Source of the DNA: a virus
Lineage: Duplodnaviria > Caudoviricetes
Reading direction: 5' to 3' (one strand)
Length of the DNA: 64,000 bases
IMG/VR virus record: IMGVR_UViG_3300021431_000075
Location: 64,001-128,000 of that record
This document shows, piece by piece, positions 1 through 64,000 of the stretch. A program made the position numbers and the translations under genes. The notes below the pieces were generated by a model, which was not told the origin of the DNA, made no database searches, and worked only from the letters and a program-made list of their open reading frames with translations. The stretch's first letter is position 1, and the number at the start of each line of letters is the position of its first letter.

Positions 1-680
1 TCATTTGTCAATATGTCTCCATTATTGTTTACCAGTCTCCAGCGAAATTGATCCCTAATTTTATACAACCCGTTCTCGGCATCAACGCAAAAGAATCTGC
101 CATACCTAATCGCGCTTGCAATATAACTCCGATATGCGGCATCATCATCTACAGATGGAAGAAAACTCTTATAGAAATTGACAATATTCGTCTTTTCTGC
201 AAATACATCATGTTTTGACGGATACTCAAAATACGCTTTCTCTCTCGTATTCGGAGAACCGCTAAACGTAATCACTATTCTACTGTTAGAATCTGTATCT
301 CTATTTGCATTATCACACCCGGAGTTCACTTCTATAACATCGCACATCGCGAACAGAAACGCATTGAAGTACCTCAACACTCCGAAAGATGCTGAAAACT
401 TAATATTCATAGTAAGCAACTTATCCGGACAATCAACAACAACCTCATCAAACGAGTCTATAACCCGTCTAACATCCTTCTGATATTCAAGAAATGCAGT
501 CATCTTACGTTTCATGTTATTAATAACATACATTCTTGGACCAATCTTATTAGAATTGATTCTACTTTTCACTTCCAAGTCATACTCCTGTCCTTGAGAG
601 TCATCAACAATATCTTCTACTTCATCAGCATCAACATCGCCAAGAAGATTCTCGTTCAAAATATATGGTCTCCAATTCAT
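1..680 (-). CDS. WG-repeat family paralog, N-terminal part (runs off window start)
   Basis: Not in the ORF track. Translated by hand from ATG at 680: MNWRPYILNENLLGDVDADEVEDIVDD..., open to position 3. Carries the family leader. Confidence 0.85.
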   Translation of the reverse strand, partial: MNWRPYILNENLLGDVDADEVEDIVDDSQGQEYDLEVKSRINSNKIGPRMYVINNMKRKMTAFLEYQKDVRRVIDSFDEVVVDCPDKLLTMNIKFSASFGVLRYFNAFLFAMCDVIEVNSGCDNANRDTDSNSRIVITFSGSPNTREKAYFEYPSKHDVFAEKTNIVNFYKSFLPSVDDDAAYRSYIASAIRYGRFFCVDAENGLYKIRDQFRWRLVNNNGDILTN

Positions 681-704
681 AAATCAATGCAAATAATCGA
701 ATTT

Positions 705-2465
705 TTAAATGAATGTCACAACTCTGCAATCCCTATCAACAAATCTATCATAACCGATTCTGAATAAACCGTCTTTATATATGGCAAGTCTCTCTCCAAT
801 CCAATCATTAAACAAAAATGTGCCATCTGCAAGAATGCAATTATAAGAGTCATCTTTCTTAACAATCGCGACACAATCCTCATAACATTCAACTGCTTGC
901 ACGCTGCTTATAAAAGAGATGTCATCAAAAGTTATTTCTGAAAGCTTCTTACCTTCCGAATCAATTATTATATACATGCCAAGGTTTTCACTATTGCTAA
1001 TGATGGCATATCCACGGTCGTTGAAATTCTGCGCATATGAACACCAATCTTTCAGCAACGGCTTGCCGTCCTTCTTGATGAAATTTACATTTCCTTCATA
1101 GTCAATGACCATCCCGAAACCGTTTGTAAACTTGCTGCATATCTCATAATCACCACTAACTTTCTCTCCTTTATCATTTATATAGTGCTGTGAAAAATGT
1201 CTTTTTACGATAGCCATTCCTTCTGAAAAATCATCATAGATATTATTTAACCTGTCCTTGCCGTTCTTCCATATCTTCTTGCCGTCATATCTAATGTAAT
1301 TCACATATCGTCTACCGTCCTTGCCGCTATATTCTATTTTTGCAAACCCGTCAGAAAAATTCCCACAGTCGCCATTTAAACTCTTATCAAATAAAAGATT
1401 TCCTTTTGTATCCAAATAGTTGTATTTCCTGCTTATAGTTCCATCGCTTTCAATATCATCTATTGCTACTCTTGAATAACCATCATAAAATCGTTCACAA
1501 CTAAAGAAACGCTTGCTTGTCAATTCTTTTCCATTATAATCAAGAACCGTCCATCCGTCTTCATCTTTTACAGAAGCAAACCCATTAATATAACTTTCAC
1601 AAGACAACCACCCACTTGAAATCAAATTTCCGCTTGTATCTATATGACCGTATAAATCATCATTCAATTTGACAACAGCACGCCCATTACAAAAGACATT
1701 TGCAGATTTGTACCATTCAGAAGATATATATTCACCATTCTTGTTCACATAATTAAAGGTTTCATCTCTTATAACAAGACACCATCCACAGCTAAAAAAT
1801 GTACAATTATCAACCCAATCATCAAGAACTATGATTCCGTCTCTTGTAACAAGATTCATCTTATTGCCAAATTTGACACGATACAAGTCTTCTCCGCAAC
1901 TATTCATCAAACCGATAACGATAAAACTCTTGACTATGCTTCTAAACACATAATACGGAGAGTTAGAACCACAAAACCCATTATAATGTTCATAATAATT
2001 CTTGTCAATCGTCAACAGTTCATTATTCTTCAAAAGATTGATATTCAACCAATCATCGATTAGAAACATATCGAAGTAATCAAAAAGAGATGCTATGATT
2101 TTAACAATCATCTGATTCAGCACATCAACTGTACAGTTTGCCTTGCTTCCGAACCTGATACAAAGACCGCTCTCATTGTCATTTTTGACATATTCCAGCT
2201 TCTTGTAGCACAATATCTTTCTTCTCTTGACATTTTCAACAAGAACATTCTCAACCAAATCATACAAACCATGATTACTATAGTAATACTCGGGTTCGCA
2301 TTTATAATTGTTTCCGTTTCTTGCATATATTGTAAACTCAAAATCACATTCAGCTTTCATATCGCTGAAATCATCATCAACTTCTTCAAGTTCAACACTA
2401 TCAAGAATATTTTCATACACAGCATCAAAAAATCCGTATCTATTCATCAAAGAAAACGAAAGCAT
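705..2465 (-). CDS. WG-repeat (WG_beta_rep/KWG-like) protein with conserved acidic leader
   Basis: 586 aa; leader VYENILDSVELEEVDD; repeats like FCNGRAVV...HIDTSGNLI and FSDGFAKI; C-terminus FVDRDCRVVTFI. Confidence 0.85.
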   Translation of the reverse strand: MLSFSLMNRYGFFDAVYENILDSVELEEVDDDFSDMKAECDFEFTIYARNGNNYKCEPEYYYSNHGLYDLVENVLVENVKRRKILCYKKLEYVKNDNESGLCIRFGSKANCTVDVLNQMIVKIIASLFDYFDMFLIDDWLNINLLKNNELLTIDKNYYEHYNGFCGSNSPYYVFRSIVKSFIVIGLMNSCGEDLYRVKFGNKMNLVTRDGIIVLDDWVDNCTFFSCGWCLVIRDETFNYVNKNGEYISSEWYKSANVFCNGRAVVKLNDDLYGHIDTSGNLISSGWLSCESYINGFASVKDEDGWTVLDYNGKELTSKRFFSCERFYDGYSRVAIDDIESDGTISRKYNYLDTKGNLLFDKSLNGDCGNFSDGFAKIEYSGKDGRRYVNYIRYDGKKIWKNGKDRLNNIYDDFSEGMAIVKRHFSQHYINDKGEKVSGDYEICSKFTNGFGMVIDYEGNVNFIKKDGKPLLKDWCSYAQNFNDRGYAIISNSENLGMYIIIDSEGKKLSEITFDDISFISSVQAVECYEDCVAIVKKDDSYNCILADGTFLFNDWIGERLAIYKDGLFRIGYDRFVDRDCRVVTFI

Positions 2466-2534
2466 GTAATTTGTTTATTTATTTCCAGAAACAAAAATCA
2501 TGCCTTCGTCACAAGTCTAAAAACCAAACAAAAA

Positions 2535-4688
2535 TCAAACACAGGTAATCAGATTTCCGTCATAATCGCAACTAATGTTGCTATCTATATAAATCATACC
2601 ATCGTCACAAATAGTCGGAATATCATCAAACCACTCATTAGGAGAGAACAACAATCCGTTCGTATTCAATATGTTGTACCTGCGTTCTTTAACTCCGTTG
2701 ATTGACTCAAAATGGGCATAAACAACAACCGGCATTGAAGTCATCGACTGCAAAAACATAAACCATTTGTCATAAACAGGCTTTCCGTTGCGCCCCAATA
2801 TGTTACAAACCGGCTTTAGACTTGTATCTTGTGAAATCAGAATACAGTGTTCCTTCATTTCGAATTCAAACGGAACCCATTCATCAAACATCAACTTGCC
2901 ATCAGGACAAATACAGTTATTCTTGTTTTCAGTATCAGTAACAACTATGACCTTATAACCATTATCAAACGTATGCATATATGCATTTTTGAGCGGAATG
3001 TCAACTACCGGCTCTCCGTTTGGATAAATGACTTTATATGTTCTTACCACCCCGTCGTTTATATTGCTAACCCGGAACATTGTCTTGGAAAAACTCACAA
3101 CAGTGTCAAAATCATAATTATTTTCAAGAACTTGATTACCATTATCATCAACAAACGTGTTTGTTTTAGGTTCAATCATAACTTTCCATATACCCTCATC
3201 TTCTTGATAATCAAGAATATTCAAAAACTTCCATTCCTTGAACTTATACTCTCCTGTCCTGACATTCAAAGCATTCTTATATCCACCACGCTCAACAATA
3301 ACATACTCGAAATCATTGCTCTTGTGATTCAATGTCTTGACATAGTCAAAAACTTCATCAACTACATAAGAACCGTCAAAGCGAACCAAAGATGTTTTAT
3401 TGTCTTTCTCGAGTTTGTATATAAAGTACGGAGCATCATAACATTCTATTGATTTATACCAGTCATTAGAAAACAATTTACCTTTCTTGTCAATTAGATT
3501 ATATACAGTATCATTAAGTTTTTTAACGATTGCAAAATCTCCACAAAAATCTTGACAATAGCCAAACCACAAGTCTGGAGACAGAATCTTCCCGTCAGTA
3601 GATATGAAATTATACAACTGCGAATAATAATTTGCACCGTCCGATTTTCCAACAATCGCAAAGCCGTTCTTGAATGGCTTTATTGACTTGAACCCGTTAT
3701 TGTTGACCTTCCCGTTCCTGTCCATGAACGTATAATAGTCTTTTCTCTTAACTATAAACAAATCTTCATTCGAACCAGCAACGACATATTGGAACCATTC
3801 TTTCTTCGAAACAAGATTCCCTTCAGTATCCATAAAATTATATAGTCCGCGGTCATTATATACAATAGCATATCCATTCTTATCAAAACATCTGCATGAA
3901 TCAAACCAAACATCTGAAATCAGTTTTCCACTACAGTCAATAAAATTTTCTCCTTTATCTTTAAGTACAACTGTTGCAAAACCATTAGTAAAAAAATAAA
4001 TATAGTCATACCATTCAGAAATTCTCATTCCGGTCTCGTCGAATAACGCTTCTTTCTTTCCGACAGTCAACACGAAGATCATATGCTCTGTTTCAATGCA
4101 TTGAAGAAGTCCGAACCTGATTGCATACCTTACAAACAAGTAAGCAATCTTCTCATTATCAAGAGCCGGAAATAATTTCTTGAAAAACAATATCGACGAC
4201 AGCATAATCTGCTTTCCTACTTTATTGTTCGCAGAATCAAAATTTCTTGGCTTTGTAACATAACTTATAGTATATTTCTGTTCTCCGAAACGAATCTCCA
4301 CCGATTCGACATAACATGAAATATTTTTTATCAACGACATCGCTAACACGATAACAAAATCCGGAGAAAGGGGTTCAACTGTTTTAAATTGATACTGATA
4401 CACTTGCATTACCAGTGTTCCTTTCCCTTGAGTCCACCAAAACGAAGTTATCTTCTTCTTGGTTTGCAGATTATAAAAGACATTATAAGATGTGCGCTCA
4501 CACAACTTATGGAAATCCTGATCCGAACCGTTATATCTTTTTCCGAAATATGTGATTTTTACACCATACTCCTTTCCGGGTGAATCTTCATATGAATGCA
4601 CTGATGATTCATCATTATCTTCAACTTCATCTTGCTCTACATCGGAAAGAAGGTCCTCGTTCAACACATATATGTCATTTTTTATCAT
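2535..4688 (-). CDS. WG-repeat protein with conserved acidic leader
   Basis: 717 aa; leader YVLNEDLLSDVEQDEVED; repeats FTNGFATV...NFIDCSGKLI; C-terminus DYDGNLITCV. Confidence 0.85.
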   Translation of the reverse strand: MIKNDIYVLNEDLLSDVEQDEVEDNDESSVHSYEDSPGKEYGVKITYFGKRYNGSDQDFHKLCERTSYNVFYNLQTKKKITSFWWTQGKGTLVMQVYQYQFKTVEPLSPDFVIVLAMSLIKNISCYVESVEIRFGEQKYTISYVTKPRNFDSANNKVGKQIMLSSILFFKKLFPALDNEKIAYLFVRYAIRFGLLQCIETEHMIFVLTVGKKEALFDETGMRISEWYDYIYFFTNGFATVVLKDKGENFIDCSGKLISDVWFDSCRCFDKNGYAIVYNDRGLYNFMDTEGNLVSKKEWFQYVVAGSNEDLFIVKRKDYYTFMDRNGKVNNNGFKSIKPFKNGFAIVGKSDGANYYSQLYNFISTDGKILSPDLWFGYCQDFCGDFAIVKKLNDTVYNLIDKKGKLFSNDWYKSIECYDAPYFIYKLEKDNKTSLVRFDGSYVVDEVFDYVKTLNHKSNDFEYVIVERGGYKNALNVRTGEYKFKEWKFLNILDYQEDEGIWKVMIEPKTNTFVDDNGNQVLENNYDFDTVVSFSKTMFRVSNINDGVVRTYKVIYPNGEPVVDIPLKNAYMHTFDNGYKVIVVTDTENKNNCICPDGKLMFDEWVPFEFEMKEHCILISQDTSLKPVCNILGRNGKPVYDKWFMFLQSMTSMPVVVYAHFESINGVKERRYNILNTNGLLFSPNEWFDDIPTICDDGMIYIDSNISCDYDGNLITCV

Positions 4689-4705
4689 AAACTCAAAAAC
4701 AAATT

Positions 4706-6631
4706 TTAAATATATGAGACAAGTTGCATCTTATTATCAACAAAAGTTTTCAAGCCAATCCTCAGCAAACCATTCTCATGTATATCTATCAACTCGTCAC
4801 TCCACTCATCAAGCAACAAGTTTCCTTCTTTATCTATCAAATTAAACTTCTTGTCTGTATTAAGTATAACGATGTAGCCATTTCTCTCATTATCTTCATT
4901 ATCGACAATATGAATATACATAATCCAGTCTCCTTCATCAAGACTATCATCAAGAAGGTATCTATGCTCCTTCACTGAATAATAATTTATCTTGTCATCT
5001 CTATTCTCATCTTCTATATGAACTACAACTACATAACCGAATACATATTCAATATCTATCAGATTGTCAAGAAGAACATTTCCTGACGTATCTATAATTT
5101 TCTTTAAACCGGCATCCTTGACAACAGCAAAACCGTATTCATTAAAATTTTTCACTATTGATTCAAACCACTTATTCTTTGAAACAAGTGAACGTTTCTT
5201 ACAATCAATAAAATTCCAACGTCCATCAATATTCTGTACAGCAGAAAAACCGTTTGATGGATGTTTGATTTCCAAGAACATATCTTTCATTATATGCTTT
5301 CCTTTTGTATCAATAATCGACATAAATCCAGTGTCTTTCAGTTTGACAACAGCAACTCCATCTATAAAATTGCTACAATCTGAAAACTCTTCATCTGTTA
5401 TATAGTTGCCTTTCTTATCAACAAAAGAAAAAACATCTTTAGACTTCTTAACCATGGCACAACCACATTGAAACCCAAAACATCTATAAAACATCTTGTT
5501 CATAATGATATTTCCAGTCTTGTCTATATATGTACTACATGCAGAACTGCTATTGTTTGATATTCTAACTGGAGCGTATCCTTCTGAAAAAACTCCAACA
5601 TCGTAATAATGAAATGTATCTATTGCAATGTTTCCATCCTTATCCAAGAAATCCCTTCCAAACTCCCCGTCGCTATTCTTATACTGAACTCTGATTAAGC
5701 CATCACTCAATTCTTCCGAAAACAGTAAAACATTAGAAAGAACCGTTTTCTTCTTTTTGATATCCATCAAAGTCCAGTACTCACGAGGCATTTCATATGC
5801 AACTATATCTGTTCCTTCAATAAAATCAAGATTCGTGATTTCTTGTTCTTTAAACATAAACTTTCCAGCTTCCAAGTCATATATATTGCATATGTTTTCA
5901 TCTCCCGACACACATCCATAAACTCCGATAAATCTTTTATTATAAACAAAGTCAATAAACCCCTTATCTCTCCAACATGGTATGCGTTTGGTTTCGTCGC
6001 AAACTACATTTCCTTTATCATCAACAATCAAGAAATAATCTTCATTATTGCAAATGAACGCATAATAACCGTCGGTGCCGTTCAAAAGTCTGTTTTGCAA
6101 TGCAAAAACCGTACAAATTCTAATTATTTCTTTCTCCGAATAATCCGGCTTAAACAAATCTACAAGATTTTTTATATAGAATTTAACATCCGGTTTTTCA
6201 TTATTGTCATTCAGAATGCCACATTGAAACAAACGTTGTTCATCTACATTTTCATATGATTCGTCAATATAACAAATCTTATAATCCAAATCATATTTGC
6301 TGCTAACGCAAATGATATTAATAAGGTACATCATGCATTGAACGAACAAATATGGAGAAAGAGAACCAATATAATTAAAAACAACATCTATAAAATCTCC
6401 GTCATCTCCATAATAATCGATTTCATAATCTATATGAACGCCATTTCCATAATCCGTATTCTTCATTTGTTCCAGCACGTCATCAATGACAGTATTCGGA
6501 GGTTCATTAAACATAATCCTCACAACAAGCCTATCATAATTATTCTCATCGTTATCAACAACATCATCCGTTTCAACTTTACCAAGAAGGTCCTCGTTCA
6601 ACATATATCTTTCTACGCTGCTCATAAACAT
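4706..6631 (-). CDS. WG-repeat protein with conserved acidic leader
   Basis: 641 aa; leader YMLNEDLLGKVETDDVVD; FSEGYAPV...YIDKTGNII repeats. Confidence 0.85.
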   Translation of the reverse strand: MFMSSVERYMLNEDLLGKVETDDVVDNDENNYDRLVVRIMFNEPPNTVIDDVLEQMKNTDYGNGVHIDYEIDYYGDDGDFIDVVFNYIGSLSPYLFVQCMMYLINIICVSSKYDLDYKICYIDESYENVDEQRLFQCGILNDNNEKPDVKFYIKNLVDLFKPDYSEKEIIRICTVFALQNRLLNGTDGYYAFICNNEDYFLIVDDKGNVVCDETKRIPCWRDKGFIDFVYNKRFIGVYGCVSGDENICNIYDLEAGKFMFKEQEITNLDFIEGTDIVAYEMPREYWTLMDIKKKKTVLSNVLLFSEELSDGLIRVQYKNSDGEFGRDFLDKDGNIAIDTFHYYDVGVFSEGYAPVRISNNSSSACSTYIDKTGNIIMNKMFYRCFGFQCGCAMVKKSKDVFSFVDKKGNYITDEEFSDCSNFIDGVAVVKLKDTGFMSIIDTKGKHIMKDMFLEIKHPSNGFSAVQNIDGRWNFIDCKKRSLVSKNKWFESIVKNFNEYGFAVVKDAGLKKIIDTSGNVLLDNLIDIEYVFGYVVVVHIEDENRDDKINYYSVKEHRYLLDDSLDEGDWIMYIHIVDNEDNERNGYIVILNTDKKFNLIDKEGNLLLDEWSDELIDIHENGLLRIGLKTFVDNKMQLVSYI

Positions 6632-6643
6632 TTAAAATCTTTT

Positions 6644-8680
6644 TTAGACAAAACTCACATAGTTGTGTTCATAATCAATAACGGCAAAATTACCGATCTT
6701 CATCAATCCGGGTCCATACTTCTCAATAGGCTCGTCAATCCATTCGTCAAACATCTTATTGCCATCGCAATCAAAGACATTGGACTTCATCATATCATTC
6801 ACGACAATAACCAACTTATTCGGCTCCAGAACTCTGTAATATTGATATTTGAATGTCATCGGCTTGAACAATGCCTTTCCATATACCGTGTATATGTTCT
6901 GATACCCTGACTTTGCATACTTGACATCAAAGAAACCTTCATGTGGATTCCCAATCGAATCAAACCGCAAATCTGAACACAACCATTTCCCGTTATCCAT
7001 TATGATGCCATATTCATCATTTAATTTTACATAAGCAAGCTTATATTCGCTATTATAATTATCGTATTCCCATAGCGTATAATCCTTTATTACTGTCCCG
7101 TCTTTCCTTACCAGTTTTGATAATACCTTCCCGTCGTCCAGCCTCTTCTTTATGCAAAAAACATCTTCACTCAATGCAACAGGATGAGCAACATTAGACC
7201 ATTCTTCAAACAACAGTTTGCCTTCACTTGTCACATAATTATAAAAAGTCTTATTTTCTCTGTACCAACGGCTCACTTTGCACATATGCATATCATATGT
7301 ATATTCATATTCAGACGGCAGCGAGCAATTATAGAATCCTTCGTCAAACAACTTTTTGCCGCTTGATATTTCTATGAAGTTATAACATTCATCTAAATTA
7401 TCAAAACATGCATAACATCCGCATTGCGGATAACCTGTTGCACGCCAATGCCAATATTCAGAAACCAGCGTTCCGTCAGTTTTCAAAAAATTCTCTTTCG
7501 TATCAGATTTCTCAACCTTGGCAAACCCGTCAATAAACTTGTAGCATTTCTTCAACTTGTATTCTTTGCCGAGTTCCTTACCATCCCTGTCTATGTAGTA
7601 AAAGAATCTATTATCCTTGACTTTGGCATATTCACAGTTCTGATCGTCAGCAAGCTCAAAGAAATTATTTTTAAACAAAAGTGTTCCATTGGCATCAATA
7701 AGATTGTTGCAGTTATCGCTATCATCTATTCTAACAATCGCATAACCGTCTTTATTAAACTTATTAACTGATAGAAAACCTTCATCTGTAATATATTTTC
7801 CTCTTTCATCAATGATATATCTCTTTGAATCGTTCTTTTTTAGAACAATTCCAAAACCGTTTTCAAATGATGATATGTCTTTAAGATCCTCTTCAAAAAC
7901 ATCATTTCCATCAAGGTCGATAAGATTGCATTCCTCGTTAATCTTCTTAATAAGCGCCATATATCCAAACCTGTTGTACTTGCAACTCATAGAACTACGT
8001 TCAGTAGGATGCACAAACTTATCAAAGACAAAATTGGAATCTTTATCAAAAACGCACATTATCTGTTCAGTAATCAAATAAATGTAATAACGACTCTTGG
8101 CTTCATCCATCGGCACGATAATGCCATAACGGATGAACAACTTGACAATATCTCTCAAAACATCAGAAAACTCACCTTCAATACCAAAAATCTTTTTATA
8201 AGTTTCAAAACCATACATATAGACCGTTCTTTCCAACTCATAATGTACTGCAGAATTGAGCAATGAAAAAAAGAGTTTTGATTCCACATCACCTTCAATA
8301 CACACTCTCAAAACAGCATCTCCTTTAACCAGCGTGTTCTTATGGCATTTGACCATAACCGACAATGCGTTTGTAACTATCTTATCAAACACATCCTGTT
8401 TCGTTTCTGAAAAGTGAACTTCGATACGAAAACGAAATGTCATTTCACTATGATAAGAAAACGAATATTCATCAATGTCATGAGAATCAACAAGCGCGTC
8501 CATATAACTTCTGAACATAGAAGTCATATACTCATATGTACGGTGATCATTCCATCTTGAGTCGAAACTCAACTCAAACTGAACATTATTTACAGATTCT
8601 CCTGCTTCGTCTCTCACCTCGTCCGGTTTGACTTCATCAAGCAGAGACTCGTTTAACGCGTATAATCTTTTGACATTCAT
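6644..8680 (-). CDS. WG-repeat protein with conserved acidic leader
   Basis: 678 aa; leader YALNESLLDEVKPDEVRD; FENGFGIV and FIDGFAKV repeats. Confidence 0.85.
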   Translation of the reverse strand: MNVKRLYALNESLLDEVKPDEVRDEAGESVNNVQFELSFDSRWNDHRTYEYMTSMFRSYMDALVDSHDIDEYSFSYHSEMTFRFRIEVHFSETKQDVFDKIVTNALSVMVKCHKNTLVKGDAVLRVCIEGDVESKLFFSLLNSAVHYELERTVYMYGFETYKKIFGIEGEFSDVLRDIVKLFIRYGIIVPMDEAKSRYYIYLITEQIMCVFDKDSNFVFDKFVHPTERSSMSCKYNRFGYMALIKKINEECNLIDLDGNDVFEEDLKDISSFENGFGIVLKKNDSKRYIIDERGKYITDEGFLSVNKFNKDGYAIVRIDDSDNCNNLIDANGTLLFKNNFFELADDQNCEYAKVKDNRFFYYIDRDGKELGKEYKLKKCYKFIDGFAKVEKSDTKENFLKTDGTLVSEYWHWRATGYPQCGCYACFDNLDECYNFIEISSGKKLFDEGFYNCSLPSEYEYTYDMHMCKVSRWYRENKTFYNYVTSEGKLLFEEWSNVAHPVALSEDVFCIKKRLDDGKVLSKLVRKDGTVIKDYTLWEYDNYNSEYKLAYVKLNDEYGIIMDNGKWLCSDLRFDSIGNPHEGFFDVKYAKSGYQNIYTVYGKALFKPMTFKYQYYRVLEPNKLVIVVNDMMKSNVFDCDGNKMFDEWIDEPIEKYGPGLMKIGNFAVIDYEHNYVSFV

Positions 8681-8704
8681 TTCCTATTTCACAAAAAAAT
8701 CATT

Positions 8705-10825
8705 TTAAACAAATGAAACTATCTCTCCATATTCATCAACATTCGAATACGAGCCAACCCTGTATGTTCCGTCTCCGTTGTCGCTAATCGGCAATCTGGT
8801 CCATTCCTTCAGAACAAGCGAACCAGTCTTGCTGCTCACTATGTTGCATTCGTTCTTGTCATTCATAATGACAAAGTTCTTGGAAATCGTATCATCGACA
8901 CGAAACTTGCCTTCCAACCAAGGATCGAACAAAACTTCTCCACGGCTATTGATGATATTGAAAAGCAATTTCTCTGCATGCCTACCATTCCCGGTTTTCT
9001 TGCGAACATAAAACAGGTTCTCTGCAAAATCCACAATCTCGTCAACCCACTCGCCAAACACAAGAGTCCCGTCCTCTCTCAACACATTCCATTTCTTGTC
9101 TGTATTCTCCACTTCCGCATATCCGTCTGAAAAGAAAGTATCTCTTGTTATATATATGTTGCTATCCTTATCAACAAGCAACTTTCCGGTCTTGTCAATC
9201 ATATTGCACTTGCCGTCAATCACCACAAATGCAAAGCCATTATAAAAACGAACTGCCTCATCAAACCATATATCTGAAACAAACTTTCCGCTTCTGTCTA
9301 TGAAATTATATCCCTTGTCTTCTAAAAACACTTTTGAGAAACCCTCGTAGAAATCATAAATACAATTGAACCACGTATCGCTCAATAAACGTCCAGACTT
9401 ATCTATAACATTGAATACATTTCCAGACCAAGCAGAATAAGAACAAACGACTGCATTTCCATTAGAATCAAACGACTTACAATCACGATATTCTCTATGT
9501 TTAGAAAACAGGAAGTTTCCACTCGCGTCCACATAGTTCCACAAGCTTCCGTTATCAAAAGACACGACAGCATAACCGTTAGAGAAACCTTTCTCACATG
9601 AACAAAACTCATCAAGAATAAATTTCTTGGTCTTTAAATCCATAAAATTACAATGCAATATGTCCTTCTTCACAAGAACCAGACCATTTTCTTGCATTTC
9701 ATACTTGTCGCGTCCCGGATTGTTAAAAACCATATTGCCATTCCTATCAACAAGATTGCATCCGTTAATTCCTACAACAACTCCATAGCCGTTAGAGAAA
9801 CGCTCACAAGAACTAAACCACTTATTCTTAACAAGCATTTCTCCGTTATGCTTGATATAGTTCATTCTATCATCTAACGACGTAACAACGATAAACTCGT
9901 CTTCAAGCGGTCCGACTTTCGTGAACCGACATTTTGAAATCGGTTTCCCACTCTTGTCAATCAATGCATAATTTTTCGGATTTTCATCCTGATACTTGAC
10001 TTTTGCAAGACCGTTCACAAAATTCTCTCCGCTATATAAATCACAATCAGGTATTCGATAACCGAATTTATCCACATAATACACGCCTTGCTCATGATTG
10101 ACCATAAGCAAACCGCAATGATACATCATATTCTTATTTCTATTATGTTCACAACCCCTTAACTTGAACCGAACATCGCCGTCTTTCCCAACGATGCATA
10201 TATCATTATCCTCCAGAAATAGCACATATAGTCCATCTTCCTCATCGACACAATTTGCAAAACCACTTTTATGTGAATTTACAAAGAGACTGCGGATTAC
10301 GTCAGAAGCCTTTCTGTGAAAAACTTTCGCTATCTTGTCAATATTCTTGTATATAACCTGTCCATTATTGATTGTATGCTGCTTATCTATAACTATTTTG
10401 TCGGTATATTCAAGGTCAGTATAAGAGACGAGTATTTCAAAAGGTCCGTACTTGGCAAAACAATGACATATATATATGACAAAGCGACAAAAAATATCAA
10501 GGCTATTCTCATCAAGGTTCATTCGAAACAGAGCATTCAACCGATACTTTGAACTTGTTAATGAGATATCATAACCGTCTTGGACAATGCCCATTTCCAC
10601 AAGTCCAGCAAGATATGAATCAACAAAGGTCAAAACAGAATCAGGCAGACTGCCTTCTGTTGATCTAACAATGATTCCAAAACCGGCATCATGTTCATAT
10701 TCATCATTATCTGAAACTTCGTCAGCATCGATTTTTGCAAGAACATTCTCTTGCAAATAACGAAATCTATCAATTCTTCTGTCAAAATGCATCACATCAA
10801 AAGCAACAGAAACATCATGTTCCAA
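8705..10825 (-). CDS. WG-repeat protein with conserved acidic leader (true start may be ATG at 10792)
   Basis: 706 aa ORF; leader RYLQENVLAKIDADEVSD; many F(S/Y)NG(Y/F)AVV...N(Y/F)ID.SGK repeats. Confidence 0.85.
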   Translation of the reverse strand: MEHDVSVAFDVMHFDRRIDRFRYLQENVLAKIDADEVSDNDEYEHDAGFGIIVRSTEGSLPDSVLTFVDSYLAGLVEMGIVQDGYDISLTSSKYRLNALFRMNLDENSLDIFCRFVIYICHCFAKYGPFEILVSYTDLEYTDKIVIDKQHTINNGQVIYKNIDKIAKVFHRKASDVIRSLFVNSHKSGFANCVDEEDGLYVLFLEDNDICIVGKDGDVRFKLRGCEHNRNKNMMYHCGLLMVNHEQGVYYVDKFGYRIPDCDLYSGENFVNGLAKVKYQDENPKNYALIDKSGKPISKCRFTKVGPLEDEFIVVTSLDDRMNYIKHNGEMLVKNKWFSSCERFSNGYGVVVGINGCNLVDRNGNMVFNNPGRDKYEMQENGLVLVKKDILHCNFMDLKTKKFILDEFCSCEKGFSNGYAVVSFDNGSLWNYVDASGNFLFSKHREYRDCKSFDSNGNAVVCSYSAWSGNVFNVIDKSGRLLSDTWFNCIYDFYEGFSKVFLEDKGYNFIDRSGKFVSDIWFDEAVRFYNGFAFVVIDGKCNMIDKTGKLLVDKDSNIYITRDTFFSDGYAEVENTDKKWNVLREDGTLVFGEWVDEIVDFAENLFYVRKKTGNGRHAEKLLFNIINSRGEVLFDPWLEGKFRVDDTISKNFVIMNDKNECNIVSSKTGSLVLKEWTRLPISDNGDGTYRVGSYSNVDEYGEIVSFV

Positions 10826-10835
10826 TTTAATATAT

Positions 10836-10849
10836 TATAAGATATTTTA
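10836..10849 (-). promoter_or_regulatory. Variant copy of putative phage late-promoter motif (TAAAATATCTTATA)
   Basis: Shares the 12-nt core AAATATCTTATA with the exact ATAAATATCTTATA motif at 19605, 31775, 46829 and 56349. Lies just upstream of a WG gene. Confidence 0.5.
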
Positions 10850-10859
10850 GTACATACAT

Positions 10860-11070
10860 TATCCATGCAGACAAATGCAATGCACAGAATACTCTATCTG
10901 TAAAGTCCAGAAAATGAATTCCCAGCGAAACTTTCTGACCTAATAGAAAATCAGAGGTTTCAGGTCGGCAGACTTTCCGGGTCCCCTTGCAAGTATAGCC
11001 GCACAGCTGCATTCCAACGCGTCCCGCGAAGCCACTCGCATTCATATCCGGCAGTATCTAACCTTCCTTT
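10860..11070 (-). ncRNA. Putative structured RNA (omegaRNA-like) downstream of atypical tnpB
   Basis: GC-richer intergenic segment. Minus-strand pairings: CCGGA.ATGAAT with ATTCAT..TCTGG, GCGA/TCGC hairpin, GAAAC-TCTGAT/GTCAGA-GTTTC hairpin, ACAGA/TCTGT hairpin. Position matches TnpB omegaRNA loci. Ends approximate. Confidence 0.5.
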
Positions 11071-11075
11071 TATAT

Positions 11076-12515
11076 TTATTTGCCGAAGTAAGTCGTGGTC
11101 ATTTTCTTAACATTGTGAGTCGTTTTCATTTGTTCTGCTGTTTTATTGAATTTCACTCTATAAGATATTCCTTTCGGTTTCAGATAATTGTAGTATATGT
11201 CTTTTAAAGATAGGTTCTGTTCTTTTATTTTGAACAGCTTGCAAGACTTGTCATAGAAATCCCTGTATATGTTTATGTCGGGAAAAATATACTTGTCTGA
11301 TGACGCGTCATAATCTGTAAGATTTAACGTTGCTGTCGTATATGCTCTTCTTGAAAGTTCGAATGCAGCGAGGCACATATCCGGCATATTCAGATACATG
11401 AACAGGAAATTTCCAACAACGCTTGAGAACGGAGCCTTCGTATGTACGACTTTTGCTCCGGACAATATTGCATTCTTCTTGTACGTTTGCGCAAACTTTT
11501 TCCGAAGCCAGTCATTGTTTACTGTTTTGTTAAAGTGTCTGCCTTTCTTCTTGTCGGATGTATATATGGACACATCATCAATAGATATGACTCCGCATTT
11601 GAAATGCTTTGCCATCTTTATCAAGTCGTTCGAGAATGACTTGATTTCATACTCCTTCTTCTCCGTGTAATGATAACGTCCGGTCGACGCTTTGCCAAGT
11701 TTGTTCTTGAGTTCACTTTCTCTGCTGTTCAGTTCTTTGAACGACTCGACGCCATATGATATTACTTTGAAGTTTCCGTCTTGTTTCCAGTCCGCAACTA
11801 CCCAACCATAATAATTCGGGTTCGTGTCGCATGCGAACACTCTGTTCGGAATCAAATCATTGTTCAATGATGTTGTCTCCGGATACAACTTAAGCAAATC
11901 GACTTGAATTGACAGTTTTCCGTTTTCTTCAAGCAGGTATGTTACAGGCAGACTATAGTCCTCCTGTTTATCATATATGGTTCTAAGCATATTCGCATAA
12001 TTATAAGGAATGTCATGCAACGACATTGTTATGTGGGTTTTCTTATTCGGCTGAAAGATGATATGTCTTAAGTCTTCTGTCAGTCTGAATTTCTGATTTC
12101 CCTTGTATGGACGCGCAGTGCCTATGCAACGGAACGGTCTCAGTTTACGACGTTCGTATTCTTCCTTGGTTAGCAAGCCTTTGAGATAGTCTTTATAACC
12201 CTTCTTGCTTCCGAACACCACATGCCTTCCATTCGTTTTCACCAGTTCATATGCATCATAATATGCACAGTGAAAGAACCATTCATTATCTTGAATCAGC
12301 TCTACATTCTTCATTGCTGAAAAGTATGTTCTCATATCGGATCCTTTCCTGTAGTATTCATTCTTGGAACGGAGTTCTTTTCCGTTCGACATAGAACGAC
12401 AAAGGTAGCAATAGATTATATGCACAGATGATGAGTACTGTTTTTGATATCTGCAATACTCGATAGCGTCAAGCGAGTTTTCTATACAGTATCTGGCTTT
12501 AATGCTTATAGTCAT
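11076..12515 (-). CDS. tnpB: Atypical TnpB-related RuvC protein (no zinc finger)
   Basis: RuvC-I-like RVFACDTNPNYYGW; RuvC-II-like VISIDDV (D where EDL is usual); FSSVVGN...PDMCLAA RuvC-III-like. Directly downstream of IS607 tnpA. Confidence 0.7.
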   Translation of the reverse strand: MTISIKARYCIENSLDAIEYCRYQKQYSSSVHIIYCYLCRSMSNGKELRSKNEYYRKGSDMRTYFSAMKNVELIQDNEWFFHCAYYDAYELVKTNGRHVVFGSKKGYKDYLKGLLTKEEYERRKLRPFRCIGTARPYKGNQKFRLTEDLRHIIFQPNKKTHITMSLHDIPYNYANMLRTIYDKQEDYSLPVTYLLEENGKLSIQVDLLKLYPETTSLNNDLIPNRVFACDTNPNYYGWVVADWKQDGNFKVISYGVESFKELNSRESELKNKLGKASTGRYHYTEKKEYEIKSFSNDLIKMAKHFKCGVISIDDVSIYTSDKKKGRHFNKTVNNDWLRKKFAQTYKKNAILSGAKVVHTKAPFSSVVGNFLFMYLNMPDMCLAAFELSRRAYTTATLNLTDYDASSDKYIFPDINIYRDFYDKSCKLFKIKEQNLSLKDIYYNYLKPKGISYRVKFNKTAEQMKTTHNVKKMTTTYFGK

Positions 12516-12570
12516 TACTTTGATTTCATAGATTACTTTTATTATTTATCTTTGATATAAATTGCAAAAA

Positions 12571-13203
12571 TCAACTTTCTGAAGAATCTTCCGCTTCATT
12601 AAGCAGCTTCTCTATATTCTTGAATTTCTTGCGACTGTTATCATACATCTTCATTGAGTAACTATGAATAATCGTTATCAGGTCTTCTGTCAATTCTTGC
12701 TGGTATGTCTTGTTCGTCTCTTCTTTCTGGTCGAGAACGACTATCGTCGTTCCGAAGTATGCGAAAATGGATACGAAATAGTCGAAACCGAACCTTGACA
12801 AGCGATCCTTGAAAGTCACATATACCTTGTCTATTTCTTTTTTAAAGACAGATTCAAGCAGTCTGTTGAAATTCGTCCGGTTCTCGTTGAGGCCGGACGC
12901 TATGTCAGAATAGATTTCATCAACCGTTATTCCGTTCGAGAGCATATACTGCTTTATGAGTTCTATCTGGTTGTTCAGATCCGTTTTCTGTCTCGGCGTG
13001 GAAACTCGGCTATATATGACATTCTTTCTTTTTGTAGTGAAATTATCGCTATTAATGATGATAGAGTCTATGTCATATAAAACCTTTCTGTCTGAAAGTT
13101 TCATCGTGTTGATTCTTCCTTCGTTCTTCCAGCGCATAAGTGTCACGCCAGATATATGCAAAATGTTTTTTGCTTCTTTTGCAGATACATAATTCATATT
13201 CAC
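12571..13203 (-). CDS. tnpA: IS607-family transposase (MerR-like HTH + serine recombinase)
   Basis: N-terminal HTH (SAKEAKNILHISGVTLMRW), catalytic VIYSRVST, DIASGLN, DRLSRFGF, QELTEDLITII. Confidence 0.95.
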   Translation of the reverse strand: MNMNYVSAKEAKNILHISGVTLMRWKNEGRINTMKLSDRKVLYDIDSIIINSDNFTTKRKNVIYSRVSTPRQKTDLNNQIELIKQYMLSNGITVDEIYSDIASGLNENRTNFNRLLESVFKKEIDKVYVTFKDRLSRFGFDYFVSIFAYFGTTIVVLDQKEETNKTYQQELTEDLITIIHSYSMKMYDNSRKKFKNIEKLLNEAEDSSES

Positions 13204-13309
13204 ATACTTAATATTTGACTATTTATCTAACAAAAATTACAAAATTAAATAAAATTGACTTCTAACTTTTTATTTATTTGCATTTTGACTAATTTTGCAA
13301 AATCAACAA

Positions 13310-13372
13310 TCAAGCAAAAGTCACGTCATTTCCACTATAGTCAACATAAGTATTGCAATCATGAACAATCAT
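13310..13372 (-). pseudogene. 20-codon remnant of a WG-family C-terminus
   Basis: Translates MIVHDCNTYVDYSGNDVTFA*, matching family C-termini such as MIYIDSNISCDYDGNLITCV (gene 2535-4688). Confidence 0.65.
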
Positions 13373-13390
13373 AAAAATCTATTAAGATTT

Positions 13391-15436
13391 TTAAATATAC
13401 GATACAATATTTCCCTCATAATCAGCAATAATCAAATCACCGATTTTCAAAGAATCATTCTCATTTGCTGAAATTTTTGCATCAATCCACTCATCAAACA
13501 TATATTTTCCATTACTATCAACAACATTATATCTATAATCTTTGTCAACAAGAACAACAATTCTTCCCGCTTCTATGACTTCAAACTTCTGTATATTCTC
13601 AATTCCCTTTTTCGGAAACAAAAATCTTCCATTTTTCATCAAAAGATTCAACGAGTTGTCACGATTCCTGACTTCAGCAAAACCGTCTTTCATAATTCCA
13701 ACATAGTTGAACCATTCTTCTCTTATCAACTTACCGCTTGTATCAATCAGATTAAACTTGTTCTTTGTCTTTTTGACCTTGTCATTCAAACCCCGTTGAA
13801 CCAGTGAATAGCCGTCACTGAATGACGTGAAAGACCAATCGCAATAATCAACCAAAACCGTACCATCGCTCTTGATTAGCATATTGAACTTGTTTTTGCC
13901 AATTCCTATTTTCTGACAACTCCACAAGTCTTCACCAAGATAAGCAACATCACTGAACCAATCTTTCTTATCTCCAAGCATTTGACCATTATCAAGAAAT
14001 ATCTTATAATTCACAGTATTGTCAATTGAACTTGTCATGCCCATCTTAAAAAAATGCTTATCGTATTCATTACATGGTTCTGCTTGATTAAAAAAACCAT
14101 TTTTGAAAAGTAACTTATTCTCTTTCCCGTCATATAGATTATAACTTCTACTATCCCTGTCAAAAACTATAAAAATGTCATTGACTACTGGATAATATAT
14201 ATCATCAATATTTCCTTTCTTTGTATTGAACCAAGTGCCCGAGACAATTTTTCCAGTTTCCAAATTCAAAAAGTTCACAAGTATGTCATTTGAACCACTT
14301 TTCTTTCGACTAACTTTAGCATAGTTATATTTTGGAGTGTGACCACCATCAAACCAGTCGCCTTTCCATATGACACGACCGGTATTGTCTATAAAATTAT
14401 ACTTATTGCTGGCTGTATTCCAGACAAGTGCATAATGATGCTCGTCGTCAAATAAAATCGTATCATAATGGCATATCTCATTGCCATCCGAATCTATCAT
14501 TACAAATTCATCTTCATATTTTCTTGAGAATAATGCGACGCCATTCTCGAAACCCTCTGCTTCATAAACCCAGTCATCAAGAAGCAGCTTCTTTTTCACA
14601 ACATCATAATAATTGTACTTATTTCGTCCAGAATCATAAACAACACATTTTCCTTCACTGATTGCTCCCATATTATAGTTTTCAAAAAGCAACTCACCGT
14701 CATAAGTCAAATAGTTATTACGGTCATTTGAAAACGTTATATACATCAATCCATACTCATTGAAAACGTTGCTACTACCGTTTATATAAAAGTCATCAAC
14801 AGCATGCTCAAATAGTTCATTTCCCTTCGCATCATACATCCGTATGAGATTGCTGTCAGTGAAATTTATAACAAACCTGTCCTTCTGCTTATCTGACGGA
14901 AACAAGACTCCTGACGCTGCAGTAACCTGAACAAACGTTCTTATGAATTCTGCGAAATCATTAACTCCAAAACAATCATAATAAGAATCATTAATCTGTA
15001 ACAAACTAAACTTCTCTGAAACAACCGGAGATGCAAACAAAACATTCAGAATGAAATCTCCACGCTCATTCATGACGACAATATTAAAGCCATAGTCATA
15101 CTTGTTGAACAGAGACGCAATACGGGCAATCATCTTGACAAACGACTCGTTATCATCATCAACCATTATCAAATTGATATAGACACACAAGCAGTCTTTA
15201 GCAAGGTTGATTGAATAACTACGAAGATAACCGGAATCTTCAAGTCTGCCCAAATAACTATCAACAAGCATCTTGAATGATTTCTCAACCGTATCCGGTT
15301 TTGCAAATTCACGACGAAAACTAACCGCGATGCAAATCTTAAAAGATGAATCATCTTTCACTTCATCCGATCCCACTTCATCAAGAAGCGACTCGTTCAA
15401 CACATATGCTCTTATATCTGCCATACCATCATACAA
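13391..15436 (-). CDS. WG-repeat protein with conserved acidic leader
   Basis: 681 aa; leader YVLNESLLDEVGSDEVKD; FENGVALF and FSDGYSLV...NLIDTSGKLI; C-terminus DYEGNIVSYI. Confidence 0.85.
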   Translation of the reverse strand: MYDGMADIRAYVLNESLLDEVGSDEVKDDSSFKICIAVSFRREFAKPDTVEKSFKMLVDSYLGRLEDSGYLRSYSINLAKDCLCVYINLIMVDDDNESFVKMIARIASLFNKYDYGFNIVVMNERGDFILNVLFASPVVSEKFSLLQINDSYYDCFGVNDFAEFIRTFVQVTAASGVLFPSDKQKDRFVINFTDSNLIRMYDAKGNELFEHAVDDFYINGSSNVFNEYGLMYITFSNDRNNYLTYDGELLFENYNMGAISEGKCVVYDSGRNKYNYYDVVKKKLLLDDWVYEAEGFENGVALFSRKYEDEFVMIDSDGNEICHYDTILFDDEHHYALVWNTASNKYNFIDNTGRVIWKGDWFDGGHTPKYNYAKVSRKKSGSNDILVNFLNLETGKIVSGTWFNTKKGNIDDIYYPVVNDIFIVFDRDSRSYNLYDGKENKLLFKNGFFNQAEPCNEYDKHFFKMGMTSSIDNTVNYKIFLDNGQMLGDKKDWFSDVAYLGEDLWSCQKIGIGKNKFNMLIKSDGTVLVDYCDWSFTSFSDGYSLVQRGLNDKVKKTKNKFNLIDTSGKLIREEWFNYVGIMKDGFAEVRNRDNSLNLLMKNGRFLFPKKGIENIQKFEVIEAGRIVVLVDKDYRYNVVDSNGKYMFDEWIDAKISANENDSLKIGDLIIADYEGNIVSYI

Positions 15437-17510
15437 AACTTATATTGTTTCCTTCATAATCAACCAGTCCTCTCAAGCCAACACGAAGAACGCCCGGACC
15501 TTTTCCACTAACAACATCATCTACAAACTTGCCAAATGACGCGGTTCCATCCTTGTCGAATACGTTGAACTGATTCTTCTTGTTCCGGACAACGACACGC
15601 TCATATGGTTCTATTATCCTGAAAAATGGTTCTATTGAAGTTCTTGCCGGAATCAACAGTTTTCCAGTTCTTGTGCTCAATATGTTACAAACTGACTTTT
15701 TCTTCACAAGAAAGAAACCATCATTAAAATCCGAAATGCTATCAAACCACTCGTCAATCAAGTAATTGCCGTCAGAATCAATGATGTTATAAACCGGATG
15801 CTTGCCATATGGATCATTCTTCATGGTCTTCTTAACCTTGCTAAAACCTTCAACCGGTTCCTCAACATACAATGAATACGCATTCGTTATTCCATCATAT
15901 TCATCAACAAACTTCCCTGTCGATGTCACTATCTGCCACTTGTGATTATGATTTTTGTCAATGTCAAGTTTGTGCCAGAAACCGCCTTTCTGATAATCCA
16001 GAGACCGGGTGAATTCATCAAACACAAGATTTCCTTCTTTATCAACAAGATTGAAATAATCAACGTTTGATTTTACTTTTTTTACTTTATAAACATCCCC
16101 TACTATTACGCACGACGTAAACCCGTCAGGAAATAGAATCTTTCCACTCTCAATATCTATGAAATTCCAAGAGTCGTTGCATATTCCACACACCTTACTT
16201 CCGGCAATATATCTCAAACCACGGTCTTGCCATTCCTTCAACAAGAACCGTCCTTCTTTGAATGAGTATATATTATGCTTTAATGAATCACATACACAAA
16301 CATATTCATTGTCATATGAATAGATCATTTCATAATCGCAGTTTTTCCAAACCAGCGGATGATGCTCGTCATCCACAACAATATAGTTAAACTTGTTACG
16401 ATACTTGCGTTTGACTCTTATGTATTTCTTGTCATTCGTTATTTCCATGCACTCATATCCCTTGCAGATGTCATTGCCATTAACATCAACATATGTTCTA
16501 ATATCTCTACCAACAACATTAGTACTAATATCAGCCAGTGCTATTCCATTCTCAAAGTTATCCAAATGTTTGTACCAGACTTTCGATATTACTTTTCCTG
16601 TCAAATCTATGAAGTTGTAATCGTGCTGGCTCATACGATATACAACTGCACGTCCACACTTGAAGTCATTGATAAAAGAATAGTCATCTGCCAACTTCTT
16701 GTTTCCGTCCTTATCAACAATATTATATACATTGTTTTCTATTTTAACAATCATCAAACCATTTTCATCATATTGAAACTCGTTTGTCTGAAATGCCAAA
16801 GTATTCATCGGCAAAGTAGATATGACATCAAGCTTGTCATCAAGCATATACATCATTTCGTTTGTCGATGAATGAATCACAGTCCTGTTCTTCTCAGCAT
16901 TTGCCCACTTAAGAATGTCATACTTTTTCGCTTGTTGAACTATGCTCTTGATTATCGTTTCTATATCAGAAATACCGAACATTTCAGAATAAAAATCATA
17001 TACATCGAGACCGAAACAGCCACACTGCTGAAAATTATCAGAAATGTCAAGGCTTACATAATCAACTTCGCCGTATGATTTTGTTCCGAAACATATTTCA
17101 GTTCCATCCACTATACCATATGCAGAAAAACTTCTAATCACAGCAAACAGATGCATTAGCATATTATTGAATGCATCAATATCAACATCAAGAAGATTCA
17201 GGTGTCCCGTGAAAAAATCATCTTTGCCTGAATCATCAACAATCATATCTTTAAATGTATAATCACTAATAAATCCTTTCTTGACAAACAAATCAAACGA
17301 CGAAATCAGTTTTGGAATGAACACTTCATTCTTTAAACTGCGTTTCTTCTTGGAATTAGTTTCTTCATCAAAAACGAACATAATCTTATACTTGCAGAAA
17401 TTCTTTTCATCCTGCTTGTCTCTCACTTCTTCTGCATCAACATTATCAAGAAGCGACTCGTTTATTATGCACATCCTTTTGTCTAACATAAGCATATGAT
17501 CATTTTTCAA
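15429..17510 (-). CDS. WG-repeat protein with conserved acidic leader
   Basis: 693 aa; leader CIINESLLDNVDAEEVRD; FKCGRAVV...NFIDLTGKVI; C-terminus VDYEGNNISFV. Confidence 0.85.
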   Translation of the reverse strand: MKNDHMLMLDKRMCIINESLLDNVDAEEVRDKQDEKNFCKYKIMFVFDEETNSKKKRSLKNEVFIPKLISSFDLFVKKGFISDYTFKDMIVDDSGKDDFFTGHLNLLDVDIDAFNNMLMHLFAVIRSFSAYGIVDGTEICFGTKSYGEVDYVSLDISDNFQQCGCFGLDVYDFYSEMFGISDIETIIKSIVQQAKKYDILKWANAEKNRTVIHSSTNEMMYMLDDKLDVISTLPMNTLAFQTNEFQYDENGLMIVKIENNVYNIVDKDGNKKLADDYSFINDFKCGRAVVYRMSQHDYNFIDLTGKVISKVWYKHLDNFENGIALADISTNVVGRDIRTYVDVNGNDICKGYECMEITNDKKYIRVKRKYRNKFNYIVVDDEHHPLVWKNCDYEMIYSYDNEYVCVCDSLKHNIYSFKEGRFLLKEWQDRGLRYIAGSKVCGICNDSWNFIDIESGKILFPDGFTSCVIVGDVYKVKKVKSNVDYFNLVDKEGNLVFDEFTRSLDYQKGGFWHKLDIDKNHNHKWQIVTSTGKFVDEYDGITNAYSLYVEEPVEGFSKVKKTMKNDPYGKHPVYNIIDSDGNYLIDEWFDSISDFNDGFFLVKKKSVCNILSTRTGKLLIPARTSIEPFFRIIEPYERVVVRNKKNQFNVFDKDGTASFGKFVDDVVSGKGPGVLRVGLRGLVDYEGNNISFV

Positions 17511-19588
17511 ATGACTGAAATTATATTTCCATCATAATCAGTAAGCAAACTGTTCCCGACACGCAAAATTCCATCATCGTACTTCTCGATTCTGCTATAT
17601 GTCCAGTTCTCGAATGATTTCTTACCGTGCTTGTTGAACACATTATACATGAATGTCATATCCTCCACGATGATATACTCGTTCGGTTCAATGACTTTAA
17701 CATCCAGCATATTACCATCATTATACTTCGGCAAAAAATTCTTACCTTCATAAGAGATTATATTCTTGTACTTTCCCTCTTTTGACAAAAAGAATCCATC
17801 CGGGATATAAACCAAAGAATTTTTCTCCCATTTCTTCCCTCCGAACATCGGATTTCCATCAACATCAACATATTTGCACATCTGTTTGGAATCAATATCA
17901 ACAATCTTTATCAGACCGCTTTCATCCATATCATAATTAACTCTATCATAATCAAGGATAACTTTTCCAGAAAGGTCCATTATCTTATTCATAATGACAC
18001 TCTTCCCATCAACTTCAAACTCATTCTGACATACAATACGCCGATTGCATAAAAAAGATATACGCTTAAACCATTCTTTCTTCGAAATCAACTCGCCGTT
18101 CACATTTGTACAATTCCACATTTCGTCCAACATTGGACGCTTACGCTCCTTAACGATATAAAAACGGTCGCCGCCATTCAAACAATTGTTTGCAGTGCAA
18201 TCACTAAACCTCATATCATTCAAAGGTTCCTCGGTTCGTACATCTATGAATCTCCAGCTATAATTTTCTTGAACTGCACAAACTCCTGAATCCGGATAAC
18301 CTATCACGTCATCATACCAGTTTGTCAAAAGAAAAGTTCCGTCTTCCTTCAAATAATTATACTTTTTACCGCGCTTAACCTTGGCATAGCCGTTTATGAT
18401 CGTATAACAATTGGAAAACCAGCCATCAGAACCTTTATACACCAAACCGCTCTTGTAATTGAACAAGTTGTATAAACTGCATTGAACACCTATGAGACGA
18501 ACTATCGCATAATCACTATTGTCCAGTCTGGATATATCGTTAAACTCGGTTTTCGATAATAGATTCCCTGTATTGTCTATCAGATTCCACTTACCATTCA
18601 GATTCAACTTACCATGTTTACACTCAACTTTCCCAACGCCGTTTGAGAAATCTTCACAATGACTAAACATCTTATCTGTAATGAACTGTCCTTTCGTGTT
18701 GATATAATTCCAGTCTACACTATTGATTCTCACTCTACAAAAACCTTCTGAAAATTCTCCACAATAGTTGGCATACTCGCTCATGATAGGATGACAATCC
18801 AAGTCCCAATAATTGAAACCAAGGTCTTGGTCACGAACCTTCATAAGATCATTCTCGTCATAATTCCAACTGATATGTTCAGAATTCAAATATTCTTTCG
18901 GCTGTCCAATAGATGCGATTTCTCGCCCGTTCTTGTCATAGACATGCATCATAGATTCCGCCACAAAATAAAGACAGAATCTTGAATTGTGCCGGTCCAT
19001 CGGTTCAAGAACTCTATACTTAATCAGATGCGGAACCAATGAGTGAATCAGGTGTTCATCTCCGAATTGTTTCATATAAAAGTCACACCACTCCACTAAA
19101 ACATACCTTGATGTTGTATCTGAAATAGATTCTCCGGTGAATATATGAAGAGTGACCATTTGGTCATCATTATTGCTCAAATCACACAAACTACTCCAGA
19201 CACTAATCTTCGTATCACGGATACAATCTTTCTCATATGAATTAACCAGTCCGGCAACACGTCCAAGCAAATCATTAAATTCATCAAGTTCATCGCTTGC
19301 AACCGTTACATTAAAAGACAGTTTCGTTCTCTCATAATAGCCGTCTTTGATTCTCAAATCGGAACGCTTGATAACGTATCCGGAATTCATAGGCTTCTTC
19401 AATATATTGTCAAGCCCGTCAGAGAATGATTTATTAAGGCGTTGATCAGACAAATCAAAATAACAGTCAATAAGAAAATATATCACCATAAGTTCTTCTG
19501 GTGATACAGAATCTACGACTTCATCGCTCTCAACCTTATCTAAAAGCGATTCGTTCATCAAAGTTTCTCCATATCTTGACATGGACAT
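17507..19588 (-). CDS. WG-repeat protein with conserved acidic leader
   Basis: 693 aa; leader TLMNESLLDKVESDEVVD; FSEGFCRV...WNYINTKGQFI; ATGA overlap with the next gene. Confidence 0.85.
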   Translation of the reverse strand: MSMSRYGETLMNESLLDKVESDEVVDSVSPEELMVIYFLIDCYFDLSDQRLNKSFSDGLDNILKKPMNSGYVIKRSDLRIKDGYYERTKLSFNVTVASDELDEFNDLLGRVAGLVNSYEKDCIRDTKISVWSSLCDLSNNDDQMVTLHIFTGESISDTTSRYVLVEWCDFYMKQFGDEHLIHSLVPHLIKYRVLEPMDRHNSRFCLYFVAESMMHVYDKNGREIASIGQPKEYLNSEHISWNYDENDLMKVRDQDLGFNYWDLDCHPIMSEYANYCGEFSEGFCRVRINSVDWNYINTKGQFITDKMFSHCEDFSNGVGKVECKHGKLNLNGKWNLIDNTGNLLSKTEFNDISRLDNSDYAIVRLIGVQCSLYNLFNYKSGLVYKGSDGWFSNCYTIINGYAKVKRGKKYNYLKEDGTFLLTNWYDDVIGYPDSGVCAVQENYSWRFIDVRTEEPLNDMRFSDCTANNCLNGGDRFYIVKERKRPMLDEMWNCTNVNGELISKKEWFKRISFLCNRRIVCQNEFEVDGKSVIMNKIMDLSGKVILDYDRVNYDMDESGLIKIVDIDSKQMCKYVDVDGNPMFGGKKWEKNSLVYIPDGFFLSKEGKYKNIISYEGKNFLPKYNDGNMLDVKVIEPNEYIIVEDMTFMYNVFNKHGKKSFENWTYSRIEKYDDGILRVGNSLLTDYDGNIISVI

Positions 19589-19604
19589 TATGACTCCTTT
19601 ATAT

Positions 19605-19618
19605 TATAAGATATTTAT
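19605..19618 (-). promoter_or_regulatory. Putative phage late promoter motif ATAAATATCTTATA
   Basis: Exact 14-mer repeated at four intergenic sites, each just upstream of a start codon. Core resembles the T4 late promoter TATAAATA. Confidence 0.7.
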
Positions 19619-19676
19619 TTGTTTTAAGCAAAAAATGCGAAAACACATACCAATCATAAAGAAAATGTCCATCTTA

Positions 19677-20345
19677 TCATACACAAAGAACAATCTCTCC
19701 GTTACAATCAACATAATTATCCAGACCTATACGGATAATACCTTCCGGAAGAACTTCAATCATATCTTTTGTCCACTTCGGAAACATCAGGTTTCCGCTC
19801 TTGTCGATTATATTTCTTGTATTATTCTCCTTCTCGACAAGAATGTGCTTTCCGTCATTAATGACTTTCCATTTCTTTATAATATGCTTCTCACGTCCAG
19901 TCCATTCAATCAACCGTTCTTTATATGTGGTCATTATGTTATTTTCATCATCCTCGTCCTTGAATATAATGAAACCGTTGCTTATATCAATAGACCTAAA
20001 CCATTTGTCCGACATAGGCTTTCCGTCTTTGTCTATGACATTTTCCAATGTATTGAAATCAGAATCCTGATTCATTGCACTAACAATCACAAAACCATCA
20101 ACAATCGTCTTGAAAAAATATTTATCGGAAAGAGTCTTATATAAGATTTTTCCATCTATCCTGCAAATATAACTAACTGGATGACCAGTATTGACATATC
20201 TCCGCAAATTGAACAATCCGTTGCTTATATAGTTCACAGAACTGAACCAGTCATTCTTGCGAATCATCTTTCCATTCTCGTCAAGAACACTCCACATCCG
20301 TGTTTCATTATATTTCTTTATATGATTGATTACGCAAAAATATCT
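19677..20345 (-). pseudogene. 5'-truncated WG-family gene abutting the IS607-2 right end
   Basis: ORF 19677-20297 has the family C-terminus (YVDCNGEIVLCV) but no leader. The frame continues upstream (RYFCVINHIKKYNETRMWSVLDENG, aligning with RFYIVKERKRPMLDEMWNCTNVNG of 17507-19588) up to the tnpB stop. Confidence 0.75.
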
Positions 20346-20356
20346 TGTCCGAAGAA

Positions 20357-22009
20357 CTAAACATGTTCAAAACCATCTTTTGAAGATTGAACACATTCAC
20401 TCCCTGCATTTTGCTGCAGGTTTCTTCGAAACGACAACAGCACTTTCTTCACCTCGTCTTTCTTCAAATCCCTTGGTTCGTAAGAGCCGTTGTCCTGTTG
20501 TTTTAAGAGCTTGTCTCGCAACACGGTTACGAGCACTCTGTTTCTTATGTTGTTTGCAGCGTTGAAGTCTGCATTTGCTGAATAACTACAATTGACGCAA
20601 TGGAAAGTCTCTTGGTCTGGTCTGTTATCATCATCAATACATCCGCATACCGGACACATCTTTGAAGTATAACAAGACTGCACAGTCGATACGGCGATTC
20701 CGTACTTACGAGCGATATGCTCGACCTCATTCTTAAGACTGCTCAATCCGAGAAAACCGACTTTCCTGTTGTAGTTTATGTTATCATTCTCTGGGTCACT
20801 AACATAGCACTTTCCAAAACTGTTATTCAAGTCCTCCATGACTATGTGACCTACATTCCCAGACTGCAGTTTCTTGCACATCGTAGAAATCGTCTGCTGC
20901 TCTGACTTCAGCATCTTCTCGTCAAGCTTGTCAAGCTTGCGCTGCCTGCGCTTTCCGACCACGTAGTCAGGGTTCTTGCTTTTCAACTCGTCAACTTCAA
21001 GGCAGCACTTACAATAGTCATTGACAAGCCTTCTATCATAGTCGTATATAGTTCCGTCCGAAAGACTGAACAGGTTGTGCTTGCAGTTCACGTCTATACC
21101 AACCGTTTCCTTCTCAGAATCGACATCCGGAACATATCTACCATCAGTCTTGCACAGTATAATCTTGACTTGATGAATCTTATCGTCGAACATCATCAAG
21201 TATTCAAAGTTACCGGTTGATGCATTGTAGTCTTTCATGCTTCCGAACCAGTCCTTGTTGAACTTGACCGGAATATCAAATGCCTTTCTACTGAAGCCGC
21301 TCAATGTTATGAAAGCATTTATCTTGGAACCGAACCTCTTGTTATATGCCAGCAGAGTGTTCTTCCTGCTTCGTCCTCCGAAAGTCAGTGACTTGAACTC
21401 TATCGGATGTTCTGAATACTTTCTGACGATTCTCTCGCGCTTGCTCATCGCAAGTCTGATCAAGCGTTCGAAACCGAACTTTTTACAGCACTCTATGATA
21501 TCTTTGTAGAACTTCACCTTGTCAGCATCCGTACATACAAGAACCTGCTGCTCCAGATAGCGAAGCGTGTTTGCATTTCCGTATCTTGCAAGATATGTCA
21601 GGCAAACGCTCAACTTTGTTTTCCTCTTCTTGAACAGAACGCGCTTCAAGTCGCCATTCTTATGCTTTCTCGTATTCTTCTTGTATAATTCAAAACCCTT
21701 GAAATCGACAACATAGAATGACAGTTTCTTGTTAATAGCGGAAAACTTGTTCTGATAGCACACGTACACATCAGAATAAAGTTGATTGTCAAACGAACTT
21801 GATATACATCCGTGATAGCGTGAACGCATCTCTTTAGCAAACTGGAACTTCGAATAATCCAGATAGCGAAGAATGTTATCGTTCACGAATTGCGACACTT
21901 TGTTCTTGTGACTGCGAACAAGCACGGCAAACTCGTACAACTCGTCATACTTGCGGCGAGTCATACAGTTCGAATGGAAAATTCTTGCGTACTTGCTCTT
22001 TACAATCAT
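20357..22009 (-). CDS. tnpB: TnpB RNA-guided endonuclease (IS607-associated)
   Basis: TVGIDVN (RuvC-I), IVMEDL (RuvC-II), YTSKMCPVC...CVNC zinc finger, NADFNAA (RuvC-III). Catalytic triad intact. Confidence 0.92.
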   Translation of the reverse strand: MIVKSKYARIFHSNCMTRRKYDELYEFAVLVRSHKNKVSQFVNDNILRYLDYSKFQFAKEMRSRYHGCISSSFDNQLYSDVYVCYQNKFSAINKKLSFYVVDFKGFELYKKNTRKHKNGDLKRVLFKKRKTKLSVCLTYLARYGNANTLRYLEQQVLVCTDADKVKFYKDIIECCKKFGFERLIRLAMSKRERIVRKYSEHPIEFKSLTFGGRSRKNTLLAYNKRFGSKINAFITLSGFSRKAFDIPVKFNKDWFGSMKDYNASTGNFEYLMMFDDKIHQVKIILCKTDGRYVPDVDSEKETVGIDVNCKHNLFSLSDGTIYDYDRRLVNDYCKCCLEVDELKSKNPDYVVGKRRQRKLDKLDEKMLKSEQQTISTMCKKLQSGNVGHIVMEDLNNSFGKCYVSDPENDNINYNRKVGFLGLSSLKNEVEHIARKYGIAVSTVQSCYTSKMCPVCGCIDDDNRPDQETFHCVNCSYSANADFNAANNIRNRVLVTVLRDKLLKQQDNGSYEPRDLKKDEVKKVLLSFRRNLQQNAGSECVQSSKDGFEHV

Positions 22010-22024
22010 CAGTTTGTCAAATTC

Positions 22025-22630
22025 TTATCCATTTGTTGTTCCTTGCTTTCTCTTCGAGTACATCTTTCCGCTGAACGACGCTATCAGCATCATCATGTCG
22101 ATCACGAGTTCTTCTTGCTCTGCATGTTCCTTGCTGTCAAGCAGCTCTATCTCTACGCCACAGTTGTTGAAGAAATACTCTATGAGATTGTAATGAAACC
22201 TTGTCAGCCGATCCTTGTGCTCTATGACAACCTTGTCTATCTTTCCGCTCGTCACAAGACTACAAAGCTGCACGAAGCCCTTGCGCTTGTCGTTCAAGCC
22301 GCTTCCTATGTCCTTTATCGAATATTCTACCTTGTACTTCTTCTTGATGCAATGCTCGAACAGCCTTGCAGACTGCCTGTCTATGTCGCCGCGCGTCTTC
22401 TGACCAGAAGCCGAGCATCTTGCATATGTAGCGACAACTACGCAGTCGCTTGACTTATGCTCTACATCATTACTTCCGACAAGGCTCTCTATTTCAGACT
22501 GCCTGTAGCGTCTGTGACCGCCGTCTGTCCGGACAGCGGTCAGACGGCCCTCGCGGTCCCACCTGTGCAATGTTGACTTGCTCACGTTAAGCAGTCGCAT
22601 CGTCTCTCTCAATGTCAGTAGCCTGTCCAT
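22025..22630 (-). CDS. tnpA: IS607-family transposase
   Basis: HTH with TDGGHRRY, catalytic ATYARCS, DIGSGLN, EHKDRLTRF, EELVIDMM. Confidence 0.95.
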   Translation of the reverse strand: MDRLLTLRETMRLLNVSKSTLHRWDREGRLTAVRTDGGHRRYRQSEIESLVGSNDVEHKSSDCVVVATYARCSASGQKTRGDIDRQSARLFEHCIKKKYKVEYSIKDIGSGLNDKRKGFVQLCSLVTSGKIDKVVIEHKDRLTRFHYNLIEYFFNNCGVEIELLDSKEHAEQEELVIDMMMLIASFSGKMYSKRKQGTTNG

Positions 22631-22814
22631 ATATGTTGTTCAGTTTTTCAACAATAGCATACGTAATCTGCATTGCAGTGTTGACATGCTCTTGGATTTC
22701 ATCAGGCTCCATTCTCTCAAGACCCTCAAGCAGCGGAAATTCGGTTCCGTCTTCGCATATGAAAATTCCATTAGCAACATCAACAGAAAGAACGCTTATT
22801 TTATTCTGATGCAT
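22587..22814 (-). CDS. Small hypothetical protein overlapping the tnpA start
   Basis: 75 aa ORF, preceded by GATAAATAAT, on the same strand as tnpA. Confidence 0.6.
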   Translation of the reverse strand: MHQNKISVLSVDVANGIFICEDGTEFPLLEGLERMEPDEIQEHVNTAMQITYAIVEKLNNIYGQATDIERDDATA

Positions 22815-22942
22815 AGAATTATCATCTTTTATTATTTATCATCATAAATATGAATGAATATTATTGATTGCTTATCAATATCTAATTTGACGCTGTTGAT
22901 AATCCATTTCGGAAGAACTTCCATCAAATGCAAATCTTGTTT

Positions 22943-25111
22943 TTAAATAATGGAAATAAGATTTCCCTTGTTATCAACATAGTTGTCAGCACCGACTCTA
23001 AATACTCCATCTTTGACATATTCAATCACACTGTCAGACCAGTCATCGAACAAAGTCGTCCCGTCAGGAAAAATAATGTTATATTTCTTCTTATAATATG
23101 CAACCTTGAAATAGTCGTCGTAACTATCTATATGAAGCTCGTCAGTTCTCAACCAGTTTTTAAACAAGAACTTACCATTGGAAGAATTCAGGAAATTGTT
23201 TATCATCATGCCATTGACTCTATTCTCAACAACATAAACATTTCCACAACAACCATTTATGTTCATAAACCAATCTTTTGAAACAAGCGTTCCATCAGAA
23301 CGCACAACGTTCCAGAGACCGGATGAGTTTTTTATTCTCGCACAATCATTCTCAAAATCACCAACAATGTATATATCATGCCAATAACCCTTGTCTTTCG
23401 TACTCAATATGTTTCCATTCTTGTCAACTATCTCTTTAAAGTTATTAATGATGACAACTGCACAACCGTTATAAAAATCCGACACAATGCTGTCAATCTG
23501 TATATCGAATAGCAAATTTCCATCACGACTGATAAAATTCGGACTCCCATCCCATCGATTTCGAATACGTGCAAAACCATCACAAAATTCAATAGGCGGG
23601 TTATCCTTATCAAAATATCTTACTTCAACATCCAACCCAAACCATTGATTTGTAATCAATTTTCCGGTAGTGTCAATAAAGTTATATTTCGACATGCCAT
23701 CTTTTGACACAACCAGCGCATTGCCGCCGGAATCAAAATTATAACATTCCCCAAAACCATCCGGTTTCCCGTTCTTGTCAACACACAATACATTTCCGCT
23801 TTCATCAACATAGTTCCATCCAGAAGAATAATACACCCTTGCATACCCGTTGCAAAAATCTCTACACCTACCAACCCATCTATCCAAAAGCAGTTTTCCA
23901 TCCTTTGTATAAAAGTTCCATGCGCCATTGTTGACAACTCTCCACACACCTTCGATTTCGGTTTGTTCAAAAGCATTATCAAAAACATCTTCTGGATACA
24001 AAATCCTGCATTTCTCGTCAACCAAAACAAATCCTTCCTTATCACCAGCGAATTCATCATCAGCATTGCAATAAACCCATCCGAAACCATTTCTGATAGA
24101 CTTGTATGACTTGATTCCTATATTTCCGAACATATCCTTTCCGTCTGCATCCAGAATATGAAAATAACCGCCTTTGTCCTTTACATAATAATATCCGCCC
24201 CGTCTAAAGTCAAGAACACCAAATCCATCTGACAAAATACGACCATGATTATCTATCAAGAATTGTTGATTCTCACTCTTTGGACGAACCACAGCTCTTT
24301 CATTCTCATCAAAAGATGTTCCATATGAATAATATTCTTCTGACAAAAGTTTTCCGCTTCTGTCTATATAATTAACTCCGCCACCATCTGAACTCAAACG
24401 CTGCACCTTCAGCATTCCAGACGAATATGTATTTATATCATTCAAATGAGAATTATCTCTTATAGAGAACAAATCATAACCTCTGGAATCAACAATATGC
24501 ATCATCTCACAATCATCATCCAATCTAACATATATCCTGTATATGTCATCCGAATCGCTTACCCTACATATCAAACCATATGCATTGCCAAGCCGAACAA
24601 CAGTTCTCATTACACTTATTCCCTCACATTCCGGAAACATCTCCTTAAGAGTTAATAAGTTTTTGAATCTCAAAGTCGCATGATTCTTTGTCGATACCCA
24701 GTCAACAGTCAGCCCCATATTTCCATAGTATTCAACATCATCACACTTATTGACAGACACTTCAAAATTATCCAACGAATTGCAATTTCCCTCACAGTAC
24801 AAACAGTACAACATAATCTTGACGACAAATTCTGCTGTAACACACTCTCTCCTGAACTTACAATCTATGATATATTTCCTGATACCACCGGTTGTATCTT
24901 TCTTGTATTCCATAGCAATGTTTCTTTCAATGAGATTATCAAAAAACGCATTGACTTGAACAATAAACCTATCAACAATAAGAGTTCTGTCACAAAACAC
25001 AAAACTTACAGAAATTGCTTCTTTGTTATCATTATCATCAGAAACTTCATCTGTTTCCAATTCTCCAAGAAGCGACTCGTTCATAATGTATGCTGTATTC
25101 ATATTGCTCAT
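22943..25111 (-). CDS. WG-repeat protein with conserved acidic leader
   Basis: 722 aa; leader YIMNESLLGELETDEVSD; FCNGYARV...WNYVDESGNVL; C-terminus VDNKGNLISII. Confidence 0.85.
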   Translation of the reverse strand: MSNMNTAYIMNESLLGELETDEVSDDNDNKEAISVSFVFCDRTLIVDRFIVQVNAFFDNLIERNIAMEYKKDTTGGIRKYIIDCKFRRECVTAEFVVKIMLYCLYCEGNCNSLDNFEVSVNKCDDVEYYGNMGLTVDWVSTKNHATLRFKNLLTLKEMFPECEGISVMRTVVRLGNAYGLICRVSDSDDIYRIYVRLDDDCEMMHIVDSRGYDLFSIRDNSHLNDINTYSSGMLKVQRLSSDGGGVNYIDRSGKLLSEEYYSYGTSFDENERAVVRPKSENQQFLIDNHGRILSDGFGVLDFRRGGYYYVKDKGGYFHILDADGKDMFGNIGIKSYKSIRNGFGWVYCNADDEFAGDKEGFVLVDEKCRILYPEDVFDNAFEQTEIEGVWRVVNNGAWNFYTKDGKLLLDRWVGRCRDFCNGYARVYYSSGWNYVDESGNVLCVDKNGKPDGFGECYNFDSGGNALVVSKDGMSKYNFIDTTGKLITNQWFGLDVEVRYFDKDNPPIEFCDGFARIRNRWDGSPNFISRDGNLLFDIQIDSIVSDFYNGCAVVIINNFKEIVDKNGNILSTKDKGYWHDIYIVGDFENDCARIKNSSGLWNVVRSDGTLVSKDWFMNINGCCGNVYVVENRVNGMMINNFLNSSNGKFLFKNWLRTDELHIDSYDDYFKVAYYKKKYNIIFPDGTTLFDDWSDSVIEYVKDGVFRVGADNYVDNKGNLISII

Positions 25112-25127
25112 TGTTTAAAAACCCATT

Positions 25128-27350
25128 TTAAATAAAACTCAACACATTTCCACGTCTGTCAATATAAACACGACCAGTATTGATTTGAAACACACCGTCA
25201 ATATTCGTATCATCTATCTCATCACTACTCATCTTGTCATATAGCAGCGTTCCGTCCGGCTTAATCATATTGTATAGATCATTTGACTTATTATAGATAA
25301 TGACGACATCATCATATGTATGAAAATCGTACTTGTAATCGTCAAGCCATTCATCGAACAATAGATCTCCTGAAGTATTCATAAAATTATACTCCATAGT
25401 TTTTGACTTTGACTGATGTCTACCAACCATACAGACGCTTCCACAAAACTCGTCAACTTCATAGTACCAGTCTTTCGAGACAAAACTTCCATCGGGTCTT
25501 ATGAAGTTAGAATGTCCTTTCTTGTTGACAACCAAAGCGTAACCGTTCTTGAACGGTTCTATCGAAGTTATCATACACTTCTTCTTGATTACAAGTTTAC
25601 CGTTCTTGTCAATAAGATTCTTGCTCCCGTTTCCATCTATAACAACCGCATAACCACTTTCATCAAAATCATAAACCTGCTCGAACCACACATCCGACAA
25701 GACGTTACCTTCAACATCTATATAATTGCCAAAAATCCCACCATCCTTATATTTATATACTCTAACAAATCCTGCACAAAACGGTGTTTTAGAATATACC
25801 ATCCCGTAACCATTAACATAAAAATTCTCTTTTAATATAGACTTTCCTTTCTTGTTGATAAAATCAACATATCTGTCCTCTCTATAAACCATTGCGATTC
25901 CGCATTCATGAAAATCACTACATGAATTAAACCAGACAGGCTTTCCGTTGCTTTGCTTGCAAATGAATTTTCCATTCGTATCAACATAAGTCATCTGGTA
26001 ACACTTGTTCTTATAATCATATTTAGTGACAATAGCACAACCGTTACAAAAAGAATCACAGTCTTCATACCAATCATTCAACAGCAATCGACCTGTCATA
26101 TCAACAAAGTTTGTCTTCTTTCCGCTTACGTTTTTATCATCAATCAATGAAACTATCCAGAAACCTTCTGAACCAGAATCGCTAATCCAATCATACATAT
26201 TGTTCTGAAACAGCAAATGTCCGTTCTTGTCTATGATGCCGTTTCCATTCTTGTCTTGCACTATTGCGCAACCAGAATCATCATCAAGAAAATCACCACA
26301 CTTGGTAAACAACTTATTCGACAACAATCTACCTCTTGCATCAATATAGTTATATTTCTCACCCATACGAACAACAGCATAACCGTTCACAAAATTCTTA
26401 ATCTCAGAAAATTTTCGGTTTGTTATCACTTTACCGCTTGTATCTATCAACGCATAATAATCACTTGTGCTGCCATCTGGTTCTTCACTTTCGATAATGT
26501 TAACTTCAGCAACGCCATAGCTGTCTATAAAATTGCCACAAAATCCACTATAGAAATCTTCTAATATGAAATTTCCGTCCGTATCTATATAATTGTAATT
26601 GAAATCCTTCCTGTTTCCAATTCCGACATCCTTATGGACTAACATCCTGCCGCAATGGTACACAGTATCGAAACATGCATATATATCATCATACTCAAAT
26701 ACAACATCCCCATTCTTTCTGGCTATCATGTACATAAGTTCATCACTTGTTGTTCTTGTAAAGATAAACTTATATAGTTCATTTCCAGTCTCTTTGTTCA
26801 CACAGAACAAAATACCCAACGGCAATGCAACTTTCATGATGCTTTGAATGATACTCTTCTTGCTACAATCCGGAAACAAGATATGGTAAGAATCTATATT
26901 TTTTATACAAAGATAACACTCTGATTTGCGTTCTGCGATGCAGAAAGTCAACCCATTCTGTTCTGTAAAATCAATATCACCAAAGGAACTGACTACAATC
27001 GAAAAATCAAACCTGACTTTTTTAAAACATGTGACATATAGAAGCTTTATAAGAAAGTTGTTAAAAGTGTCGATATTGACATCGGCATCATCAAACAATA
27101 TAGAAAAGTCAAGTCTTTCAGGATTTTTCTTATATTCAAAATTCTGGATAGAACCATACTTGACCTTCGTATTCAGATACTGTTTGATACTATCAACAGT
27201 ATTATACATGAAATAACTGCCTTGAATTGACAAATTGATAACAAACTTTCTATCATCATTATCATACACAACATCTTTCACATCATCCGCTTCCACTTTA
27301 TCAAGAAGCGTCTCGTTCAGAATATATGTTGAATGCATACAGTTCATCAT
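25128..27350 (-). CDS. WG-repeat protein with conserved acidic leader
   Basis: 740 aa; leader YILNETLLDKVEADDVKD; FVNGYAVV...YNYIDARGRLL. Confidence 0.85.
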   Translation of the reverse strand: MMNCMHSTYILNETLLDKVEADDVKDVVYDNDDRKFVINLSIQGSYFMYNTVDSIKQYLNTKVKYGSIQNFEYKKNPERLDFSILFDDADVNIDTFNNFLIKLLYVTCFKKVRFDFSIVVSSFGDIDFTEQNGLTFCIAERKSECYLCIKNIDSYHILFPDCSKKSIIQSIMKVALPLGILFCVNKETGNELYKFIFTRTTSDELMYMIARKNGDVVFEYDDIYACFDTVYHCGRMLVHKDVGIGNRKDFNYNYIDTDGNFILEDFYSGFCGNFIDSYGVAEVNIIESEEPDGSTSDYYALIDTSGKVITNRKFSEIKNFVNGYAVVRMGEKYNYIDARGRLLSNKLFTKCGDFLDDDSGCAIVQDKNGNGIIDKNGHLLFQNNMYDWISDSGSEGFWIVSLIDDKNVSGKKTNFVDMTGRLLLNDWYEDCDSFCNGCAIVTKYDYKNKCYQMTYVDTNGKFICKQSNGKPVWFNSCSDFHECGIAMVYREDRYVDFINKKGKSILKENFYVNGYGMVYSKTPFCAGFVRVYKYKDGGIFGNYIDVEGNVLSDVWFEQVYDFDESGYAVVIDGNGSKNLIDKNGKLVIKKKCMITSIEPFKNGYALVVNKKGHSNFIRPDGSFVSKDWYYEVDEFCGSVCMVGRHQSKSKTMEYNFMNTSGDLLFDEWLDDYKYDFHTYDDVVIIYNKSNDLYNMIKPDGTLLYDKMSSDEIDDTNIDGVFQINTGRVYIDRRGNVLSFI

Positions 27351-27363
27351 AATAGCGTCATTT

Positions 27364-29523
27364 TTAAATATAGTTCACAAGCGTCCCGGTCTTATCTACC
27401 ATAACACCATAACCTATTTCGAATAGGTCTTTATCCTTAATATAATTGATTTTATACGGTCTCCACGATTCACTCAACAACTTTCCGTCAGCAGTAATCA
27501 AATTATATCCATTACCTTTCTTTATGATATGGCAATCACCATATATCGTAATGTTGTTTGCATAATCGGACTCCAGCCATTCTTTCAGAATCAGATTTCC
27601 GTTCCTGTCGATAAAGTTAGTAATTTCATCTTTTTTGCGGTTCACTGCAAGAGTTACTTCACAAGCACCACCATAGAATCCACCGACTCTATAGAACCAA
27701 GTCTTGCTGATGCTCTTTCCGTCAATGCCTATATAGTTGAACTCTCCCTTGGCATTCTTCACACAAGCAAGACCATTAACAAACTTGCTTTCAATCTGAA
27801 CTTTCTTTCTGAATAAGATTTTACCAGAAGTGTCCACGCAACATGACTTTCCATCAATCTTGATAACGGCATAACCGCCACTAAAAACACATTCTATATC
27901 ATCACACCACTCATCCATCAAAAAAGTTCCATCTTTTCTGAAAAAATTATGCTTCATGGCATTCCCGTATTTTTTACAAACAGGAGCCAACCCGTCATTG
28001 AATGAAGAACTTCCGTCCAAGTTCACTCCCCAATAACGTTCAAAATGCACAGGAGATATGTATTTTCCGTTCGTGTCTATGAAATTCTCACAGTCGCCGC
28101 TAAAATCACTTATAATTACCTTTGCTATTCCATCTTCATCAAAGAAACTGCAGTTCTTGAACCAAACAGGACGACCATTTCTTTCACATACATAATTTCC
28201 GGCCTTGTCTATGAATGTCATCTCTCGTTGATTCTCAATTAATCCGTACCCATTTAAAAAACCACGGCACTTATCTACCCACTCGTCATTACCCGGCAGA
28301 TATGTTCCATCTTTTGTTATATAAGTCTCTTGTGTTGGAAGGCCTCCGTTGCTTTCATTTCTTCTCAGAATAAACACATCCTCGGACACACTGATGATTT
28401 TAACATCAGATTCTTCTGTATGAAACAATATATTTCCGCTTGTGTCTATAATACCTCTTCCATCATCATCAACAATAATTGCATAACCAGATTCAAAATG
28501 AATTGCCTTTGAAAACCATTTGTTCGGAGACAACACTTTTCCATATATGTCAATATAGTTATATTCTCCATCATAATTCTCAACGACAAAATAACCATCA
28601 TGGCTGAAACTATCAATATACTGATATCTATCTTCTGTGATGATTTCTCCTTTCGTGTTCATCAAACCCATAGATAGATCGTTAAATGTCACGACTGTAA
28701 CTTGCTCATAATATGAAAAATCTAAAGCACTACTAAAAAACTCATTAGATATGTAGTTTCCATTTATATCTATAAAGTTCCATCCCTTATTCTCTTGGGA
28801 ATATACTTTCAACAGACCGCAATTAAAAACATTGTTTGTCAATCCGCTTTCTCCCAATCTAACACGTTCTTTATATATTACTTTACCGTCTTTGTTAACA
28901 ACCAACCGTTCCCCCCATTTTACCAGATTTTTGTCTCTTTCATAATATACACAGAAACGATATACCTTATTTCGGGGTTCCAGACAATCACATAAACCGT
29001 ATTTGGACATAATGGTTCCGATACTAAAATAGACATCATTCATCGAAATATCCGGAAACAATTCTGCATATATGTTCAGATTCATCAACAAGACTCTGGT
29101 TGCATAGAATGAACATTCAACCGACAGAGCATCATCATTATATACTCTATCATCTATTTCTGTAACTCTCATTCTAAAAACCAATCCACAACTATCGAAT
29201 ACAACAGCAAGCGTCTTGAACATGATAGAGTTAAACAAATCAATATCAACCCTGTCGTTATATAGAAAGATAACTATGTCAATCCCCGCACCATTCCTAA
29301 ATCTTGAGTAATTTAGATTTATATTATAGCGCTCTATATATTTTCCTTCAACAAATGAATCAAATATATTATTTAGGACACTGAGAATTTCATCCTTCTT
29401 GGAATCGCCGACATTTAATGACAAAACAATCTTAAAACTGCCGTTCTTCTCATGAACTTCATCAACGTCAACTTCATCAAGAAGCGTCTCGTTCAACATG
29501 TATATCTTGTTTCTTTTCATCAT
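27364..29523 (-). CDS. WG-repeat protein with conserved acidic leader
   Basis: 719 aa; leader YMLNETLLDEVDVDEVHE; FNDGLAPV and FVNGLACV repeats. Confidence 0.85.
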   Translation of the reverse strand: MMKRNKIYMLNETLLDEVDVDEVHEKNGSFKIVLSLNVGDSKKDEILSVLNNIFDSFVEGKYIERYNINLNYSRFRNGAGIDIVIFLYNDRVDIDLFNSIMFKTLAVVFDSCGLVFRMRVTEIDDRVYNDDALSVECSFYATRVLLMNLNIYAELFPDISMNDVYFSIGTIMSKYGLCDCLEPRNKVYRFCVYYERDKNLVKWGERLVVNKDGKVIYKERVRLGESGLTNNVFNCGLLKVYSQENKGWNFIDINGNYISNEFFSSALDFSYYEQVTVVTFNDLSMGLMNTKGEIITEDRYQYIDSFSHDGYFVVENYDGEYNYIDIYGKVLSPNKWFSKAIHFESGYAIIVDDDGRGIIDTSGNILFHTEESDVKIISVSEDVFILRRNESNGGLPTQETYITKDGTYLPGNDEWVDKCRGFLNGYGLIENQREMTFIDKAGNYVCERNGRPVWFKNCSFFDEDGIAKVIISDFSGDCENFIDTNGKYISPVHFERYWGVNLDGSSSFNDGLAPVCKKYGNAMKHNFFRKDGTFLMDEWCDDIECVFSGGYAVIKIDGKSCCVDTSGKILFRKKVQIESKFVNGLACVKNAKGEFNYIGIDGKSISKTWFYRVGGFYGGACEVTLAVNRKKDEITNFIDRNGNLILKEWLESDYANNITIYGDCHIIKKGNGYNLITADGKLLSESWRPYKINYIKDKDLFEIGYGVMVDKTGTLVNYI

Positions 29524-29536
29524 TCATTACTTCATT

Positions 29537-31732
29537 TTAGACAAAAGACAAGAGATTTCCAGTCCCATCGACATAAAAAACATTGTCTATTCGATAAACA
29601 AAACTATCGCCGTTTTCAACAGGAACAATCTTTATTCCACTCCACTCTCCATAAAAAAGAAGCTTTCCTTTGGATGTAATCATATTCCACTGCGGAGCGT
29701 TCTCGCTATCACACAAGATAATACTATCCACATAAGTGTTTATATTGAATCTTCCACTATTGAACCATCTTTTCCCAAGTATGAACTTTCCGTTCGTGTT
29801 ACAAAAACTATATTCTTTTGATTTGCCATTTTCATTATATTTGGATACTTCAAATACACTGATATTCTCAAATCTGGTTATCGTTTCATACCACTCTTTC
29901 AAAACAAGCGTTCCGTCTGTCCTGATGCAATTCCATTTTCCATCATAACTTTGAACCCGCGCGATTCCGTCTATAAAAACGTCAATCTTTGAATATTTCG
30001 AATAGTCAGAATGAACCATGACACCATACTTGTCTATAATGCCAAGATGATTGTCAATCTTCACTACAGCATATCCATTTTTAAAATTCGTTTCAACTCC
30101 ATCAAACCAGAATTTTGACAGAATCCTCCCTGTTCTGTCAATAAAATTGAATTTTGTTATAAGATCATTTTTCTTATCCGTCACAATAGCAAAGTCTTCA
30201 GAGAACTGCGACACAGACAAATCAATACCAACTCGCTTGTCAAACCACTTTCTTGAAATCAGATTTCCTGACTTATCTATGAAATTCATCTTGTTATTTC
30301 TAAGCACTATCGCGTTTCCGCCTTCATCAAAGCAACCACAATCAGTAAACCATTCCGGCGTACCGTCATCTTTCTCACACAGCACATCTCCTTTCATATC
30401 AATGAAAGTATATCCGAATTTTGAATTGCAAATCCACATCAGACCGTTATGAAAACTGTTTCCATACCCATAAAACCAGTACTTTGATAAATACTTTCCC
30501 TTCGTATTTACCAGATTGTTGCAATTCCCATCACTATGATTCTTATCCCTCACAATCCATAATCCATTGCCTACTCTTGATATGGCGTTAAACTTCTCTG
30601 ACTGAAATAGAATCTTCCCTTTATTGTTACAAACACCTATTCCGTTACTGTTTGAAATAATTCCATACCCATCATCATCAAAATCTTCACAACTAAAATT
30701 GTTCCCAGTAAGCAACTCGTTGCCAGTTGCATCTATATAATTATAACCACCATCCTCATACTCAACTACAGCAAATCCGTTCGAATATTGATTTATAACC
30801 TTATAGTTATTATCAGCAATAAGATTTCCTTTTCCATCAACCAATCCAACACTATTATCTTCAAAGAGCCGGACGATAACTCCATTGGCTGTAAAACCCA
30901 CAATATCCTTAAAAGACTTGTTGACAAACTTTCCATCCCGGTTCATAAGATAGTATTCGTTCTTTTGGAAAGAATATACGGCAAGCAAACCGTTATGAAA
31001 CAAATCAAATTTGTCAGCGATCATCAAGGACTTCACCTGAAACTCATATATGATTTCTCCATTCTTTCTAAGAATCAATCTTCTAATATTAGCTTCATCA
31101 TAATATACGATATACTCACCATCATGCTCTCTTACAATATAAAGATGATATATGTCATATTCTCTGTCTATACACCTTGTCAATCCATATTTCGCAGATG
31201 CCTTGACAATACTTGAAAGATACTCCGTTTCCGATATGTTTGGAAACATATTCTTATACTCATTCGTATTGACAATCAGAATTGCTTCTTTTGAATTAGT
31301 ATTATCAATGTATAACTTTTTTACAAAAGTATCATCATCTATGAACTTTTCAACACTCAAGCCAAATGTGAAGTATTCTTTCATTATAGCAATGATACAG
31401 AACAAGACTTCATTAAACAACTGCACATCAAGATATGATTTGTCAATCCACAAATGAATATTCGCATTTATAAGGTCCAATTTCTCAATATCGTACTTAT
31501 GAACAATATCGCGCTTTTTTAAAAAATCAAAGTAACTTTTGATTCTTTCTTCGACTGCATATGGAAACGCCCGTCGTCCATCCATGTCAATACGCATCAT
31601 AATGTAAACACAATCATCCTCGTTGAAGTAATCGTCGCTATCTTCAACCTCATCAGAGTCAACCTTACTCAACAAGTTCTCATGGAGTGCATCATCAACT
31701 TCGTGCCAGTATGTTTCAATATCTTCATTCAT
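29537..31732 (-). CDS. WG-repeat protein with conserved acidic leader; first gene of the array
   Basis: 731 aa; leader ALHENLLSKVDSDEVEDS; FHNGLLAV and YSNGFAVV...YNYIDATGN. Confidence 0.85.
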   Translation of the reverse strand: MNEDIETYWHEVDDALHENLLSKVDSDEVEDSDDYFNEDDCVYIMMRIDMDGRRAFPYAVEERIKSYFDFLKKRDIVHKYDIEKLDLINANIHLWIDKSYLDVQLFNEVLFCIIAIMKEYFTFGLSVEKFIDDDTFVKKLYIDNTNSKEAILIVNTNEYKNMFPNISETEYLSSIVKASAKYGLTRCIDREYDIYHLYIVREHDGEYIVYYDEANIRRLILRKNGEIIYEFQVKSLMIADKFDLFHNGLLAVYSFQKNEYYLMNRDGKFVNKSFKDIVGFTANGVIVRLFEDNSVGLVDGKGNLIADNNYKVINQYSNGFAVVEYEDGGYNYIDATGNELLTGNNFSCEDFDDDGYGIISNSNGIGVCNNKGKILFQSEKFNAISRVGNGLWIVRDKNHSDGNCNNLVNTKGKYLSKYWFYGYGNSFHNGLMWICNSKFGYTFIDMKGDVLCEKDDGTPEWFTDCGCFDEGGNAIVLRNNKMNFIDKSGNLISRKWFDKRVGIDLSVSQFSEDFAIVTDKKNDLITKFNFIDRTGRILSKFWFDGVETNFKNGYAVVKIDNHLGIIDKYGVMVHSDYSKYSKIDVFIDGIARVQSYDGKWNCIRTDGTLVLKEWYETITRFENISVFEVSKYNENGKSKEYSFCNTNGKFILGKRWFNSGRFNINTYVDSIILCDSENAPQWNMITSKGKLLFYGEWSGIKIVPVENGDSFVYRIDNVFYVDGTGNLLSFV

Positions 31733-31774
31733 GTAGTCAAGCTATTCAAACTTTACACTTTTCCTTATATAATA

Positions 31775-31788
31775 TATAAGATATTTAT
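31775..31788 (-). promoter_or_regulatory. Putative phage late promoter motif ATAAATATCTTATA heading the WG array
   Basis: Exact 14-mer, just downstream of a terminator and ~40 nt upstream of the ATG at 31732. Confidence 0.7.
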
Positions 31789-31800
31789 TTTTATTATTGG

Positions 31801-31842
31801 AAAAAGCAAGCGGAGACCATGCCATCAAACATAGTTCTCCGC
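31801..31842 (-). terminator. Rho-independent terminator
   Basis: GCGGAGAACTATG/CATGGTCTCCGC stem followed by TTGCTTTTT. Confidence 0.75.
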
Positions 31843-31868
31843 GACTCAAATAAAAACCAATAAACAAA

Positions 31869-32213
31869 TTATTTCTTGTTTCTTCTCGGTGCAACAATTC
31901 GCATCATGTACTTTCCCACTTCTGATTTGTACAAAAAGACATCAACTGTATAGTCAGAACCAGCAACAAGTCTACAATTGCATCCACGCTGTTTCATTAT
32001 GTAGTTATGATAGAGCATGATGTTTCCTTCACAACCAAGATCGACATCTCTCCATTGCGCATCCGCAATCTTGAACTCATTGTTACCTTTTCCAATCTTG
32101 ACGTTTCTACAAACAAGATATCTGCCATCATGAACAAACTCGTTAGCCAGTGACCAGCCATTTGTGCTTGAGCGGAAAAACAAACCGCTTCTTTCCAAAG
32201 TTTTCTTTCTCAT
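31869..32213 (-). CDS. Hypothetical protein
   Basis: 114 aa ORF, co-oriented in an operon. Confidence 0.7.
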   Translation of the reverse strand: MRKKTLERSGLFFRSSTNGWSLANEFVHDGRYLVCRNVKIGKGNNEFKIADAQWRDVDLGCEGNIMLYHNYIMKQRGCNCRLVAGSDYTVDVFLYKSEVGKYMMRIVAPRRNKK

Positions 32214-32231
32214 TTCCTAACTATTTTAAAA

Positions 32232-32819
32232 TTAAAACTCTTCTGCTATACTCTTATCCATCAACAAGTTCCAATACGCAGCCGTGTTGCAAATCTTACC
32301 GGCAAAATCCAGCAACGATTTCTCCCGCTCACAATCAATAAGATTATCTGTTCTATTATATGCGGCATCTATCACGACTTTCTTAGCAAACACAGACTCT
32401 TCAAGCAAGAACTTCGGATTGTCATCCACGATTGTATCACAAGGAAACAATGACTTGTTATCAGTGAAAATGATATCATCATAAACAAAGCCATACTTAT
32501 CAAGCCAGTCGAGAACAATCTTCTTGTTCGACAAATCCGGTTGCCATGTACAAATAACAGTCCTGAAACCGTAAGACTTTAGAAGTTGCATCGCATGAAC
32601 AGCACCGTCACACGGCTTGCTTTCCATAAAGACTTCTCTTGCATGCTTCTTGAAGAAGAACTCGTATGGTTTATCAACCTTGTCAAACATAATGTTCACA
32701 TCATATTCAACAATGTCTTTCGGCTGATATGAAATACCAGTTTCTTTCTCATAAAGCCGGCACATAACCGGGATGATATCACGAAGAACGCCATCCACAT
32801 CTATCTTGATTGTATTCAT
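32232..32819 (-). CDS. 5'(3')-deoxyribonucleotidase (HAD superfamily, NT5C-like)
   Basis: Motif I IKIDVDGVLRD, VICT, DWLDKY, K...IVDDNP, DAAYN. Confidence 0.85.
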   Translation of the reverse strand: MNTIKIDVDGVLRDIIPVMCRLYEKETGISYQPKDIVEYDVNIMFDKVDKPYEFFFKKHAREVFMESKPCDGAVHAMQLLKSYGFRTVICTWQPDLSNKKIVLDWLDKYGFVYDDIIFTDNKSLFPCDTIVDDNPKFLLEESVFAKKVVIDAAYNRTDNLIDCEREKSLLDFAGKICNTAAYWNLLMDKSIAEEF

Positions 32820-33256
32820 TTGAGTTTGATTTCAATGTTGTGAAAATAATCAATACCGCACACCATCATCAACAACTGAAGTTCATGAACACTCTTGACC
32901 GGTCTTATAAAACTGTTTATGAAAAGTTCCGGACTGTCTTCCGGATTGCTTTCTGCACTGCCGCTATATGCGACCTTGTCAACCACGGCAAAAGACTCGA
33001 CTTTTCCGTCTGTATCATATACCGGAACAATCATAAGACCGCTTCTCCTGAATACATAAGTCCCGACTCCGCGGAACTTGACAGGAGAGAAACCCATCAT
33101 TGAAACAATATCAACAGTCAATGGGATTGGTTCAAAAGAATCGTCGTTAGAATTAATCGAATATACAAAAAAATCCGGTTCCAACTTGACAACTTTGGGA
33201 AACCCGAGCCTTTTGCTAATAACTATCGCGTTTGGAAAAAAACTGTCTGCCATCAT
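32816..33256 (-). CDS. Hypothetical phage protein (PIPLT...VHELQ-type)
   Basis: 146 aa; FEPIPLT...MGF and VKSVHELQ motifs; similar C-terminal motif (YLHQFRHAL) in 58228-58644. Confidence 0.7.
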   Translation of the reverse strand: MMADSFFPNAIVISKRLGFPKVVKLEPDFFVYSINSNDDSFEPIPLTVDIVSMMGFSPVKFRGVGTYVFRRSGLMIVPVYDTDGKVESFAVVDKVAYSGSAESNPEDSPELFINSFIRPVKSVHELQLLMMVCGIDYFHNIEIKLK

Positions 33257-33262
33257 AACTTA

Positions 33263-33433
33263 TTAATAAAAATAATCATCCTCATCATAAGGCTCGAAAC
33301 CTTCATTATAGAAAACCTGCATGCGCTGCCGCTGACGTTCCGTAAAACCCGTATTAACTTTCTTCTCATCAGACTGCTTATTTGCAGCCTGATTCTCAAC
33401 ATCAATCTCTGTATCAAAATCCTTATTTTCCAT
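33263..33433 (-). CDS. Small acidic protein (56 aa, not in the ORF track)
   Basis: MENKDFDTEIDVENQAANKQSDEKKVNTGFTERQRQRMQVFYNEGFEPYDEDDYFY*. Fits the gap; composition is more gene-like than the overlapping 33253-33456 ORF. Confidence 0.65.
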   Translation of the reverse strand: MENKDFDTEIDVENQAANKQSDEKKVNTGFTERQRQRMQVFYNEGFEPYDEDDYFY

Positions 33434-33517
33434 CTGTCTTGAAAATTTTCATTCAATAATTAAAGACGTATGACGCTTTTGAAAAGTATACAACAAAATA
33501 GCCATTTAGTTTAAAAC

Positions 33518-33553
33518 AAAAAGAAGCGAAACTGCAAATTTCAGTTCCGCTCC
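33518..33553 (-). terminator. Rho-independent terminator
   Basis: GAGCGGAACTG/CAGTTTCGCTTC stem followed by a T-tract, downstream of the lipoprotein gene. Confidence 0.75.
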
Positions 33554-33582
33554 TATATCAACGAACAATAATCCAACTTTAA

Positions 33583-34182
33583 TCATCTTCTTCCAGCCGA
33601 ACCTCTACCGGCACCACGCAATGCACCGGAATGAGACTGAACAGTAGAACGACCAACATTTGGATTTCCGTTAGGTCTTGAAGGCACAGCAACATTAGGT
33701 CTCGCTTGCACAGAACCTGTGCCGAATCTGTTCATTCTTGAAGAAGAAGGTCCCTGCGGTCTCACATCCGGCTTTCCATAACTATTTCTGTTATGATGCT
33801 CAATAGAATTCCTGTGCGTGATTGTATATCCGTTTCCGCGATGCCTGAAAGCCATTCTTGGAGTTCCGTGATGACCGATGAACCTATGTTCAGGTCTGAA
33901 TCCATAATGCGGTCTAAATACGAAACCGCGAGGCTGAACTGTCACGAACGGCTGCAAGCACCACTGTCTTCCAAAGAGATAAGGATAGTAATAAACACCA
34001 AGATAAACATAATGACTCAACAAACCGTCATAATAGACAGGCTCGCCATATGTCACTACCGTTGTATAAGTAACTTCACCAAACTGGTCTGTTTCCTGCG
34101 TAGCCGCATAAGCAACTGTTCCACATCCCGAAAGACTGATAATGCCAAGAACCAGTGCAAAAATCAATAGAATCTTTTTCAT
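33583..34182 (-). CDS. Putative lipoprotein with Tyr/Pro-rich core and Arg/Gly/Ser-rich disordered tail
   Basis: Start moved to MKKILLIFALVLGIISLSG-C (signal peptide II, lipobox LSGC); tail ...GRGSAGRR. Confidence 0.75.
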   Translation of the reverse strand: MKKILLIFALVLGIISLSGCGTVAYAATQETDQFGEVTYTTVVTYGEPVYYDGLLSHYVYLGVYYYPYLFGRQWCLQPFVTVQPRGFVFRPHYGFRPEHRFIGHHGTPRMAFRHRGNGYTITHRNSIEHHNRNSYGKPDVRPQGPSSSRMNRFGTGSVQARPNVAVPSRPNGNPNVGRSTVQSHSGALRGAGRGSAGRR

Positions 34183-34247
34183 AGCAATTATATATGTTTT
34201 ATAATATCTATTGACCGCATATGTCCAAAATGCCATAGGCAAACCAT

Positions 34248-34291
34248 AAAATAAAATAGGAAAAACCATAAACGAATTATAGTTTTTCCTA
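34248..34291 (-). terminator. Probable terminator hairpin
   Basis: TAGGAAAAACTATAA/TTATGGTTTTTCCTA stem followed by TTTTATTTT. Confidence 0.6.
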
Positions 34292-34517
34292 CCACATCAA
34301 AAACAGTAATTAAAATCAAAAGCAATGATTATTTCTTTCGAACACGATAGATTTCAAACCGCCACCATGTGAACTTAAAATAAAAATAAAGATCGTCGAT
34401 AACTTTTCTAAAATCAAACCTCGGCGTCAAACCATGTCCGTCATGTCTGACAAAATAGAAATGTAAGAAACTGTCACTTTTCTTAAAATGATGCTGTCTA
34501 TGAAAAAAACATATGTT

Positions 34518-35162
34518 TCAATCCTTTATTTTTTCCAAATCTTCACCAGAGAATGCGATTTTATCAACATCATCGCATTCGTCCGATGCTATGAAATACT
34601 CATCAATAACGCTACGGGCATGAATCACCTTACCTGTCTTTCCGATAAGTTCCGGATTCTTCTTGCATCTCACAACACGGACTTCATCATCAACATCAAA
34701 CTGCCGAACAGTTATCGTAACCTTTCCTTTAAACAAATGAGAGTTCCTTCCGGATTCACAAATCTCAACAGAATGCGTCATCCCGCCTGAAAGTTGCTTT
34801 TCATCAAGAATCTCATCAATCATATTCTTAATGTTATCCTTTTGCTTTATTTGAATCAAAGAGAAAGTAATAACAAAATTCTCGCCGTCAATCGTTGAAT
34901 GAACTCCATATGCAATAGACTTCAAAAAACGTTCAACTTTCCACACGCAATACGGAAGCAGCGGCTTCAATTTGCCATTCTCGCCATACTCATCAAGTTC
35001 GCAACATTTCGGACACCTGACTTTTCCATCGACAAACCATCCGTCTTCAGCAGCTTCCATTATCGCAGATTCCTCGTTGACAAAAAACTGTTGAGAACCG
35101 CATCTGTATATTGCACCACACCTATCACACTTGATCTGGTACATAACTTTCGTTTCGATCAT
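34518..35162 (-). CDS. Hypothetical protein with N-terminal zinc ribbon and C-terminal KOW/SH3-like segment
   Basis: CDRC...CPKC; FDVDDEVRVV...LIGKTGKV. Confidence 0.7.
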   Translation of the reverse strand: MIETKVMYQIKCDRCGAIYRCGSQQFFVNEESAIMEAAEDGWFVDGKVRCPKCCELDEYGENGKLKPLLPYCVWKVERFLKSIAYGVHSTIDGENFVITFSLIQIKQKDNIKNMIDEILDEKQLSGGMTHSVEICESGRNSHLFKGKVTITVRQFDVDDEVRVVRCKKNPELIGKTGKVIHARSVIDEYFIASDECDDVDKIAFSGEDLEKIKD

Positions 35163-35433
35163 CGTCCTGTTCTCTTTTTGTTTTCTTGATTGTTTCTATC
35201 AAATTCTCTATCTGGTTCAGAATAGTCTCCGGCTGAAACCCTTGGCTTTCTATAAGAAGCTTCTCTATTCTTGCAGTAACTTCATACGCGCCTTCCATAT
35301 GCGCAAGCTTAAGTTCGCGGCGCAAGTCTTCCGAATCAACATCCAAGTTTCCGTTTTCAAGTTTACGGACTGCTTTGTATGCTTTGACCATCTTGTTTGA
35401 ATAGTCAGAAGCTGCTTGTTCAATCGTTATCAT
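35125..35433 (-). CDS. Hypothetical protein
   Basis: 102 aa; IEQAA...AHMEGA motif, also in 43728-43943 (IEETA...AYIEGA). Confidence 0.7.
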   Translation of the reverse strand: MITIEQAASDYSNKMVKAYKAVRKLENGNLDVDSEDLRRELKLAHMEGAYEVTARIEKLLIESQGFQPETILNQIENLIETIKKTKREQDDDRNESYVPDQV

Positions 35434-35446
35434 TGTTTTCTTGTTT

Positions 35447-35827
35447 TTATTCTGTTCTGTTTCCGAGTTCTATAATGAAAACTTCCTTATCAGGAGCTCC
35501 CCATTCAGGGTTCCCGATTCCAATACGAATATCCTTTATCTCAAATGTCATGGTCCTGCTTGTGTATCCGTAACTGAACCTCACATGCGTGTATGGATAA
35601 AACTTGAAGTCGCCATTGACACACCGACTGTCACGGAAGCATTCCTCACAAGAACAGTCCGTACCCGGACATATCGTCTCGCTCGGAATGCATTCAGCAA
35701 ACAAATGCCTGTGCCAGCAAAACCTGCGAAGCCAGTACTCCTTGATTTCACGGTACTCTTCAAGCTTGACTCCGCTCTCAATCAAATCGTACCATTTTGC
35801 TTTAAGAACCAGATTTAGAATCTTCAT
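35447..35827 (-). CDS. ASCH/PUA-like domain protein
   Basis: LNLVLKAKWYDLIESGVKLEEYREIK...VRFSYGY...FIIELG, the ASCH-type GxKxxExR signature. Confidence 0.75.
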   Translation of the reverse strand: MKILNLVLKAKWYDLIESGVKLEEYREIKEYWLRRFCWHRHLFAECIPSETICPGTDCSCEECFRDSRCVNGDFKFYPYTHVRFSYGYTSRTMTFEIKDIRIGIGNPEWGAPDKEVFIIELGNRTE

Positions 35828-35830
35828 TTC

Positions 35831-36448
35831 CTATCTTTTTTGACGGTAAAAGCCTCGATATGTAGTTTTCGGGTTCTTGCATAGACTCATATCCTTGCAT
35901 TTGCCGTTCTCGAACAAACAGCAGTCGTAGCAATGAGCCTCTCTTGTCTCCATGTCAATCCACGTAATGTCGGAGCCGTCATCATCTGTATCATCATCTT
36001 CATCATCTTCTTCATCATCTTCATCATCTTCTTTTTCATTACCCGCGATTCTGTTGATTTCATCGTAAATCCAACTTATCGGTTCCGAGAACCCGCTTGT
36101 ATCAATCAAGCAAATCTGACCGTCCGCATCTGTAATCTTCAGTGACCAGACTTCGATACTTCCGTCATCTTCAACAGTCAAAATATCGACAGACAACTTG
36201 TCAAACTCGATTTCTTTCTTATAGAGTTTAAGATTCAGAAGATTCAGAATATACGGACTCATTGTCTTGATGACTATATCCGAATCATCCTTGACAAAAT
36301 CGCCAAGATTATCGTTGAACCATGCGATTTGTTCCCAAGGAGACCTTTCGTTCTCTGGAAAGTCATAGAACCTTGTATTTTCAGAACCGGTAACTTCATA
36401 ATCTCGAAGTACGCTATAGTTCTCTCCAGTCGTATAAATCTTTATCAT
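35831..36448 (-). CDS. Acidic protein resembling the C-terminal half of an ABC/AAA_21-type ATPase
   Basis: YDFPENERSPWEQ resembles (D/E)EPExxLHPxxQ; IVIKTMSPYILN resembles IITTHSPYIL. No Walker A. Long D/E run and Cys-rich tail. Confidence 0.55.
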   Translation of the reverse strand: MIKIYTTGENYSVLRDYEVTGSENTRFYDFPENERSPWEQIAWFNDNLGDFVKDDSDIVIKTMSPYILNLLNLKLYKKEIEFDKLSVDILTVEDDGSIEVWSLKITDADGQICLIDTSGFSEPISWIYDEINRIAGNEKEDDEDDEEDDEDDDTDDDGSDITWIDMETREAHCYDCCLFENGKCKDMSLCKNPKTTYRGFYRQKR

Positions 36449-37017
36449 TGCTTTTCTTCTTTAAAAACTGGTTTATTTTCTACTTCTTTGATGACAAAAT
36501 CACATTTCTCACAAACATTCAAACTCGTTAAACTATCATGAATTTTATCTCCCTCAGTATATGTGTTAAAACGCAAGCATTGCTCTCTCAACTTACAATA
36601 GATGTTCTGACATTTTCCGTAAGGAACCTGCTTCACATCCTTTATGAATTCACTTGCTATTCTACGAAACCAGTCAATGTAATAAAAACCATCCCACTTG
36701 TATGCTTCAACAGTTTTTGTTTTCTTGTGACCTTCTTTCACTTTAACCACATATCTGTTAGCAGGGTTATATCTTGCAAGAAGCTGCATAAAATACTTAT
36801 ACGGAGTATCATATATGAGTTCTTCGGGTTTCTTTCCTTCCCAATAGTTAAGATTCCGCTTTGCCATCATATAGACAAATTCACGTTCATTATCAGATAG
36901 TTGCGGATATAGATTAACAACACGCTCATAGACATCCCATCGCAAATGAGAACCACACATGCCACCTTGCAAGTACCAAAGAATCTCGAATTGATTAAGC
37001 GTTATTGTTGCTGACAT
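36445..37017 (-). CDS. Hypothetical protein with Cys-rich C-terminus
   Basis: 190 aa; first gene after a Bacteroidetes-type promoter. Confidence 0.75.
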   Translation of the reverse strand: MSATITLNQFEILWYLQGGMCGSHLRWDVYERVVNLYPQLSDNEREFVYMMAKRNLNYWEGKKPEELIYDTPYKYFMQLLARYNPANRYVVKVKEGHKKTKTVEAYKWDGFYYIDWFRRIASEFIKDVKQVPYGKCQNIYCKLREQCLRFNTYTEGDKIHDSLTSLNVCEKCDFVIKEVENKPVFKEEKQ

Positions 37018-37042
37018 AGAACTGTATTTTTAATAATTTCTG

Positions 37043-37073
37043 CAAATATAGAGTTTTCTCACCAAACTACAAA
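37043..37073 (-). promoter_or_regulatory. Bacteroidetes sigma-A promoter (-33 TTTG / -7 TATATTTG)
   Basis: TTTG-N19-TATATTTG on the minus strand matches TTTG-N19-21-TAnnTTTG. Directly after a terminator. Confidence 0.85.
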
Positions 37074-37102
37074 ACTTCTATAGATAATTTTAGGTTTTAT
37101 TT

Positions 37103-37136
37103 AAAAAAGCAAGCGACAAATCAAAATGCCGCTTGC
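37103..37136 (-). terminator. Rho-independent terminator
   Basis: GCAAGCGGCA/TGTCGCTTGC stem followed by TTTTTT. Confidence 0.85.
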
Positions 37137-37141
37137 CTGAT

Positions 37142-39748
37142 TCAATCATTCAAAGATTTCTCAACAACATCACATAGCACCATAACCAACCTCTTGAATG
37201 CATCACGAGATTTATTAGCACTCTCATTCTGCGCATGCTGCTGATTGCAGTTGTTCCATCCGTCATAGTATGCCTTTCTATATTCTTCGGAATTACCGTC
37301 CAGATTAACATTGTGATGACAATAGTCCGGCTTCTTCATCCTTGCAAGTTCAACAAGTTTCGTGGCACGAACCTTAACATAATTCATCAAATCGTTTTCT
37401 TCAAAAAAACCGTCATTGTGTTTCTGGTTCCAGAACGCAATTACTCTACCGAGTTCCTGAAAGAACTCATCATCAACAGAATCAATCAGATTCTTGTCAA
37501 CTTCATCTTTACAATCATCCATCTTAACAAGCATATTTTTATCAGAATCGAACTTCCATCCGGTCTTTTCCATTACGAACTGCAAATAGTCTATCTGCTT
37601 CTTGTCGGCAGGAACCATGTCTTCCGCCTTATGAGAAATATAATCCGATTCAGAATGCATGATATTCCCATAACTGTCCAGAGAGAAATATGTCTTGCAT
37701 ATTCCGTCCGTTACTTCCTTGAATATTACCGTATATCCATTCTTGTCATACAGAACATCACCCGGCTCCGCATCTGTTATATTCCAGATGTGGAACAAGT
37801 CGTCAATGACCACACATTCTCTCTCAACCACCTCGCCATCTGTGTATTCTATCTCATACATATCATCCTTGACTTTGAGAATCCGGGAAACTTTCAAAAC
37901 CCTACGCAAGTTCGATGCAATCCAGTCGCCTTCCTTGAACTTCTTATGTCTGCACACCATCCCTTGTTGACAATCATAGAAGCAATTGTTTCTTGAAAGT
38001 TCTTCATTGAACTTGGCAATCTCAGAATCATTAGCAAACTCGTATTCGCCGTTGCCAAAACACAATGTACAACCGTCACTCTTGACATACGAGCCGTTCT
38101 CTTCCTTGATGCACAATTCCCCAGTTGACTTAATTTTCAATATGTCTCCTGCCTGCACTTGACGCTTCTTTATTCTTTTGTCCTGCTCATCCCAGACAAA
38201 ACCGGCAATCCACATCTTATGATAGAAAACCTTGCGCTGCTCATCTGTTGCAAGAACATACAACCCATCGTGAGATTCTTCAAGAGTTCCCATATATGAA
38301 TTGTCATCATTGTTCATATATTTTCCATTGCCATTAACACAACCGAGATACTCGACACAGTTACAAACTGTGTCATATGCACGCTTATTTATTCTATAGA
38401 ATATAAACGTCGTGTCTTTCCGTTCAGAACCGGGTTCCGATTTCATAATGACAACGTCTCCATATTGAGCATCTTGAATTTTCCATTCAGCTGCTGCGGT
38501 TTCATCTTGTTTCTTTCCAAAACGAACGCTCTTGAAGTTATCTAACAAGTTCTCATAATAACGAATTTCGGATGAAAAGAAGAAACCGTATCTGTTCATT
38601 TCTTTCAACGAATACATGAGCCTGCTCATATGACAATCGTCATCTTCAGTCCATTCATAACCGTCATTAGCCTTATTGCCAAGTGAACGTAACCAGTTGG
38701 TCAAGTCGCTTATCATGTCTTTAGTCAGACCAAACTTCATCAATTCTTCATCACTGTCACCAAGACGGCAAAAAACAGATTCAATCTGGTTTGATGCATT
38801 TTCTACCGCACGGTTCCACAACTCGTTACTCAATCTCACTTTCAATATCGTGAAATCAAACACAAAACCAGAATCTTTCATCTTCTTCAGCATCAACATC
38901 TGCATATTTCTTGATGCCGGGCATACTTCATCGACAGTCCATAAACTTTCATCAGGTTGTGGAAACAGTTCAACCTTGAACTGATTGTTGTCATCCAGAC
39001 CACAGAAAGCACAGATGCCATTACCGTTCTCAAGTGTGTTACTATATATGAACGGCTCTTGATTCTTGATATTCACAAGAATGTCACCCGGCAGCGCATC
39101 CTTGATATTCCATTTATGGTACAACGAATCAACATCAGAAACATCCATCAGCATCACATCTCCGCTTGTATCCTCCAATGAATACTTTCGGTTTTTAACA
39201 GAATTGACTTTAAAAATCTTTCTTCCGAAAGAAATCCAATCATCCGGAGAAAACTTAAAAGTTTCAATCTCGTATTCGTCTGGCTGTTCTAACGATTCAG
39301 AAGATTCTTCTTCTATTTTAACCAGTTGCTTCGTTTCGGCATTCCATTCATATCCAGCATTATGAATCCATTCAAACAGTTTCTTCTTCTGTTCTGATGT
39401 CGCTGGAACATATCCCTTGGTGTCGTCATGAAATCCTCGCAAATTTAGTTCTTGTTCAAGACCATGTCCTTCAAGACCACAGAAGCAAACAAAAGATGAA
39501 GTTATTTCATCAATTCCATCAAAATGACAGAATATACAAATGCTATTGCTGTCTTCATTGAACAGAATATCTCCATTCACAACATCCAAGAAGGTCCATT
39601 TACGATAATTTTTCTCACAAGCAATGCCAATAAAACCATTATCGCAAACATAACCTTCTGAAGTTACATCCATAATTTTCATAGGAGACCTTTCGGTTAA
39701 ATCCTTCTTGACAACAAAATCTCCAATCTTGAATTTCTTTTTCTTCAT
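37142..39748 (-). CDS. Large repeat-domain protein (KFxxGDW / WxIxDAxxGDVL / PA module)
   Basis: 868 aa; about four copies of the module, e.g. KFKEGDWI...WNITDAEPGDVL...VPADKKQ...GWKFD. Confidence 0.8.
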   Translation of the reverse strand: MKKKKFKIGDFVVKKDLTERSPMKIMDVTSEGYVCDNGFIGIACEKNYRKWTFLDVVNGDILFNEDSNSICIFCHFDGIDEITSSFVCFCGLEGHGLEQELNLRGFHDDTKGYVPATSEQKKKLFEWIHNAGYEWNAETKQLVKIEEESSESLEQPDEYEIETFKFSPDDWISFGRKIFKVNSVKNRKYSLEDTSGDVMLMDVSDVDSLYHKWNIKDALPGDILVNIKNQEPFIYSNTLENGNGICAFCGLDDNNQFKVELFPQPDESLWTVDEVCPASRNMQMLMLKKMKDSGFVFDFTILKVRLSNELWNRAVENASNQIESVFCRLGDSDEELMKFGLTKDMISDLTNWLRSLGNKANDGYEWTEDDDCHMSRLMYSLKEMNRYGFFFSSEIRYYENLLDNFKSVRFGKKQDETAAAEWKIQDAQYGDVVIMKSEPGSERKDTTFIFYRINKRAYDTVCNCVEYLGCVNGNGKYMNNDDNSYMGTLEESHDGLYVLATDEQRKVFYHKMWIAGFVWDEQDKRIKKRQVQAGDILKIKSTGELCIKEENGSYVKSDGCTLCFGNGEYEFANDSEIAKFNEELSRNNCFYDCQQGMVCRHKKFKEGDWIASNLRRVLKVSRILKVKDDMYEIEYTDGEVVERECVVIDDLFHIWNITDAEPGDVLYDKNGYTVIFKEVTDGICKTYFSLDSYGNIMHSESDYISHKAEDMVPADKKQIDYLQFVMEKTGWKFDSDKNMLVKMDDCKDEVDKNLIDSVDDEFFQELGRVIAFWNQKHNDGFFEENDLMNYVKVRATKLVELARMKKPDYCHHNVNLDGNSEEYRKAYYDGWNNCNQQHAQNESANKSRDAFKRLVMVLCDVVEKSLND

Positions 39749-41010
39749 TTTTCTTTTCTAATATTAATTAGTGTATCAATCTTTCTTAATGTGTCGTCAA
39801 CCCACTGTTTAACTTCAGCAGTTTCTTTGCCGAAATCATCTTCTCTGATGGTCTTATCAAAATCAAACAATTTGTTCTTTATTGACAACAGAATAGACGA
39901 ATCATCGTTTCTTTCCCACTTCTCTATCTTAAACTTGGCAAAAGTGCTGTTAAAATCGCTTCTTTCTTGTGCATTTGCAGGGATGACTCCATCTGTCGAG
40001 ACTTGCCGTGAATCATCAACAAACATTCCTGTACTTCTATCATAAAAACAATATGTTTCGCATCTATCGACTGTTATAAGTTTCTTGAACTTAAATAAAT
40101 TTCCACTCTTATCTGCAAGAATGTCTCCATCCACGGCATCTGAAATCTGCCATTTCCTGTTGAACTTTAAGAAGATACTTTTCTGAATTATGAAATCCAT
40201 CCCAGTTATCGTACAAACTTTGACTGTATTTGAAGTCATCTTTTTCAGATAGAACGGTTCATTTGTTCTCACATCAAGAAACCAATCTCCTATATGCAAA
40301 ATGCTTTCATCTTCTTGTTCTCCGTACTTGACCAAATCTTTCTTTTTCTCGCTCCATCTAAGATCATTCTTCGTCATAAAATCGTAGAATATGTTTCGTT
40401 CCGTTTTATCGGCCGGATGAAACTCACTGCTCATTTCTGCTGAGCATTCAACATAATAGAAGATATAATAGAAGCTATTGCGTTTTTCATCAATGACAAG
40501 TTCATCTTCTAAACCATGATACAATGTCAACTCATACCCACAAACACAATTCTCATTGTCAAGTTCTTTCAGCATGACAATGTGTGTTTCTTTATCATCA
40601 GGCAATGCATAAGTAACAGACAGCAAATCTCCGGGCTTTGAATCTTTGCTCAATTCCCATAAGCGGCACTGACTTTCCAACTCGCTTTCTTTACATATTC
40701 CAGTCAAACCGTCTTCGACATAATCAACAAGATAGTCTCCATCATCACGAACATCAACAACTTTGAATACGTTTCCGCAATAATGAACAAACCAGTCACC
40801 GACCTTGTAGTTTGGAAGAACTTCGCTTTTTGAAGATTCATCGCCATCTGAATTACAAATCTCGACTATTTCGCCGTTCTTGTACTCAAATCCCTGTTCT
40901 TCAAGCGCGTCATCAATCCAAGTTTTCATTATTTCCGAATCAATGTTGTGGACTCTATAATAATGTTTTATAGCGGACGCGATAAACTTAATATAATCAA
41001 ACTTTGCCAT
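39745..41010 (-). CDS. Repeat-domain protein, same module x2 (start moved to MAKFDY)
   Basis: YKVGDWF...PGDLL...HPAD; LHIGDWF...WQISDAVDGDIL...IPAN. Confidence 0.8.
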   Translation of the reverse strand: MAKFDYIKFIASAIKHYYRVHNIDSEIMKTWIDDALEEQGFEYKNGEIVEICNSDGDESSKSEVLPNYKVGDWFVHYCGNVFKVVDVRDDGDYLVDYVEDGLTGICKESELESQCRLWELSKDSKPGDLLSVTYALPDDKETHIVMLKELDNENCVCGYELTLYHGLEDELVIDEKRNSFYYIFYYVECSAEMSSEFHPADKTERNIFYDFMTKNDLRWSEKKKDLVKYGEQEDESILHIGDWFLDVRTNEPFYLKKMTSNTVKVCTITGMDFIIQKSIFLKFNRKWQISDAVDGDILADKSGNLFKFKKLITVDRCETYCFYDRSTGMFVDDSRQVSTDGVIPANAQERSDFNSTFAKFKIEKWERNDDSSILLSIKNKLFDFDKTIREDDFGKETAEVKQWVDDTLRKIDTLINIRKEK

Positions 41011-42370
41011 TTTCATCAGAATTATAAATTGTCTTAATCTTCTCAATCGAATCAAACACAATCTTCTGTTTTTCAAACAAATCGTATTTCTTGTGAATTA
41101 TATCACAAAATGCATCTTTCCGTTCAAACGACGCAGGAACCGTATCTACAACATTATGAATGCCGTTGCATTTCAAATCGAGCACCTTCTCATCACTGCT
41201 CAAATAAACGCACGAATGCCACTTGTTTATGTCTATCAATGATTCAAAAAATCCAATAACGCCGGAACCATCAATCAAGACATCTCCGGGCTTTGCATCA
41301 TTGATTGTCCACTTATGAAAATTGCAATCAACATAAGTAACGTATTTCTTATGACTACACTCATCACGTTGAGATTTCAATATATATTTAAACTTTGAAA
41401 TATCCTTTTTAATTACATCTTCAACAAAATAAACATTGCCGTCTGGATCGACAATCCAATCTCCGGGATGAAACTTCTGATCAACCTGTTCTTCTATATT
41501 TTTACTTTCACAATGGCAACCAATTTCTGAATTTGCAAAATCAGACTGTTCGTTGCCATCAATCTTCACAATTTTCTTATTGGCAAAATCAAAAGCATAA
41601 CCGTTTGAACGAAGCTCGTTAAGCAACATCATTTTCTGATTAAAGACAGCCGGAACGACATTTGTCATATAATGCGCCCTACCGCCAAGTGACAGTCCAT
41701 ATTCTTTCATCGGATTGTAATAAACAAAAGAATACCATTTAATGTTGGAAATCTTGTCAAAAATTCCAATATTTCCATGCATGTCCATGAGAACATCCCC
41801 TCTATTTGCATCATAGATTGTCCACCTACGAAACTCCGAATCTACATATTTCACATAATGAGTGAGCTTTGCGCCATTTGTACTTTCCAACACATAATAT
41901 GGCTTCAAATTTGCATTGTCAGTATCACAAACTTCAACAACTATATATGGTTCTTCTTTTCTGAAAATCCAATCTCCGGGTTGAAACTTCAGTGTTTCAG
42001 GTTTATTAGTTTCTTTCACCAAAGAAAAACAATCACAAAAAGAAGTAACATCGATAGACTTGGTATCTCTTATCAGATACGCGTTTCCTGTCAAATGATC
42101 ATCTTCTTCCGACAAGTATTTCTTGCCGACTTCAAACATAAATTCCGGTGTTCCCGTATATAAGACAGACTTTATACAGGTGTACCAGTTACCTGCCTTG
42201 ATTTCACAGTCTTTCTTCTGTTCAACAATCTCGTTGTTGACGATTTCAAAACCCTGCTCATTCAAGGCACCATTCAACCAGTCTCTCAACACCTTCCCGG
42301 CAGGAAACGAGTTCGTTCCCTTAACAAGAGACTTCAAAAGCAAACCAAAGTCAATATTTGGAGTTTTCAT
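40997..42370 (-). CDS. Repeat-domain protein, same module x2
   Basis: KFQPGDWI...WTIYDANRGDVL; KFHPGDWI...WTINDAKPGDVL. N-terminus WLNGALNEQGFEI matches WIDDALEEQGFEY of the neighbouring gene. Confidence 0.8.
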   Translation of the reverse strand: MKTPNIDFGLLLKSLVKGTNSFPAGKVLRDWLNGALNEQGFEIVNNEIVEQKKDCEIKAGNWYTCIKSVLYTGTPEFMFEVGKKYLSEEDDHLTGNAYLIRDTKSIDVTSFCDCFSLVKETNKPETLKFQPGDWIFRKEEPYIVVEVCDTDNANLKPYYVLESTNGAKLTHYVKYVDSEFRRWTIYDANRGDVLMDMHGNIGIFDKISNIKWYSFVYYNPMKEYGLSLGGRAHYMTNVVPAVFNQKMMLLNELRSNGYAFDFANKKIVKIDGNEQSDFANSEIGCHCESKNIEEQVDQKFHPGDWIVDPDGNVYFVEDVIKKDISKFKYILKSQRDECSHKKYVTYVDCNFHKWTINDAKPGDVLIDGSGVIGFFESLIDINKWHSCVYLSSDEKVLDLKCNGIHNVVDTVPASFERKDAFCDIIHKKYDLFEKQKIVFDSIEKIKTIYNSDENGKV

Positions 42371-42381
42371 AACTGTATTTT

Positions 42382-43023
42382 TTAAATAATGTCTATATGT
42401 GTCAATGTGCGGTATTTAAGTCCGGGAGCCATAAGAATCTGAACCTTCTTATCTTCTGTTGTCAATAAAACAGGTTTCATAGAATCTTCAAGCGCATAGC
42501 GAATCACAAGACGTTCAATCTCCATCATGTTCATCGCCTGTATCAAAGTATCAACATAACCATAACTGAAAGCGTTTCCATGAATCATAAACTGAGCATA
42601 AGCAGACTCGTATCTGTCAATTTCTCCGATTCCGCTACATACAGGACACGTGTCATGCAAATGATAGACTGTTCCGTCAAGACCGGTATAACTCCAGTCA
42701 ACATAACCGCTTCCGCCACATTCAGAACAAAGATAATCATAGTCATCGACTGGAAACTTTCTGATTACATCTTTCAAATAATCCAGTGTCAGTTCTTCAT
42801 CAATCTGCATATCCGGCATCACTTTGCTGACATCCGGCGGAATCGAACCGTCAACAGTCTCTTCGTAACCGAGACTGGCGTCATGCATAGATTCATCTAT
42901 GCGAATAAGCATACGACCGTCTGTCGCGCATATAAAACCGTCCTGAAGAAACGGCTTGCTGATGTTATGTTGATTATTGTCTTCTCTATAGAAAAGTCTT
43001 AACAGTTGTTCTTCGTTCTTCAT
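42382..43023 (-). CDS. Hypothetical protein with DnaJ-type CxxCxGxG zinc-finger insertion
   Basis: CSECGGSG and CPVCSGIG; ICATDGRML and KPVLL...ILMAP weakly resemble beta-clamp motifs. Confidence 0.7.
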   Translation of the reverse strand: MKNEEQLLRLFYREDNNQHNISKPFLQDGFICATDGRMLIRIDESMHDASLGYEETVDGSIPPDVSKVMPDMQIDEELTLDYLKDVIRKFPVDDYDYLCSECGGSGYVDWSYTGLDGTVYHLHDTCPVCSGIGEIDRYESAYAQFMIHGNAFSYGYVDTLIQAMNMMEIERLVIRYALEDSMKPVLLTTEDKKVQILMAPGLKYRTLTHIDII

Positions 43024-43034
43024 AACACTCTAAA

Positions 43035-43508
43035 TTAAACATTCAATAATGTATGAGTTGATGCATTAAAAATATTCTGTATATATTCATCAGAGTCTAT
43101 TGCATCTATTGAAATTGCATCAATTAAGCCGCTTATGTTATCTGAAAATTCAGTACAGACGCGAACCTTTTGATTGTTGTTACTTATATTCTCTCTTACG
43201 AATTTTCCTCTGACTATTCTTTCAATCATATTGGCATCATTATAGTCATAGTCATTAACCAGCAATCGTGTAAGCGTTCTTCTTTTGTCAATTCCATTTT
43301 TAACATCAAGGAATTTCAAGCTGTCAATACAAGACTTTAATTCCGCAATCCAGTGAGCAAAGTTTTCACTTTCAGAATTGAACAATTGATACCATTTGCA
43401 AAGACACCAATTCTCTACCAGTTGAAACCGCAGTCCATCTACTCTTGCTTTGTATGCTTTCAATGACACAGTCGTTTTATTGATTATGTCTATTTTGTCA
43501 CAAATCAT
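43035..43508 (-). CDS. Hypothetical protein
   Basis: 157 aa ORF in an operon. Confidence 0.7.
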   Translation of the reverse strand: MICDKIDIINKTTVSLKAYKARVDGLRFQLVENWCLCKWYQLFNSESENFAHWIAELKSCIDSLKFLDVKNGIDKRRTLTRLLVNDYDYNDANMIERIVRGKFVRENISNNNQKVRVCTEFSDNISGLIDAISIDAIDSDEYIQNIFNASTHTLLNV

Positions 43509-43526
43509 AAAATTTTATTTGTTTCA

Positions 43527-43724
43527 TCATTTTGAATCATTAGCCGTGCAAAGCATTTGAAGAACTCCAACAAGCTGTTTCAAACGAGAACGTTCTATAT
43601 AGAAAAGTTCGCGTTCTACTTTTCCAGATTCGTACATTCCGATAAGAGTCCGCTCGCCGTTATCTTCAATATGACACCACTTCCACTCACCATCATGCAA
43701 GTCTATCTCAATCTTCTTTGCCAT
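43527..43724 (-). CDS. Hypothetical protein
   Basis: 65 aa ORF, tightly packed. Confidence 0.65.
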   Translation of the reverse strand: MAKKIEIDLHDGEWKWCHIEDNGERTLIGMYESGKVERELFYIERSRLKQLVGVLQMLCTANDSK

Positions 43725-43727
43725 TGT

Positions 43728-43943
43728 TCATTTCTTTGATTTTTTATTCAACATGTTAATAATTTTCAACAAGTTATCATGAAGATATTTTTCAGTTGAA
43801 ACAGAAATGGTTCTCATAAATTCATCGAGAACATCTTTAGCGCCCTCTATGTATGCATCACGACCTTCTTTATTATCGTCATAGCCATCTTGATCGATTA
43901 CTTGTGGGAACTTCTCTAATGCAGTTTCTTCGATTGATTTCAT
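43728..43943 (-). CDS. Hypothetical protein (start moved to MKSIEETA)
   Basis: IEETALEKFP...RDAYIEGA motif. Confidence 0.65.
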   Translation of the reverse strand: MKSIEETALEKFPQVIDQDGYDDNKEGRDAYIEGAKDVLDEFMRTISVSTEKYLHDNLLKIINMLNKKSKK

Positions 43944-44079
43944 TTTTAATTGTGTTTTAATGTTTTCAAAGTTTTCAAAGTGCAAATTTAGCATTTTATC
44001 TGAATATCTGCAAGAATTTATACAAAAATTAACAATAAAAATGCTTGCTGATTTCTCAACAAGCATTATAATTATAATT

Positions 44080-44496
44080 TCATTTCTTCTTTTTTGTCAA
44101 ATGACTCTTTATCCCTCCACATCGTCTACTACAACAAGGATTATTTTTAAAAGGCAAATCTTTCTTCCGTATCAAAAACTCTTTTCCACATATAGGACAT
44201 ATGACAGGAACCAATTCTCTATGTTTATGGTCTTTCACTAAATTATAATAACTGGATATAACTTGAAGATTCTCTATTCTATCATCCATTCTATTACCAT
44301 TTATATGATCTACATGAAAACCTACTGGAACATCTGTTTCATAATAACTTGTATACAAATATTTGGCATAACTCATACTTATCATATTACCTTCATTATC
44401 TCTTAATGTAGCAACTCTCCTTGGTTCTTTATTTGTATTGATGTATAGTCTTTTAAAGCCCTTATTCTTATAATATTCTGAAACCTCTCCAATCAT
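44080..44496 (-). CDS. HNH endonuclease (homing-type) with C-terminal zinc finger
   Basis: HVDHINGNRMDDRIENLQ; CPICGKEF...CCSRRC. Confidence 0.9.
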   Translation of the reverse strand: MIGEVSEYYKNKGFKRLYINTNKEPRRVATLRDNEGNMISMSYAKYLYTSYYETDVPVGFHVDHINGNRMDDRIENLQVISSYYNLVKDHKHRELVPVICPICGKEFLIRKKDLPFKNNPCCSRRCGGIKSHLTKKKK

Positions 44497-44515
44497 ATAT
44501 AAAATTAAAAAAATG

Positions 44516-44589
44516 TGGACCAGCCAGGGCTTGAACCTGGGACCTATGGCTTATGAGGCCATTGCTCTAACCGACTGAGCTACAAGTCC
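44516..44589 (-). tRNA. tRNA with CAT anticodon, likely tRNA-Ile2 (lysidine); elongator Met not excluded; CCA not encoded
   Basis: GGACTTG-TA-GCTC-AGTCGGTTA-GAGC-A-ATGGC-CTCATAA-GCCAT-AGGTC-CCAGG-TTCAAGC-CCTGG-CTGGTCC-A cloverleaf. Lacks initiator features. Confidence 0.93.
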
Positions 44590-44598
44590 ATTATATTT

Positions 44599-44783
44599 AA
44601 GAGTCTCTGGCCTTATGTATGTCTGCAGTTTTATACTGTTTGTACTTCACAGTCCACAGAGTGCTGATCCCCTATTATGCCTTCAGGAAAACTACCAGAC
44701 CGTCCAGTCATTCAGAATCCGATTCAGGCGAGTAGCATCTCATGGTAGTGTCTTTTGATGCCGGCTCTTTTACGGAGACTCTT
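44599..44783 (-). ncRNA. Unassigned 185-nt structured RNA upstream of the tRNA
   Basis: Perfect 9-bp terminal stem AAGAGTCTC/GAGACTCTT; internal ACTACCA/TGGTAGT, TCTGTGG/CTGCAGA and ACTGT/ACAGT stems. Starts 20 nt downstream of a consensus promoter. Confidence 0.7.
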
Positions 44784-44803
44784 TGTATTTCTAATTTCTG
44801 ATG

Positions 44804-44834
44804 CAAAGATAATGCTTTTTCGCCATCCGGCAAA
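44804..44834 (-). promoter_or_regulatory. Bacteroidetes sigma-A promoter (-33 TTTG / -7 TATCTTTG)
   Basis: TTTG-N19-TATCTTTG on the minus strand, upstream of the ncRNA-tRNA-HNH cluster. Confidence 0.85.
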
Positions 44835-44860
44835 AGAAAAATCCAAAAAAATTTTAGTTT

Positions 44861-46795
44861 TTAGACAAATAAAGCGATTTCCTTGCTTTTGCAATCCAGA
44901 AAAACATCATTCTCAACCTTTACCAAACCTCCCGGCTTCAACACCACATTTCCATCAATCCACTTATCAAACACCACACTTCCATCTTCACTAACGACAT
45001 TGCACAGCCCGTTCTTGTCCATGACAATATGATATGAATCAACACCGTAGCCGATTATTTCCTTTATCTTATCATATGAACGAGATGGAATCCATTCGTC
45101 AAGAATAAGCCCATTTCCAATCACATAATAGTTATACATGCTTTCCGCATTCCAAGAACCATTTATTTCAGAAGAAGATGACGCTTTAATCATCTTTGTA
45201 ATGTTCGGGCGCTTTGAAACAACAAGCAACTTTCCATATGCTCTTTCCAGACCATACCCGAGTTTCGAACTGTCGAAAAGAGCATGACCGTCTTTTTCAA
45301 TAACTCTCTTTGTATAAACTTTCTTGCTCTCTCCGCCGACTTTAATTTCATTCGTCGTCTCGACTATCGCTGTTCCATTATGAAAGTCACCGACTTCATC
45401 AAATCTCTCGTCAGATATAAAGTTCCCGTTCTTGTCCATAAAGGTCCAACCGTCTTCATCCTGAACCGATACAAGACCATCTTCAAATAAACTCGTATCC
45501 TGAAACATCTTGTCCGTTATAGGCAATCCGGTCCTATCGATAAAAGTGTAGTTTTCTTCATCAACCTGCACCCGCGCGATTCCGTCCGAAAAATAACTAC
45601 GGTACATATATTTGCCATCGGACACAAACTCACCTTTCTTGTTGATTACCATATAATCATAATTAATGTCACCTTCTTTGACAGCGAAAGCAAGACCTTC
45701 TGAAAAATCGGAACAGTCCCTGAACTTCTTTTTCATAAAGAACTTTCCGTTCGTATCAACATATGTCTTCTTCTTGTCACCAAGTTCAACCACAGCACAC
45801 CCGTCACTAAAGGCTCGACATGATCTAAACCACTTTGTGCTCATCAACTTGCCATCCCTATCTATGAAATTATAGCATTGCTCTTTTCTTTCCGCATCCT
45901 TGACGACAAACCAGCCCTCCGAATATTTTCCGATTTCTGCCATATTCTCAATAATGAACTCTTCCTTGTCTATGCTGTAAATGCTGTATCTTGAACTGTC
46001 CTCCGAATACACGACAAGTCCGAGTTCTTCATAAACCCTGCAATAATCTCCATCGTTATCAAACAAGAATTTCTTGTTCTTCATGTCATAAACATTGCAA
46101 CCGGAAACGCCACTTCCAAGTACCAGATAATCTCCATGCACAGCATTGACCATACATCCAGAATTACACAAATCTCTATCTGGCGTAATCTGGTTTCCTT
46201 TTGAGTCAACAACAACATATTTGGTATGAAACGGATAATTAATCAGGAATGCATAATAACCGTCACGACCCTTCAGTATATTGTTTTTAATCGCGCTGAC
46301 AGCAATATGCTTCATGACGTCTTTTTCAGAATACTTGGATTTAAATAAGTAAGTGGACAGAACTTGCAGATTTGAACACATCCCAGTTGTGATATGTGTA
46401 ATCAAATCACTTCCTCTAATAGTCCTTATTTCATATTTAACTTTGACCATCAGAAAAGTACTCACAATGCTCATCAATACATCACAAAAGACTCCTATAA
46501 ATGAATCGTTTTCTCTAAACTCAAAATCAATCTTGAAATGTTTGAAATTCGGCTTGTCATTTGAAGAATATGCTATACTGCTCCATATCCTGAACTTGTA
46601 ACTGCACAACTTGTCCAAATCCCGCTTGATTTTTTTAAACGCAACATCTTCACATGAGTAAATATCCACAACTACATGTAACTTGACAGTCTTGATTTCG
46701 TCATCCTCATCGTTATTGTCAGTGACTTCATCTGCTTCAACTTTATCAAGAAGATTTTCTGCCAAATATTTTCTATTAAAATAATCGTTATGCAT
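44861..46795 (-). CDS. WG-repeat protein with conserved acidic leader (orphan copy)
   Basis: 644 aa; leader KYLAENLLDKVEADEVTD; FSDGCAVV, FSEGLAFA, FSDGIARV. Shares GYYAF with 4706-6631. Confidence 0.85.
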   Translation of the reverse strand: MHNDYFNRKYLAENLLDKVEADEVTDNNDEDDEIKTVKLHVVVDIYSCEDVAFKKIKRDLDKLCSYKFRIWSSIAYSSNDKPNFKHFKIDFEFRENDSFIGVFCDVLMSIVSTFLMVKVKYEIRTIRGSDLITHITTGMCSNLQVLSTYLFKSKYSEKDVMKHIAVSAIKNNILKGRDGYYAFLINYPFHTKYVVVDSKGNQITPDRDLCNSGCMVNAVHGDYLVLGSGVSGCNVYDMKNKKFLFDNDGDYCRVYEELGLVVYSEDSSRYSIYSIDKEEFIIENMAEIGKYSEGWFVVKDAERKEQCYNFIDRDGKLMSTKWFRSCRAFSDGCAVVELGDKKKTYVDTNGKFFMKKKFRDCSDFSEGLAFAVKEGDINYDYMVINKKGEFVSDGKYMYRSYFSDGIARVQVDEENYTFIDRTGLPITDKMFQDTSLFEDGLVSVQDEDGWTFMDKNGNFISDERFDEVGDFHNGTAIVETTNEIKVGGESKKVYTKRVIEKDGHALFDSSKLGYGLERAYGKLLVVSKRPNITKMIKASSSSEINGSWNAESMYNYYVIGNGLILDEWIPSRSYDKIKEIIGYGVDSYHIVMDKNGLCNVVSEDGSVVFDKWIDGNVVLKPGGLVKVENDVFLDCKSKEIALFV

Positions 46796-46828
46796 CTATT
46801 CGGACCGAACCGTTTTCTTTATTTTTAT

Positions 46829-46842
46829 TATAAGATATTTAT
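46829..46842 (-). promoter_or_regulatory. Putative phage late promoter motif ATAAATATCTTATA
   Basis: Exact 14-mer between a terminator and the orphan WG gene. Confidence 0.7.
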
Positions 46843-46852
46843 TTTTCAAATC

Positions 46853-46886
46853 AAAAATGCTTGAGTTTCATTTCGAGACTCAAGCA
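46853..46886 (-). terminator. Rho-independent terminator
   Basis: TGCTTGAGTCTC/GAAACTCAAGCA stem followed by TTTTT. Confidence 0.8.
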
Positions 46887-46934
46887 ATGACTACATAAGA
46901 AACATTATATTGAATAATAAAGAAAAATCAAAAA

Positions 46935-47231
46935 TCAATCATCAAACTCATCTGCAAGTTCTCTCAGCATTTGAGCAACGTCAGAGCTGCCAGCATAGAA
47001 CTTATTTGCAACAAGGATGTTCTTGACTTTCTCTTTCATTTCTTCAATAGAAATCCTGTCACAGTTGCAAGAACCACAATCGCTTCCTTTTGCTTCTTCA
47101 ACGTTATCGCTCAAATCTCCAAACAAAGAATTGGCGACATCATCTGCCTCTCCGGCATATTTCTCAGCTTCATATTCATCACAGAAATTGCAATTCCGAC
47201 TGCAGACTTTCCAAAATTTGCAAACAGACAT
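46935..47231 (-). CDS. Hypothetical Cys-rich acidic protein
   Basis: 98 aa ORF. Confidence 0.7.
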   Translation of the reverse strand: MSVCKFWKVCSRNCNFCDEYEAEKYAGEADDVANSLFGDLSDNVEEAKGSDCGSCNCDRISIEEMKEKVKNILVANKFYAGSSDVAQMLRELADEFDD

Positions 47232-47251
47232 AATCGTTATTTTATTTTAGT

Positions 47252-47464
47252 TCATTCTTCGGTTAATTTATCTTTAAACTTCAAATATTCTGAGCATAAA
47301 GACTTGCAATAATACTTTTCCATTTCAGTGCATCTTGAATCACAAAACGCTTTCAACGCCTTATCTATGCAAAAATCATAGCAATCATCGAACAGCGTTC
47401 TCGGATTTATAACTTCTACCGGTCTTCCATGACCGTCAAAAATCTTACTTCTTGAACTGCTCAT
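47252..47464 (-). CDS. Hypothetical Cys-rich protein
   Basis: 70 aa; AFCDSRC...CKSLCSEYLKFKD. Confidence 0.65.
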   Translation of the reverse strand: MSSSRSKIFDGHGRPVEVINPRTLFDDCYDFCIDKALKAFCDSRCTEMEKYYCKSLCSEYLKFKDKLTEE

Positions 47465-47864
47465 TTGGTTTTATTTGTTTTAGTTCATAATCGGTGACAA
47501 GTTCTGCAAGTCCGTTCACTATCAAACCATGATGATCGAAACCGTTCTCGTTCAACCAGTCTATGCTTGACGACGTATCATAGTAACAAGCGAACTCGCC
47601 GTCATCTCTAAATATACATCGCTTATGATATTCAACAAGTTCAAGCTCTGTCATAGAATCTTTCCTGCGAAGGAAAGGTCTCAAGACATCAACAACTCCA
47701 TGTCTAAAATCATCAAGAAGTTCTCCTGTCAATGTAGCAATATGAAACTGATACCCATTAAAACTGCTCACACCGACATTAACTTTGATTTCATACGGCA
47801 ACCTGCCGCTCAAATCCTTATAAACAAGTTTTCTGTTCTCGTCAAGTTCAAATCCAAACATCAT
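47445..47864 (-). CDS. Hypothetical phage protein, paralog of 57252-57689 (start moved to MMFGFE)
   Basis: KDLSGRLPY...RPFLR..SMTE.E...IDWLNENGFDHHGLI. Confidence 0.75.
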   Translation of the reverse strand: MMFGFELDENRKLVYKDLSGRLPYEIKVNVGVSSFNGYQFHIATLTGELLDDFRHGVVDVLRPFLRRKDSMTELELVEYHKRCIFRDDGEFACYYDTSSSIDWLNENGFDHHGLIVNGLAELVTDYELKQIKPNEQFKK

Positions 47865-47880
47865 TTTCTGCAACTTTGTT

Positions 47881-48465
47881 TCAATCTTCTTTTGCAAAAC
47901 CGTGTTCAACACACCAGTTGTACATTTCCTGCATTGACTCCTGCGGTGTCTTTCCGTAGCAAATCGCATTGTCATAAGGACCTGTCTCTGAATCCGGGTT
48001 CATACAAACCGCTACTTCGTCAGTTCCATAGCAAGCCTTCCAATCCTTTCCATCATTGTGCAACGTAAACCAGCCGATATCAAGACCATCCTTGTCATCA
48101 GATGCATAACCGACAACTTCGCCTTCATCATTGAGCAGCTTGTTTCTTCCAATATGCGACGGCAATCTCTTGAAAAGCTCATCAACTGACATAAGACCGG
48201 AAGAATCTTCCTTGATAACCGCATCTATCGGAACAAAATCGAATCTTGGAACATAACCACATTTCATTGCAAGTTCAACTAACTTGCTCAACTTTGGATT
48301 GTAGTCATAGTCCATCAGTTTCTTGATGCTGCTTTTAGACAAACCGAATTCTTCTATAGAAATCTTCTTGCCTTCTCCGGCATGCTCTACGATAAACCTA
48401 TTGAACTGCAAACACAATTTTGCAATCCAATATTCCGGAGCATTCAAAAGTTCTTCTCTTGTCAT
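47881..48465 (-). CDS. XRE-like HTH protein with C-terminal extension
   Basis: MTREELLNAPEYW...FGLSKSSIKKLMDYDYNPKLSKLVELAMKCGYVP. Confidence 0.7.
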   Translation of the reverse strand: MTREELLNAPEYWIAKLCLQFNRFIVEHAGEGKKISIEEFGLSKSSIKKLMDYDYNPKLSKLVELAMKCGYVPRFDFVPIDAVIKEDSSGLMSVDELFKRLPSHIGRNKLLNDEGEVVGYASDDKDGLDIGWFTLHNDGKDWKACYGTDEVAVCMNPDSETGPYDNAICYGKTPQESMQEMYNWCVEHGFAKED

Positions 48466-48475
48466 TGCTTTATAA

Positions 48476-48856
48476 TTAAAAATTAGTTTTCATGAATTGT
48501 AGAAAATCAGCAACATCACGCATTTTCATTTTCATCAATAATAGAAAACAAGCATCAACTTCATTGTCTGTTCCATTTGTCGAATAAACCTTTCCTTCTT
48601 TTTGAACAGTCACCAACAGCAAACCACTTTCTTTATCTCGTGAAATCTGATAACTGTCGAACAAAGACAATAATGCAGCAAGAGACCAACATGGAGTCTT
48701 TTCTTTTGAAGAACACGGATGTTGACAATTTGTATGAATAATGTGGTAGCAATCATTATGTCGAACATAATAAGAATCTGCAGTTTTCTCATCCAAGATT
48801 AATCCAAGCAGCTCCGACTGTTTCAAGTCTGTATGAGTTTTAACTTTTATTTCCAT
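48476..48856 (-). CDS. Hypothetical phage protein (T..QS..L / TAD.YY / PCWS family)
   Basis: Same motifs as the C-terminal domain of 62355-63050. Confidence 0.75.
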   Translation of the reverse strand: MEIKVKTHTDLKQSELLGLILDEKTADSYYVRHNDCYHIIHTNCQHPCSSKEKTPCWSLAALLSLFDSYQISRDKESGLLLVTVQKEGKVYSTNGTDNEVDACFLLLMKMKMRDVADFLQFMKTNF

Positions 48857-48966
48857 AATTAATCTTCTTTGTTCAAAATCTCATCTTTAAACTTACAAAA
48901 TCTTTCGCATCTGTTATTGCAACTACATTGCTGTTCATCTGTACATAACGAATTGCAGTATAACAG

Positions 48967-49230
48967 TCATGCATTCAAACCAAGAAACTCACGAACCTTG
49001 TCTTTTTGTATTCTTGGAATAGGACTCCAAGCAATGACCCTATTGTCTGCATAGTCACAGACATGGTTCTCACCATCAGGATCGTGTTCTTCTGTCATCT
49101 GGCTGCACCAATATTTGCTTATATCATCATAAACATAAACATAGAAACCAGACATATAACTATCATAGCAAAAACATCTTTGCATATGCTCAGGTCTCTT
49201 GACCTTTGTATCAATCCATTTAATTTCCAT
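48967..49230 (-). CDS. Hypothetical protein (DUF551-like)
   Basis: WIDTKVKRPE...VIAWSPIP pattern. Confidence 0.65.
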   Translation of the reverse strand: MEIKWIDTKVKRPEHMQRCFCYDSYMSGFYVYVYDDISKYWCSQMTEEHDPDGENHVCDYADNRVIAWSPIPRIQKDKVREFLGLNA

Positions 49231-49269
49231 ACAGTTATCTCTCTTTTAGTCAACAAAAAAGTTCATCAT

Positions 49270-49554
49270 TCAAGCATCCGGTTCTTCCTTAATGACAGAA
49301 TCCATCGGGATGAAATCAATCACCGGGATATAACCGCATTTCATCACCAGTTCAACCATCTTGCTCAACTTGGGATCAAAAAACAGATTATTCAGTTTTT
49401 CCGTCATTTCTGGCGAACTGCATCCATCTTTTAAATCATCATCATCCTTGATTTCTTTAAAATGTTTTAGAATAAAATGGCTATATTTTGTACACAAGCC
49501 AACACTCCAATTTTCTGGAGATTTTTTTAAAAGTTCTACTTCTGCTTTTGTCAT
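49270..49554 (-). CDS. Degenerate XRE-like HTH, paralog of 47881-48465
   Basis: ELLKKSPENW...FDPKLSKMVELVMKCGYIPVIDFIPMDSVIKE. Confidence 0.7.
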   Translation of the reverse strand: MTKAEVELLKKSPENWSVGLCTKYSHFILKHFKEIKDDDDLKDGCSSPEMTEKLNNLFFDPKLSKMVELVMKCGYIPVIDFIPMDSVIKEEPDA

Positions 49555-49570
49555 TGTTTCTTATTTTTAA

Positions 49571-50035
49571 CTAATTGCTTGTTTTTGAACCGTCAACAAG
49601 ACCTGCTTTCTTGTAATATTCGATTATATTTTGTATAAATGCCGCATCTAACCTTAAATTTCCAAGCAAAAAGAAATATTTCAACAACTTATAAACATCA
49701 CTTTCGTACTCAACTGGCACAAATGAAGTGAACAGTTGTCGAACGTTCATTTGAAACTGCTTACCAAGAGCATTGTCACTTCTGACATTATATAAGCCGT
49801 CTGAAACATATTCAAGCCAATATGTTTCTCCTTGCTTCATCCATGTCATAACCGGAATGATGCAACGAAGAAAACGACCAGTCACAAAATCCCTGATAAC
49901 ATCTTCGTCTATCACGTTTTGACTACCATCAGCACCAACGATCATGTGATTGTCATCACAATCCTGTTCCCATTCTTCGAACGATTCACCAAATATGGCT
50001 TTTATCCATCTTCTTGAAAATATTTGCTGTTTCAT
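49571..50035 (-). CDS. Hypothetical protein
   Basis: 154 aa; ends YYKKAGLVDGSKTSN. Confidence 0.75.
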   Translation of the reverse strand: MKQQIFSRRWIKAIFGESFEEWEQDCDDNHMIVGADGSQNVIDEDVIRDFVTGRFLRCIIPVMTWMKQGETYWLEYVSDGLYNVRSDNALGKQFQMNVRQLFTSFVPVEYESDVYKLLKYFFLLGNLRLDAAFIQNIIEYYKKAGLVDGSKTSN

Positions 50036-50104
50036 AATGTATCTATAAACCTTGCTTAATTATAGTGTTTTCGAACCGTCAACAAGACCTTCTTTCTTAT
50101 AATA
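49580..50104. repeat. 39-bp imperfect direct repeat (49580-49618 and 50066-50104) forming the 3' ends of two adjacent genes
   Basis: tgtttt(t/c)gaaccgtcaacaagacct(g/t)ctttctt(g/a)taata, 3 mismatches. Confidence 0.85.
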
Positions 50105-50269
50105 GTCAACATATTCTTGTGCATCCGGTCCTATTTCGTTCCATTGACTGATTTCATTCCATTCTCTTTCAAGAACATCTTTCGGAGTTTCTTTAAAATG
50201 TCTCTCCAACCCGTCTGAAATCAGACCGTTACTGCTCTCAACAGTTCTGTTTATTTCTAAATCTTCCAT
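50060..50269 (-). CDS. Hypothetical protein
   Basis: 69 aa; ends YYKKEGLVDGSKTL. Confidence 0.7.
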   Translation of the reverse strand: MEDLEINRTVESSNGLISDGLERHFKETPKDVLEREWNEISQWNEIGPDAQEYVDYYKKEGLVDGSKTL

Positions 50270-50272
50270 TTA

Positions 50273-50503
50273 TCAAACATTCTTAACAAACAAACTAATA
50301 TCTACCCTGTCAGCAAGACTGGACTCCAAGAATGTGATAGAAGTTATCTCATAGTTCCTGTATTTGCGACAACTTTCAACTCCGGCTCTATAATCACTCA
50401 ACCAGAATGTGACTTCATGCTCATCTTCTGTTTCAGATTCAACAATCAACTTGACTCTTGCTTCTTCGTCACAAATCAAATTAAAAAAATCATCAACAGT
50501 CAT
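50273..50503 (-). CDS. Hypothetical acidic protein
   Basis: 76 aa ORF, tightly packed. Confidence 0.7.
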   Translation of the reverse strand: MTVDDFFNLICDEEARVKLIVESETEDEHEVTFWLSDYRAGVESCRKYRNYEITSITFLESSLADRVDISLFVKNV

Positions 50504-50506
50504 AAA

Positions 50507-51022
50507 TTATTCAACTTTAATGTATTCGACATCTACATCATTAGCGTCATCACCATCTTCCTTCACGAACTTGTCAAAACCGGCGAACTTCTCGACCCAT
50601 TTACGAGTCCTTGCATCATAGCATCCGAACCATTTTGCAATCATGGTTATGAAACCGGGCATCGCAAGATGCTTGCTCAAAAACTCTTCATATGCACTCT
50701 CGGCTTCTTCCCTGCTTGTAGCGAACTCGCATTTCTCGCCGTTAGTCTCATAGTTGAAATTGATGTTGTATTGCTCAGTCACTTTATCCATGATGTCTTT
50801 CAGTGTCGGTGCATAATCAACAACAGAAAGCGGTTCCGCAAGTCCGACATAGACAATGCTGTTCAGTTCTCCGTTTTCATCTTCGCCGAAGTAATCATCA
50901 TCTTCATTGTTCCAAGCGTCATCAACAAACTTGACAAGTTCTTCAACTGAACTAAACTTATCGGAAAAACACTCGTCTTCATTGGGTCCAAATATAAACT
51001 CGTTTCTTGTTTCTTCTTCCAT
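50507..51022 (-). CDS. Hypothetical acidic protein
   Basis: 171 aa, very D/E-rich. Confidence 0.75.
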   Translation of the reverse strand: MEEETRNEFIFGPNEDECFSDKFSSVEELVKFVDDAWNNEDDDYFGEDENGELNSIVYVGLAEPLSVVDYAPTLKDIMDKVTEQYNINFNYETNGEKCEFATSREEAESAYEEFLSKHLAMPGFITMIAKWFGCYDARTRKWVEKFAGFDKFVKEDGDDANDVDVEYIKVE

Positions 51023-51155
51023 CTTCTATCTTTTTAATGCATGTCTCTTGTCTCACAAAATGCAGGATAACCGTTGCACATAATCTTCCGGCATTTGATG
51101 ACTTTTTTCATCTTATTGTATGTCTCTTTCAACTTCTTTAATCTCATTTTGATTT

Positions 51156-52232
51156 CTATGCTTCATTAGAATATCTTGCTGAATTTTCAACAATCTCTTT
51201 CTCTGTAGCACGTCTGAAATAATTGTCGAAATCTCTCTTTGAAACATGGATGAAACTTCCGCTTCCGGGCCATGAGCACAGGTCTCCGTCTTTCGAACAA
51301 TAAAGAACCGAACCTTCCACGAGATGCATAAAATGTTTCTTGACTACATACCAGCAGCCTTCTGTCGGATATACAAAACTTCGGTCTGTAGCTGTACTGC
51401 TCACATCACAACCTTCATTTGCACGCACTTCAACAGACGCAAGCAAACTGAGAATCTTGTCAATATCCATCCCATACCAGACACAACGAGTCGGTTTCTC
51501 GTCTGTATTGTCTTGATTTCTCTTTAACGTATTGCTCTTCACTTCATTGAATTGCTTAACTACTTTGCCGAGCATCGAACTGTCATAATAGTTATTGACA
51601 GAATTCGAATCTTTCAATTTCTTAAAAAAGCAAATGAGTTCACCGATTTCAAGTCCATGCCATGATAATGGTTCTTCACTATCAATCTCATTATAAATGC
51701 CTTCGAAAACATCAATGATTCTCTGAATCAGAAAGTTCCTGTCGTTATATTCGACCGGTTTCTTCACATCTCTAACCACAGGACCTGTCGAACAACCAAC
51801 AGGTTTGCATCCAATACCGGCTTTGTTCTTATAGAACTTGACTGCATCAAGACAAGCATTGAGAACATAGTCAGAAACATCATTCGCGCCTATTGAATAA
51901 TTCTCAATTGTCTTGAACCTTTTCATCAGTTCATCCCAGACATTGCGAGAGTACTTGTCAGCAAAATCAACAATACTTATGTCTGTTTTTGATTTCTGCG
52001 ATTCAATCAATGCAATTGCATCACCAACGGTAACAAACCCCTTGATTGGCTCATCTTTGTCCTCAAAAGATTTCAATAATTCCAAGATACCGTCCAGAAT
52101 CATTCCATTGACAAGTTCTGCTGATTCCGGAAACATTCGTGCAAGCGTTCTTGCACAAATCGTTTCTCTTTTTTCTAAGGCATCTTGGACAATGCCGAGA
52201 GCATTTTCATAGTTGTTTTTGTCTGTATCCAT
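51156..52232 (-). CDS. Hypothetical multi-domain phage protein
   Basis: 358 aa; C-terminal EGCWYVVKK segment resembles AGNWYTCIK in 40997-42370. Confidence 0.75.
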   Translation of the reverse strand: MDTDKNNYENALGIVQDALEKRETICARTLARMFPESAELVNGMILDGILELLKSFEDKDEPIKGFVTVGDAIALIESQKSKTDISIVDFADKYSRNVWDELMKRFKTIENYSIGANDVSDYVLNACLDAVKFYKNKAGIGCKPVGCSTGPVVRDVKKPVEYNDRNFLIQRIIDVFEGIYNEIDSEEPLSWHGLEIGELICFFKKLKDSNSVNNYYDSSMLGKVVKQFNEVKSNTLKRNQDNTDEKPTRCVWYGMDIDKILSLLASVEVRANEGCDVSSTATDRSFVYPTEGCWYVVKKHFMHLVEGSVLYCSKDGDLCSWPGSGSFIHVSKRDFDNYFRRATEKEIVENSARYSNEA

Positions 52233-52240
52233 ATCTTACA

Positions 52241-52945
52241 TCAATGAACAAGTTCAACAAATTTACCAAGTTCGAAATATTTTCTTGCCAAATCACGAAA
52301 ACCATCTCTGTTCAACGTAACAGCATCACCAAACTTGATTAAATCTTTCTCAAGCATATTCTCAAATTCATCATGAGTATCTTCAACAGGTTTCTTCTCG
52401 TCTTCTATAATGAAATTGTTTTTCTTCATCATATCAAAAAGAATCTGCCTCTCTGCTTTGGAAGCAGGAGTTATCATTTCTTTGTTTCCAGTCCAGTTGT
52501 CACATGCAGTTCTAAAATCTCCATATGAATCAATGCCGCAATAAGAACTGATATGGTTCACTTCATCAATCGACTTGAACATAAACGGTCTCATATCGCT
52601 TGTAAGAAGAACGTCCTTGTCTTTTGCTTCATATATGCTCCAAGGTTTCATGAACTTCTCTTTCTCGACTTCCATACCTGTACCGTCTGAAAACTGATAG
52701 ATTCCGTTACAGAACTTCTTGACTTGCAAAGTTTCAGGTTCTTCATCACTCAACCATTCATGATAAACAATCCAGTCTCCAGGGTTGAAACGATGTGCAA
52801 CATCCTTTTGCACAGAACCGTTCTCAAGATACGAAAGAGCAGAAACAAAATCCTGCAAAGTCACAGGTTTTCCGTATTCCTGTTTCTTGACTGCCGAAAG
52901 CGCATCGACAAACTCTGAAAACTTATCAAGATCTTTCTTGTCCAT
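52241..52945 (-). CDS. Repeat-module protein (single KFxxGDW/WxI.DA module)
   Basis: RFNPGDWI...PWSIYEAKDKDVLL...TPASKAERQILFDMM. Confidence 0.78.
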   Translation of the reverse strand: MDKKDLDKFSEFVDALSAVKKQEYGKPVTLQDFVSALSYLENGSVQKDVAHRFNPGDWIVYHEWLSDEEPETLQVKKFCNGIYQFSDGTGMEVEKEKFMKPWSIYEAKDKDVLLTSDMRPFMFKSIDEVNHISSYCGIDSYGDFRTACDNWTGNKEMITPASKAERQILFDMMKKNNFIIEDEKKPVEDTHDEFENMLEKDLIKFGDAVTLNRDGFRDLARKYFELGKFVELVH

Positions 52946-53063
52946 TGTTCTGTTTCAATTAAAAAATGCAACATAAACCGGACCTGCATAATGCAATCGT
53001 CCAATGTGTGTTGCAAATTTAATAACTTTTTTCCATTCAGACAAAATTAAACCTGTTAAAAAA

Positions 53064-53387
53064 TTAAAAAACTTCTTCGGTGCTATCTTCTGGCGGCTCC
53101 GGACGCAAATCATCTTCTTCAATAAGTTTTCTGATTTCAACTACTGCAGTTGCAGAATCAAGATTTCCGAAATCATCTTTATGTCTTTCGATAAACTTAT
53201 GCAGAGCGTCATAAAATCTCTTGTTCAACTTGCTCTCTGTCCAAAATGCAGCTTTCAATGCAGACATTGTTGCAAATGTAGATAACGTCTCGGCTGTACT
53301 CCGGTCAATGCCATCACAAACAAGATTGTCACGAACATCGAGACCAATCCCTACGCATTTGTTCTCTATCTCTTTCTTAAATCCCAT
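53064..53387 (-). CDS. Hypothetical protein
   Basis: 107 aa ORF. Confidence 0.7.
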   Translation of the reverse strand: MGFKKEIENKCVGIGLDVRDNLVCDGIDRSTAETLSTFATMSALKAAFWTESKLNKRFYDALHKFIERHKDDFGNLDSATAVVEIRKLIEEDDLRPEPPEDSTEEVF

Positions 53388-53429
53388 CTAAAAACAAACG
53401 TTACTTGTCAAAACTCATCGAAGCAAAAA

Positions 53430-53625
53430 CAGAATTCTCTTTCTCATAGTTCTGTAGAACATAGAAATTCATAGAATCTCGTATGTTTACTTTCTTTTGA
53501 CGATTCATCGGTGACTTGGTACTCACAAGACCGCTCATTAAATGAACGCGTTTTCCTATTGGTCATCTCCACGTCCCGTCTCCCTGAACTCAAGGGCAGC
53601 CAGTTTTTTTAGAGTTCTGGTTCTC
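53430..53625 (-). ncRNA. Putative TnpB omegaRNA / right-end region
   Basis: ~200 nt non-coding segment overlapping the tnpB 3' end, with hairpins (CCCTTGAG..CAGGG; CGCGTTCATT/AATGAGCG). Ends approximate. Confidence 0.55.
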
Positions 53626-55306
53626 TATCTTTCATTTGTAGTTCATCAAGTTCTGCTCGATGCTTCTTGTTGTAGCCCTCAATTCCGAACGAAACTATAT
53701 TATCGCTTGCACCCTCGTCCCTGTTTATGACAGCACCACAGTTCTTGCAAGTCCACACACGCTCTGCAAGCGTAAGTTCCTTGTACTTGTGCCCGCATAC
53801 CGGGCAAGTCTTCGAAGATGCAGCGAACCTTCCAATCTTGTAGTAGATTCTTCCGTACCGTTCAGCCTTATATGACAGGAATTGAGTGAACTGGCTCCAG
53901 CCTGCATTCGATATGGCTTTTGACAGATGCTCATTCTTTACCATACCAGAAACATTAAGATCTTCTGTGACTATCATCTTGTTCTCTCTGACAAGCCTTG
54001 TCGTAATCTTATGGTTGTAGTTGCTTCTTCTATTCGCTATCTTCGCAGACCACTTCGCCGCGCGCTTCCTCATTCGCTCATGCCTGTTCGAAGAATACTG
54101 CCATGCGGGTCTGCTGCATTCAGATGCAACATTTGCATTTTGCTTGGATGTCTTCTTCTTGCGCTTCTTGCCGAACGGCTTGGTTGTCGCCCTCTTCGAC
54201 TTGTATTGCGCAAGATTCTTCAGTCTTCTCTTGTTTAGAAAACTATCCCTGTCATAGTTTCGCTCTTTATCATTGTCTTTGTTCCTTGATGTCGTTCTTT
54301 TACTTACATTATACTCTGTTCTTGAAAGGACTTTCTGCCAGTGCTTGTATTTCTTATTGTAGTGTTCAAGCCTTGTACATCCGTTCTTGTTGAACATTCG
54401 TTCTTTCTCGTTATCTTCCTTGTAGTCGTTCAAGTTCGGCATGTGAACATACTCGACTTCGCCGTCCACAAACGAGACGAAGCCATCATCATCAATGAAC
54501 ATCTTCTGATGATGCTCAATCGTATGCTCCTTGAGTCCCAGGTCAAGACCGCATATCATATCGCAATCTTTAATGTCTATATCACGAGAAGCAATAAGAA
54601 CAGAAGCGTACATCTTCCCGTCCGGAGCAACCGAAACGGTTATGCTTCGTATCTTCTTCTGGTTCCTGTTCAGATACTTCTCATCCCTTCTTGAACACTT
54701 GAATAGAACATCTGTCAGTTCAGAGCAAATCGATATCCTGTTTCCGTATATACATCGTATTCCTTTCTTGCTCTGGCTTCCGGGAATCGCATCCATAGGA
54801 ATGCGGAACGAATCATTGTGCCTGCTCTTCTTCTTGAACACTGGCTCATCAAAATCCTCAGGAAACTTTATATGGTTTGACAGAGCAGTTGAGAAGTTCA
54901 AGACTGCTTGACTAAGCATCTTCGAATGAACATCCTTAAGAAACGAGTAATCTTCATTGGATTTAAGCAAGTTCAGAACAGCATTTCCCTCTTTCATTCC
55001 GTATTTCGGATACTTATGCTCGGATTCACCGTTCTTCCATTCTCTTAAACTTTGCTCTTTCTTCGACTCATAGTCCGCAACTATCTTGTTGTAAACAAGA
55101 CGAGCGCATCCGCAAGAACGAAATATATAGTCTTCTTGTGCCTTGCTGTTCGGATAAATCCGAAGCATTATTCCCATAGCATCAAAAGTCCGCTTCTTGG
55201 GCTGTCTTTTCTTCTTGTTTTTAGATTTAGAGACAGAAGAACTTGAAGAAATATTTTTTGATGATTTCTTCTCTACTTTTCTTCTATGATGCTTGTGAAT
55301 AGACAC
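53609..55306 (-). CDS. tnpB: TnpB RNA-guided endonuclease with Lys/Arg-rich insertions
   Basis: LRIYP...GCARLVYN, CGLDLGLK, IVTEDLNV, SSKTCPVC...WTCKNC, NRDEGAS. Catalytic triad intact. Confidence 0.92.
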   Translation of the reverse strand: MSIHKHHRRKVEKKSSKNISSSSSVSKSKNKKKRQPKKRTFDAMGIMLRIYPNSKAQEDYIFRSCGCARLVYNKIVADYESKKEQSLREWKNGESEHKYPKYGMKEGNAVLNLLKSNEDYSFLKDVHSKMLSQAVLNFSTALSNHIKFPEDFDEPVFKKKSRHNDSFRIPMDAIPGSQSKKGIRCIYGNRISICSELTDVLFKCSRRDEKYLNRNQKKIRSITVSVAPDGKMYASVLIASRDIDIKDCDMICGLDLGLKEHTIEHHQKMFIDDDGFVSFVDGEVEYVHMPNLNDYKEDNEKERMFNKNGCTRLEHYNKKYKHWQKVLSRTEYNVSKRTTSRNKDNDKERNYDRDSFLNKRRLKNLAQYKSKRATTKPFGKKRKKKTSKQNANVASECSRPAWQYSSNRHERMRKRAAKWSAKIANRRSNYNHKITTRLVRENKMIVTEDLNVSGMVKNEHLSKAISNAGWSQFTQFLSYKAERYGRIYYKIGRFAASSKTCPVCGHKYKELTLAERVWTCKNCGAVINRDEGASDNIVSFGIEGYNKKHRAELDELQMKDREPEL

Positions 55307-55341
55307 TATATTTTATATGAAGATTTCCAAATTGTTCTATA

Positions 55342-55932
55342 TTATTTATCTTCGCTCTGAAGTTCCCGAATCAACTTCTCTGTCCTTCTTCTGTTCTCAC
55401 GTAGTCCGTAAAGTTTTGCACAAAATGAAGACACTATAGAAACAAAGTCCTGCATCAAGTCTTCCTTGTCTTCACCGGACTCGTTGACTATCTCTATCTT
55501 CCTGCCATCCATACTCAATAGAGTCTGTATATAATTGAATCCGAATCTTGATAACTTGTCCTTATGTTCAACAACTATAATCTTTACACTTCTGTCCTTT
55601 AGAAGACTGTCAAGCTTCGGTCGCTCGTCATTCAGTCCGGAACCGACTTCCTTCACGACCTTTGAAACCTTGTAGCCGCGAGCCATGCAATAGCTTACAA
55701 GACGTTCCGCTTGGCTGTCAAGATTGCTCTTGTTCTCTGATGAAGACACACGAGCATATACTGCAACAGTGCTATCTTCATCACTTACAAAATGCTTGAT
55801 TGGTATGCAAATGTGATTCGTCTCGTCTATTATCGCATCGGGAAACTGACCTTTCTTATAGCGGTTCCATGCAGTCCTGTATGTCACTCCGAATCGTTTT
55901 GCATAATCAGATAACTTTATGTAGTAATCCAT
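55342..55932 (-). CDS. tnpA: IS607-family transposase
   Basis: KLSDYAKRFGVTYRTAW HTH, AVYARVSS, EVGSGLN, EHKDKLSRFG, DLMQDFVSI. Confidence 0.95.
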   Translation of the reverse strand: MDYYIKLSDYAKRFGVTYRTAWNRYKKGQFPDAIIDETNHICIPIKHFVSDEDSTVAVYARVSSSENKSNLDSQAERLVSYCMARGYKVSKVVKEVGSGLNDERPKLDSLLKDRSVKIIVVEHKDKLSRFGFNYIQTLLSMDGRKIEIVNESGEDKEDLMQDFVSIVSSFCAKLYGLRENRRRTEKLIRELQSEDK

Positions 55933-56025
55933 AACATCCGTAATTAAAATTTATAACCTATTAATGTTACTGATTTTTACTACAATAGTTTAAAATTATT
56001 TACATATTTTTGATGGGTCTTTCTA

Positions 56026-56322
56026 TTAAATATGTGAACGATTACAATACTTATCAGTCACATGAATCAACTTCAAGAGATTATAATAATCTTCTTCCTC
56101 ATACATATAAAACATGCCATTAACATGTCCTTCGCCAGAAAACTGTCCCATAACAGTAAACCTGTCTTTATGCAAAGCATTTGTCACACTTGCATCAATA
56201 AACACACCATCAAATGAATTTGGAAGTTTAAGCGTGGCTTTCCAGACGCCTTCGCCATCAGTCATATTCAACCCTGTTTTCCAGCCATGATTCCTGAAAA
56301 ACTGTCTTGTTAATTTAGCCAT
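56026..56322 (-). CDS. Hypothetical protein, probably late-expressed
   Basis: 98 aa; preceded by the ATAAATATCTTATA motif. Confidence 0.75.
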   Translation of the reverse strand: MAKLTRQFFRNHGWKTGLNMTDGEGVWKATLKLPNSFDGVFIDASVTNALHKDRFTVMGQFSGEGHVNGMFYMYEEEDYYNLLKLIHVTDKYCNRSHI

Positions 56323-56348
56323 TTATTTCTGATTATTTCTTTTTAATT

Positions 56349-56363
56349 TATAAGATATTTATA
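56349..56363 (-). promoter_or_regulatory. Putative phage late promoter TATAAATATCTTATA
   Basis: Exact 14-mer, here extended to a perfect T4-late TATAAATA. Confidence 0.7.
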
Positions 56364-56364
56364 A

Positions 56365-56637
56365 TTATTTTTCAGAACTTCTATATCTACTCTCGAAATT
56401 CTCAACAACCTTCGGATCCGGATTCTTAACAGAAGCAAGATATTTCAAATATAGTTTCTTGCAGTTGAACGGATTTCCATGACAGCCACTTTCGTTAGGA
56501 TGTCCCCAAGGCAAGAAGCATTCTGGATAACCTCCATCCCACCATTCACAGAACTTGCCGAATTGAGCAAGTTTCTTATTGACTCTCCGATGAGTTGCAG
56601 TTCTCGGCTTTCGTTTAGTTTTCCATTTCGCTACCAT
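56365..56637 (-). CDS. Hypothetical basic protein
   Basis: 90 aa ORF. Confidence 0.7.
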   Translation of the reverse strand: MVAKWKTKRKPRTATHRRVNKKLAQFGKFCEWWDGGYPECFLPWGHPNESGCHGNPFNCKKLYLKYLASVKNPDPKVVENFESRYRSSEK

Positions 56638-56697
56638 TTCGACTATAAATTGAAATTTATGAAAATGTTGTTAATTTATAAAGTATGGTTTTCAAAA

Positions 56698-57033
56698 TCA
56701 ATTATGAGTTCTCTCTATTTTTGATGCATCATTAGGATTCTCTATTATCGTTTTTGACTTTGGATCAAAAACATCCAGATAGTCTGCTTGTCTTTCTGTA
56801 CATCTTTTGTATTTCTTGCATGGACTCCAAACAGGCGATATAAACAATCTGTTTTCATCTGTTTCCGGCTTGTCATGTTCGAATAGACAACAAATTGCTG
56901 TTCCATCATAACCATGCGGTTCCGTACCATCATTATTCACGTCCAACGCATATTCGTCAATGTACATACAAGTCCGACAGCATTCTATGTTCTTATCGAA
57001 ATATATTCTCTTCAAACTCATAATTTTTCTCAC
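56698..57033 (-). CDS. Hypothetical Cys-rich protein
   Basis: 111 aa; CRTC...C...C. Confidence 0.7.
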   Translation of the reverse strand: MRKIMSLKRIYFDKNIECCRTCMYIDEYALDVNNDGTEPHGYDGTAICCLFEHDKPETDENRLFISPVWSPCKKYKRCTERQADYLDVFDPKSKTIIENPNDASKIERTHN

Positions 57034-57251
57034 ATCTTATAGATTAGTCTACTGCAAATCAAGCAAATAGTTTAAAAATAATGAAAGCAAAAACTATCCG
57101 AATGCATAAAAACATCCAGACAGTTATATATTTCAAAAACAACTTGTCAAATCTACAATTCAACCGGCTTTGTATGCATAATAACAAGGAAGTTGCAGAT
57201 TCGACCTTAAACAACTGCGGCAATTCTTCATAGTAACGATATACCTGTTGG

Positions 57252-57689
57252 CTATATCTCTTTAATATTGTTATTATACATTCCTTTTGGTGCTTCTAAC
57301 GCTAAACCCTTCTCAATCAACCCATGATAGTCAAAGTGATGTTTGTTGAGCCAATCAATATAACTATTTATATCATGTTCATAAACGAATTTGTACTCTA
57401 TCGGATATGCAGAAAAATCGCAGTCAAATGGTCTCACACCACCAATAAATGAGAAATATTCCCTCTTCTCTTCCTCGGTCATACTTGACATCGGACGGAG
57501 ATAAGGTATACAGCATTCTATTCTTGTAATATATTCTTTTGTTGAGAACAGACCACGTTCTTTTGTTACGACAAAGCCATTTTTAACTCCTACAACTTTT
57601 TTTACATCAGAGTTTATTTGCACTTTCACTCCATACAGTAGCCTTGCGCTTAAATCCTTTAAAAGAAGTTCTTTATCTTCTTGTGTCAT
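57252..57689 (-). CDS. Hypothetical phage protein (MTQEDKELLLKDL family)
   Basis: KDLSARL.YGVK...PYLRPMSSMTEEEK...IDWLNKHHFDYHGLIEKGLALEAP. Confidence 0.8.
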   Translation of the reverse strand: MTQEDKELLLKDLSARLLYGVKVQINSDVKKVVGVKNGFVVTKERGLFSTKEYITRIECCIPYLRPMSSMTEEEKREYFSFIGGVRPFDCDFSAYPIEYKFVYEHDINSYIDWLNKHHFDYHGLIEKGLALEAPKGMYNNNIKEI

Positions 57690-57864
57690 TGTTATTTCTA
57701 TTTTTGTGCCATGAGATGGACTTGAACCATCACTCCTTTCGGAAACTCTGTTTGAGAGAGCCGTGTCTACCTATTTCCACCACCATGGCATTTCTATTTT
57801 TGAAATATCATTTTTAAATGTACATTCCTTTTGGGGCTTCTAACGCTAAACTCTTCTCAATCAA
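57277..57864. repeat. 44-bp direct repeat (57277-57320 and 57821-57864) flanking a gene + tRNA-Leu
   Basis: tacattccttttgg(t/g)gcttctaacgctaaac(c/t)cttctcaatcaa, 2 mismatches. Confidence 0.9.
57707..57789 (-). tRNA. tRNA-Leu(CAA); CCA not encoded
   Basis: GCCATGG acceptor stem, GCTCT-CTCAAAC-AGAGT anticodon arm, long variable arm TTCC-GAAA-GGAG, GATGG-TTCAAGT-CCATC T-arm, A discriminator. Confidence 0.93.
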
Positions 57865-58204
57865 TAATGCCTTTTGTCTTAAGATATGAAATTACTGGCA
57901 CTAAGCACATAACTCCTATTGGTTCATCAGAGCAGTCAGGAGCATACTCTTCCATCAATGCAGTATCTTCAAATTCACCTCTTAACCAAGCATTGACATC
58001 ATGAACAAGATTTTCATTGAATTCCTTATATTCAGATTGATCTTCAAAACAATCACGATCAAAAAAATCAATTCCCAAAATGTTTTTCATAATGTGCTTG
58101 CATTCACGAACAGATACATCTCTTTTCAGAACAAATCCTTTCACGAAACCATTTGGCTGAAGTTCTATCTTAACAATACCTACATCAAATTTCTTTGTCT
58201 TCAT
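57857..58204 (-). CDS. Hypothetical protein
   Basis: 115 aa ORF. Confidence 0.75.
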   Translation of the reverse strand: MKTKKFDVGIVKIELQPNGFVKGFVLKRDVSVRECKHIMKNILGIDFFDRDCFEDQSEYKEFNENLVHDVNAWLRGEFEDTALMEEYAPDCSDEPIGVMCLVPVISYLKTKGIID

Positions 58205-58227
58205 AACTTTCTTTTTTTAATAGATTA

Positions 58228-58644
58228 TCAAATCGAAACATTTTTAATCTTGCATGTCTTCAGTGCATGTCTGAACTGATGAAGATATTCACAATGCGGA
58301 TGCGAATAGTACTCTCCGTTTCTTATATAGACAGAAGGTTTTCCTTCTTTAATAAACTCGACAGTAATGTAATACAGATTGTCCGGAGTTCCGGCTCTAT
58401 AAGTCAGATCGTCTATCCTTGTCAAACCAATCTGAATGGCAACTTCCGGCGACATCTTGATAAACTCTATATTTGATTGTTCACAAGGAACAATCCTTCC
58501 GCTTAAGGTCTCAACAATAATGCTGTTTACTGTGCAAAATTTGACTTTTGCTCTTTCCTGCTGAAACTCAGAACCAACAATCGAGTTGTAATGAGCATTG
58601 ACCAAAACCGGATCGCCAACCATCAAATCAAATTCATCTTCCAT
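58228..58644 (-). CDS. Hypothetical phage protein
   Basis: DLMVGD.V...YLHQFRHAL motifs. Confidence 0.75.
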   Translation of the reverse strand: MEDEFDLMVGDPVLVNAHYNSIVGSEFQQERAKVKFCTVNSIIVETLSGRIVPCEQSNIEFIKMSPEVAIQIGLTRIDDLTYRAGTPDNLYYITVEFIKEGKPSVYIRNGEYYSHPHCEYLHQFRHALKTCKIKNVSI

Positions 58645-58646
58645 AA

Positions 58647-59135
58647 CTACTTCAGTATAGTTTTCAATTCTGCTATTTGAATCTTCAGGCTATCATAAAG
58701 AGCAGCAACCCTGTTGTACTCTTCTTCTGTTATGACTTTCATAGTTCCGGTCTTTCCGCCTACTCTACATTCATCATCATAAGGACAATTCATCCAGAGT
58801 TTGTTGATTTCGCTATCAACTTCTTCCTCAACATGCAGGCAATTCGATTTCGAATCAGAATATTTCGCCCCGTCGTATATGTTAAAACGAACTGGAAATT
58901 TTGTGCATAGTTTTCCAAGCTCAAACGGTTTCGTCATCTTGAACACAGTGAAAGATGAACCGTTATGGTTGATTGAAATGCATTTTCCGACATAACTATC
59001 AAACCACTCCCTGATGTCTTGTTTCTTCTTGTCTTCTTTGCTCTTTGCATCATCCGCCTGTTTCCGAATATATTCTTTCAGTTCACCGACAGTCATTTTG
59101 CTGTCAAATTTTTCCAAATCTGCTGTAGTTATCAT
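58647..59135 (-). CDS. Hypothetical protein
   Basis: 162 aa; ATGA-coupled to the upstream gene. Confidence 0.75.
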   Translation of the reverse strand: MITTADLEKFDSKMTVGELKEYIRKQADDAKSKEDKKKQDIREWFDSYVGKCISINHNGSSFTVFKMTKPFELGKLCTKFPVRFNIYDGAKYSDSKSNCLHVEEEVDSEINKLWMNCPYDDECRVGGKTGTMKVITEEEYNRVAALYDSLKIQIAELKTILK

Positions 59136-59557
59136 AACTTTTTATTTTTTAGTTCTACAATCTGTTCTCTTAAACTCTCAATCTTTTCTTCAAGCTGATG
59201 CAGCTCAATCTCTTTTTTTCGCAACATCTTTTCTTTGCATTGATTGAATATCTTTTCTGGCGCATCTTCATCAAGCCATTCCAGCGGCATTTCAAGATAA
59301 TAGAAATCAAGCATATTGCCTTCCATTCCTTCAAAAGCGTCAATAGATCCGCGACTTGAAATATAATCATAAGGAAAGCCGAAATCTTCAGATAAATCAT
59401 CATCAAACTCTGTTATGATTTCATAAACTCTATTTATGATTGGCTCGCAAATCTTTAACAGTTCATTCTCTGCTTTTTTAGACTTTGATTTCAAGTCGCT
59501 ATTGAATTCCTCAACAAGCTGAAGAACTCTCTGTTTCATATCTTTGTCGGTACTCAT
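59132..59557 (-). CDS. Hypothetical protein, copy 3 of a tandem triplication (11-aa internal deletion)
   Basis: Near-identical to 59511-60017 and 60022-60480. Confidence 0.8.
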   Translation of the reverse strand: MSTDKDMKQRVLQLVEEFNSDLKSKSKKAENELLKICEPIINRVYEIITEFDDDLSEDFGFPYDYISSRGSIDAFEGMEGNMLDFYYLEMPLEWLDEDAPEKIFNQCKEKMLRKKEIELHQLEEKIESLREQIVELKNKKL

Positions 59558-60017
59558 GCAACTTTTTATTTTTTAATTCTACAATCTCTTCTCTTAAACT
59601 CTCAATCCTTTCTTCAGAATGATTCAATTCAATCTCTTTTTTATGCAACAAGATTTCTTTGCATTGCTTAAAAATCTTTTCCGGTGCATCTTCATCAAGC
59701 CAGTCAAGCGGCATTTCAAGACTGGCTTCAATGTATTCTCCAAGACAACCATCGGAATAATGAAATCCGAGCATATTGTCTTCAATGCCTTCAAAATTGT
59801 CAATGGTTCCGCGACTTGAAAGATAATCATAGGGAAATCCGAAATCTTCAGATAGAAAATCATCAAACTCTGTTACGATTTCATAAACTCTCTTTATGAT
59901 TGGCTCACAAATCTTTATCAGTTCTTTTTCTGCTTTTTTAGACTTCGATTTCGAGTCGCTATTGAATTCTTTGACAAGTTGAAGAACTCTCTGTTTTGTA
60001 TCTTTTTCAGTACTCAT
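59511..60017 (-). CDS. Hypothetical protein, copy 2 of a tandem triplication
   Basis: MSTEKDTKQRVLQLVKEFNSD...; reads past the usual stop into copy 3. Confidence 0.8.
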   Translation of the reverse strand: MSTEKDTKQRVLQLVKEFNSDSKSKSKKAEKELIKICEPIIKRVYEIVTEFDDFLSEDFGFPYDYLSSRGTIDNFEGIEDNMLGFHYSDGCLGEYIEASLEMPLDWLDEDAPEKIFKQCKEILLHKKEIELNHSEERIESLREEIVELKNKKLHEYRQRYETESSSAC

Positions 60018-60021
60018 GTAA

Positions 60022-60480
60022 CTATCTATTTTTAAGTTCTACAATATCTTCTCTTAAACTCTCAATCTTTTCTTCAAGCCGATTTATTTCAATCTCTTTT
60101 TTATTCAACAAGATTTCTTTGCATTTCTTAGAAATCTTTTCTGGAGCATCTTCATCAAGCCATTCAAGTGGCATTTTAAGACTGGCATCGACATAATTCC
60201 ACCAACAACCTTCGGAATAATGAAATCTGAGCAAATTCCCTTCAATACCATCAAAATTGTCAATGGTTCCGTGACTTGACAAGTAATCATAAGGAAAGCC
60301 GAAATCTTCAGGTAGATCATCATCGAACTCTTTTATGATTTCATAAACTCTCTTTATGATTGGCTCGCAAATCTTTATCAGTTCTTTTTTTTTGCTTTTT
60401 TTGGACTTTGATTTCGAGTCGCTATTGAATTCTTTAACAAGTTGAAGAACTCTCTGTTTTGTATCTTTTTCTGTATTCAT
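60022..60480 (-). CDS. Hypothetical protein, copy 1 of a tandem triplication
   Basis: MNTEKDTKQRVLQLVKEFNSD...; C-terminal coiled-coil-like segment. Confidence 0.8.
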   Translation of the reverse strand: MNTEKDTKQRVLQLVKEFNSDSKSKSKKSKKKELIKICEPIIKRVYEIIKEFDDDLPEDFGFPYDYLSSHGTIDNFDGIEGNLLRFHYSEGCWWNYVDASLKMPLEWLDEDAPEKISKKCKEILLNKKEIEINRLEEKIESLREDIVELKNR

Positions 60481-60512
60481 ATAACTTTCAATTTCTATTA
60501 TTTCTCAATTCA

Positions 60513-60872
60513 TCAAATCATCCGTTCTTCAATGAACAAATTTTTACTTTTATCGGATATGTAATCTTCAAGATAATCCATAATCTCATCTTTTGTCATC
60601 TGTTCCAAAGCATGGATATCCAAATCGGCATTTTCTCCTTCATTGTTAAATGTGACGACACATTCTCCTCCGCCACAAAAACTACAAGAAAACTTGCTTA
60701 TCAAATAATTCGAGAACTTCTTGTCCATAAGCAATCGTTGAAGTGCCTTATTGAGACAAATCTCTGATTGAACTTGCATCTCACACGCCTTCTCGAAATA
60801 ATCATTCCAGTTCTCTTTCAAACTGTTTACATATTTAATAGACATTATGTTTGTTGGTTGCTCTATCATCAA
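60513..60872 (-). CDS. Hypothetical protein
   Basis: 119 aa ORF, first after a Bacteroidetes-type promoter; start uncertain. Confidence 0.7.
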   Translation of the reverse strand: MMIEQPTNIMSIKYVNSLKENWNDYFEKACEMQVQSEICLNKALQRLLMDKKFSNYLISKFSCSFCGGGECVVTFNNEGENADLDIHALEQMTKDEIMDYLEDYISDKSKNLFIEERMI

Positions 60873-60900
60873 AATGTTTTTTAATTAACTTATTTGAGTG

Positions 60901-60932
60901 CAAATATAACGATTGTTTTATACAAATGCAAG
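60901..60932 (-). promoter_or_regulatory. Bacteroidetes sigma-A promoter (CTTG-N20-TATATTTG)
   Basis: Perfect -7 element and one-mismatch -33 element, just after a terminator. Confidence 0.75.
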
Positions 60933-60954
60933 AATTGATTAGTTATTTAAAGTT

Positions 60955-60988
60955 AAAAAAGAACATAATGCAATTACAAACATTATGT
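60955..60988 (-). terminator. Rho-independent terminator
   Basis: ACATAATG/CATTATGT stem followed by TCTTTTTT. Confidence 0.65.
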
Positions 60989-61260
60989 CAAACACACAGC
61001 AAACGAATCTTCAAGACCTGCTCAATCTCTGTCAATTTATCAACAGTTAAGTTCACATCGCCGGACAACAGTTCTGCCAATTCCATTTCATTCATTTCCA
61101 TCATCGTTGCAAACTCATTTGGACTCATTCCATTCTTGCTAATTGCATCGGAAATCTTTGCAGCAAGTTTCATGCGATTGCGAGTCTTTGCCAATGACAG
61201 GTCATCCATGTTTGACAATAAATTTGCCAATGTTCCTTTCTTATCCATAACAATAAACAT
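60988..61260 (-). CDS. XRE-family HTH protein (antitoxin-like)
   Basis: KLAAKISDAISKNGMSPNEFATMM...LLSGDVNLTVDKLTEIEQVL. Confidence 0.8.
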   Translation of the reverse strand: MFIVMDKKGTLANLLSNMDDLSLAKTRNRMKLAAKISDAISKNGMSPNEFATMMEMNEMELAELLSGDVNLTVDKLTEIEQVLKIRLLCV

Positions 61261-61265
61261 TTATC

Positions 61266-61664
61266 TTAATTTGCTATCTCTCCTTCGACAATCGGAACTG
61301 TCAAACGTCTTCCTCCTTTCGTTTCATAAGAAAAAGTCCCTACTACTTTCGGACTCTCGATAACTACAACTTGGTCATTATAAAAACTCGTTCCGTACAA
61401 CAACACAGTGTTTCCGTCATAATACGCATTGTCGCCGATATATTCTGAAAACTCATTTGCCAATGAAAAATTTTCAAAAACTTGAAAAACTTTGAAAGAA
61501 GTTTTCGTCTTGTTCTCATAAATTGTTTCAACTTCAAACGTCTTAAAACTATCTTCATCTGTCACACTGCGTCTTCTCTGCTGACAAAAAGAAACAAAAA
61601 CCAAAATTACAATAGTTAAAGAAATTCCACAAATCACTCCAAAAATAAATGATTTCTTATCCAT
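61266..61664 (-). CDS. Membrane-anchored hypothetical protein (start moved to MDKKSF)
   Basis: N-terminal TM helix FIFGVICGISLTIVILVFV. Confidence 0.7.
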   Translation of the reverse strand: MDKKSFIFGVICGISLTIVILVFVSFCQQRRRSVTDEDSFKTFEVETIYENKTKTSFKVFQVFENFSLANEFSEYIGDNAYYDGNTVLLYGTSFYNDQVVVIESPKVVGTFSYETKGGRRLTVPIVEGEIAN

Positions 61665-61692
61665 ATATTTTAATTTTTTAGTTTCAAAATTT

Positions 61693-62067
61693 CTACAAAT
61701 AACTTTTTCCGACCGCATCAAGATAGAACGGATAAAAATCACCTTTGTTTTTCCATACATCAATGATAGCATGTCGCAGCATTCTCCATCCGCCATTGAA
61801 GGAATATTGTGTCCTGTTCCAAGTCAAGCAAATGCTCTCGACAAACATATCTATCCCGACGTCTTGCATTTGATTGAAGAACATAGGTCTGACAAACATT
61901 TCAGAAGTATCCATCTTGTCAACAAGTTCCTTTGCAGTTTCTATGCTATTTGCACCAGCAAACAATTCTTCCGGCTTCAAGCCAAGCCCTATCAAATCTC
62001 GCTGCAAACGAACTTCAATGACACCGCCAGCATTGAGAAAGTTAAATAAAGTCATCTTGTTGTTCAT
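61693..62067 (-). CDS. Hypothetical protein
   Basis: 124 aa ORF. Confidence 0.7.
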   Translation of the reverse strand: MNNKMTLFNFLNAGGVIEVRLQRDLIGLGLKPEELFAGANSIETAKELVDKMDTSEMFVRPMFFNQMQDVGIDMFVESICLTWNRTQYSFNGGWRMLRHAIIDVWKNKGDFYPFYLDAVGKSYL

Positions 62068-62073
62068 TATGTT

Positions 62074-62358
62074 CTACTCTTTTATTGTTTGCCAATCATA
62101 AAACTTCAACTCGCTTTCAAAAAAATCTTTCCAGTAACCGGATTCGTCATCTTCTTTTAGACTCTCTACATTGTAGTCTTGGTCAAGTTCTTCTTGGTTC
62201 CAGAACTCGGCATTACAAACATGATGATTGACTGAATAATGAAGCATCAACGACCAGTCAAGACCGACCATAGCGCAATAATAGACGGCATCATCGCCTC
62301 TTGAATACACTTGACCTGTTTTCAATCCTTCAATAGTATACTTCATTTTATCTCTCAA
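62074..62358 (-). CDS. Hypothetical acidic protein
   Basis: 94 aa; ATGA-coupled. Confidence 0.7.
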   Translation of the reverse strand: MRDKMKYTIEGLKTGQVYSRGDDAVYYCAMVGLDWSLMLHYSVNHHVCNAEFWNQEELDQDYNVESLKEDDESGYWKDFFESELKFYDWQTIKE

Positions 62359-63050
62359 TCTTTATTGCTTGAATCTTGTTCTTTCTCTCTTTCGTCAGAC
62401 AAAAATTCATTAACCTTCTTGATGATTTCGCAACAGCAATCCACATAATTGCTGCTTGTCACGTCAAGTTCCGGAACCGTATAAAACGTATCAACATCTT
62501 CATACCACATCGAGCAACCAGAATCGTCCTTGTCCATCCTGAACCTAAACATCTTTCCGCCACCTTCAATGTAAGTCGGAATCAACTCAAGTAGTCTTCC
62601 AAAAGACCAGCACGGCTCATAATGCTGAATCGTTTCTTTGAACTGCTTATATGCAATAACATCGAAACCGATTTTGGGAACCATGTGATCCTGTTCGACA
62701 TCGCCATCCATCCAAGAATAAAAATAATTCGCGGTCGCTGGATTTAAGAATCTTGTTTTCAATTCAACAGACTGCTCCAGACTCGTGTAGTCATTATTTG
62801 AACTGCCCATTGCATTGCGCTCGTTCTTTCCGCAAATCAGCAAATCCTTTTCAGGGAACATTTCCATGAAATCTGTCCAAATCTTCATCTCGACTTTCTT
62901 GTAGTTTTCATTGCCCCGCCTGATTTCTTCCGGTGCAACTACAATCACATGGTACTCCGAATCTGCGTCATATGAATAGGTCAACTCGATTCCAGGGAAC
63001 CAAGTTTTCAAATCCATGAATGTCTTATCTATAAACTCGCTTATCGTCAT
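62355..63050 (-). CDS. Two-domain hypothetical protein; C-terminal domain homologous to 48476-48856
   Basis: YTSLEQSVEL...TANYFY...PCWSFGRLLELIP. Confidence 0.75.
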   Translation of the reverse strand: MTISEFIDKTFMDLKTWFPGIELTYSYDADSEYHVIVVAPEEIRRGNENYKKVEMKIWTDFMEMFPEKDLLICGKNERNAMGSSNNDYTSLEQSVELKTRFLNPATANYFYSWMDGDVEQDHMVPKIGFDVIAYKQFKETIQHYEPCWSFGRLLELIPTYIEGGGKMFRFRMDKDDSGCSMWYEDVDTFYTVPELDVTSSNYVDCCCEIIKKVNEFLSDEREKEQDSSNKD

Positions 63051-63091
63051 AACTAAAAAATCTTACAATGAATTATAACTTTCAAACTCAA

Positions 63092-63442
63092 CTATTTTCT
63101 TTTCATCTCGACTATCAGTTTTTCCAAAACATATTCCATCATCTCGTCAAGACATTCCGATATAGTCTCAAAAGACTTGCAACTTGCCGGCGTTCCAATT
63201 GGTTGGCAGTTGTGTCTCATATCCAAAACTAACCCAACATACAAAATATTCTGTTCTTCTCCATGCATGTAGTCAATGCATTTTGCATAGATGAACAGAC
63301 CGAACTTCTCTGCTATCCAGTCAATAGCCATCTGCTGTGTAGCCGCTATCTGCATGCAGTCGCCTTTCGGATAATCGTCATTGAATCCGTTATTTGCAAG
63401 AAGTTCTGCAACCACACGAGAACAATATCTTTCTTTTCTCAT
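63092..63442 (-). CDS. Hypothetical phage protein
   Basis: YCSRVVAELLANNGF...ATQQMAIDWIAEK. Confidence 0.75.
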   Translation of the reverse strand: MRKERYCSRVVAELLANNGFNDDYPKGDCMQIAATQQMAIDWIAEKFGLFIYAKCIDYMHGEEQNILYVGLVLDMRHNCQPIGTPASCKSFETISECLDEMMEYVLEKLIVEMKRK

Positions 63443-63723
63443 TTTTGTATGCTATTATTAATGATTTTCTCAACTTCTCTACTGTGTCTTCTGTTGCAGT
63501 ACTCACAATTTCCACTATGAGAGAACTTGTCAAACAACTCGCAAGAATCAACATTTTCGATTTGTGTCGTATCATTATCGACAATGTATGACTTGTCTTC
63601 TATCTCTTTGAAATTATTCAATGTTCTCTCGCAACAAATAATAACAGATGCCAAAATAAAGCAGGCAATTGATCCAAAAACAATAGTCTTAAGAATCACT
63701 AAATTATACTCTTTCTTAGTCAT
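63439..63723 (-). CDS. Small membrane protein with HxxxCxxC motif
   Basis: N-terminal hydrophobic helix; HSGNCEYC. Confidence 0.7.
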   Translation of the reverse strand: MTKKEYNLVILKTIVFGSIACFILASVIICCERTLNNFKEIEDKSYIVDNDTTQIENVDSCELFDKFSHSGNCEYCNRRHSREVEKIINNSIQK

Positions 63724-63732
63724 TTTAATTCA

Positions 63733-63981
63733 TTATAAAATATTTAGAAAATCTTCCAATTTCTCAAAAGTCTCTTTTGAGATTTTCTTTGAAGAATTAT
63801 CATCAACTGTATAAATGAAAAACGAGCCATCACAAACATCAGGACATATCCTTGTTATCGCATTTATCGGAACAATAGAACCGCTTATTGTCTTGACACA
63901 ATCAATGCGTTTTCTATTATTCCTGTTCTTTCTAAGTTCTTTCATATGCGCTTTATTTAAAAGCGCATAATGCTTGCTCAC
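63733..63981 (-). CDS. Hypothetical protein
   Basis: 82 aa ORF. Confidence 0.65.
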   Translation of the reverse strand: MSKHYALLNKAHMKELRKNRNNRKRIDCVKTISGSIVPINAITRICPDVCDGSFFIYTVDDNSSKKISKETFEKLEDFLNIL

Positions 63982-64000
63982 GCATTCTTCGTTGCATTCG

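Follow-up and report, generated by a model that had tools for sequence, protein, structure and literature searches.

The window, a stretch of 64,000 nt, belongs to the 673 kb genome of an uncultured relative of the Lak gut megaphages, and it carries an array of long WG-repeat genes, all of them on the minus strand. A preliminary description had counted 13 co-oriented paralogues between positions 1 and 31788 and a 14th at 44.9 kb; both are confirmed, the 14th being a solitary gene at 44861–46795 with the strongest WG-repeat match of all (Pfam E 2e-26). The first paralogue is cut by the window edge, with positions 3–680 encoding the first 226 aa (leader and N-domain) of a 784-aa gene (genome 62326–64680), and the array, as had been suspected, is longer, running on for about 8 kb beyond the window to genome position 56573. 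It continues in the window with a 586-aa paralogue (705–2465) that has a variant leader, V-Y-E-N, and its own ATAAATA box upstream, then a block of four genes (2535–4688, 4706–6631, 6644–8680 and 8705–10825) with intergenic gaps of 12–24 nt, a block of three (13391–15436, 15429–17510 and 17507–19588) whose ends overlap, and a further block of four (22943–25111, 25128–27350, 27364–29523 and 29537–31732) with gaps of 13–16 nt. Two broken copies had also been reported, but a family profile run over all stop-to-stop frames found only one, at 19677–20297 on the same strand, of which the last 206 aa are left (family-profile positions 480–689). Across the whole genome, 52 genes carry the N-terminal leader, referred to here as the tag; they occupy 94 kb, or 14% of the genome, and most encode WG-repeat proteins.

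Two IS607-type elements, both on the minus strand, lie within the array. The first (10825–13269) contains a serine recombinase (12571–13203) and a 479-aa ORF (11076–12515) without a Pfam match that, by its position alone, is taken for a putative TnpB; this insertion is missing from three other populations (X4, X6 and X7; joints 10823/4 to 13269/71). The second (20352–22918; TnpB at 20357–22009, serine recombinase at 22025–22630) stands in place of 1385 nt from the 5′ part of the broken paralogue, an intact 690-aa form of which is present in another population (L032). Whole family genes have likewise been gained or lost between populations, and this turnover, seen among populations from sheep, goat and cattle, is suggestive of a role in an arms race. 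A hypervariable domain was not seen between close orthologues, which are 90% identical in the leader and 86% in both the N-domain and the repeats.

The family proteins are about 500–780 aa long, beta-rich and strongly acidic (mean net charge −20), with a cysteine content of 2.4% versus 1.8% in other proteins. Each begins with a disordered acidic leader, followed by a ferredoxin-like N-domain (about 190 aa), the WG beta repeats and a last strand common to the family. This agrees with the earlier account of a variable domain of about 200 aa, WG-type repeats and a shared C-terminus. Among 20 paralogues the N-domain is 17% identical, the repeats 25% and the last 25 aa 33%. PF14903 (WG_beta_rep) scored above its gathering threshold of 25.6 bits in five of eight scanned copies (best 92.2), the other three, which are diverged, falling below it or having no match. 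No signal peptide is suggested, as had been noted, the top 19-aa hydropathy near any N-terminus being 1.35. AlphaFold2 left the leader segment with the hydrophobic-x-Glu (PHI-x-E) site disordered. A fold search with the N-domain returned generic ferredoxin-like matches alone (Z ≤8.0, about 90 residues aligned) and one with the repeat part returned loose matches alone, to large propellers (Z about 9, rmsd >10 Å); neither indicated a function, and PDB sequence searches with one paralogue and with the capsid protein gave no matches. The repeat units resemble those of bacterial WG-repeat proteins (PF14903, E down to 2e-26), and of the bacterial proteins that a family profile search collects, thousands match solely by the repeat. 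A full-text literature search on WG-repeat function yielded nothing useful.

The leader had been described as far better conserved than the rest, and its 16-residue core indeed has a mean pairwise identity of 61% among the 20 paralogues, against 39% for the best 16-aa window elsewhere. All 14 window copies have PHI-x-E-[SNTD] followed by L-L-[DGS]-x-[VI]-[ED]-x-D-E-V-x-D. Synonymous codons within the leader differ widely, which rules out gene conversion as the source of this conservation and, together with the amino acid identity, indicates that the leader is maintained by selection. Across the 52 genes the tag lies within residues 2–44, and in about ten of them it precedes unrelated bodies, for which neither the N-domain profile nor Pfam gives a match. 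Related contigs from ruminant-gut metagenomes have it too, arranged in tandem arrays, and it is confined to relatives of the 673-kb phage. When 185,579 prokaryote genomes were scanned with a strict DNA pattern, it matched at three places, as many as chance would predict; each lay within a high-GC frame and none coincided with the start of a protein. A word-based homologue search, with the first 260 aa as query, recovered one near-identical protein only. Common occurrence of the leader on non-phage chromosomal WG proteins had been named as evidence against the packaging idea, and the repeat-only bacterial proteins among the best 150 profile hits have neither the leader nor, by profile coordinates, the ferredoxin-like N-domain.

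Gene blocks had been said to be headed by a promoter-like motif, and in the window AAATATCTTATA is present in six copies where 0.04 would be expected. Of the six, five lie on the minus strand before genes, four of these before family blocks: a variant, TAAAATATCTTATAAT, at 10836–10847 heads the block from 8705–10825 onward, and copies at 19605–19616, 31775–31786 and 46829–46840 precede the block starting at 19588, that starting at 31732, and the 14th paralogue, respectively. Genome-wide, ATAAATATCTTATA is present 33 times (36 with a shortened form), and all but three copies lie 20–110 nt upstream of a gene in the correct orientation. The same motif heads the genes for the tail sheath (PHROG E 6e-87), head-tail adaptor and head closure, which places the family in the virion, or late, promoter class; the ATAAATA core is also found upstream of the portal and protease genes. 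The T4-type late promoter, TATAAATA, is read by gp55, and two sigma-70 region-2 matches in the genome are candidates for a gp55-like factor: one at 633.6 kb, and a weak one, within a frame of 130 aa, at 458.8 kb. The promoter class supports the proposal of late expression for most family copies, which use the virion-gene promoter; host-type TAnnTTTG boxes precede the copies at genome positions 18948, 24072 and 25690. Sheep and cattle gut samples contain the phage, but no RNA runs holding window positions 22900–32000 were listed.

A gp21-like prohead protease, a gene whose search had been proposed as a check, is encoded at genome 624491–626329. Its Peptidase_S77 domain scores 31.6 bits with PF03420 (cut-off 27) and matches T4 gp21 by BLASTP (E 2e-8), with G-E-L-D-H-P aligned to T4 G-E-L-N-H-P around the catalytic His and V-S-S-R to V-S-S-R around the Ser. 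Both a protein search with T4 gp21 and a Pfam scan of the ORF found the gene; PF03420 searched against the six-frame translation of the genome had no match up to E 10, a false negative, and a regular expression written for the gp21 Ser motif overlooked the gene as well, catching instead an 865-aa protein that is not a protease. The protease domain is fused to a scaffold-like tail spanning aa 190–612, and the fusion protein contains four [LIVM]NES sites, the highest count in the genome (0.08–0.17 expected; P 2e-6 to 3e-5). Of 20 diverse orthologues, 15 have LNES immediately after the protease domain, 3 have LTES there, 1 INES and 1 ITES. In the proteome, 31 of 57 [LIVM]NES occurrences fall within the first 50 aa, where 15% of residues lie. 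In the capsid protein (called form, 655 aa), a KLNE at residue 57 is invariant in Lak-type relatives and is the final [LI]-x-E ahead of the conserved fold. Judged from these sequences, cutting after (L/I/M)-x-E is likely, and since the tag carries this likely site of the head protease, the tagged proteins are probably loaded into the phage head. The T4 gp21-type protease works inside the prohead core (PMC9958956), so that a conserved cleavage site favours an internal location over the alternative first offered for this array, namely that the proteins decorate the virion exterior or act there as adhesins, with the leader anchoring them to capsid or tail. Such a role would suit the family's diversified binding surface, its late expression and its variation in copy number, as well as the abundance of WG repeats in bacterial proteins without the leader; on a virion surface, however, the early-promoter copies would be pointless, and we regard this reading as very improbable.

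The position of the conserved residues complicates a simple cleavage tag. Of 51 copies, 45 retain the Glu together with a hydrophobic residue at the second position ahead of it, and the segment preceding the predicted cut is variable and only 0–20 aa long (10–13 aa in most window copies). Conservation is highest in L-L-D-x-V-E-x-D-E-V-x-D, which falls on the C-terminal (P′) side and would therefore remain on the mature protein. Paralogues at genome positions 18948, 20652 and 24072 have no PHI-x-E site and yet retain the acidic motif, whose role must thus be separate from cleavage. The idea of a packaging and cleavage tag accordingly survives in part: it is supported by the gp21-type protease and the enrichment of [LIVM]NES, but a conserved tag that lies mostly after the cut and persists without the site is not a removable capsid-targeting sequence of the T4 kind. 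Nor did a genome-wide scan with the full leader profile match any capsid, portal or scaffold protein, a match that had been named as support for the idea. It is conceivable, if unlikely, that the acidic motif instead docks the proteins onto one shared partner that lies outside the head (for example a host or phage hub protein), the PHI-x-E residues being part of a binding helix with no cleavage site and the proteins being cytoplasmic modular adaptors. Conservation peaks at L-L-D, V-x-D and D-E-V rather than before the Glu; most copies that keep the motif without PHI-x-E stand behind host-type promoter boxes; the tag is disordered alone, resembling a short linear binding motif; and the proteins are acidic and Cys-rich, all of which would fit. 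Such docking leaves unexplained the retention of the Glu with its hydrophobic partner and the recurrence of LNES in the protease-scaffold protein, in the capsid propeptide and at the end of a second leader type described below, and it sits poorly with the virion-gene promoter on most copies. A complex prediction of the tag (aa 1–45) with a papain-type peptidase encoded beside the portal scored 0.00 and gave no verdict.

On the analysis as a whole, the family would be expressed late and supply internal head (cargo) proteins to a Lak-type megaphage, a reading to which we give about even weight. Its steps of cleavage, packaging and ejection, and the binding targets, are ones that we infer. The virion-gene promoter would drive transcription of each block, and the disordered N-terminal tag would take the protein into the assembling prohead, its receptor there likely being the protease-scaffold core protein. 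The gp21-type head protease would then cut after the Glu of (L/I/M/V)-x-E, mostly in LNES, leaving the acidic stretch S-L-L-D-x-V-E-x-D-E-V-x-D at the new N-terminus, and the ferredoxin-like domain and the diversified WG body would function as modules for binding, most likely once the protein has been ejected into the host as infection begins. A more speculative reading, which we consider quite unlikely, is that the acidic half-tag has no addressing role and is a shared effector handle retained on the mature protein and also on early-made copies without a cleavage site, each WG propeller binding a different host protein (e.g., one of defence) and the handle coupling that target to one machine (a protease, a chaperone or the scaffold-derived core). 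If true, this would be a prokaryotic-virus counterpart of the poxvirus ankyrin/F-box adaptor families, delivered by injection and early synthesis.

T4 internal proteins are small and basic. That the present proteins are large, beta-rich and acidic counts against head cargo, and they would have to unfold to pass through a tail. In T4 and phiKZ-type phages, head proteins are loaded by means of short N-terminal propeptides, and a protease of the gp21 family cuts after Glu (PMC9958956, PMC5694885, PMC10052503); in T4, IPI-III and Alt carry a capsid targeting sequence that is cut by gp21 (Mullaney and Black 1996, reviewed in PMC9958956, PMC5694885). The array resembles this system in its short N-terminal tag on otherwise unrelated proteins, in a hydrophobic-x-Glu near the N-terminus with a gp21-family protease in the genome, in the 10–13 aa before the predicted cut in most window copies (T4 propeptides have 10–20 residues), and in expression with virion genes, here judged by the promoter motif. 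It differs in that the tag has no sequence similarity to that of T4, its conserved part being acidic and mostly after the cut; the T4 targeting sequence lies wholly before the cut, whereas here the motif opens the conserved tag. T4 has four cargo proteins, in contrast to some 50 acidic repeat proteins of 500–780 aa here.

A further comparison is with the ejection-protein paralogue families of phiKZ-type giant phages, as in SPN3US (gp53/gp54, family B), which has many head-internal proteins, paralogue families among them (PMC10052503, PMC5694885), and whose propeptides, also N-terminal, are cut off behind the Glu of a three-residue motif, as is predicted here. The SPN3US protease gp245 cleaves its own C-terminal part, matching the conserved LNES behind the protease domain of the present phage. 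The motif there is A-x-E or S/A/G-x-E, unlike (L/I/M/V)-N-E-S, and the propeptides are mostly 111–254 aa, unlike the short segment here; as far as can be compared by description, SPN3US has no WG-repeat body, shared acidic motif or protease-scaffold fusion. Heads of the phiKZ type contain tens of MDa of internal protein, including paralogue families (PMC10052503), a precedent for supposing that the family is a structural filler or inner body that organises or spaces the 673-kb DNA, as the phiKZ inner body does, with no effectors among its members. Protease processing and late expression would fit this equally well, as would the very large part of the coding capacity that the family takes. A filler would have no need of about 50 copies diverged to 17–25% identity or of gain and loss of whole genes between populations, and early-promoter copies without a cleavage site would make little sense, so that we hold it to be improbable.

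We know of no virion data for Lak-type gut megaphages. Should the proteins be packaged as cargo, they would form by far the largest and most diversified head-cargo set known, with about 50 genes in 14% of a 673-kb genome, and the tag could become a sequence marker for candidate injected proteins in uncultured megaphage genomes. The protease-scaffold fusion, the predicted LNES cleavage motif and the presence of two tag types together offer a testable model of head assembly in these phages. Four genes with the second of these leaders, L-Y-E-S-I-M-[KR]-D-V-A-K ... R-L-N-E, adjoin the portal gene. Like the acidic tag, this leader is N-terminal and precedes unrelated bodies; it ends in the same L-N-E, often followed by Ser. 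It is a basic tag, and all of it (residues 1–25) precedes the predicted cut, whereas the acidic tag lies mostly after it.

The virus record, of which the window covers bases 64001-128000, is 673,114 bp long with direct terminal repeats. Its It has 40.6% GC, is consistent with the standard genetic code, and encodes five tRNAs, none of them a suppressor. Its capsid protein belongs to the T4 Gp23 type and shares 63-66% identity with capsid proteins of Lak megaphages, the portal is T4-like (Pfam E 4e-67), and DNA of the window stretch is contained in gut metagenomes of sheep, cattle, and goat. The WG-repeat family genes all lie on the minus strand. As the preliminary description had reported, thirteen co-oriented paralogues occupy window 1-31788, the first (3-680, minus strand) being the N-terminal 226 residues of a 784-residue gene cut by the window edge, and a fourteenth lies at 44861-46795 (minus strand); the array, which was thought possibly to extend further, does so for about 8 kb past the window edge, up to genome 56573. 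Two broken copies had been claimed, but scanning all open frames with a family profile turned up just one (19677-20297, minus strand), consisting of the last 206 residues only. An IS607-type element (2.6 kb, window 20352-22918) stands in place of its first 1385 nt, while a contig of another population (L032) holds an intact 690-residue gene equivalent to it. This element, which destroyed a paralogue, encodes a TnpB that Pfam recognises. Contigs of three other runs lack another IS607-type element, at about 10825-13269, whose 479-residue ORF has no Pfam match; both elements lie within the array, with a serine recombinase in each.

AlphaFold2 modelling from an alignment of 21 family members (mean pLDDT 82) gave a disordered segment at residues 1-27, an alpha/beta domain at residues 28-225, and an all-beta remainder that matches Pfam WG_beta_rep (PF14903). 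The first half of the N-terminal domain is a ferredoxin-like beta-alpha-beta-beta-alpha-beta unit; modelled alone, the domain reached a pLDDT of 86 and a pTM of 0.80, and its fold searches returned generic matches only (Z at most 8.0). The repeat part bore no more than a loose likeness to large propellers, and in all intact copies the last strand ends precisely at the C-terminus. The proteins are large, and their mean net charge of -20 makes them strongly acidic.

The leader is indeed much better conserved than the rest of the protein. Across 20 paralogues, mean identity is 61% over the leader 16-mer, compared with 17% in the N-domain, 25% in the repeats, and 33% at the C-terminus, and the best other 16-residue window does not exceed 39%. 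At its conserved Ser, Leu, Val, Asp, and Glu positions the codons differ freely among copies, a pattern that selection on the leader peptide accounts for and recent gene conversion does not. The strongest positions are the final Asp (50/51) and the Val two places before it (49/51), followed by the second Leu and the Glu of the hydrophobic-x-Glu (PHI-x-E) site, each in 45 of 51. A leader profile places this tag, at N-termini only, on 52 called genes, which together take up 94 kb (14% of the genome). A second profile, built from the N-domain alone, matches 44 of the 52; the bodies of about ten match neither that profile nor Pfam, so the tag is portable between protein bodies. Leader and N-domain were combined into one profile and compared with 1.84 billion representative proteins; of the 150 best matches, about 85 share all three of leader, N-domain, and last strand with the family, and bacterial WG proteins among these 150 match via the repeat only, without the leader. 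A strict DNA pattern for the tag found one further IMG/VR contig, with a non-WG body, and twelve metagenome contigs, on which tags about 2 kb apart and the same promoter box are often seen. In 185,579 prokaryote genomes it hit three places, at chance level and none at a protein start.

Promoter sequences connect the family to virion genes. The window has six copies of the sequence AAATATCTTATA, where 0.04 would be expected, and the 14-mer ATAAATATCTTATA occurs 33 times in the genome, all but three copies lying 20-110 nt upstream of a correctly oriented gene. Behind ATAAATATCTTATA are found the tail sheath (PHROG E 6e-87), a head-closure-like protein, a head-tail adaptor, and 14 family genes, and the family thus belongs to the virion-gene promoter class; the ATAAATA core is also present upstream of the portal and protease genes. 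By association with this class, we infer that the family is expressed late. As for a gp55-like sigma gene, there is a gene for a sigma-70 region-2 protein at genome 633.6 kb; a further match, at 458.8 kb, is weak and confined to region 2. TAnnTTTG boxes of the Bacteroidota host type, upstream of the copies at genome 18948, 24072, and 25690 (in stretch L003), suggest that the host is one of the Bacteroidota and that these copies are expressed early. One promoter-like motif copy lies antisense within the paralogue at 13391-15436 (window 13997-14008, plus strand) and may be a chance occurrence or an antisense promoter.

The evidence that shifts the odds most is the protease together with its probable site. 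Two six-frame searches of the genome with Peptidase_S77 (PF03420) found nothing; the gene was later located with T4 gp21, taken from the T4 record, which matched genome 625898-626200. The 612-residue ORF (genome 624491-626329, minus strand; L047:97-1932) scores 31.6 bits with Peptidase_S77, over the cut-off, matches Peptidase_S80 too, and aligns with gp21 at the His and Ser motifs (BLASTP E 2e-8). Behind the protease domain follows a charged, low-complexity tail of about 440 residues that looks scaffold-like, a fusion of the same length class in 120 of 120 Lak-type relatives among the matches listed. This protein has the genome's highest count of [LIVM]NES, four against 0.08-0.17 expected (P 2e-6 to 3e-5). 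Immediately after the protease domain, 20 diverse orthologues (45-50% identity) have a site that is LNES in 15 of them, LTES in three, and INES and ITES in one each, and other PHI-x-E-S sites are also conserved in position. Across the proteome, 31 of 57 [LIVM]NES fall within the first 50 residues, a region with 15% of all residues. In the capsid protein, KLNE stands at residue 57 of the called 655-residue form; it is invariant in relatives and is the last [LI]-x-E ahead of the segment that aligns with T4 gp23, from which 65 residues are removed in T4 (PMC9958956). A second tag type, ending in R-L-N-E at residue 25, is carried by at least 14 proteins, four of them beside the portal. Proteases of this family cleave after Glu in a three-residue motif, and some cut their own C-terminal part (PMC5694885). 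Taken together, these observations point to (L/I/M/V)-N-E, preferably followed by Ser, as the likely cleavage motif. PHI-x-E-[SNTD] is present in each of the 14 window copies, inside the disordered segment. The four portal-side genes are small (genome 660035-662354, in stretch L015), their leader, of this second type, is basic, and one body is zinc metalloprotease-like by weak Pfam matches. Directly after the portal gene, behind the long late motif, lies a papain-family cysteine peptidase (genome 658475-659134; L015:4475-5134, plus strand) with the motifs H-A-V-x-x-V-G-Y and N-S-W-G.

The leader is nevertheless not a plain removable targeting sequence. The stretch ahead of the predicted cut is 0-20 residues long and variable, except that Tyr is frequent five places before the cut; the conserved acidic run lies C-terminal to the cut and would stay on the mature protein. 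Paralogues at genome 18948, 20652, and 24072 keep this run without PHI-x-E, the first and last of them behind the TAnnTTTG boxes, and the large size and strong acidity of the proteins also sit poorly with a simple T4-style tag. The acidic run therefore probably has a role of its own; it could form the P' side of an extended recognition element that docks cargo on the protease-scaffold protein, or be a handle used by the mature protein. Of the proposed late, protease-tagged family, then, the late-class promoter, gp21-type protease, and probable cleavage site hold up, but the simple removable tag does not, and packaging in the head and injection are what we infer from these features. Head cargo that carries an N-terminal tag and is processed by a protease is already known in T4 and in the phiKZ group; what is new here is the tag itself, the fold of the putative cargo, its scale, and the fusion of protease and scaffold-like tail.

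Close orthologues (mean identity 86%) differ evenly over leader, N-domain, and repeats. In contigs from other runs, of sheep and goat, 15406 is joined to 22919, 15407 to 19599, and 19660 to 22940, some of these joints being provisional because their flanks are short; the first two would mean that whole paralogues are absent there, a hint that recombination between gene boundaries changes copy number. Such gain and loss of whole genes is more in keeping with a family whose selection pressures change than with a fixed structural part. Elsewhere in the window, three adjacent large genes (868, 443, and 457 residues; window 37142-42370) form another paralogue set with repeated units containing W-x-I-x-D-A-x-P-G-D-[IV]-L, and three small tandem paralogues (141-168 residues; window 58647-60017) have near-identical sequence ahead of each start codon.

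Follow-up and report, generated by a model that had tools for sequence, protein, structure and literature searches.

We describe a structured RNA of a megaphage which, judged by its conservation and covariation, is a real, conserved and new family of phage non-coding RNA. It is encoded between a Bacteroidota-type promoter and a tRNA gene, and its ends were found joined head to tail in sequenced material from two studies, as read from two assembled contigs. With moderate confidence, we favour the explanation that this RNA is released by RNase P and circularised.

Genomic context and transcription unit

The analysed window, i.e. the whole stretch of 64,000 nt, comprises bases 64001–128000 of a 673,114-bp virus record, which features direct terminal repeats and a G + C content of 40.7%. 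DNA of this phage is present in sequencing runs labelled as gut or sheep gut metagenomes. The RNA and all surrounding genes are located on the minus strand and are arranged as follows (window coordinates):

Stop at 44861, minus strand: upstream WG-repeat gene, 644 aa
44804..44834, minus strand: Bacteroidota-type promoter by pattern match, with TTTG at 44834–44831, a 19-nt spacer and TATCTTTG at 44811–44804
44790..44803, minus strand: 5' leader from the −7 box to the 5' joint, outside the RNA contigs and presumably removed
44590..44789, minus strand: head-to-tail joined RNA, 200 nt in run X9 (195 nt, 44591–44785, in run X7)
44599..44783, minus strand: structured core of 185 nt, from terminal helix to terminal helix, with covariance model (CM) matches and covariation
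Between the 185-nt core and tRNA(CAU), minus strand: 9-nt spacer
44515..44589, minus strand: tRNA(CAU), found by ARAGORN and Rfam (70 bits), RNase P site 44590|44589
44080..44496, minus strand: HNH endonuclease gene (Pfam HNH_3), between the tRNA and the terminator of the unit
44040..44067, minus strand: intrinsic terminator of the ancestral unit; the same hairpin directly follows the tRNA in L024

TTTG and TATCTTTG are arranged in the −33/−7 promoter form of Bacteroidota. The pattern was seen four times in the window compared to 2.5 expected occurrences, which is not significant alone; neither TTTG nor TTATCTTTGCAT varies among the five phage lineages with the locus, the divergent lineage L029 included. 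The terminal helix of the RNA starts 20 nt past the last G of TATCTTTG and ends 9 nt ahead of the tRNA 5' end (44589), as had been noted in an earlier reading of the same DNA, made without database searches (hereafter the sequence-only reading). The mature 5' end of the tRNA-Pro of this phage lies only 12 nt after its own −7 box, and because of this short distance the transcription start site of the RNA is placed, by analogy, a few nucleotides after the −7 box.

Stops occur in all six frames of the RNA. The earlier statement that it contains no credible ORF therefore holds, and a coding remnant was rejected. With 45% G + C, the RNA exceeds the genome average (40.7%); the claim that it is richer in G + C than its flanks is clearly true only for the side of the downstream HNH gene (23–34%), while the upstream gene ranges from 33–41%.

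The 112-aa ORF downstream of the unit (window 43728–44066) starts within the terminator hairpin (44067–44040). Its true start is probably an internal ATG, since the gene at this place in related phages encodes 71–74 aa.

Homologues and synteny

ENA and Logan assemblies contain orthologues of the 644-aa upstream protein, with identities of 89, 87, 83 and 46%. Downstream of each of them the same promoter recurs, together with a homologous RNA and a tRNA (L023, L024/25/26, L027/28 and L029). An extra copy of the RNA (L050) comes from a JGI metagenome and was the single real addition there. Promoter, RNA and tRNA thus occupy the equivalent place in five phage lineages, and the CM matched six loci with scores of 138–223 bits.

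Other searches returned no homologue of the RNA. Among GenBank phages, blastn matched the tRNA only, pattern scans of IMG/VR gave no matches or chance matches such as L030, and a pattern scan of GTDB genomes yielded eight chance matches. A second copy in the own genome was found neither by BLAST nor by nhmmer. The search for related loci with the 644-aa neighbour as query gave nothing, and a second protein search added no further orthologues of this protein. The contigs L021 and L022, which encode the exact protein, are identical to the window and therefore uninformative as comparators.

The tRNA behind the RNA is a Met-CAU tRNA in three lineages and an Ile-UAU tRNA in two. This swap between lineages raises the possibility that the CAU tRNA is a tRNA-Ile2 of the lysidine type, reading AUA. 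The tRNA itself is always kept although its identity changes, which fits a requirement for RNase P in forming the 3' end of the RNA. The HNH gene between tRNA and terminator is present in three lineages and absent in two (L024 and L029). The region of tRNA and HNH gene spans 44080–44589 in the window, 4550–5061 in L023 and 4714–5226 in L027; the corresponding region of L024, without the HNH gene, spans 4714–4830. In L024 and L029 the terminator directly follows the tRNA, while in the window the same terminator is found after the HNH gene. On the basis of this comparison, the ancestral unit is composed of promoter, RNA, tRNA and terminator, and the HNH gene is a later insertion. The tRNA and the HNH gene look like a mobile cassette.

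One locus found via the HNH gene (L002) was considered as a further RNA locus and rejected: it belongs to a different phage, has a tRNA array ahead of the HNH gene and lacks a homologous RNA. This IMG/VR phage is unrelated; its orthologous HNH gene (60% identity) comes after a tRNA-Ile(UAU) (L002:3738–3983). Just upstream lies an apparent tRNA 5' half resembling the tRNA-Met of the window, which may be the scar of tRNA-targeted homing. In the array (L002:3340–3660; Glu, Gln, Leu), each tRNA was observed after the same promoter-like motif of about 25 nt (CCATTTGTGAAAATCGTGTAA...).

Conserved secondary structure

Taken as a single sequence, the RNA does not stand out. Its MFE z-score was calculated to be −0.33 in linear and −0.42 in circular form (−0.73 for the other strand), which is uninformative, and the window contains 61 perfect 9-bp inverted repeats spaced 100–250 nt apart compared to about 58 in shuffles. 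The sequence alone is thus within chance, while the fold is far beyond chance after comparison with the homologues. Its elements in the window are:

44775..44783, minus strand: helix T, 5' strand AAGAGUCUC, pairs with 44607–44599; 9 pairs, 5 compensatory, 100% paired
44730..44767, minus strand: hairpin A+B, GAG and CGGCAUC with GAUGCUA and CUC; the loop carries ACUACCA
44743..44749, minus strand: helix K, 5' strand ACUACCA in the loop of hairpin B, pairs with 44697–44691
44714..44719, minus strand: helix D', 5' strand GAUUCU, pairs with GGGAUC at 44671–44666
44691..44697, minus strand: helix K, 3' strand UGGUAGU, inside the loop of helix D'
44666..44671, minus strand: helix D', 3' strand GGGAUC, with invariant AUAAUAG just 5' of it (44678–44672)
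44622..44660, minus strand: 3' hairpin F+G, UCUGUGG-ACUGU with ACAGU-CUGCAGA; loop GAAGUACAA at 44648–44640
44599..44607, minus strand: helix T, 3' strand GAGACUCUU, values as for the 5' strand

The consensus was counted on a model-fitted alignment of six sequences and comprises the helices T, A+B, K (pseudoknot), C, D', F and G. The proposed pairs are formed in 96.8% of the cells compared to 88.2 ± 0.9% in shuffles. Pairs changed on both sides number 18, whereas shuffles gave 4.2 ± 1.6 (0/500), and at most four such pairs were obtained in a control in which the partner was slid by 1–3 columns. RNAalifold, applied to an unfitted MAFFT alignment, returned 47 pairs, with compensatory changes in 18, and recovered helices T, A/B, C, D', F and G. 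Collection of homologues had been proposed in the sequence-only reading, and those obtained yielded compensatory pairs far beyond shuffles.

The covariation set consists of five lineages, of which L029 supplies most events; for L029, helices K and G were placed in register manually. In this curated register, 32 of the 50 pairs differ between the window and L029; 29 of them still pair, and double changes number 22. Identity between the two sequences is 81% in unpaired columns and just 44% in paired columns. Pairing that is kept while the paired letters change is, in a comparison of sequences, the signature of a functional RNA fold.

Both the terminal helix (44783–44775 with 44607–44599) and the inner GCC/GGC pairing (44729–44727 with 44612–44610) described before are present, and in L029 helix T reads AGAAAUCGAG/CUCGGUUUCU. 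Hairpin A+B has 10 pairs, 7 of which are changed on both sides, and is 98% paired; in the curated register, 6 of the 7 pairs of stem B (GGCAUC/GAUGCU region) covary. The sequence-only reading had regarded GGCAUC/GAUGCU as a possible pseudoknot and ACUACCA/UGGUAGU as the closure of a domain. Each pairing exists (44762–44757 with 44739–44734 and 44749–44743 with 44697–44691, respectively), but the assigned roles had to be revised: the former is a plain hairpin stem and the latter, helix K, the pseudoknot helix. Helix K is 93% paired in the model-fitted alignment and appears as CUAUCC/GGAUAG with two compensatory pairs in L029 (curated register). It represents a pseudoknot or a loop-loop contact, which may form within the same molecule or between molecules.

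Helix D' (GAUUCU/GGRAUC; 6 pairs, 3 compensatory, 100% paired) had been missed before and was found by RNAalifold. Our first-proposed helices D (CGGA/UCCK) and E (GC/GC) were rejected, as they are weakly supported and partly displaced by D'. The 3' hairpin was recovered as described earlier (44660–44622); its helix F has 7 pairs, 2 of them compensatory, and helix G has 3 compensatory pairs in the curated register. In the resulting fold, helix T opens into a junction of several helices, which gives rise to a long hairpin, another long-range helix and the 3' hairpin; a loop-loop helix of 6–7 bp connects the loop of the long hairpin to that of the other long-range helix.

Five single-stranded blocks are invariant: UAAAA, GAAACGG, UGAAU, AUAAUAG and AUACAUA. 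The compact fold and these invariant unpaired blocks suggest an RNA that may act in trans, bind a partner, be protected from exonucleases and possibly multimerise. The loop of the 3' hairpin (44640–44648) contains a 4-nt palindrome between A residues, with the letters GUAC in five sequences but GCGC in L029. This palindrome, whose retention is based on one evolutionary event, hints at a site of loop-loop dimerisation. The layout of the loop resembles kissing-loop dimerisation sites.

RNA contigs and head-to-tail joints

Parts of the stretch are contained in 20 sequencing runs, six of which are RNA libraries. The RNA runs X5, X7 and X9 and the DNA run X8 were compared, and two of them contained a contig of the RNA:

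X9 (RNA, same sample as the likely source DNA, 2013): 230-nt contig, depth 87, covers 44590–44789 only
X7 (RNA, another study, 2017): 225-nt contig, depth 21.5, covers 44591–44785 only

Both contigs match without mismatches, leave the flanks uncovered and contain a joint at which the sequence goes back, from 44789 to 44590 without shared letters in X9 and from 44785 to 44591 with one ambiguous letter in X7. Their lengths equal the unit plus 30 nt (k − 1), as an isolated cycle in a k = 31 graph gives. No permuted joint is present in the genome or in the DNA contigs L021 and L022, which are collinear.

Matching cover of the neighbouring phage genes was absent from X9 and X7. A contig linking the RNA to the phage tRNA was also absent from these runs, in which contigs covering the tRNA carry several mismatches. 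Because the contigs cover the RNA without the neighbouring genes, the RNA is discrete and far above phage mRNA in abundance, and the discrete phage non-coding RNA postulated earlier was recovered as such in two studies. In two rumen or gut metatranscriptomes, no other phage transcript seems to come near it in abundance. Run X5 yielded low-depth pieces of the HNH gene and no contig of the RNA, a case in which missing cover is not informative; run X8 contained mainly foreign tRNA look-alikes. For the RNA runs X11–X13, the share of words would fit the RNA alone.

Position 44590 is a U, the last leader nucleotide before G+1 of the tRNA (44589), and thus the 3' end of the X9 joint coincides exactly with the RNase P site. 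The release by tRNA processing that had been suggested before is thereby supported; the tRNA is found downstream of the RNA in all five lineages. The 3' end in X7 is 1–2 nt shorter than the RNase P site. Measured from the −7 box, the 5' joint is 15–19 nt downstream (A44789, or C44785/A44786), so that a short leader must be missing if transcription starts close to the box.

The contig joints point to a real covalent circle in the cell, which we regard as probable. The difference between the joints of the two runs (200 nt compared to 195 nt) speaks against it. Joints 4–5 nt apart are what ragged ends of a stable linear RNA (about 44789–44785 to 44590) would give if reverse transcriptase switched onto a nearby 3' end. 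In such a molecule the terminal helix would keep the 3' end close, and a few reads would suffice to close a branch-free k-mer path; the joints were seen in contigs, from which the frequency of the junction is not derivable. Against this explanation, junction k-mers must recur, which at the depth of 21.5 in X7 amounts to about a tenth of the cover over the joint. As a rule, template switching occurs much less often. The joints furthermore contain no extra letters and share 0–1 nt, so that microhomology is not the driver, and the signal recurs in two independent studies. For the comparable bacterial RNA DucS, circles were confirmed with RNase R and junction probes (PMC10504365). A linear RNA with template switching is accordingly the less likely explanation compared to the circle, and we consider it unlikely, albeit the strongest competitor.

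Proposed biogenesis and function

According to the preferred explanation, host RNA polymerase would transcribe the RNA and the tRNA as one unit from the dedicated Bacteroidota-type promoter. Cleavage by RNase P at the tRNA 5' end would produce the 3' end of the RNA with a 3'-OH, and a 5' leader of about 10 nt would be lost. The terminal helix of 9–10 bp would hold the two A/U-rich tails together until they are joined, giving a covalently closed RNA of about 195–200 nt that accumulates far above phage mRNAs.

The joining activity would most likely be a host RNA ligase, which is favoured because no ligase was detected in the phage. Profiles for RtcB, PF09414 and TIGR01209 did not match in the phage genome, which is a weak result, as most genes of this genome lack a known identity; PF09511 was likewise without a match, but the control genomes did not match either and this result is void. 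The control genome of Bacteroides thetaiotaomicron contains RtcB and Ro60. RtcB needs a 3'-phosphate, while RNase P leaves a 3'-OH, an end that RtcB cannot join. The activity could be a ligase for 3'-OH and 5'-P ends, different end-forming nucleases or a self-catalysed attack of the 3'-OH.

In the last case the RNA would be a ribozyme, whose 3'-OH, exposed by RNase P, attacks near its own 5' end and frees the leader. Group I introns cyclise with release of a leader, use alternative cyclisation sites and have a terminal G at the 3' end. Such a reaction would agree with the complex and conserved fold, its pseudoknot and its invariant single-stranded blocks; a 3'-OH provides the suitable chemistry, and a ligase gene was not found in the phage. 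The 5' joint downstream of the expected transcription start site, which varies from 44789 to 44785/6, also resembles the behaviour of group I introns. However, the RNA shows no similarity to Rfam ribozymes, its 3' nucleotide is a U instead of the terminal G of group I introns and the 3' joint in X7 is also shifted by 1–2 nt. In vitro, self-circularisation was not seen for DucS, which is the closest precedent (PMC10504365). We therefore consider a self-circularising ribozyme to be quite improbable.

The structured RNA could also be only a cis-acting leader through which the downstream tRNA (and HNH gene) is controlled in its processing, stability or expression, with the released piece as a by-product, since it always adjoins the tRNA and shares its promoter. 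This appears very improbable: the identity of the tRNA changed across lineages while the RNA fold was kept, a contig from RNA to tRNA is missing in the two runs rich in the RNA (X9 and X7), and other tRNAs of the phage have short leaders, as in the case of tRNA-Pro mentioned above. The invariant unpaired blocks additionally suggest a partner in trans.

Regarding function, our best guess is that the circularised RNA works in trans during infection, binding proteins or serving as a scaffold while resisting nucleases. A broader proposal is that circular structured RNAs released by RNase P and linked to tRNAs form a class in huge phages, and that the present RNA either circularises itself by a new ribozyme activity or assembles into RNA-only multimers; at present this is speculative and rather improbable. 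Multimers come into question because the loop-loop helix covaries and the GUAC/GCGC loop is palindromic, by analogy to pRNA rings and ROOL/GOLLD cages.

To our knowledge, bacterial circular RNAs outside self-splicing introns amount to a handful of cases whose biogenesis is unsolved, and the biology of megaphages is almost entirely unknown. The locus offers a new structured RNA family from megaphages and a compact, conserved test case in which the promoter and the 3' cut by RNase P are defined, a terminal helix places the ends side by side and covariation supports the fold. Should the circle be real, the biogenesis of bacterial circular RNAs would be directly testable at this locus, and phages would seem to use nuclease-proof RNAs in infection. 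A class of circular RNAs in huge phages, if true, would be a previously unseen layer of phage RNA biology.

Comparison with known RNAs

In a search of the region 44400–45000 against Rfam 15, only the tRNA was matched, both at the gathering score and at E ≤ 10. This check had been proposed in the sequence-only reading; its outcome supports the novelty of the RNA and agrees with the statement that no family can be assigned.

DucS of Bacillus altitudinis is a non-coding RNA of about 200 nt with a linear/circular dual form, the circles of which were validated (PMC10504365). Its circles have a fixed 3' junction and variable 5' junctions, depend on a stem and do not derive from an intron; the ligase is unidentified (PMC10504365). 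The phage RNA resembles DucS in its size of about 200 nt, a near-fixed 3' junction and variable 5' junctions, as well as in a permuted RNA joint found in two studies opposite collinear DNA. Unlike DucS, which is chromosomal, from a Firmicute and has its 3' end near a terminator, it is encoded by a phage and has a 3' end set by tRNA and RNase P. The two RNAs are unrelated in sequence and fold, and the phage circle is deduced from contigs.

T4 'species 1 and 2' (RNAs C and D) are small stable RNAs in the tRNA cluster of T4 that are matured by host tRNA enzymes. Like these RNAs, the novel RNA is encoded by a phage, co-transcribed with a tRNA and would be processed by host tRNA enzymes; RNAs C and D are smaller, are not reported to be circular and are likened here by description only. 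By analogy, the novel RNA would work most like DucS-type circular non-coding RNAs and the stable RNAs of the T4 tRNA operon. It differs from both in that it is a new family in sequence and structure with its 3' end tied to a tRNA.

The pRNA of phi29 has about 170 nt, its own promoter and paired ends, and its loops pair between molecules to form the portal ring. An own promoter, paired 5' and 3' ends and complementary loops are likewise features of the novel RNA. Unlike pRNA, it gave no match to RF00044, and its covarying 7-bp loop-loop helix may be intra- or intermolecular.

Y RNAs (YrlA/YrlB) are similar in being closed by a terminal stem and in their occurrence in phages and next to tRNAs. 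In contrast to Y RNAs, the novel RNA has no Rfam match, its terminal stem covaries freely (5 of 9 pairs compensatory) without keeping a Ro-binding sequence, and the phage has no match for Ro60 (TROVE) or RtcB. Ro60 (TROVE, PF05731) is absent from the 673-kb genome, while the control genomes were matched.

A circular isoform of bacterial RNase P RNA, circM1, is reported to be formed after transcription by an unidentified ligase (preprint 10.1101/2025.06.30.662392). It shares with the novel RNA a structured molecule with paired termini and a circular form. The novel RNA, however, does not match RNase P models, and its long-range helix starts in a hairpin loop and not after P3.

The size of 185 nt and the paired termini would suit a 6S-like phage RNA by which host RNA polymerase is sequestered. 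No 6S model of Rfam was matched, even at E ≤ 10, and covariation backs a branched, pseudoknotted fold with a multi-helix junction, in which the large central bubble of the 6S rod is absent. The doubt about 6S RNA expressed in the sequence-only reading was thus well founded; the assignment was rejected, and a 6S-like role is the least probable of the explanations considered.

Further candidates were rejected as well. For a group I intron, the model Intron_gpI was unmatched, the nucleotide at the 3' joint is U44590 and the tRNA is intact. Hammerhead, twister, HDV-like/theta, hatchet and pistol ribozymes gave no match at E ≤ 10 on either strand. A rolling-circle template of the DRT2/neo type is not in agreement with stops in every frame of the 195- and 200-nt units and with the signal in RNA libraries.

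Other tRNA genes of the phage

Only five tRNA genes were detected by ARAGORN in the 673-kb genome, a low number for so large a phage. Upstream of one of them, a tRNA-Arg(CCU) gene outside the window (G000:C1:247307–247500), lie about 190 nt of non-coding sequence. This region features three copies of a GGATATTTGA(G/A)TATCG-like motif and a hairpin TCTGTCG...CGACAGA, and may be another structured tRNA leader.
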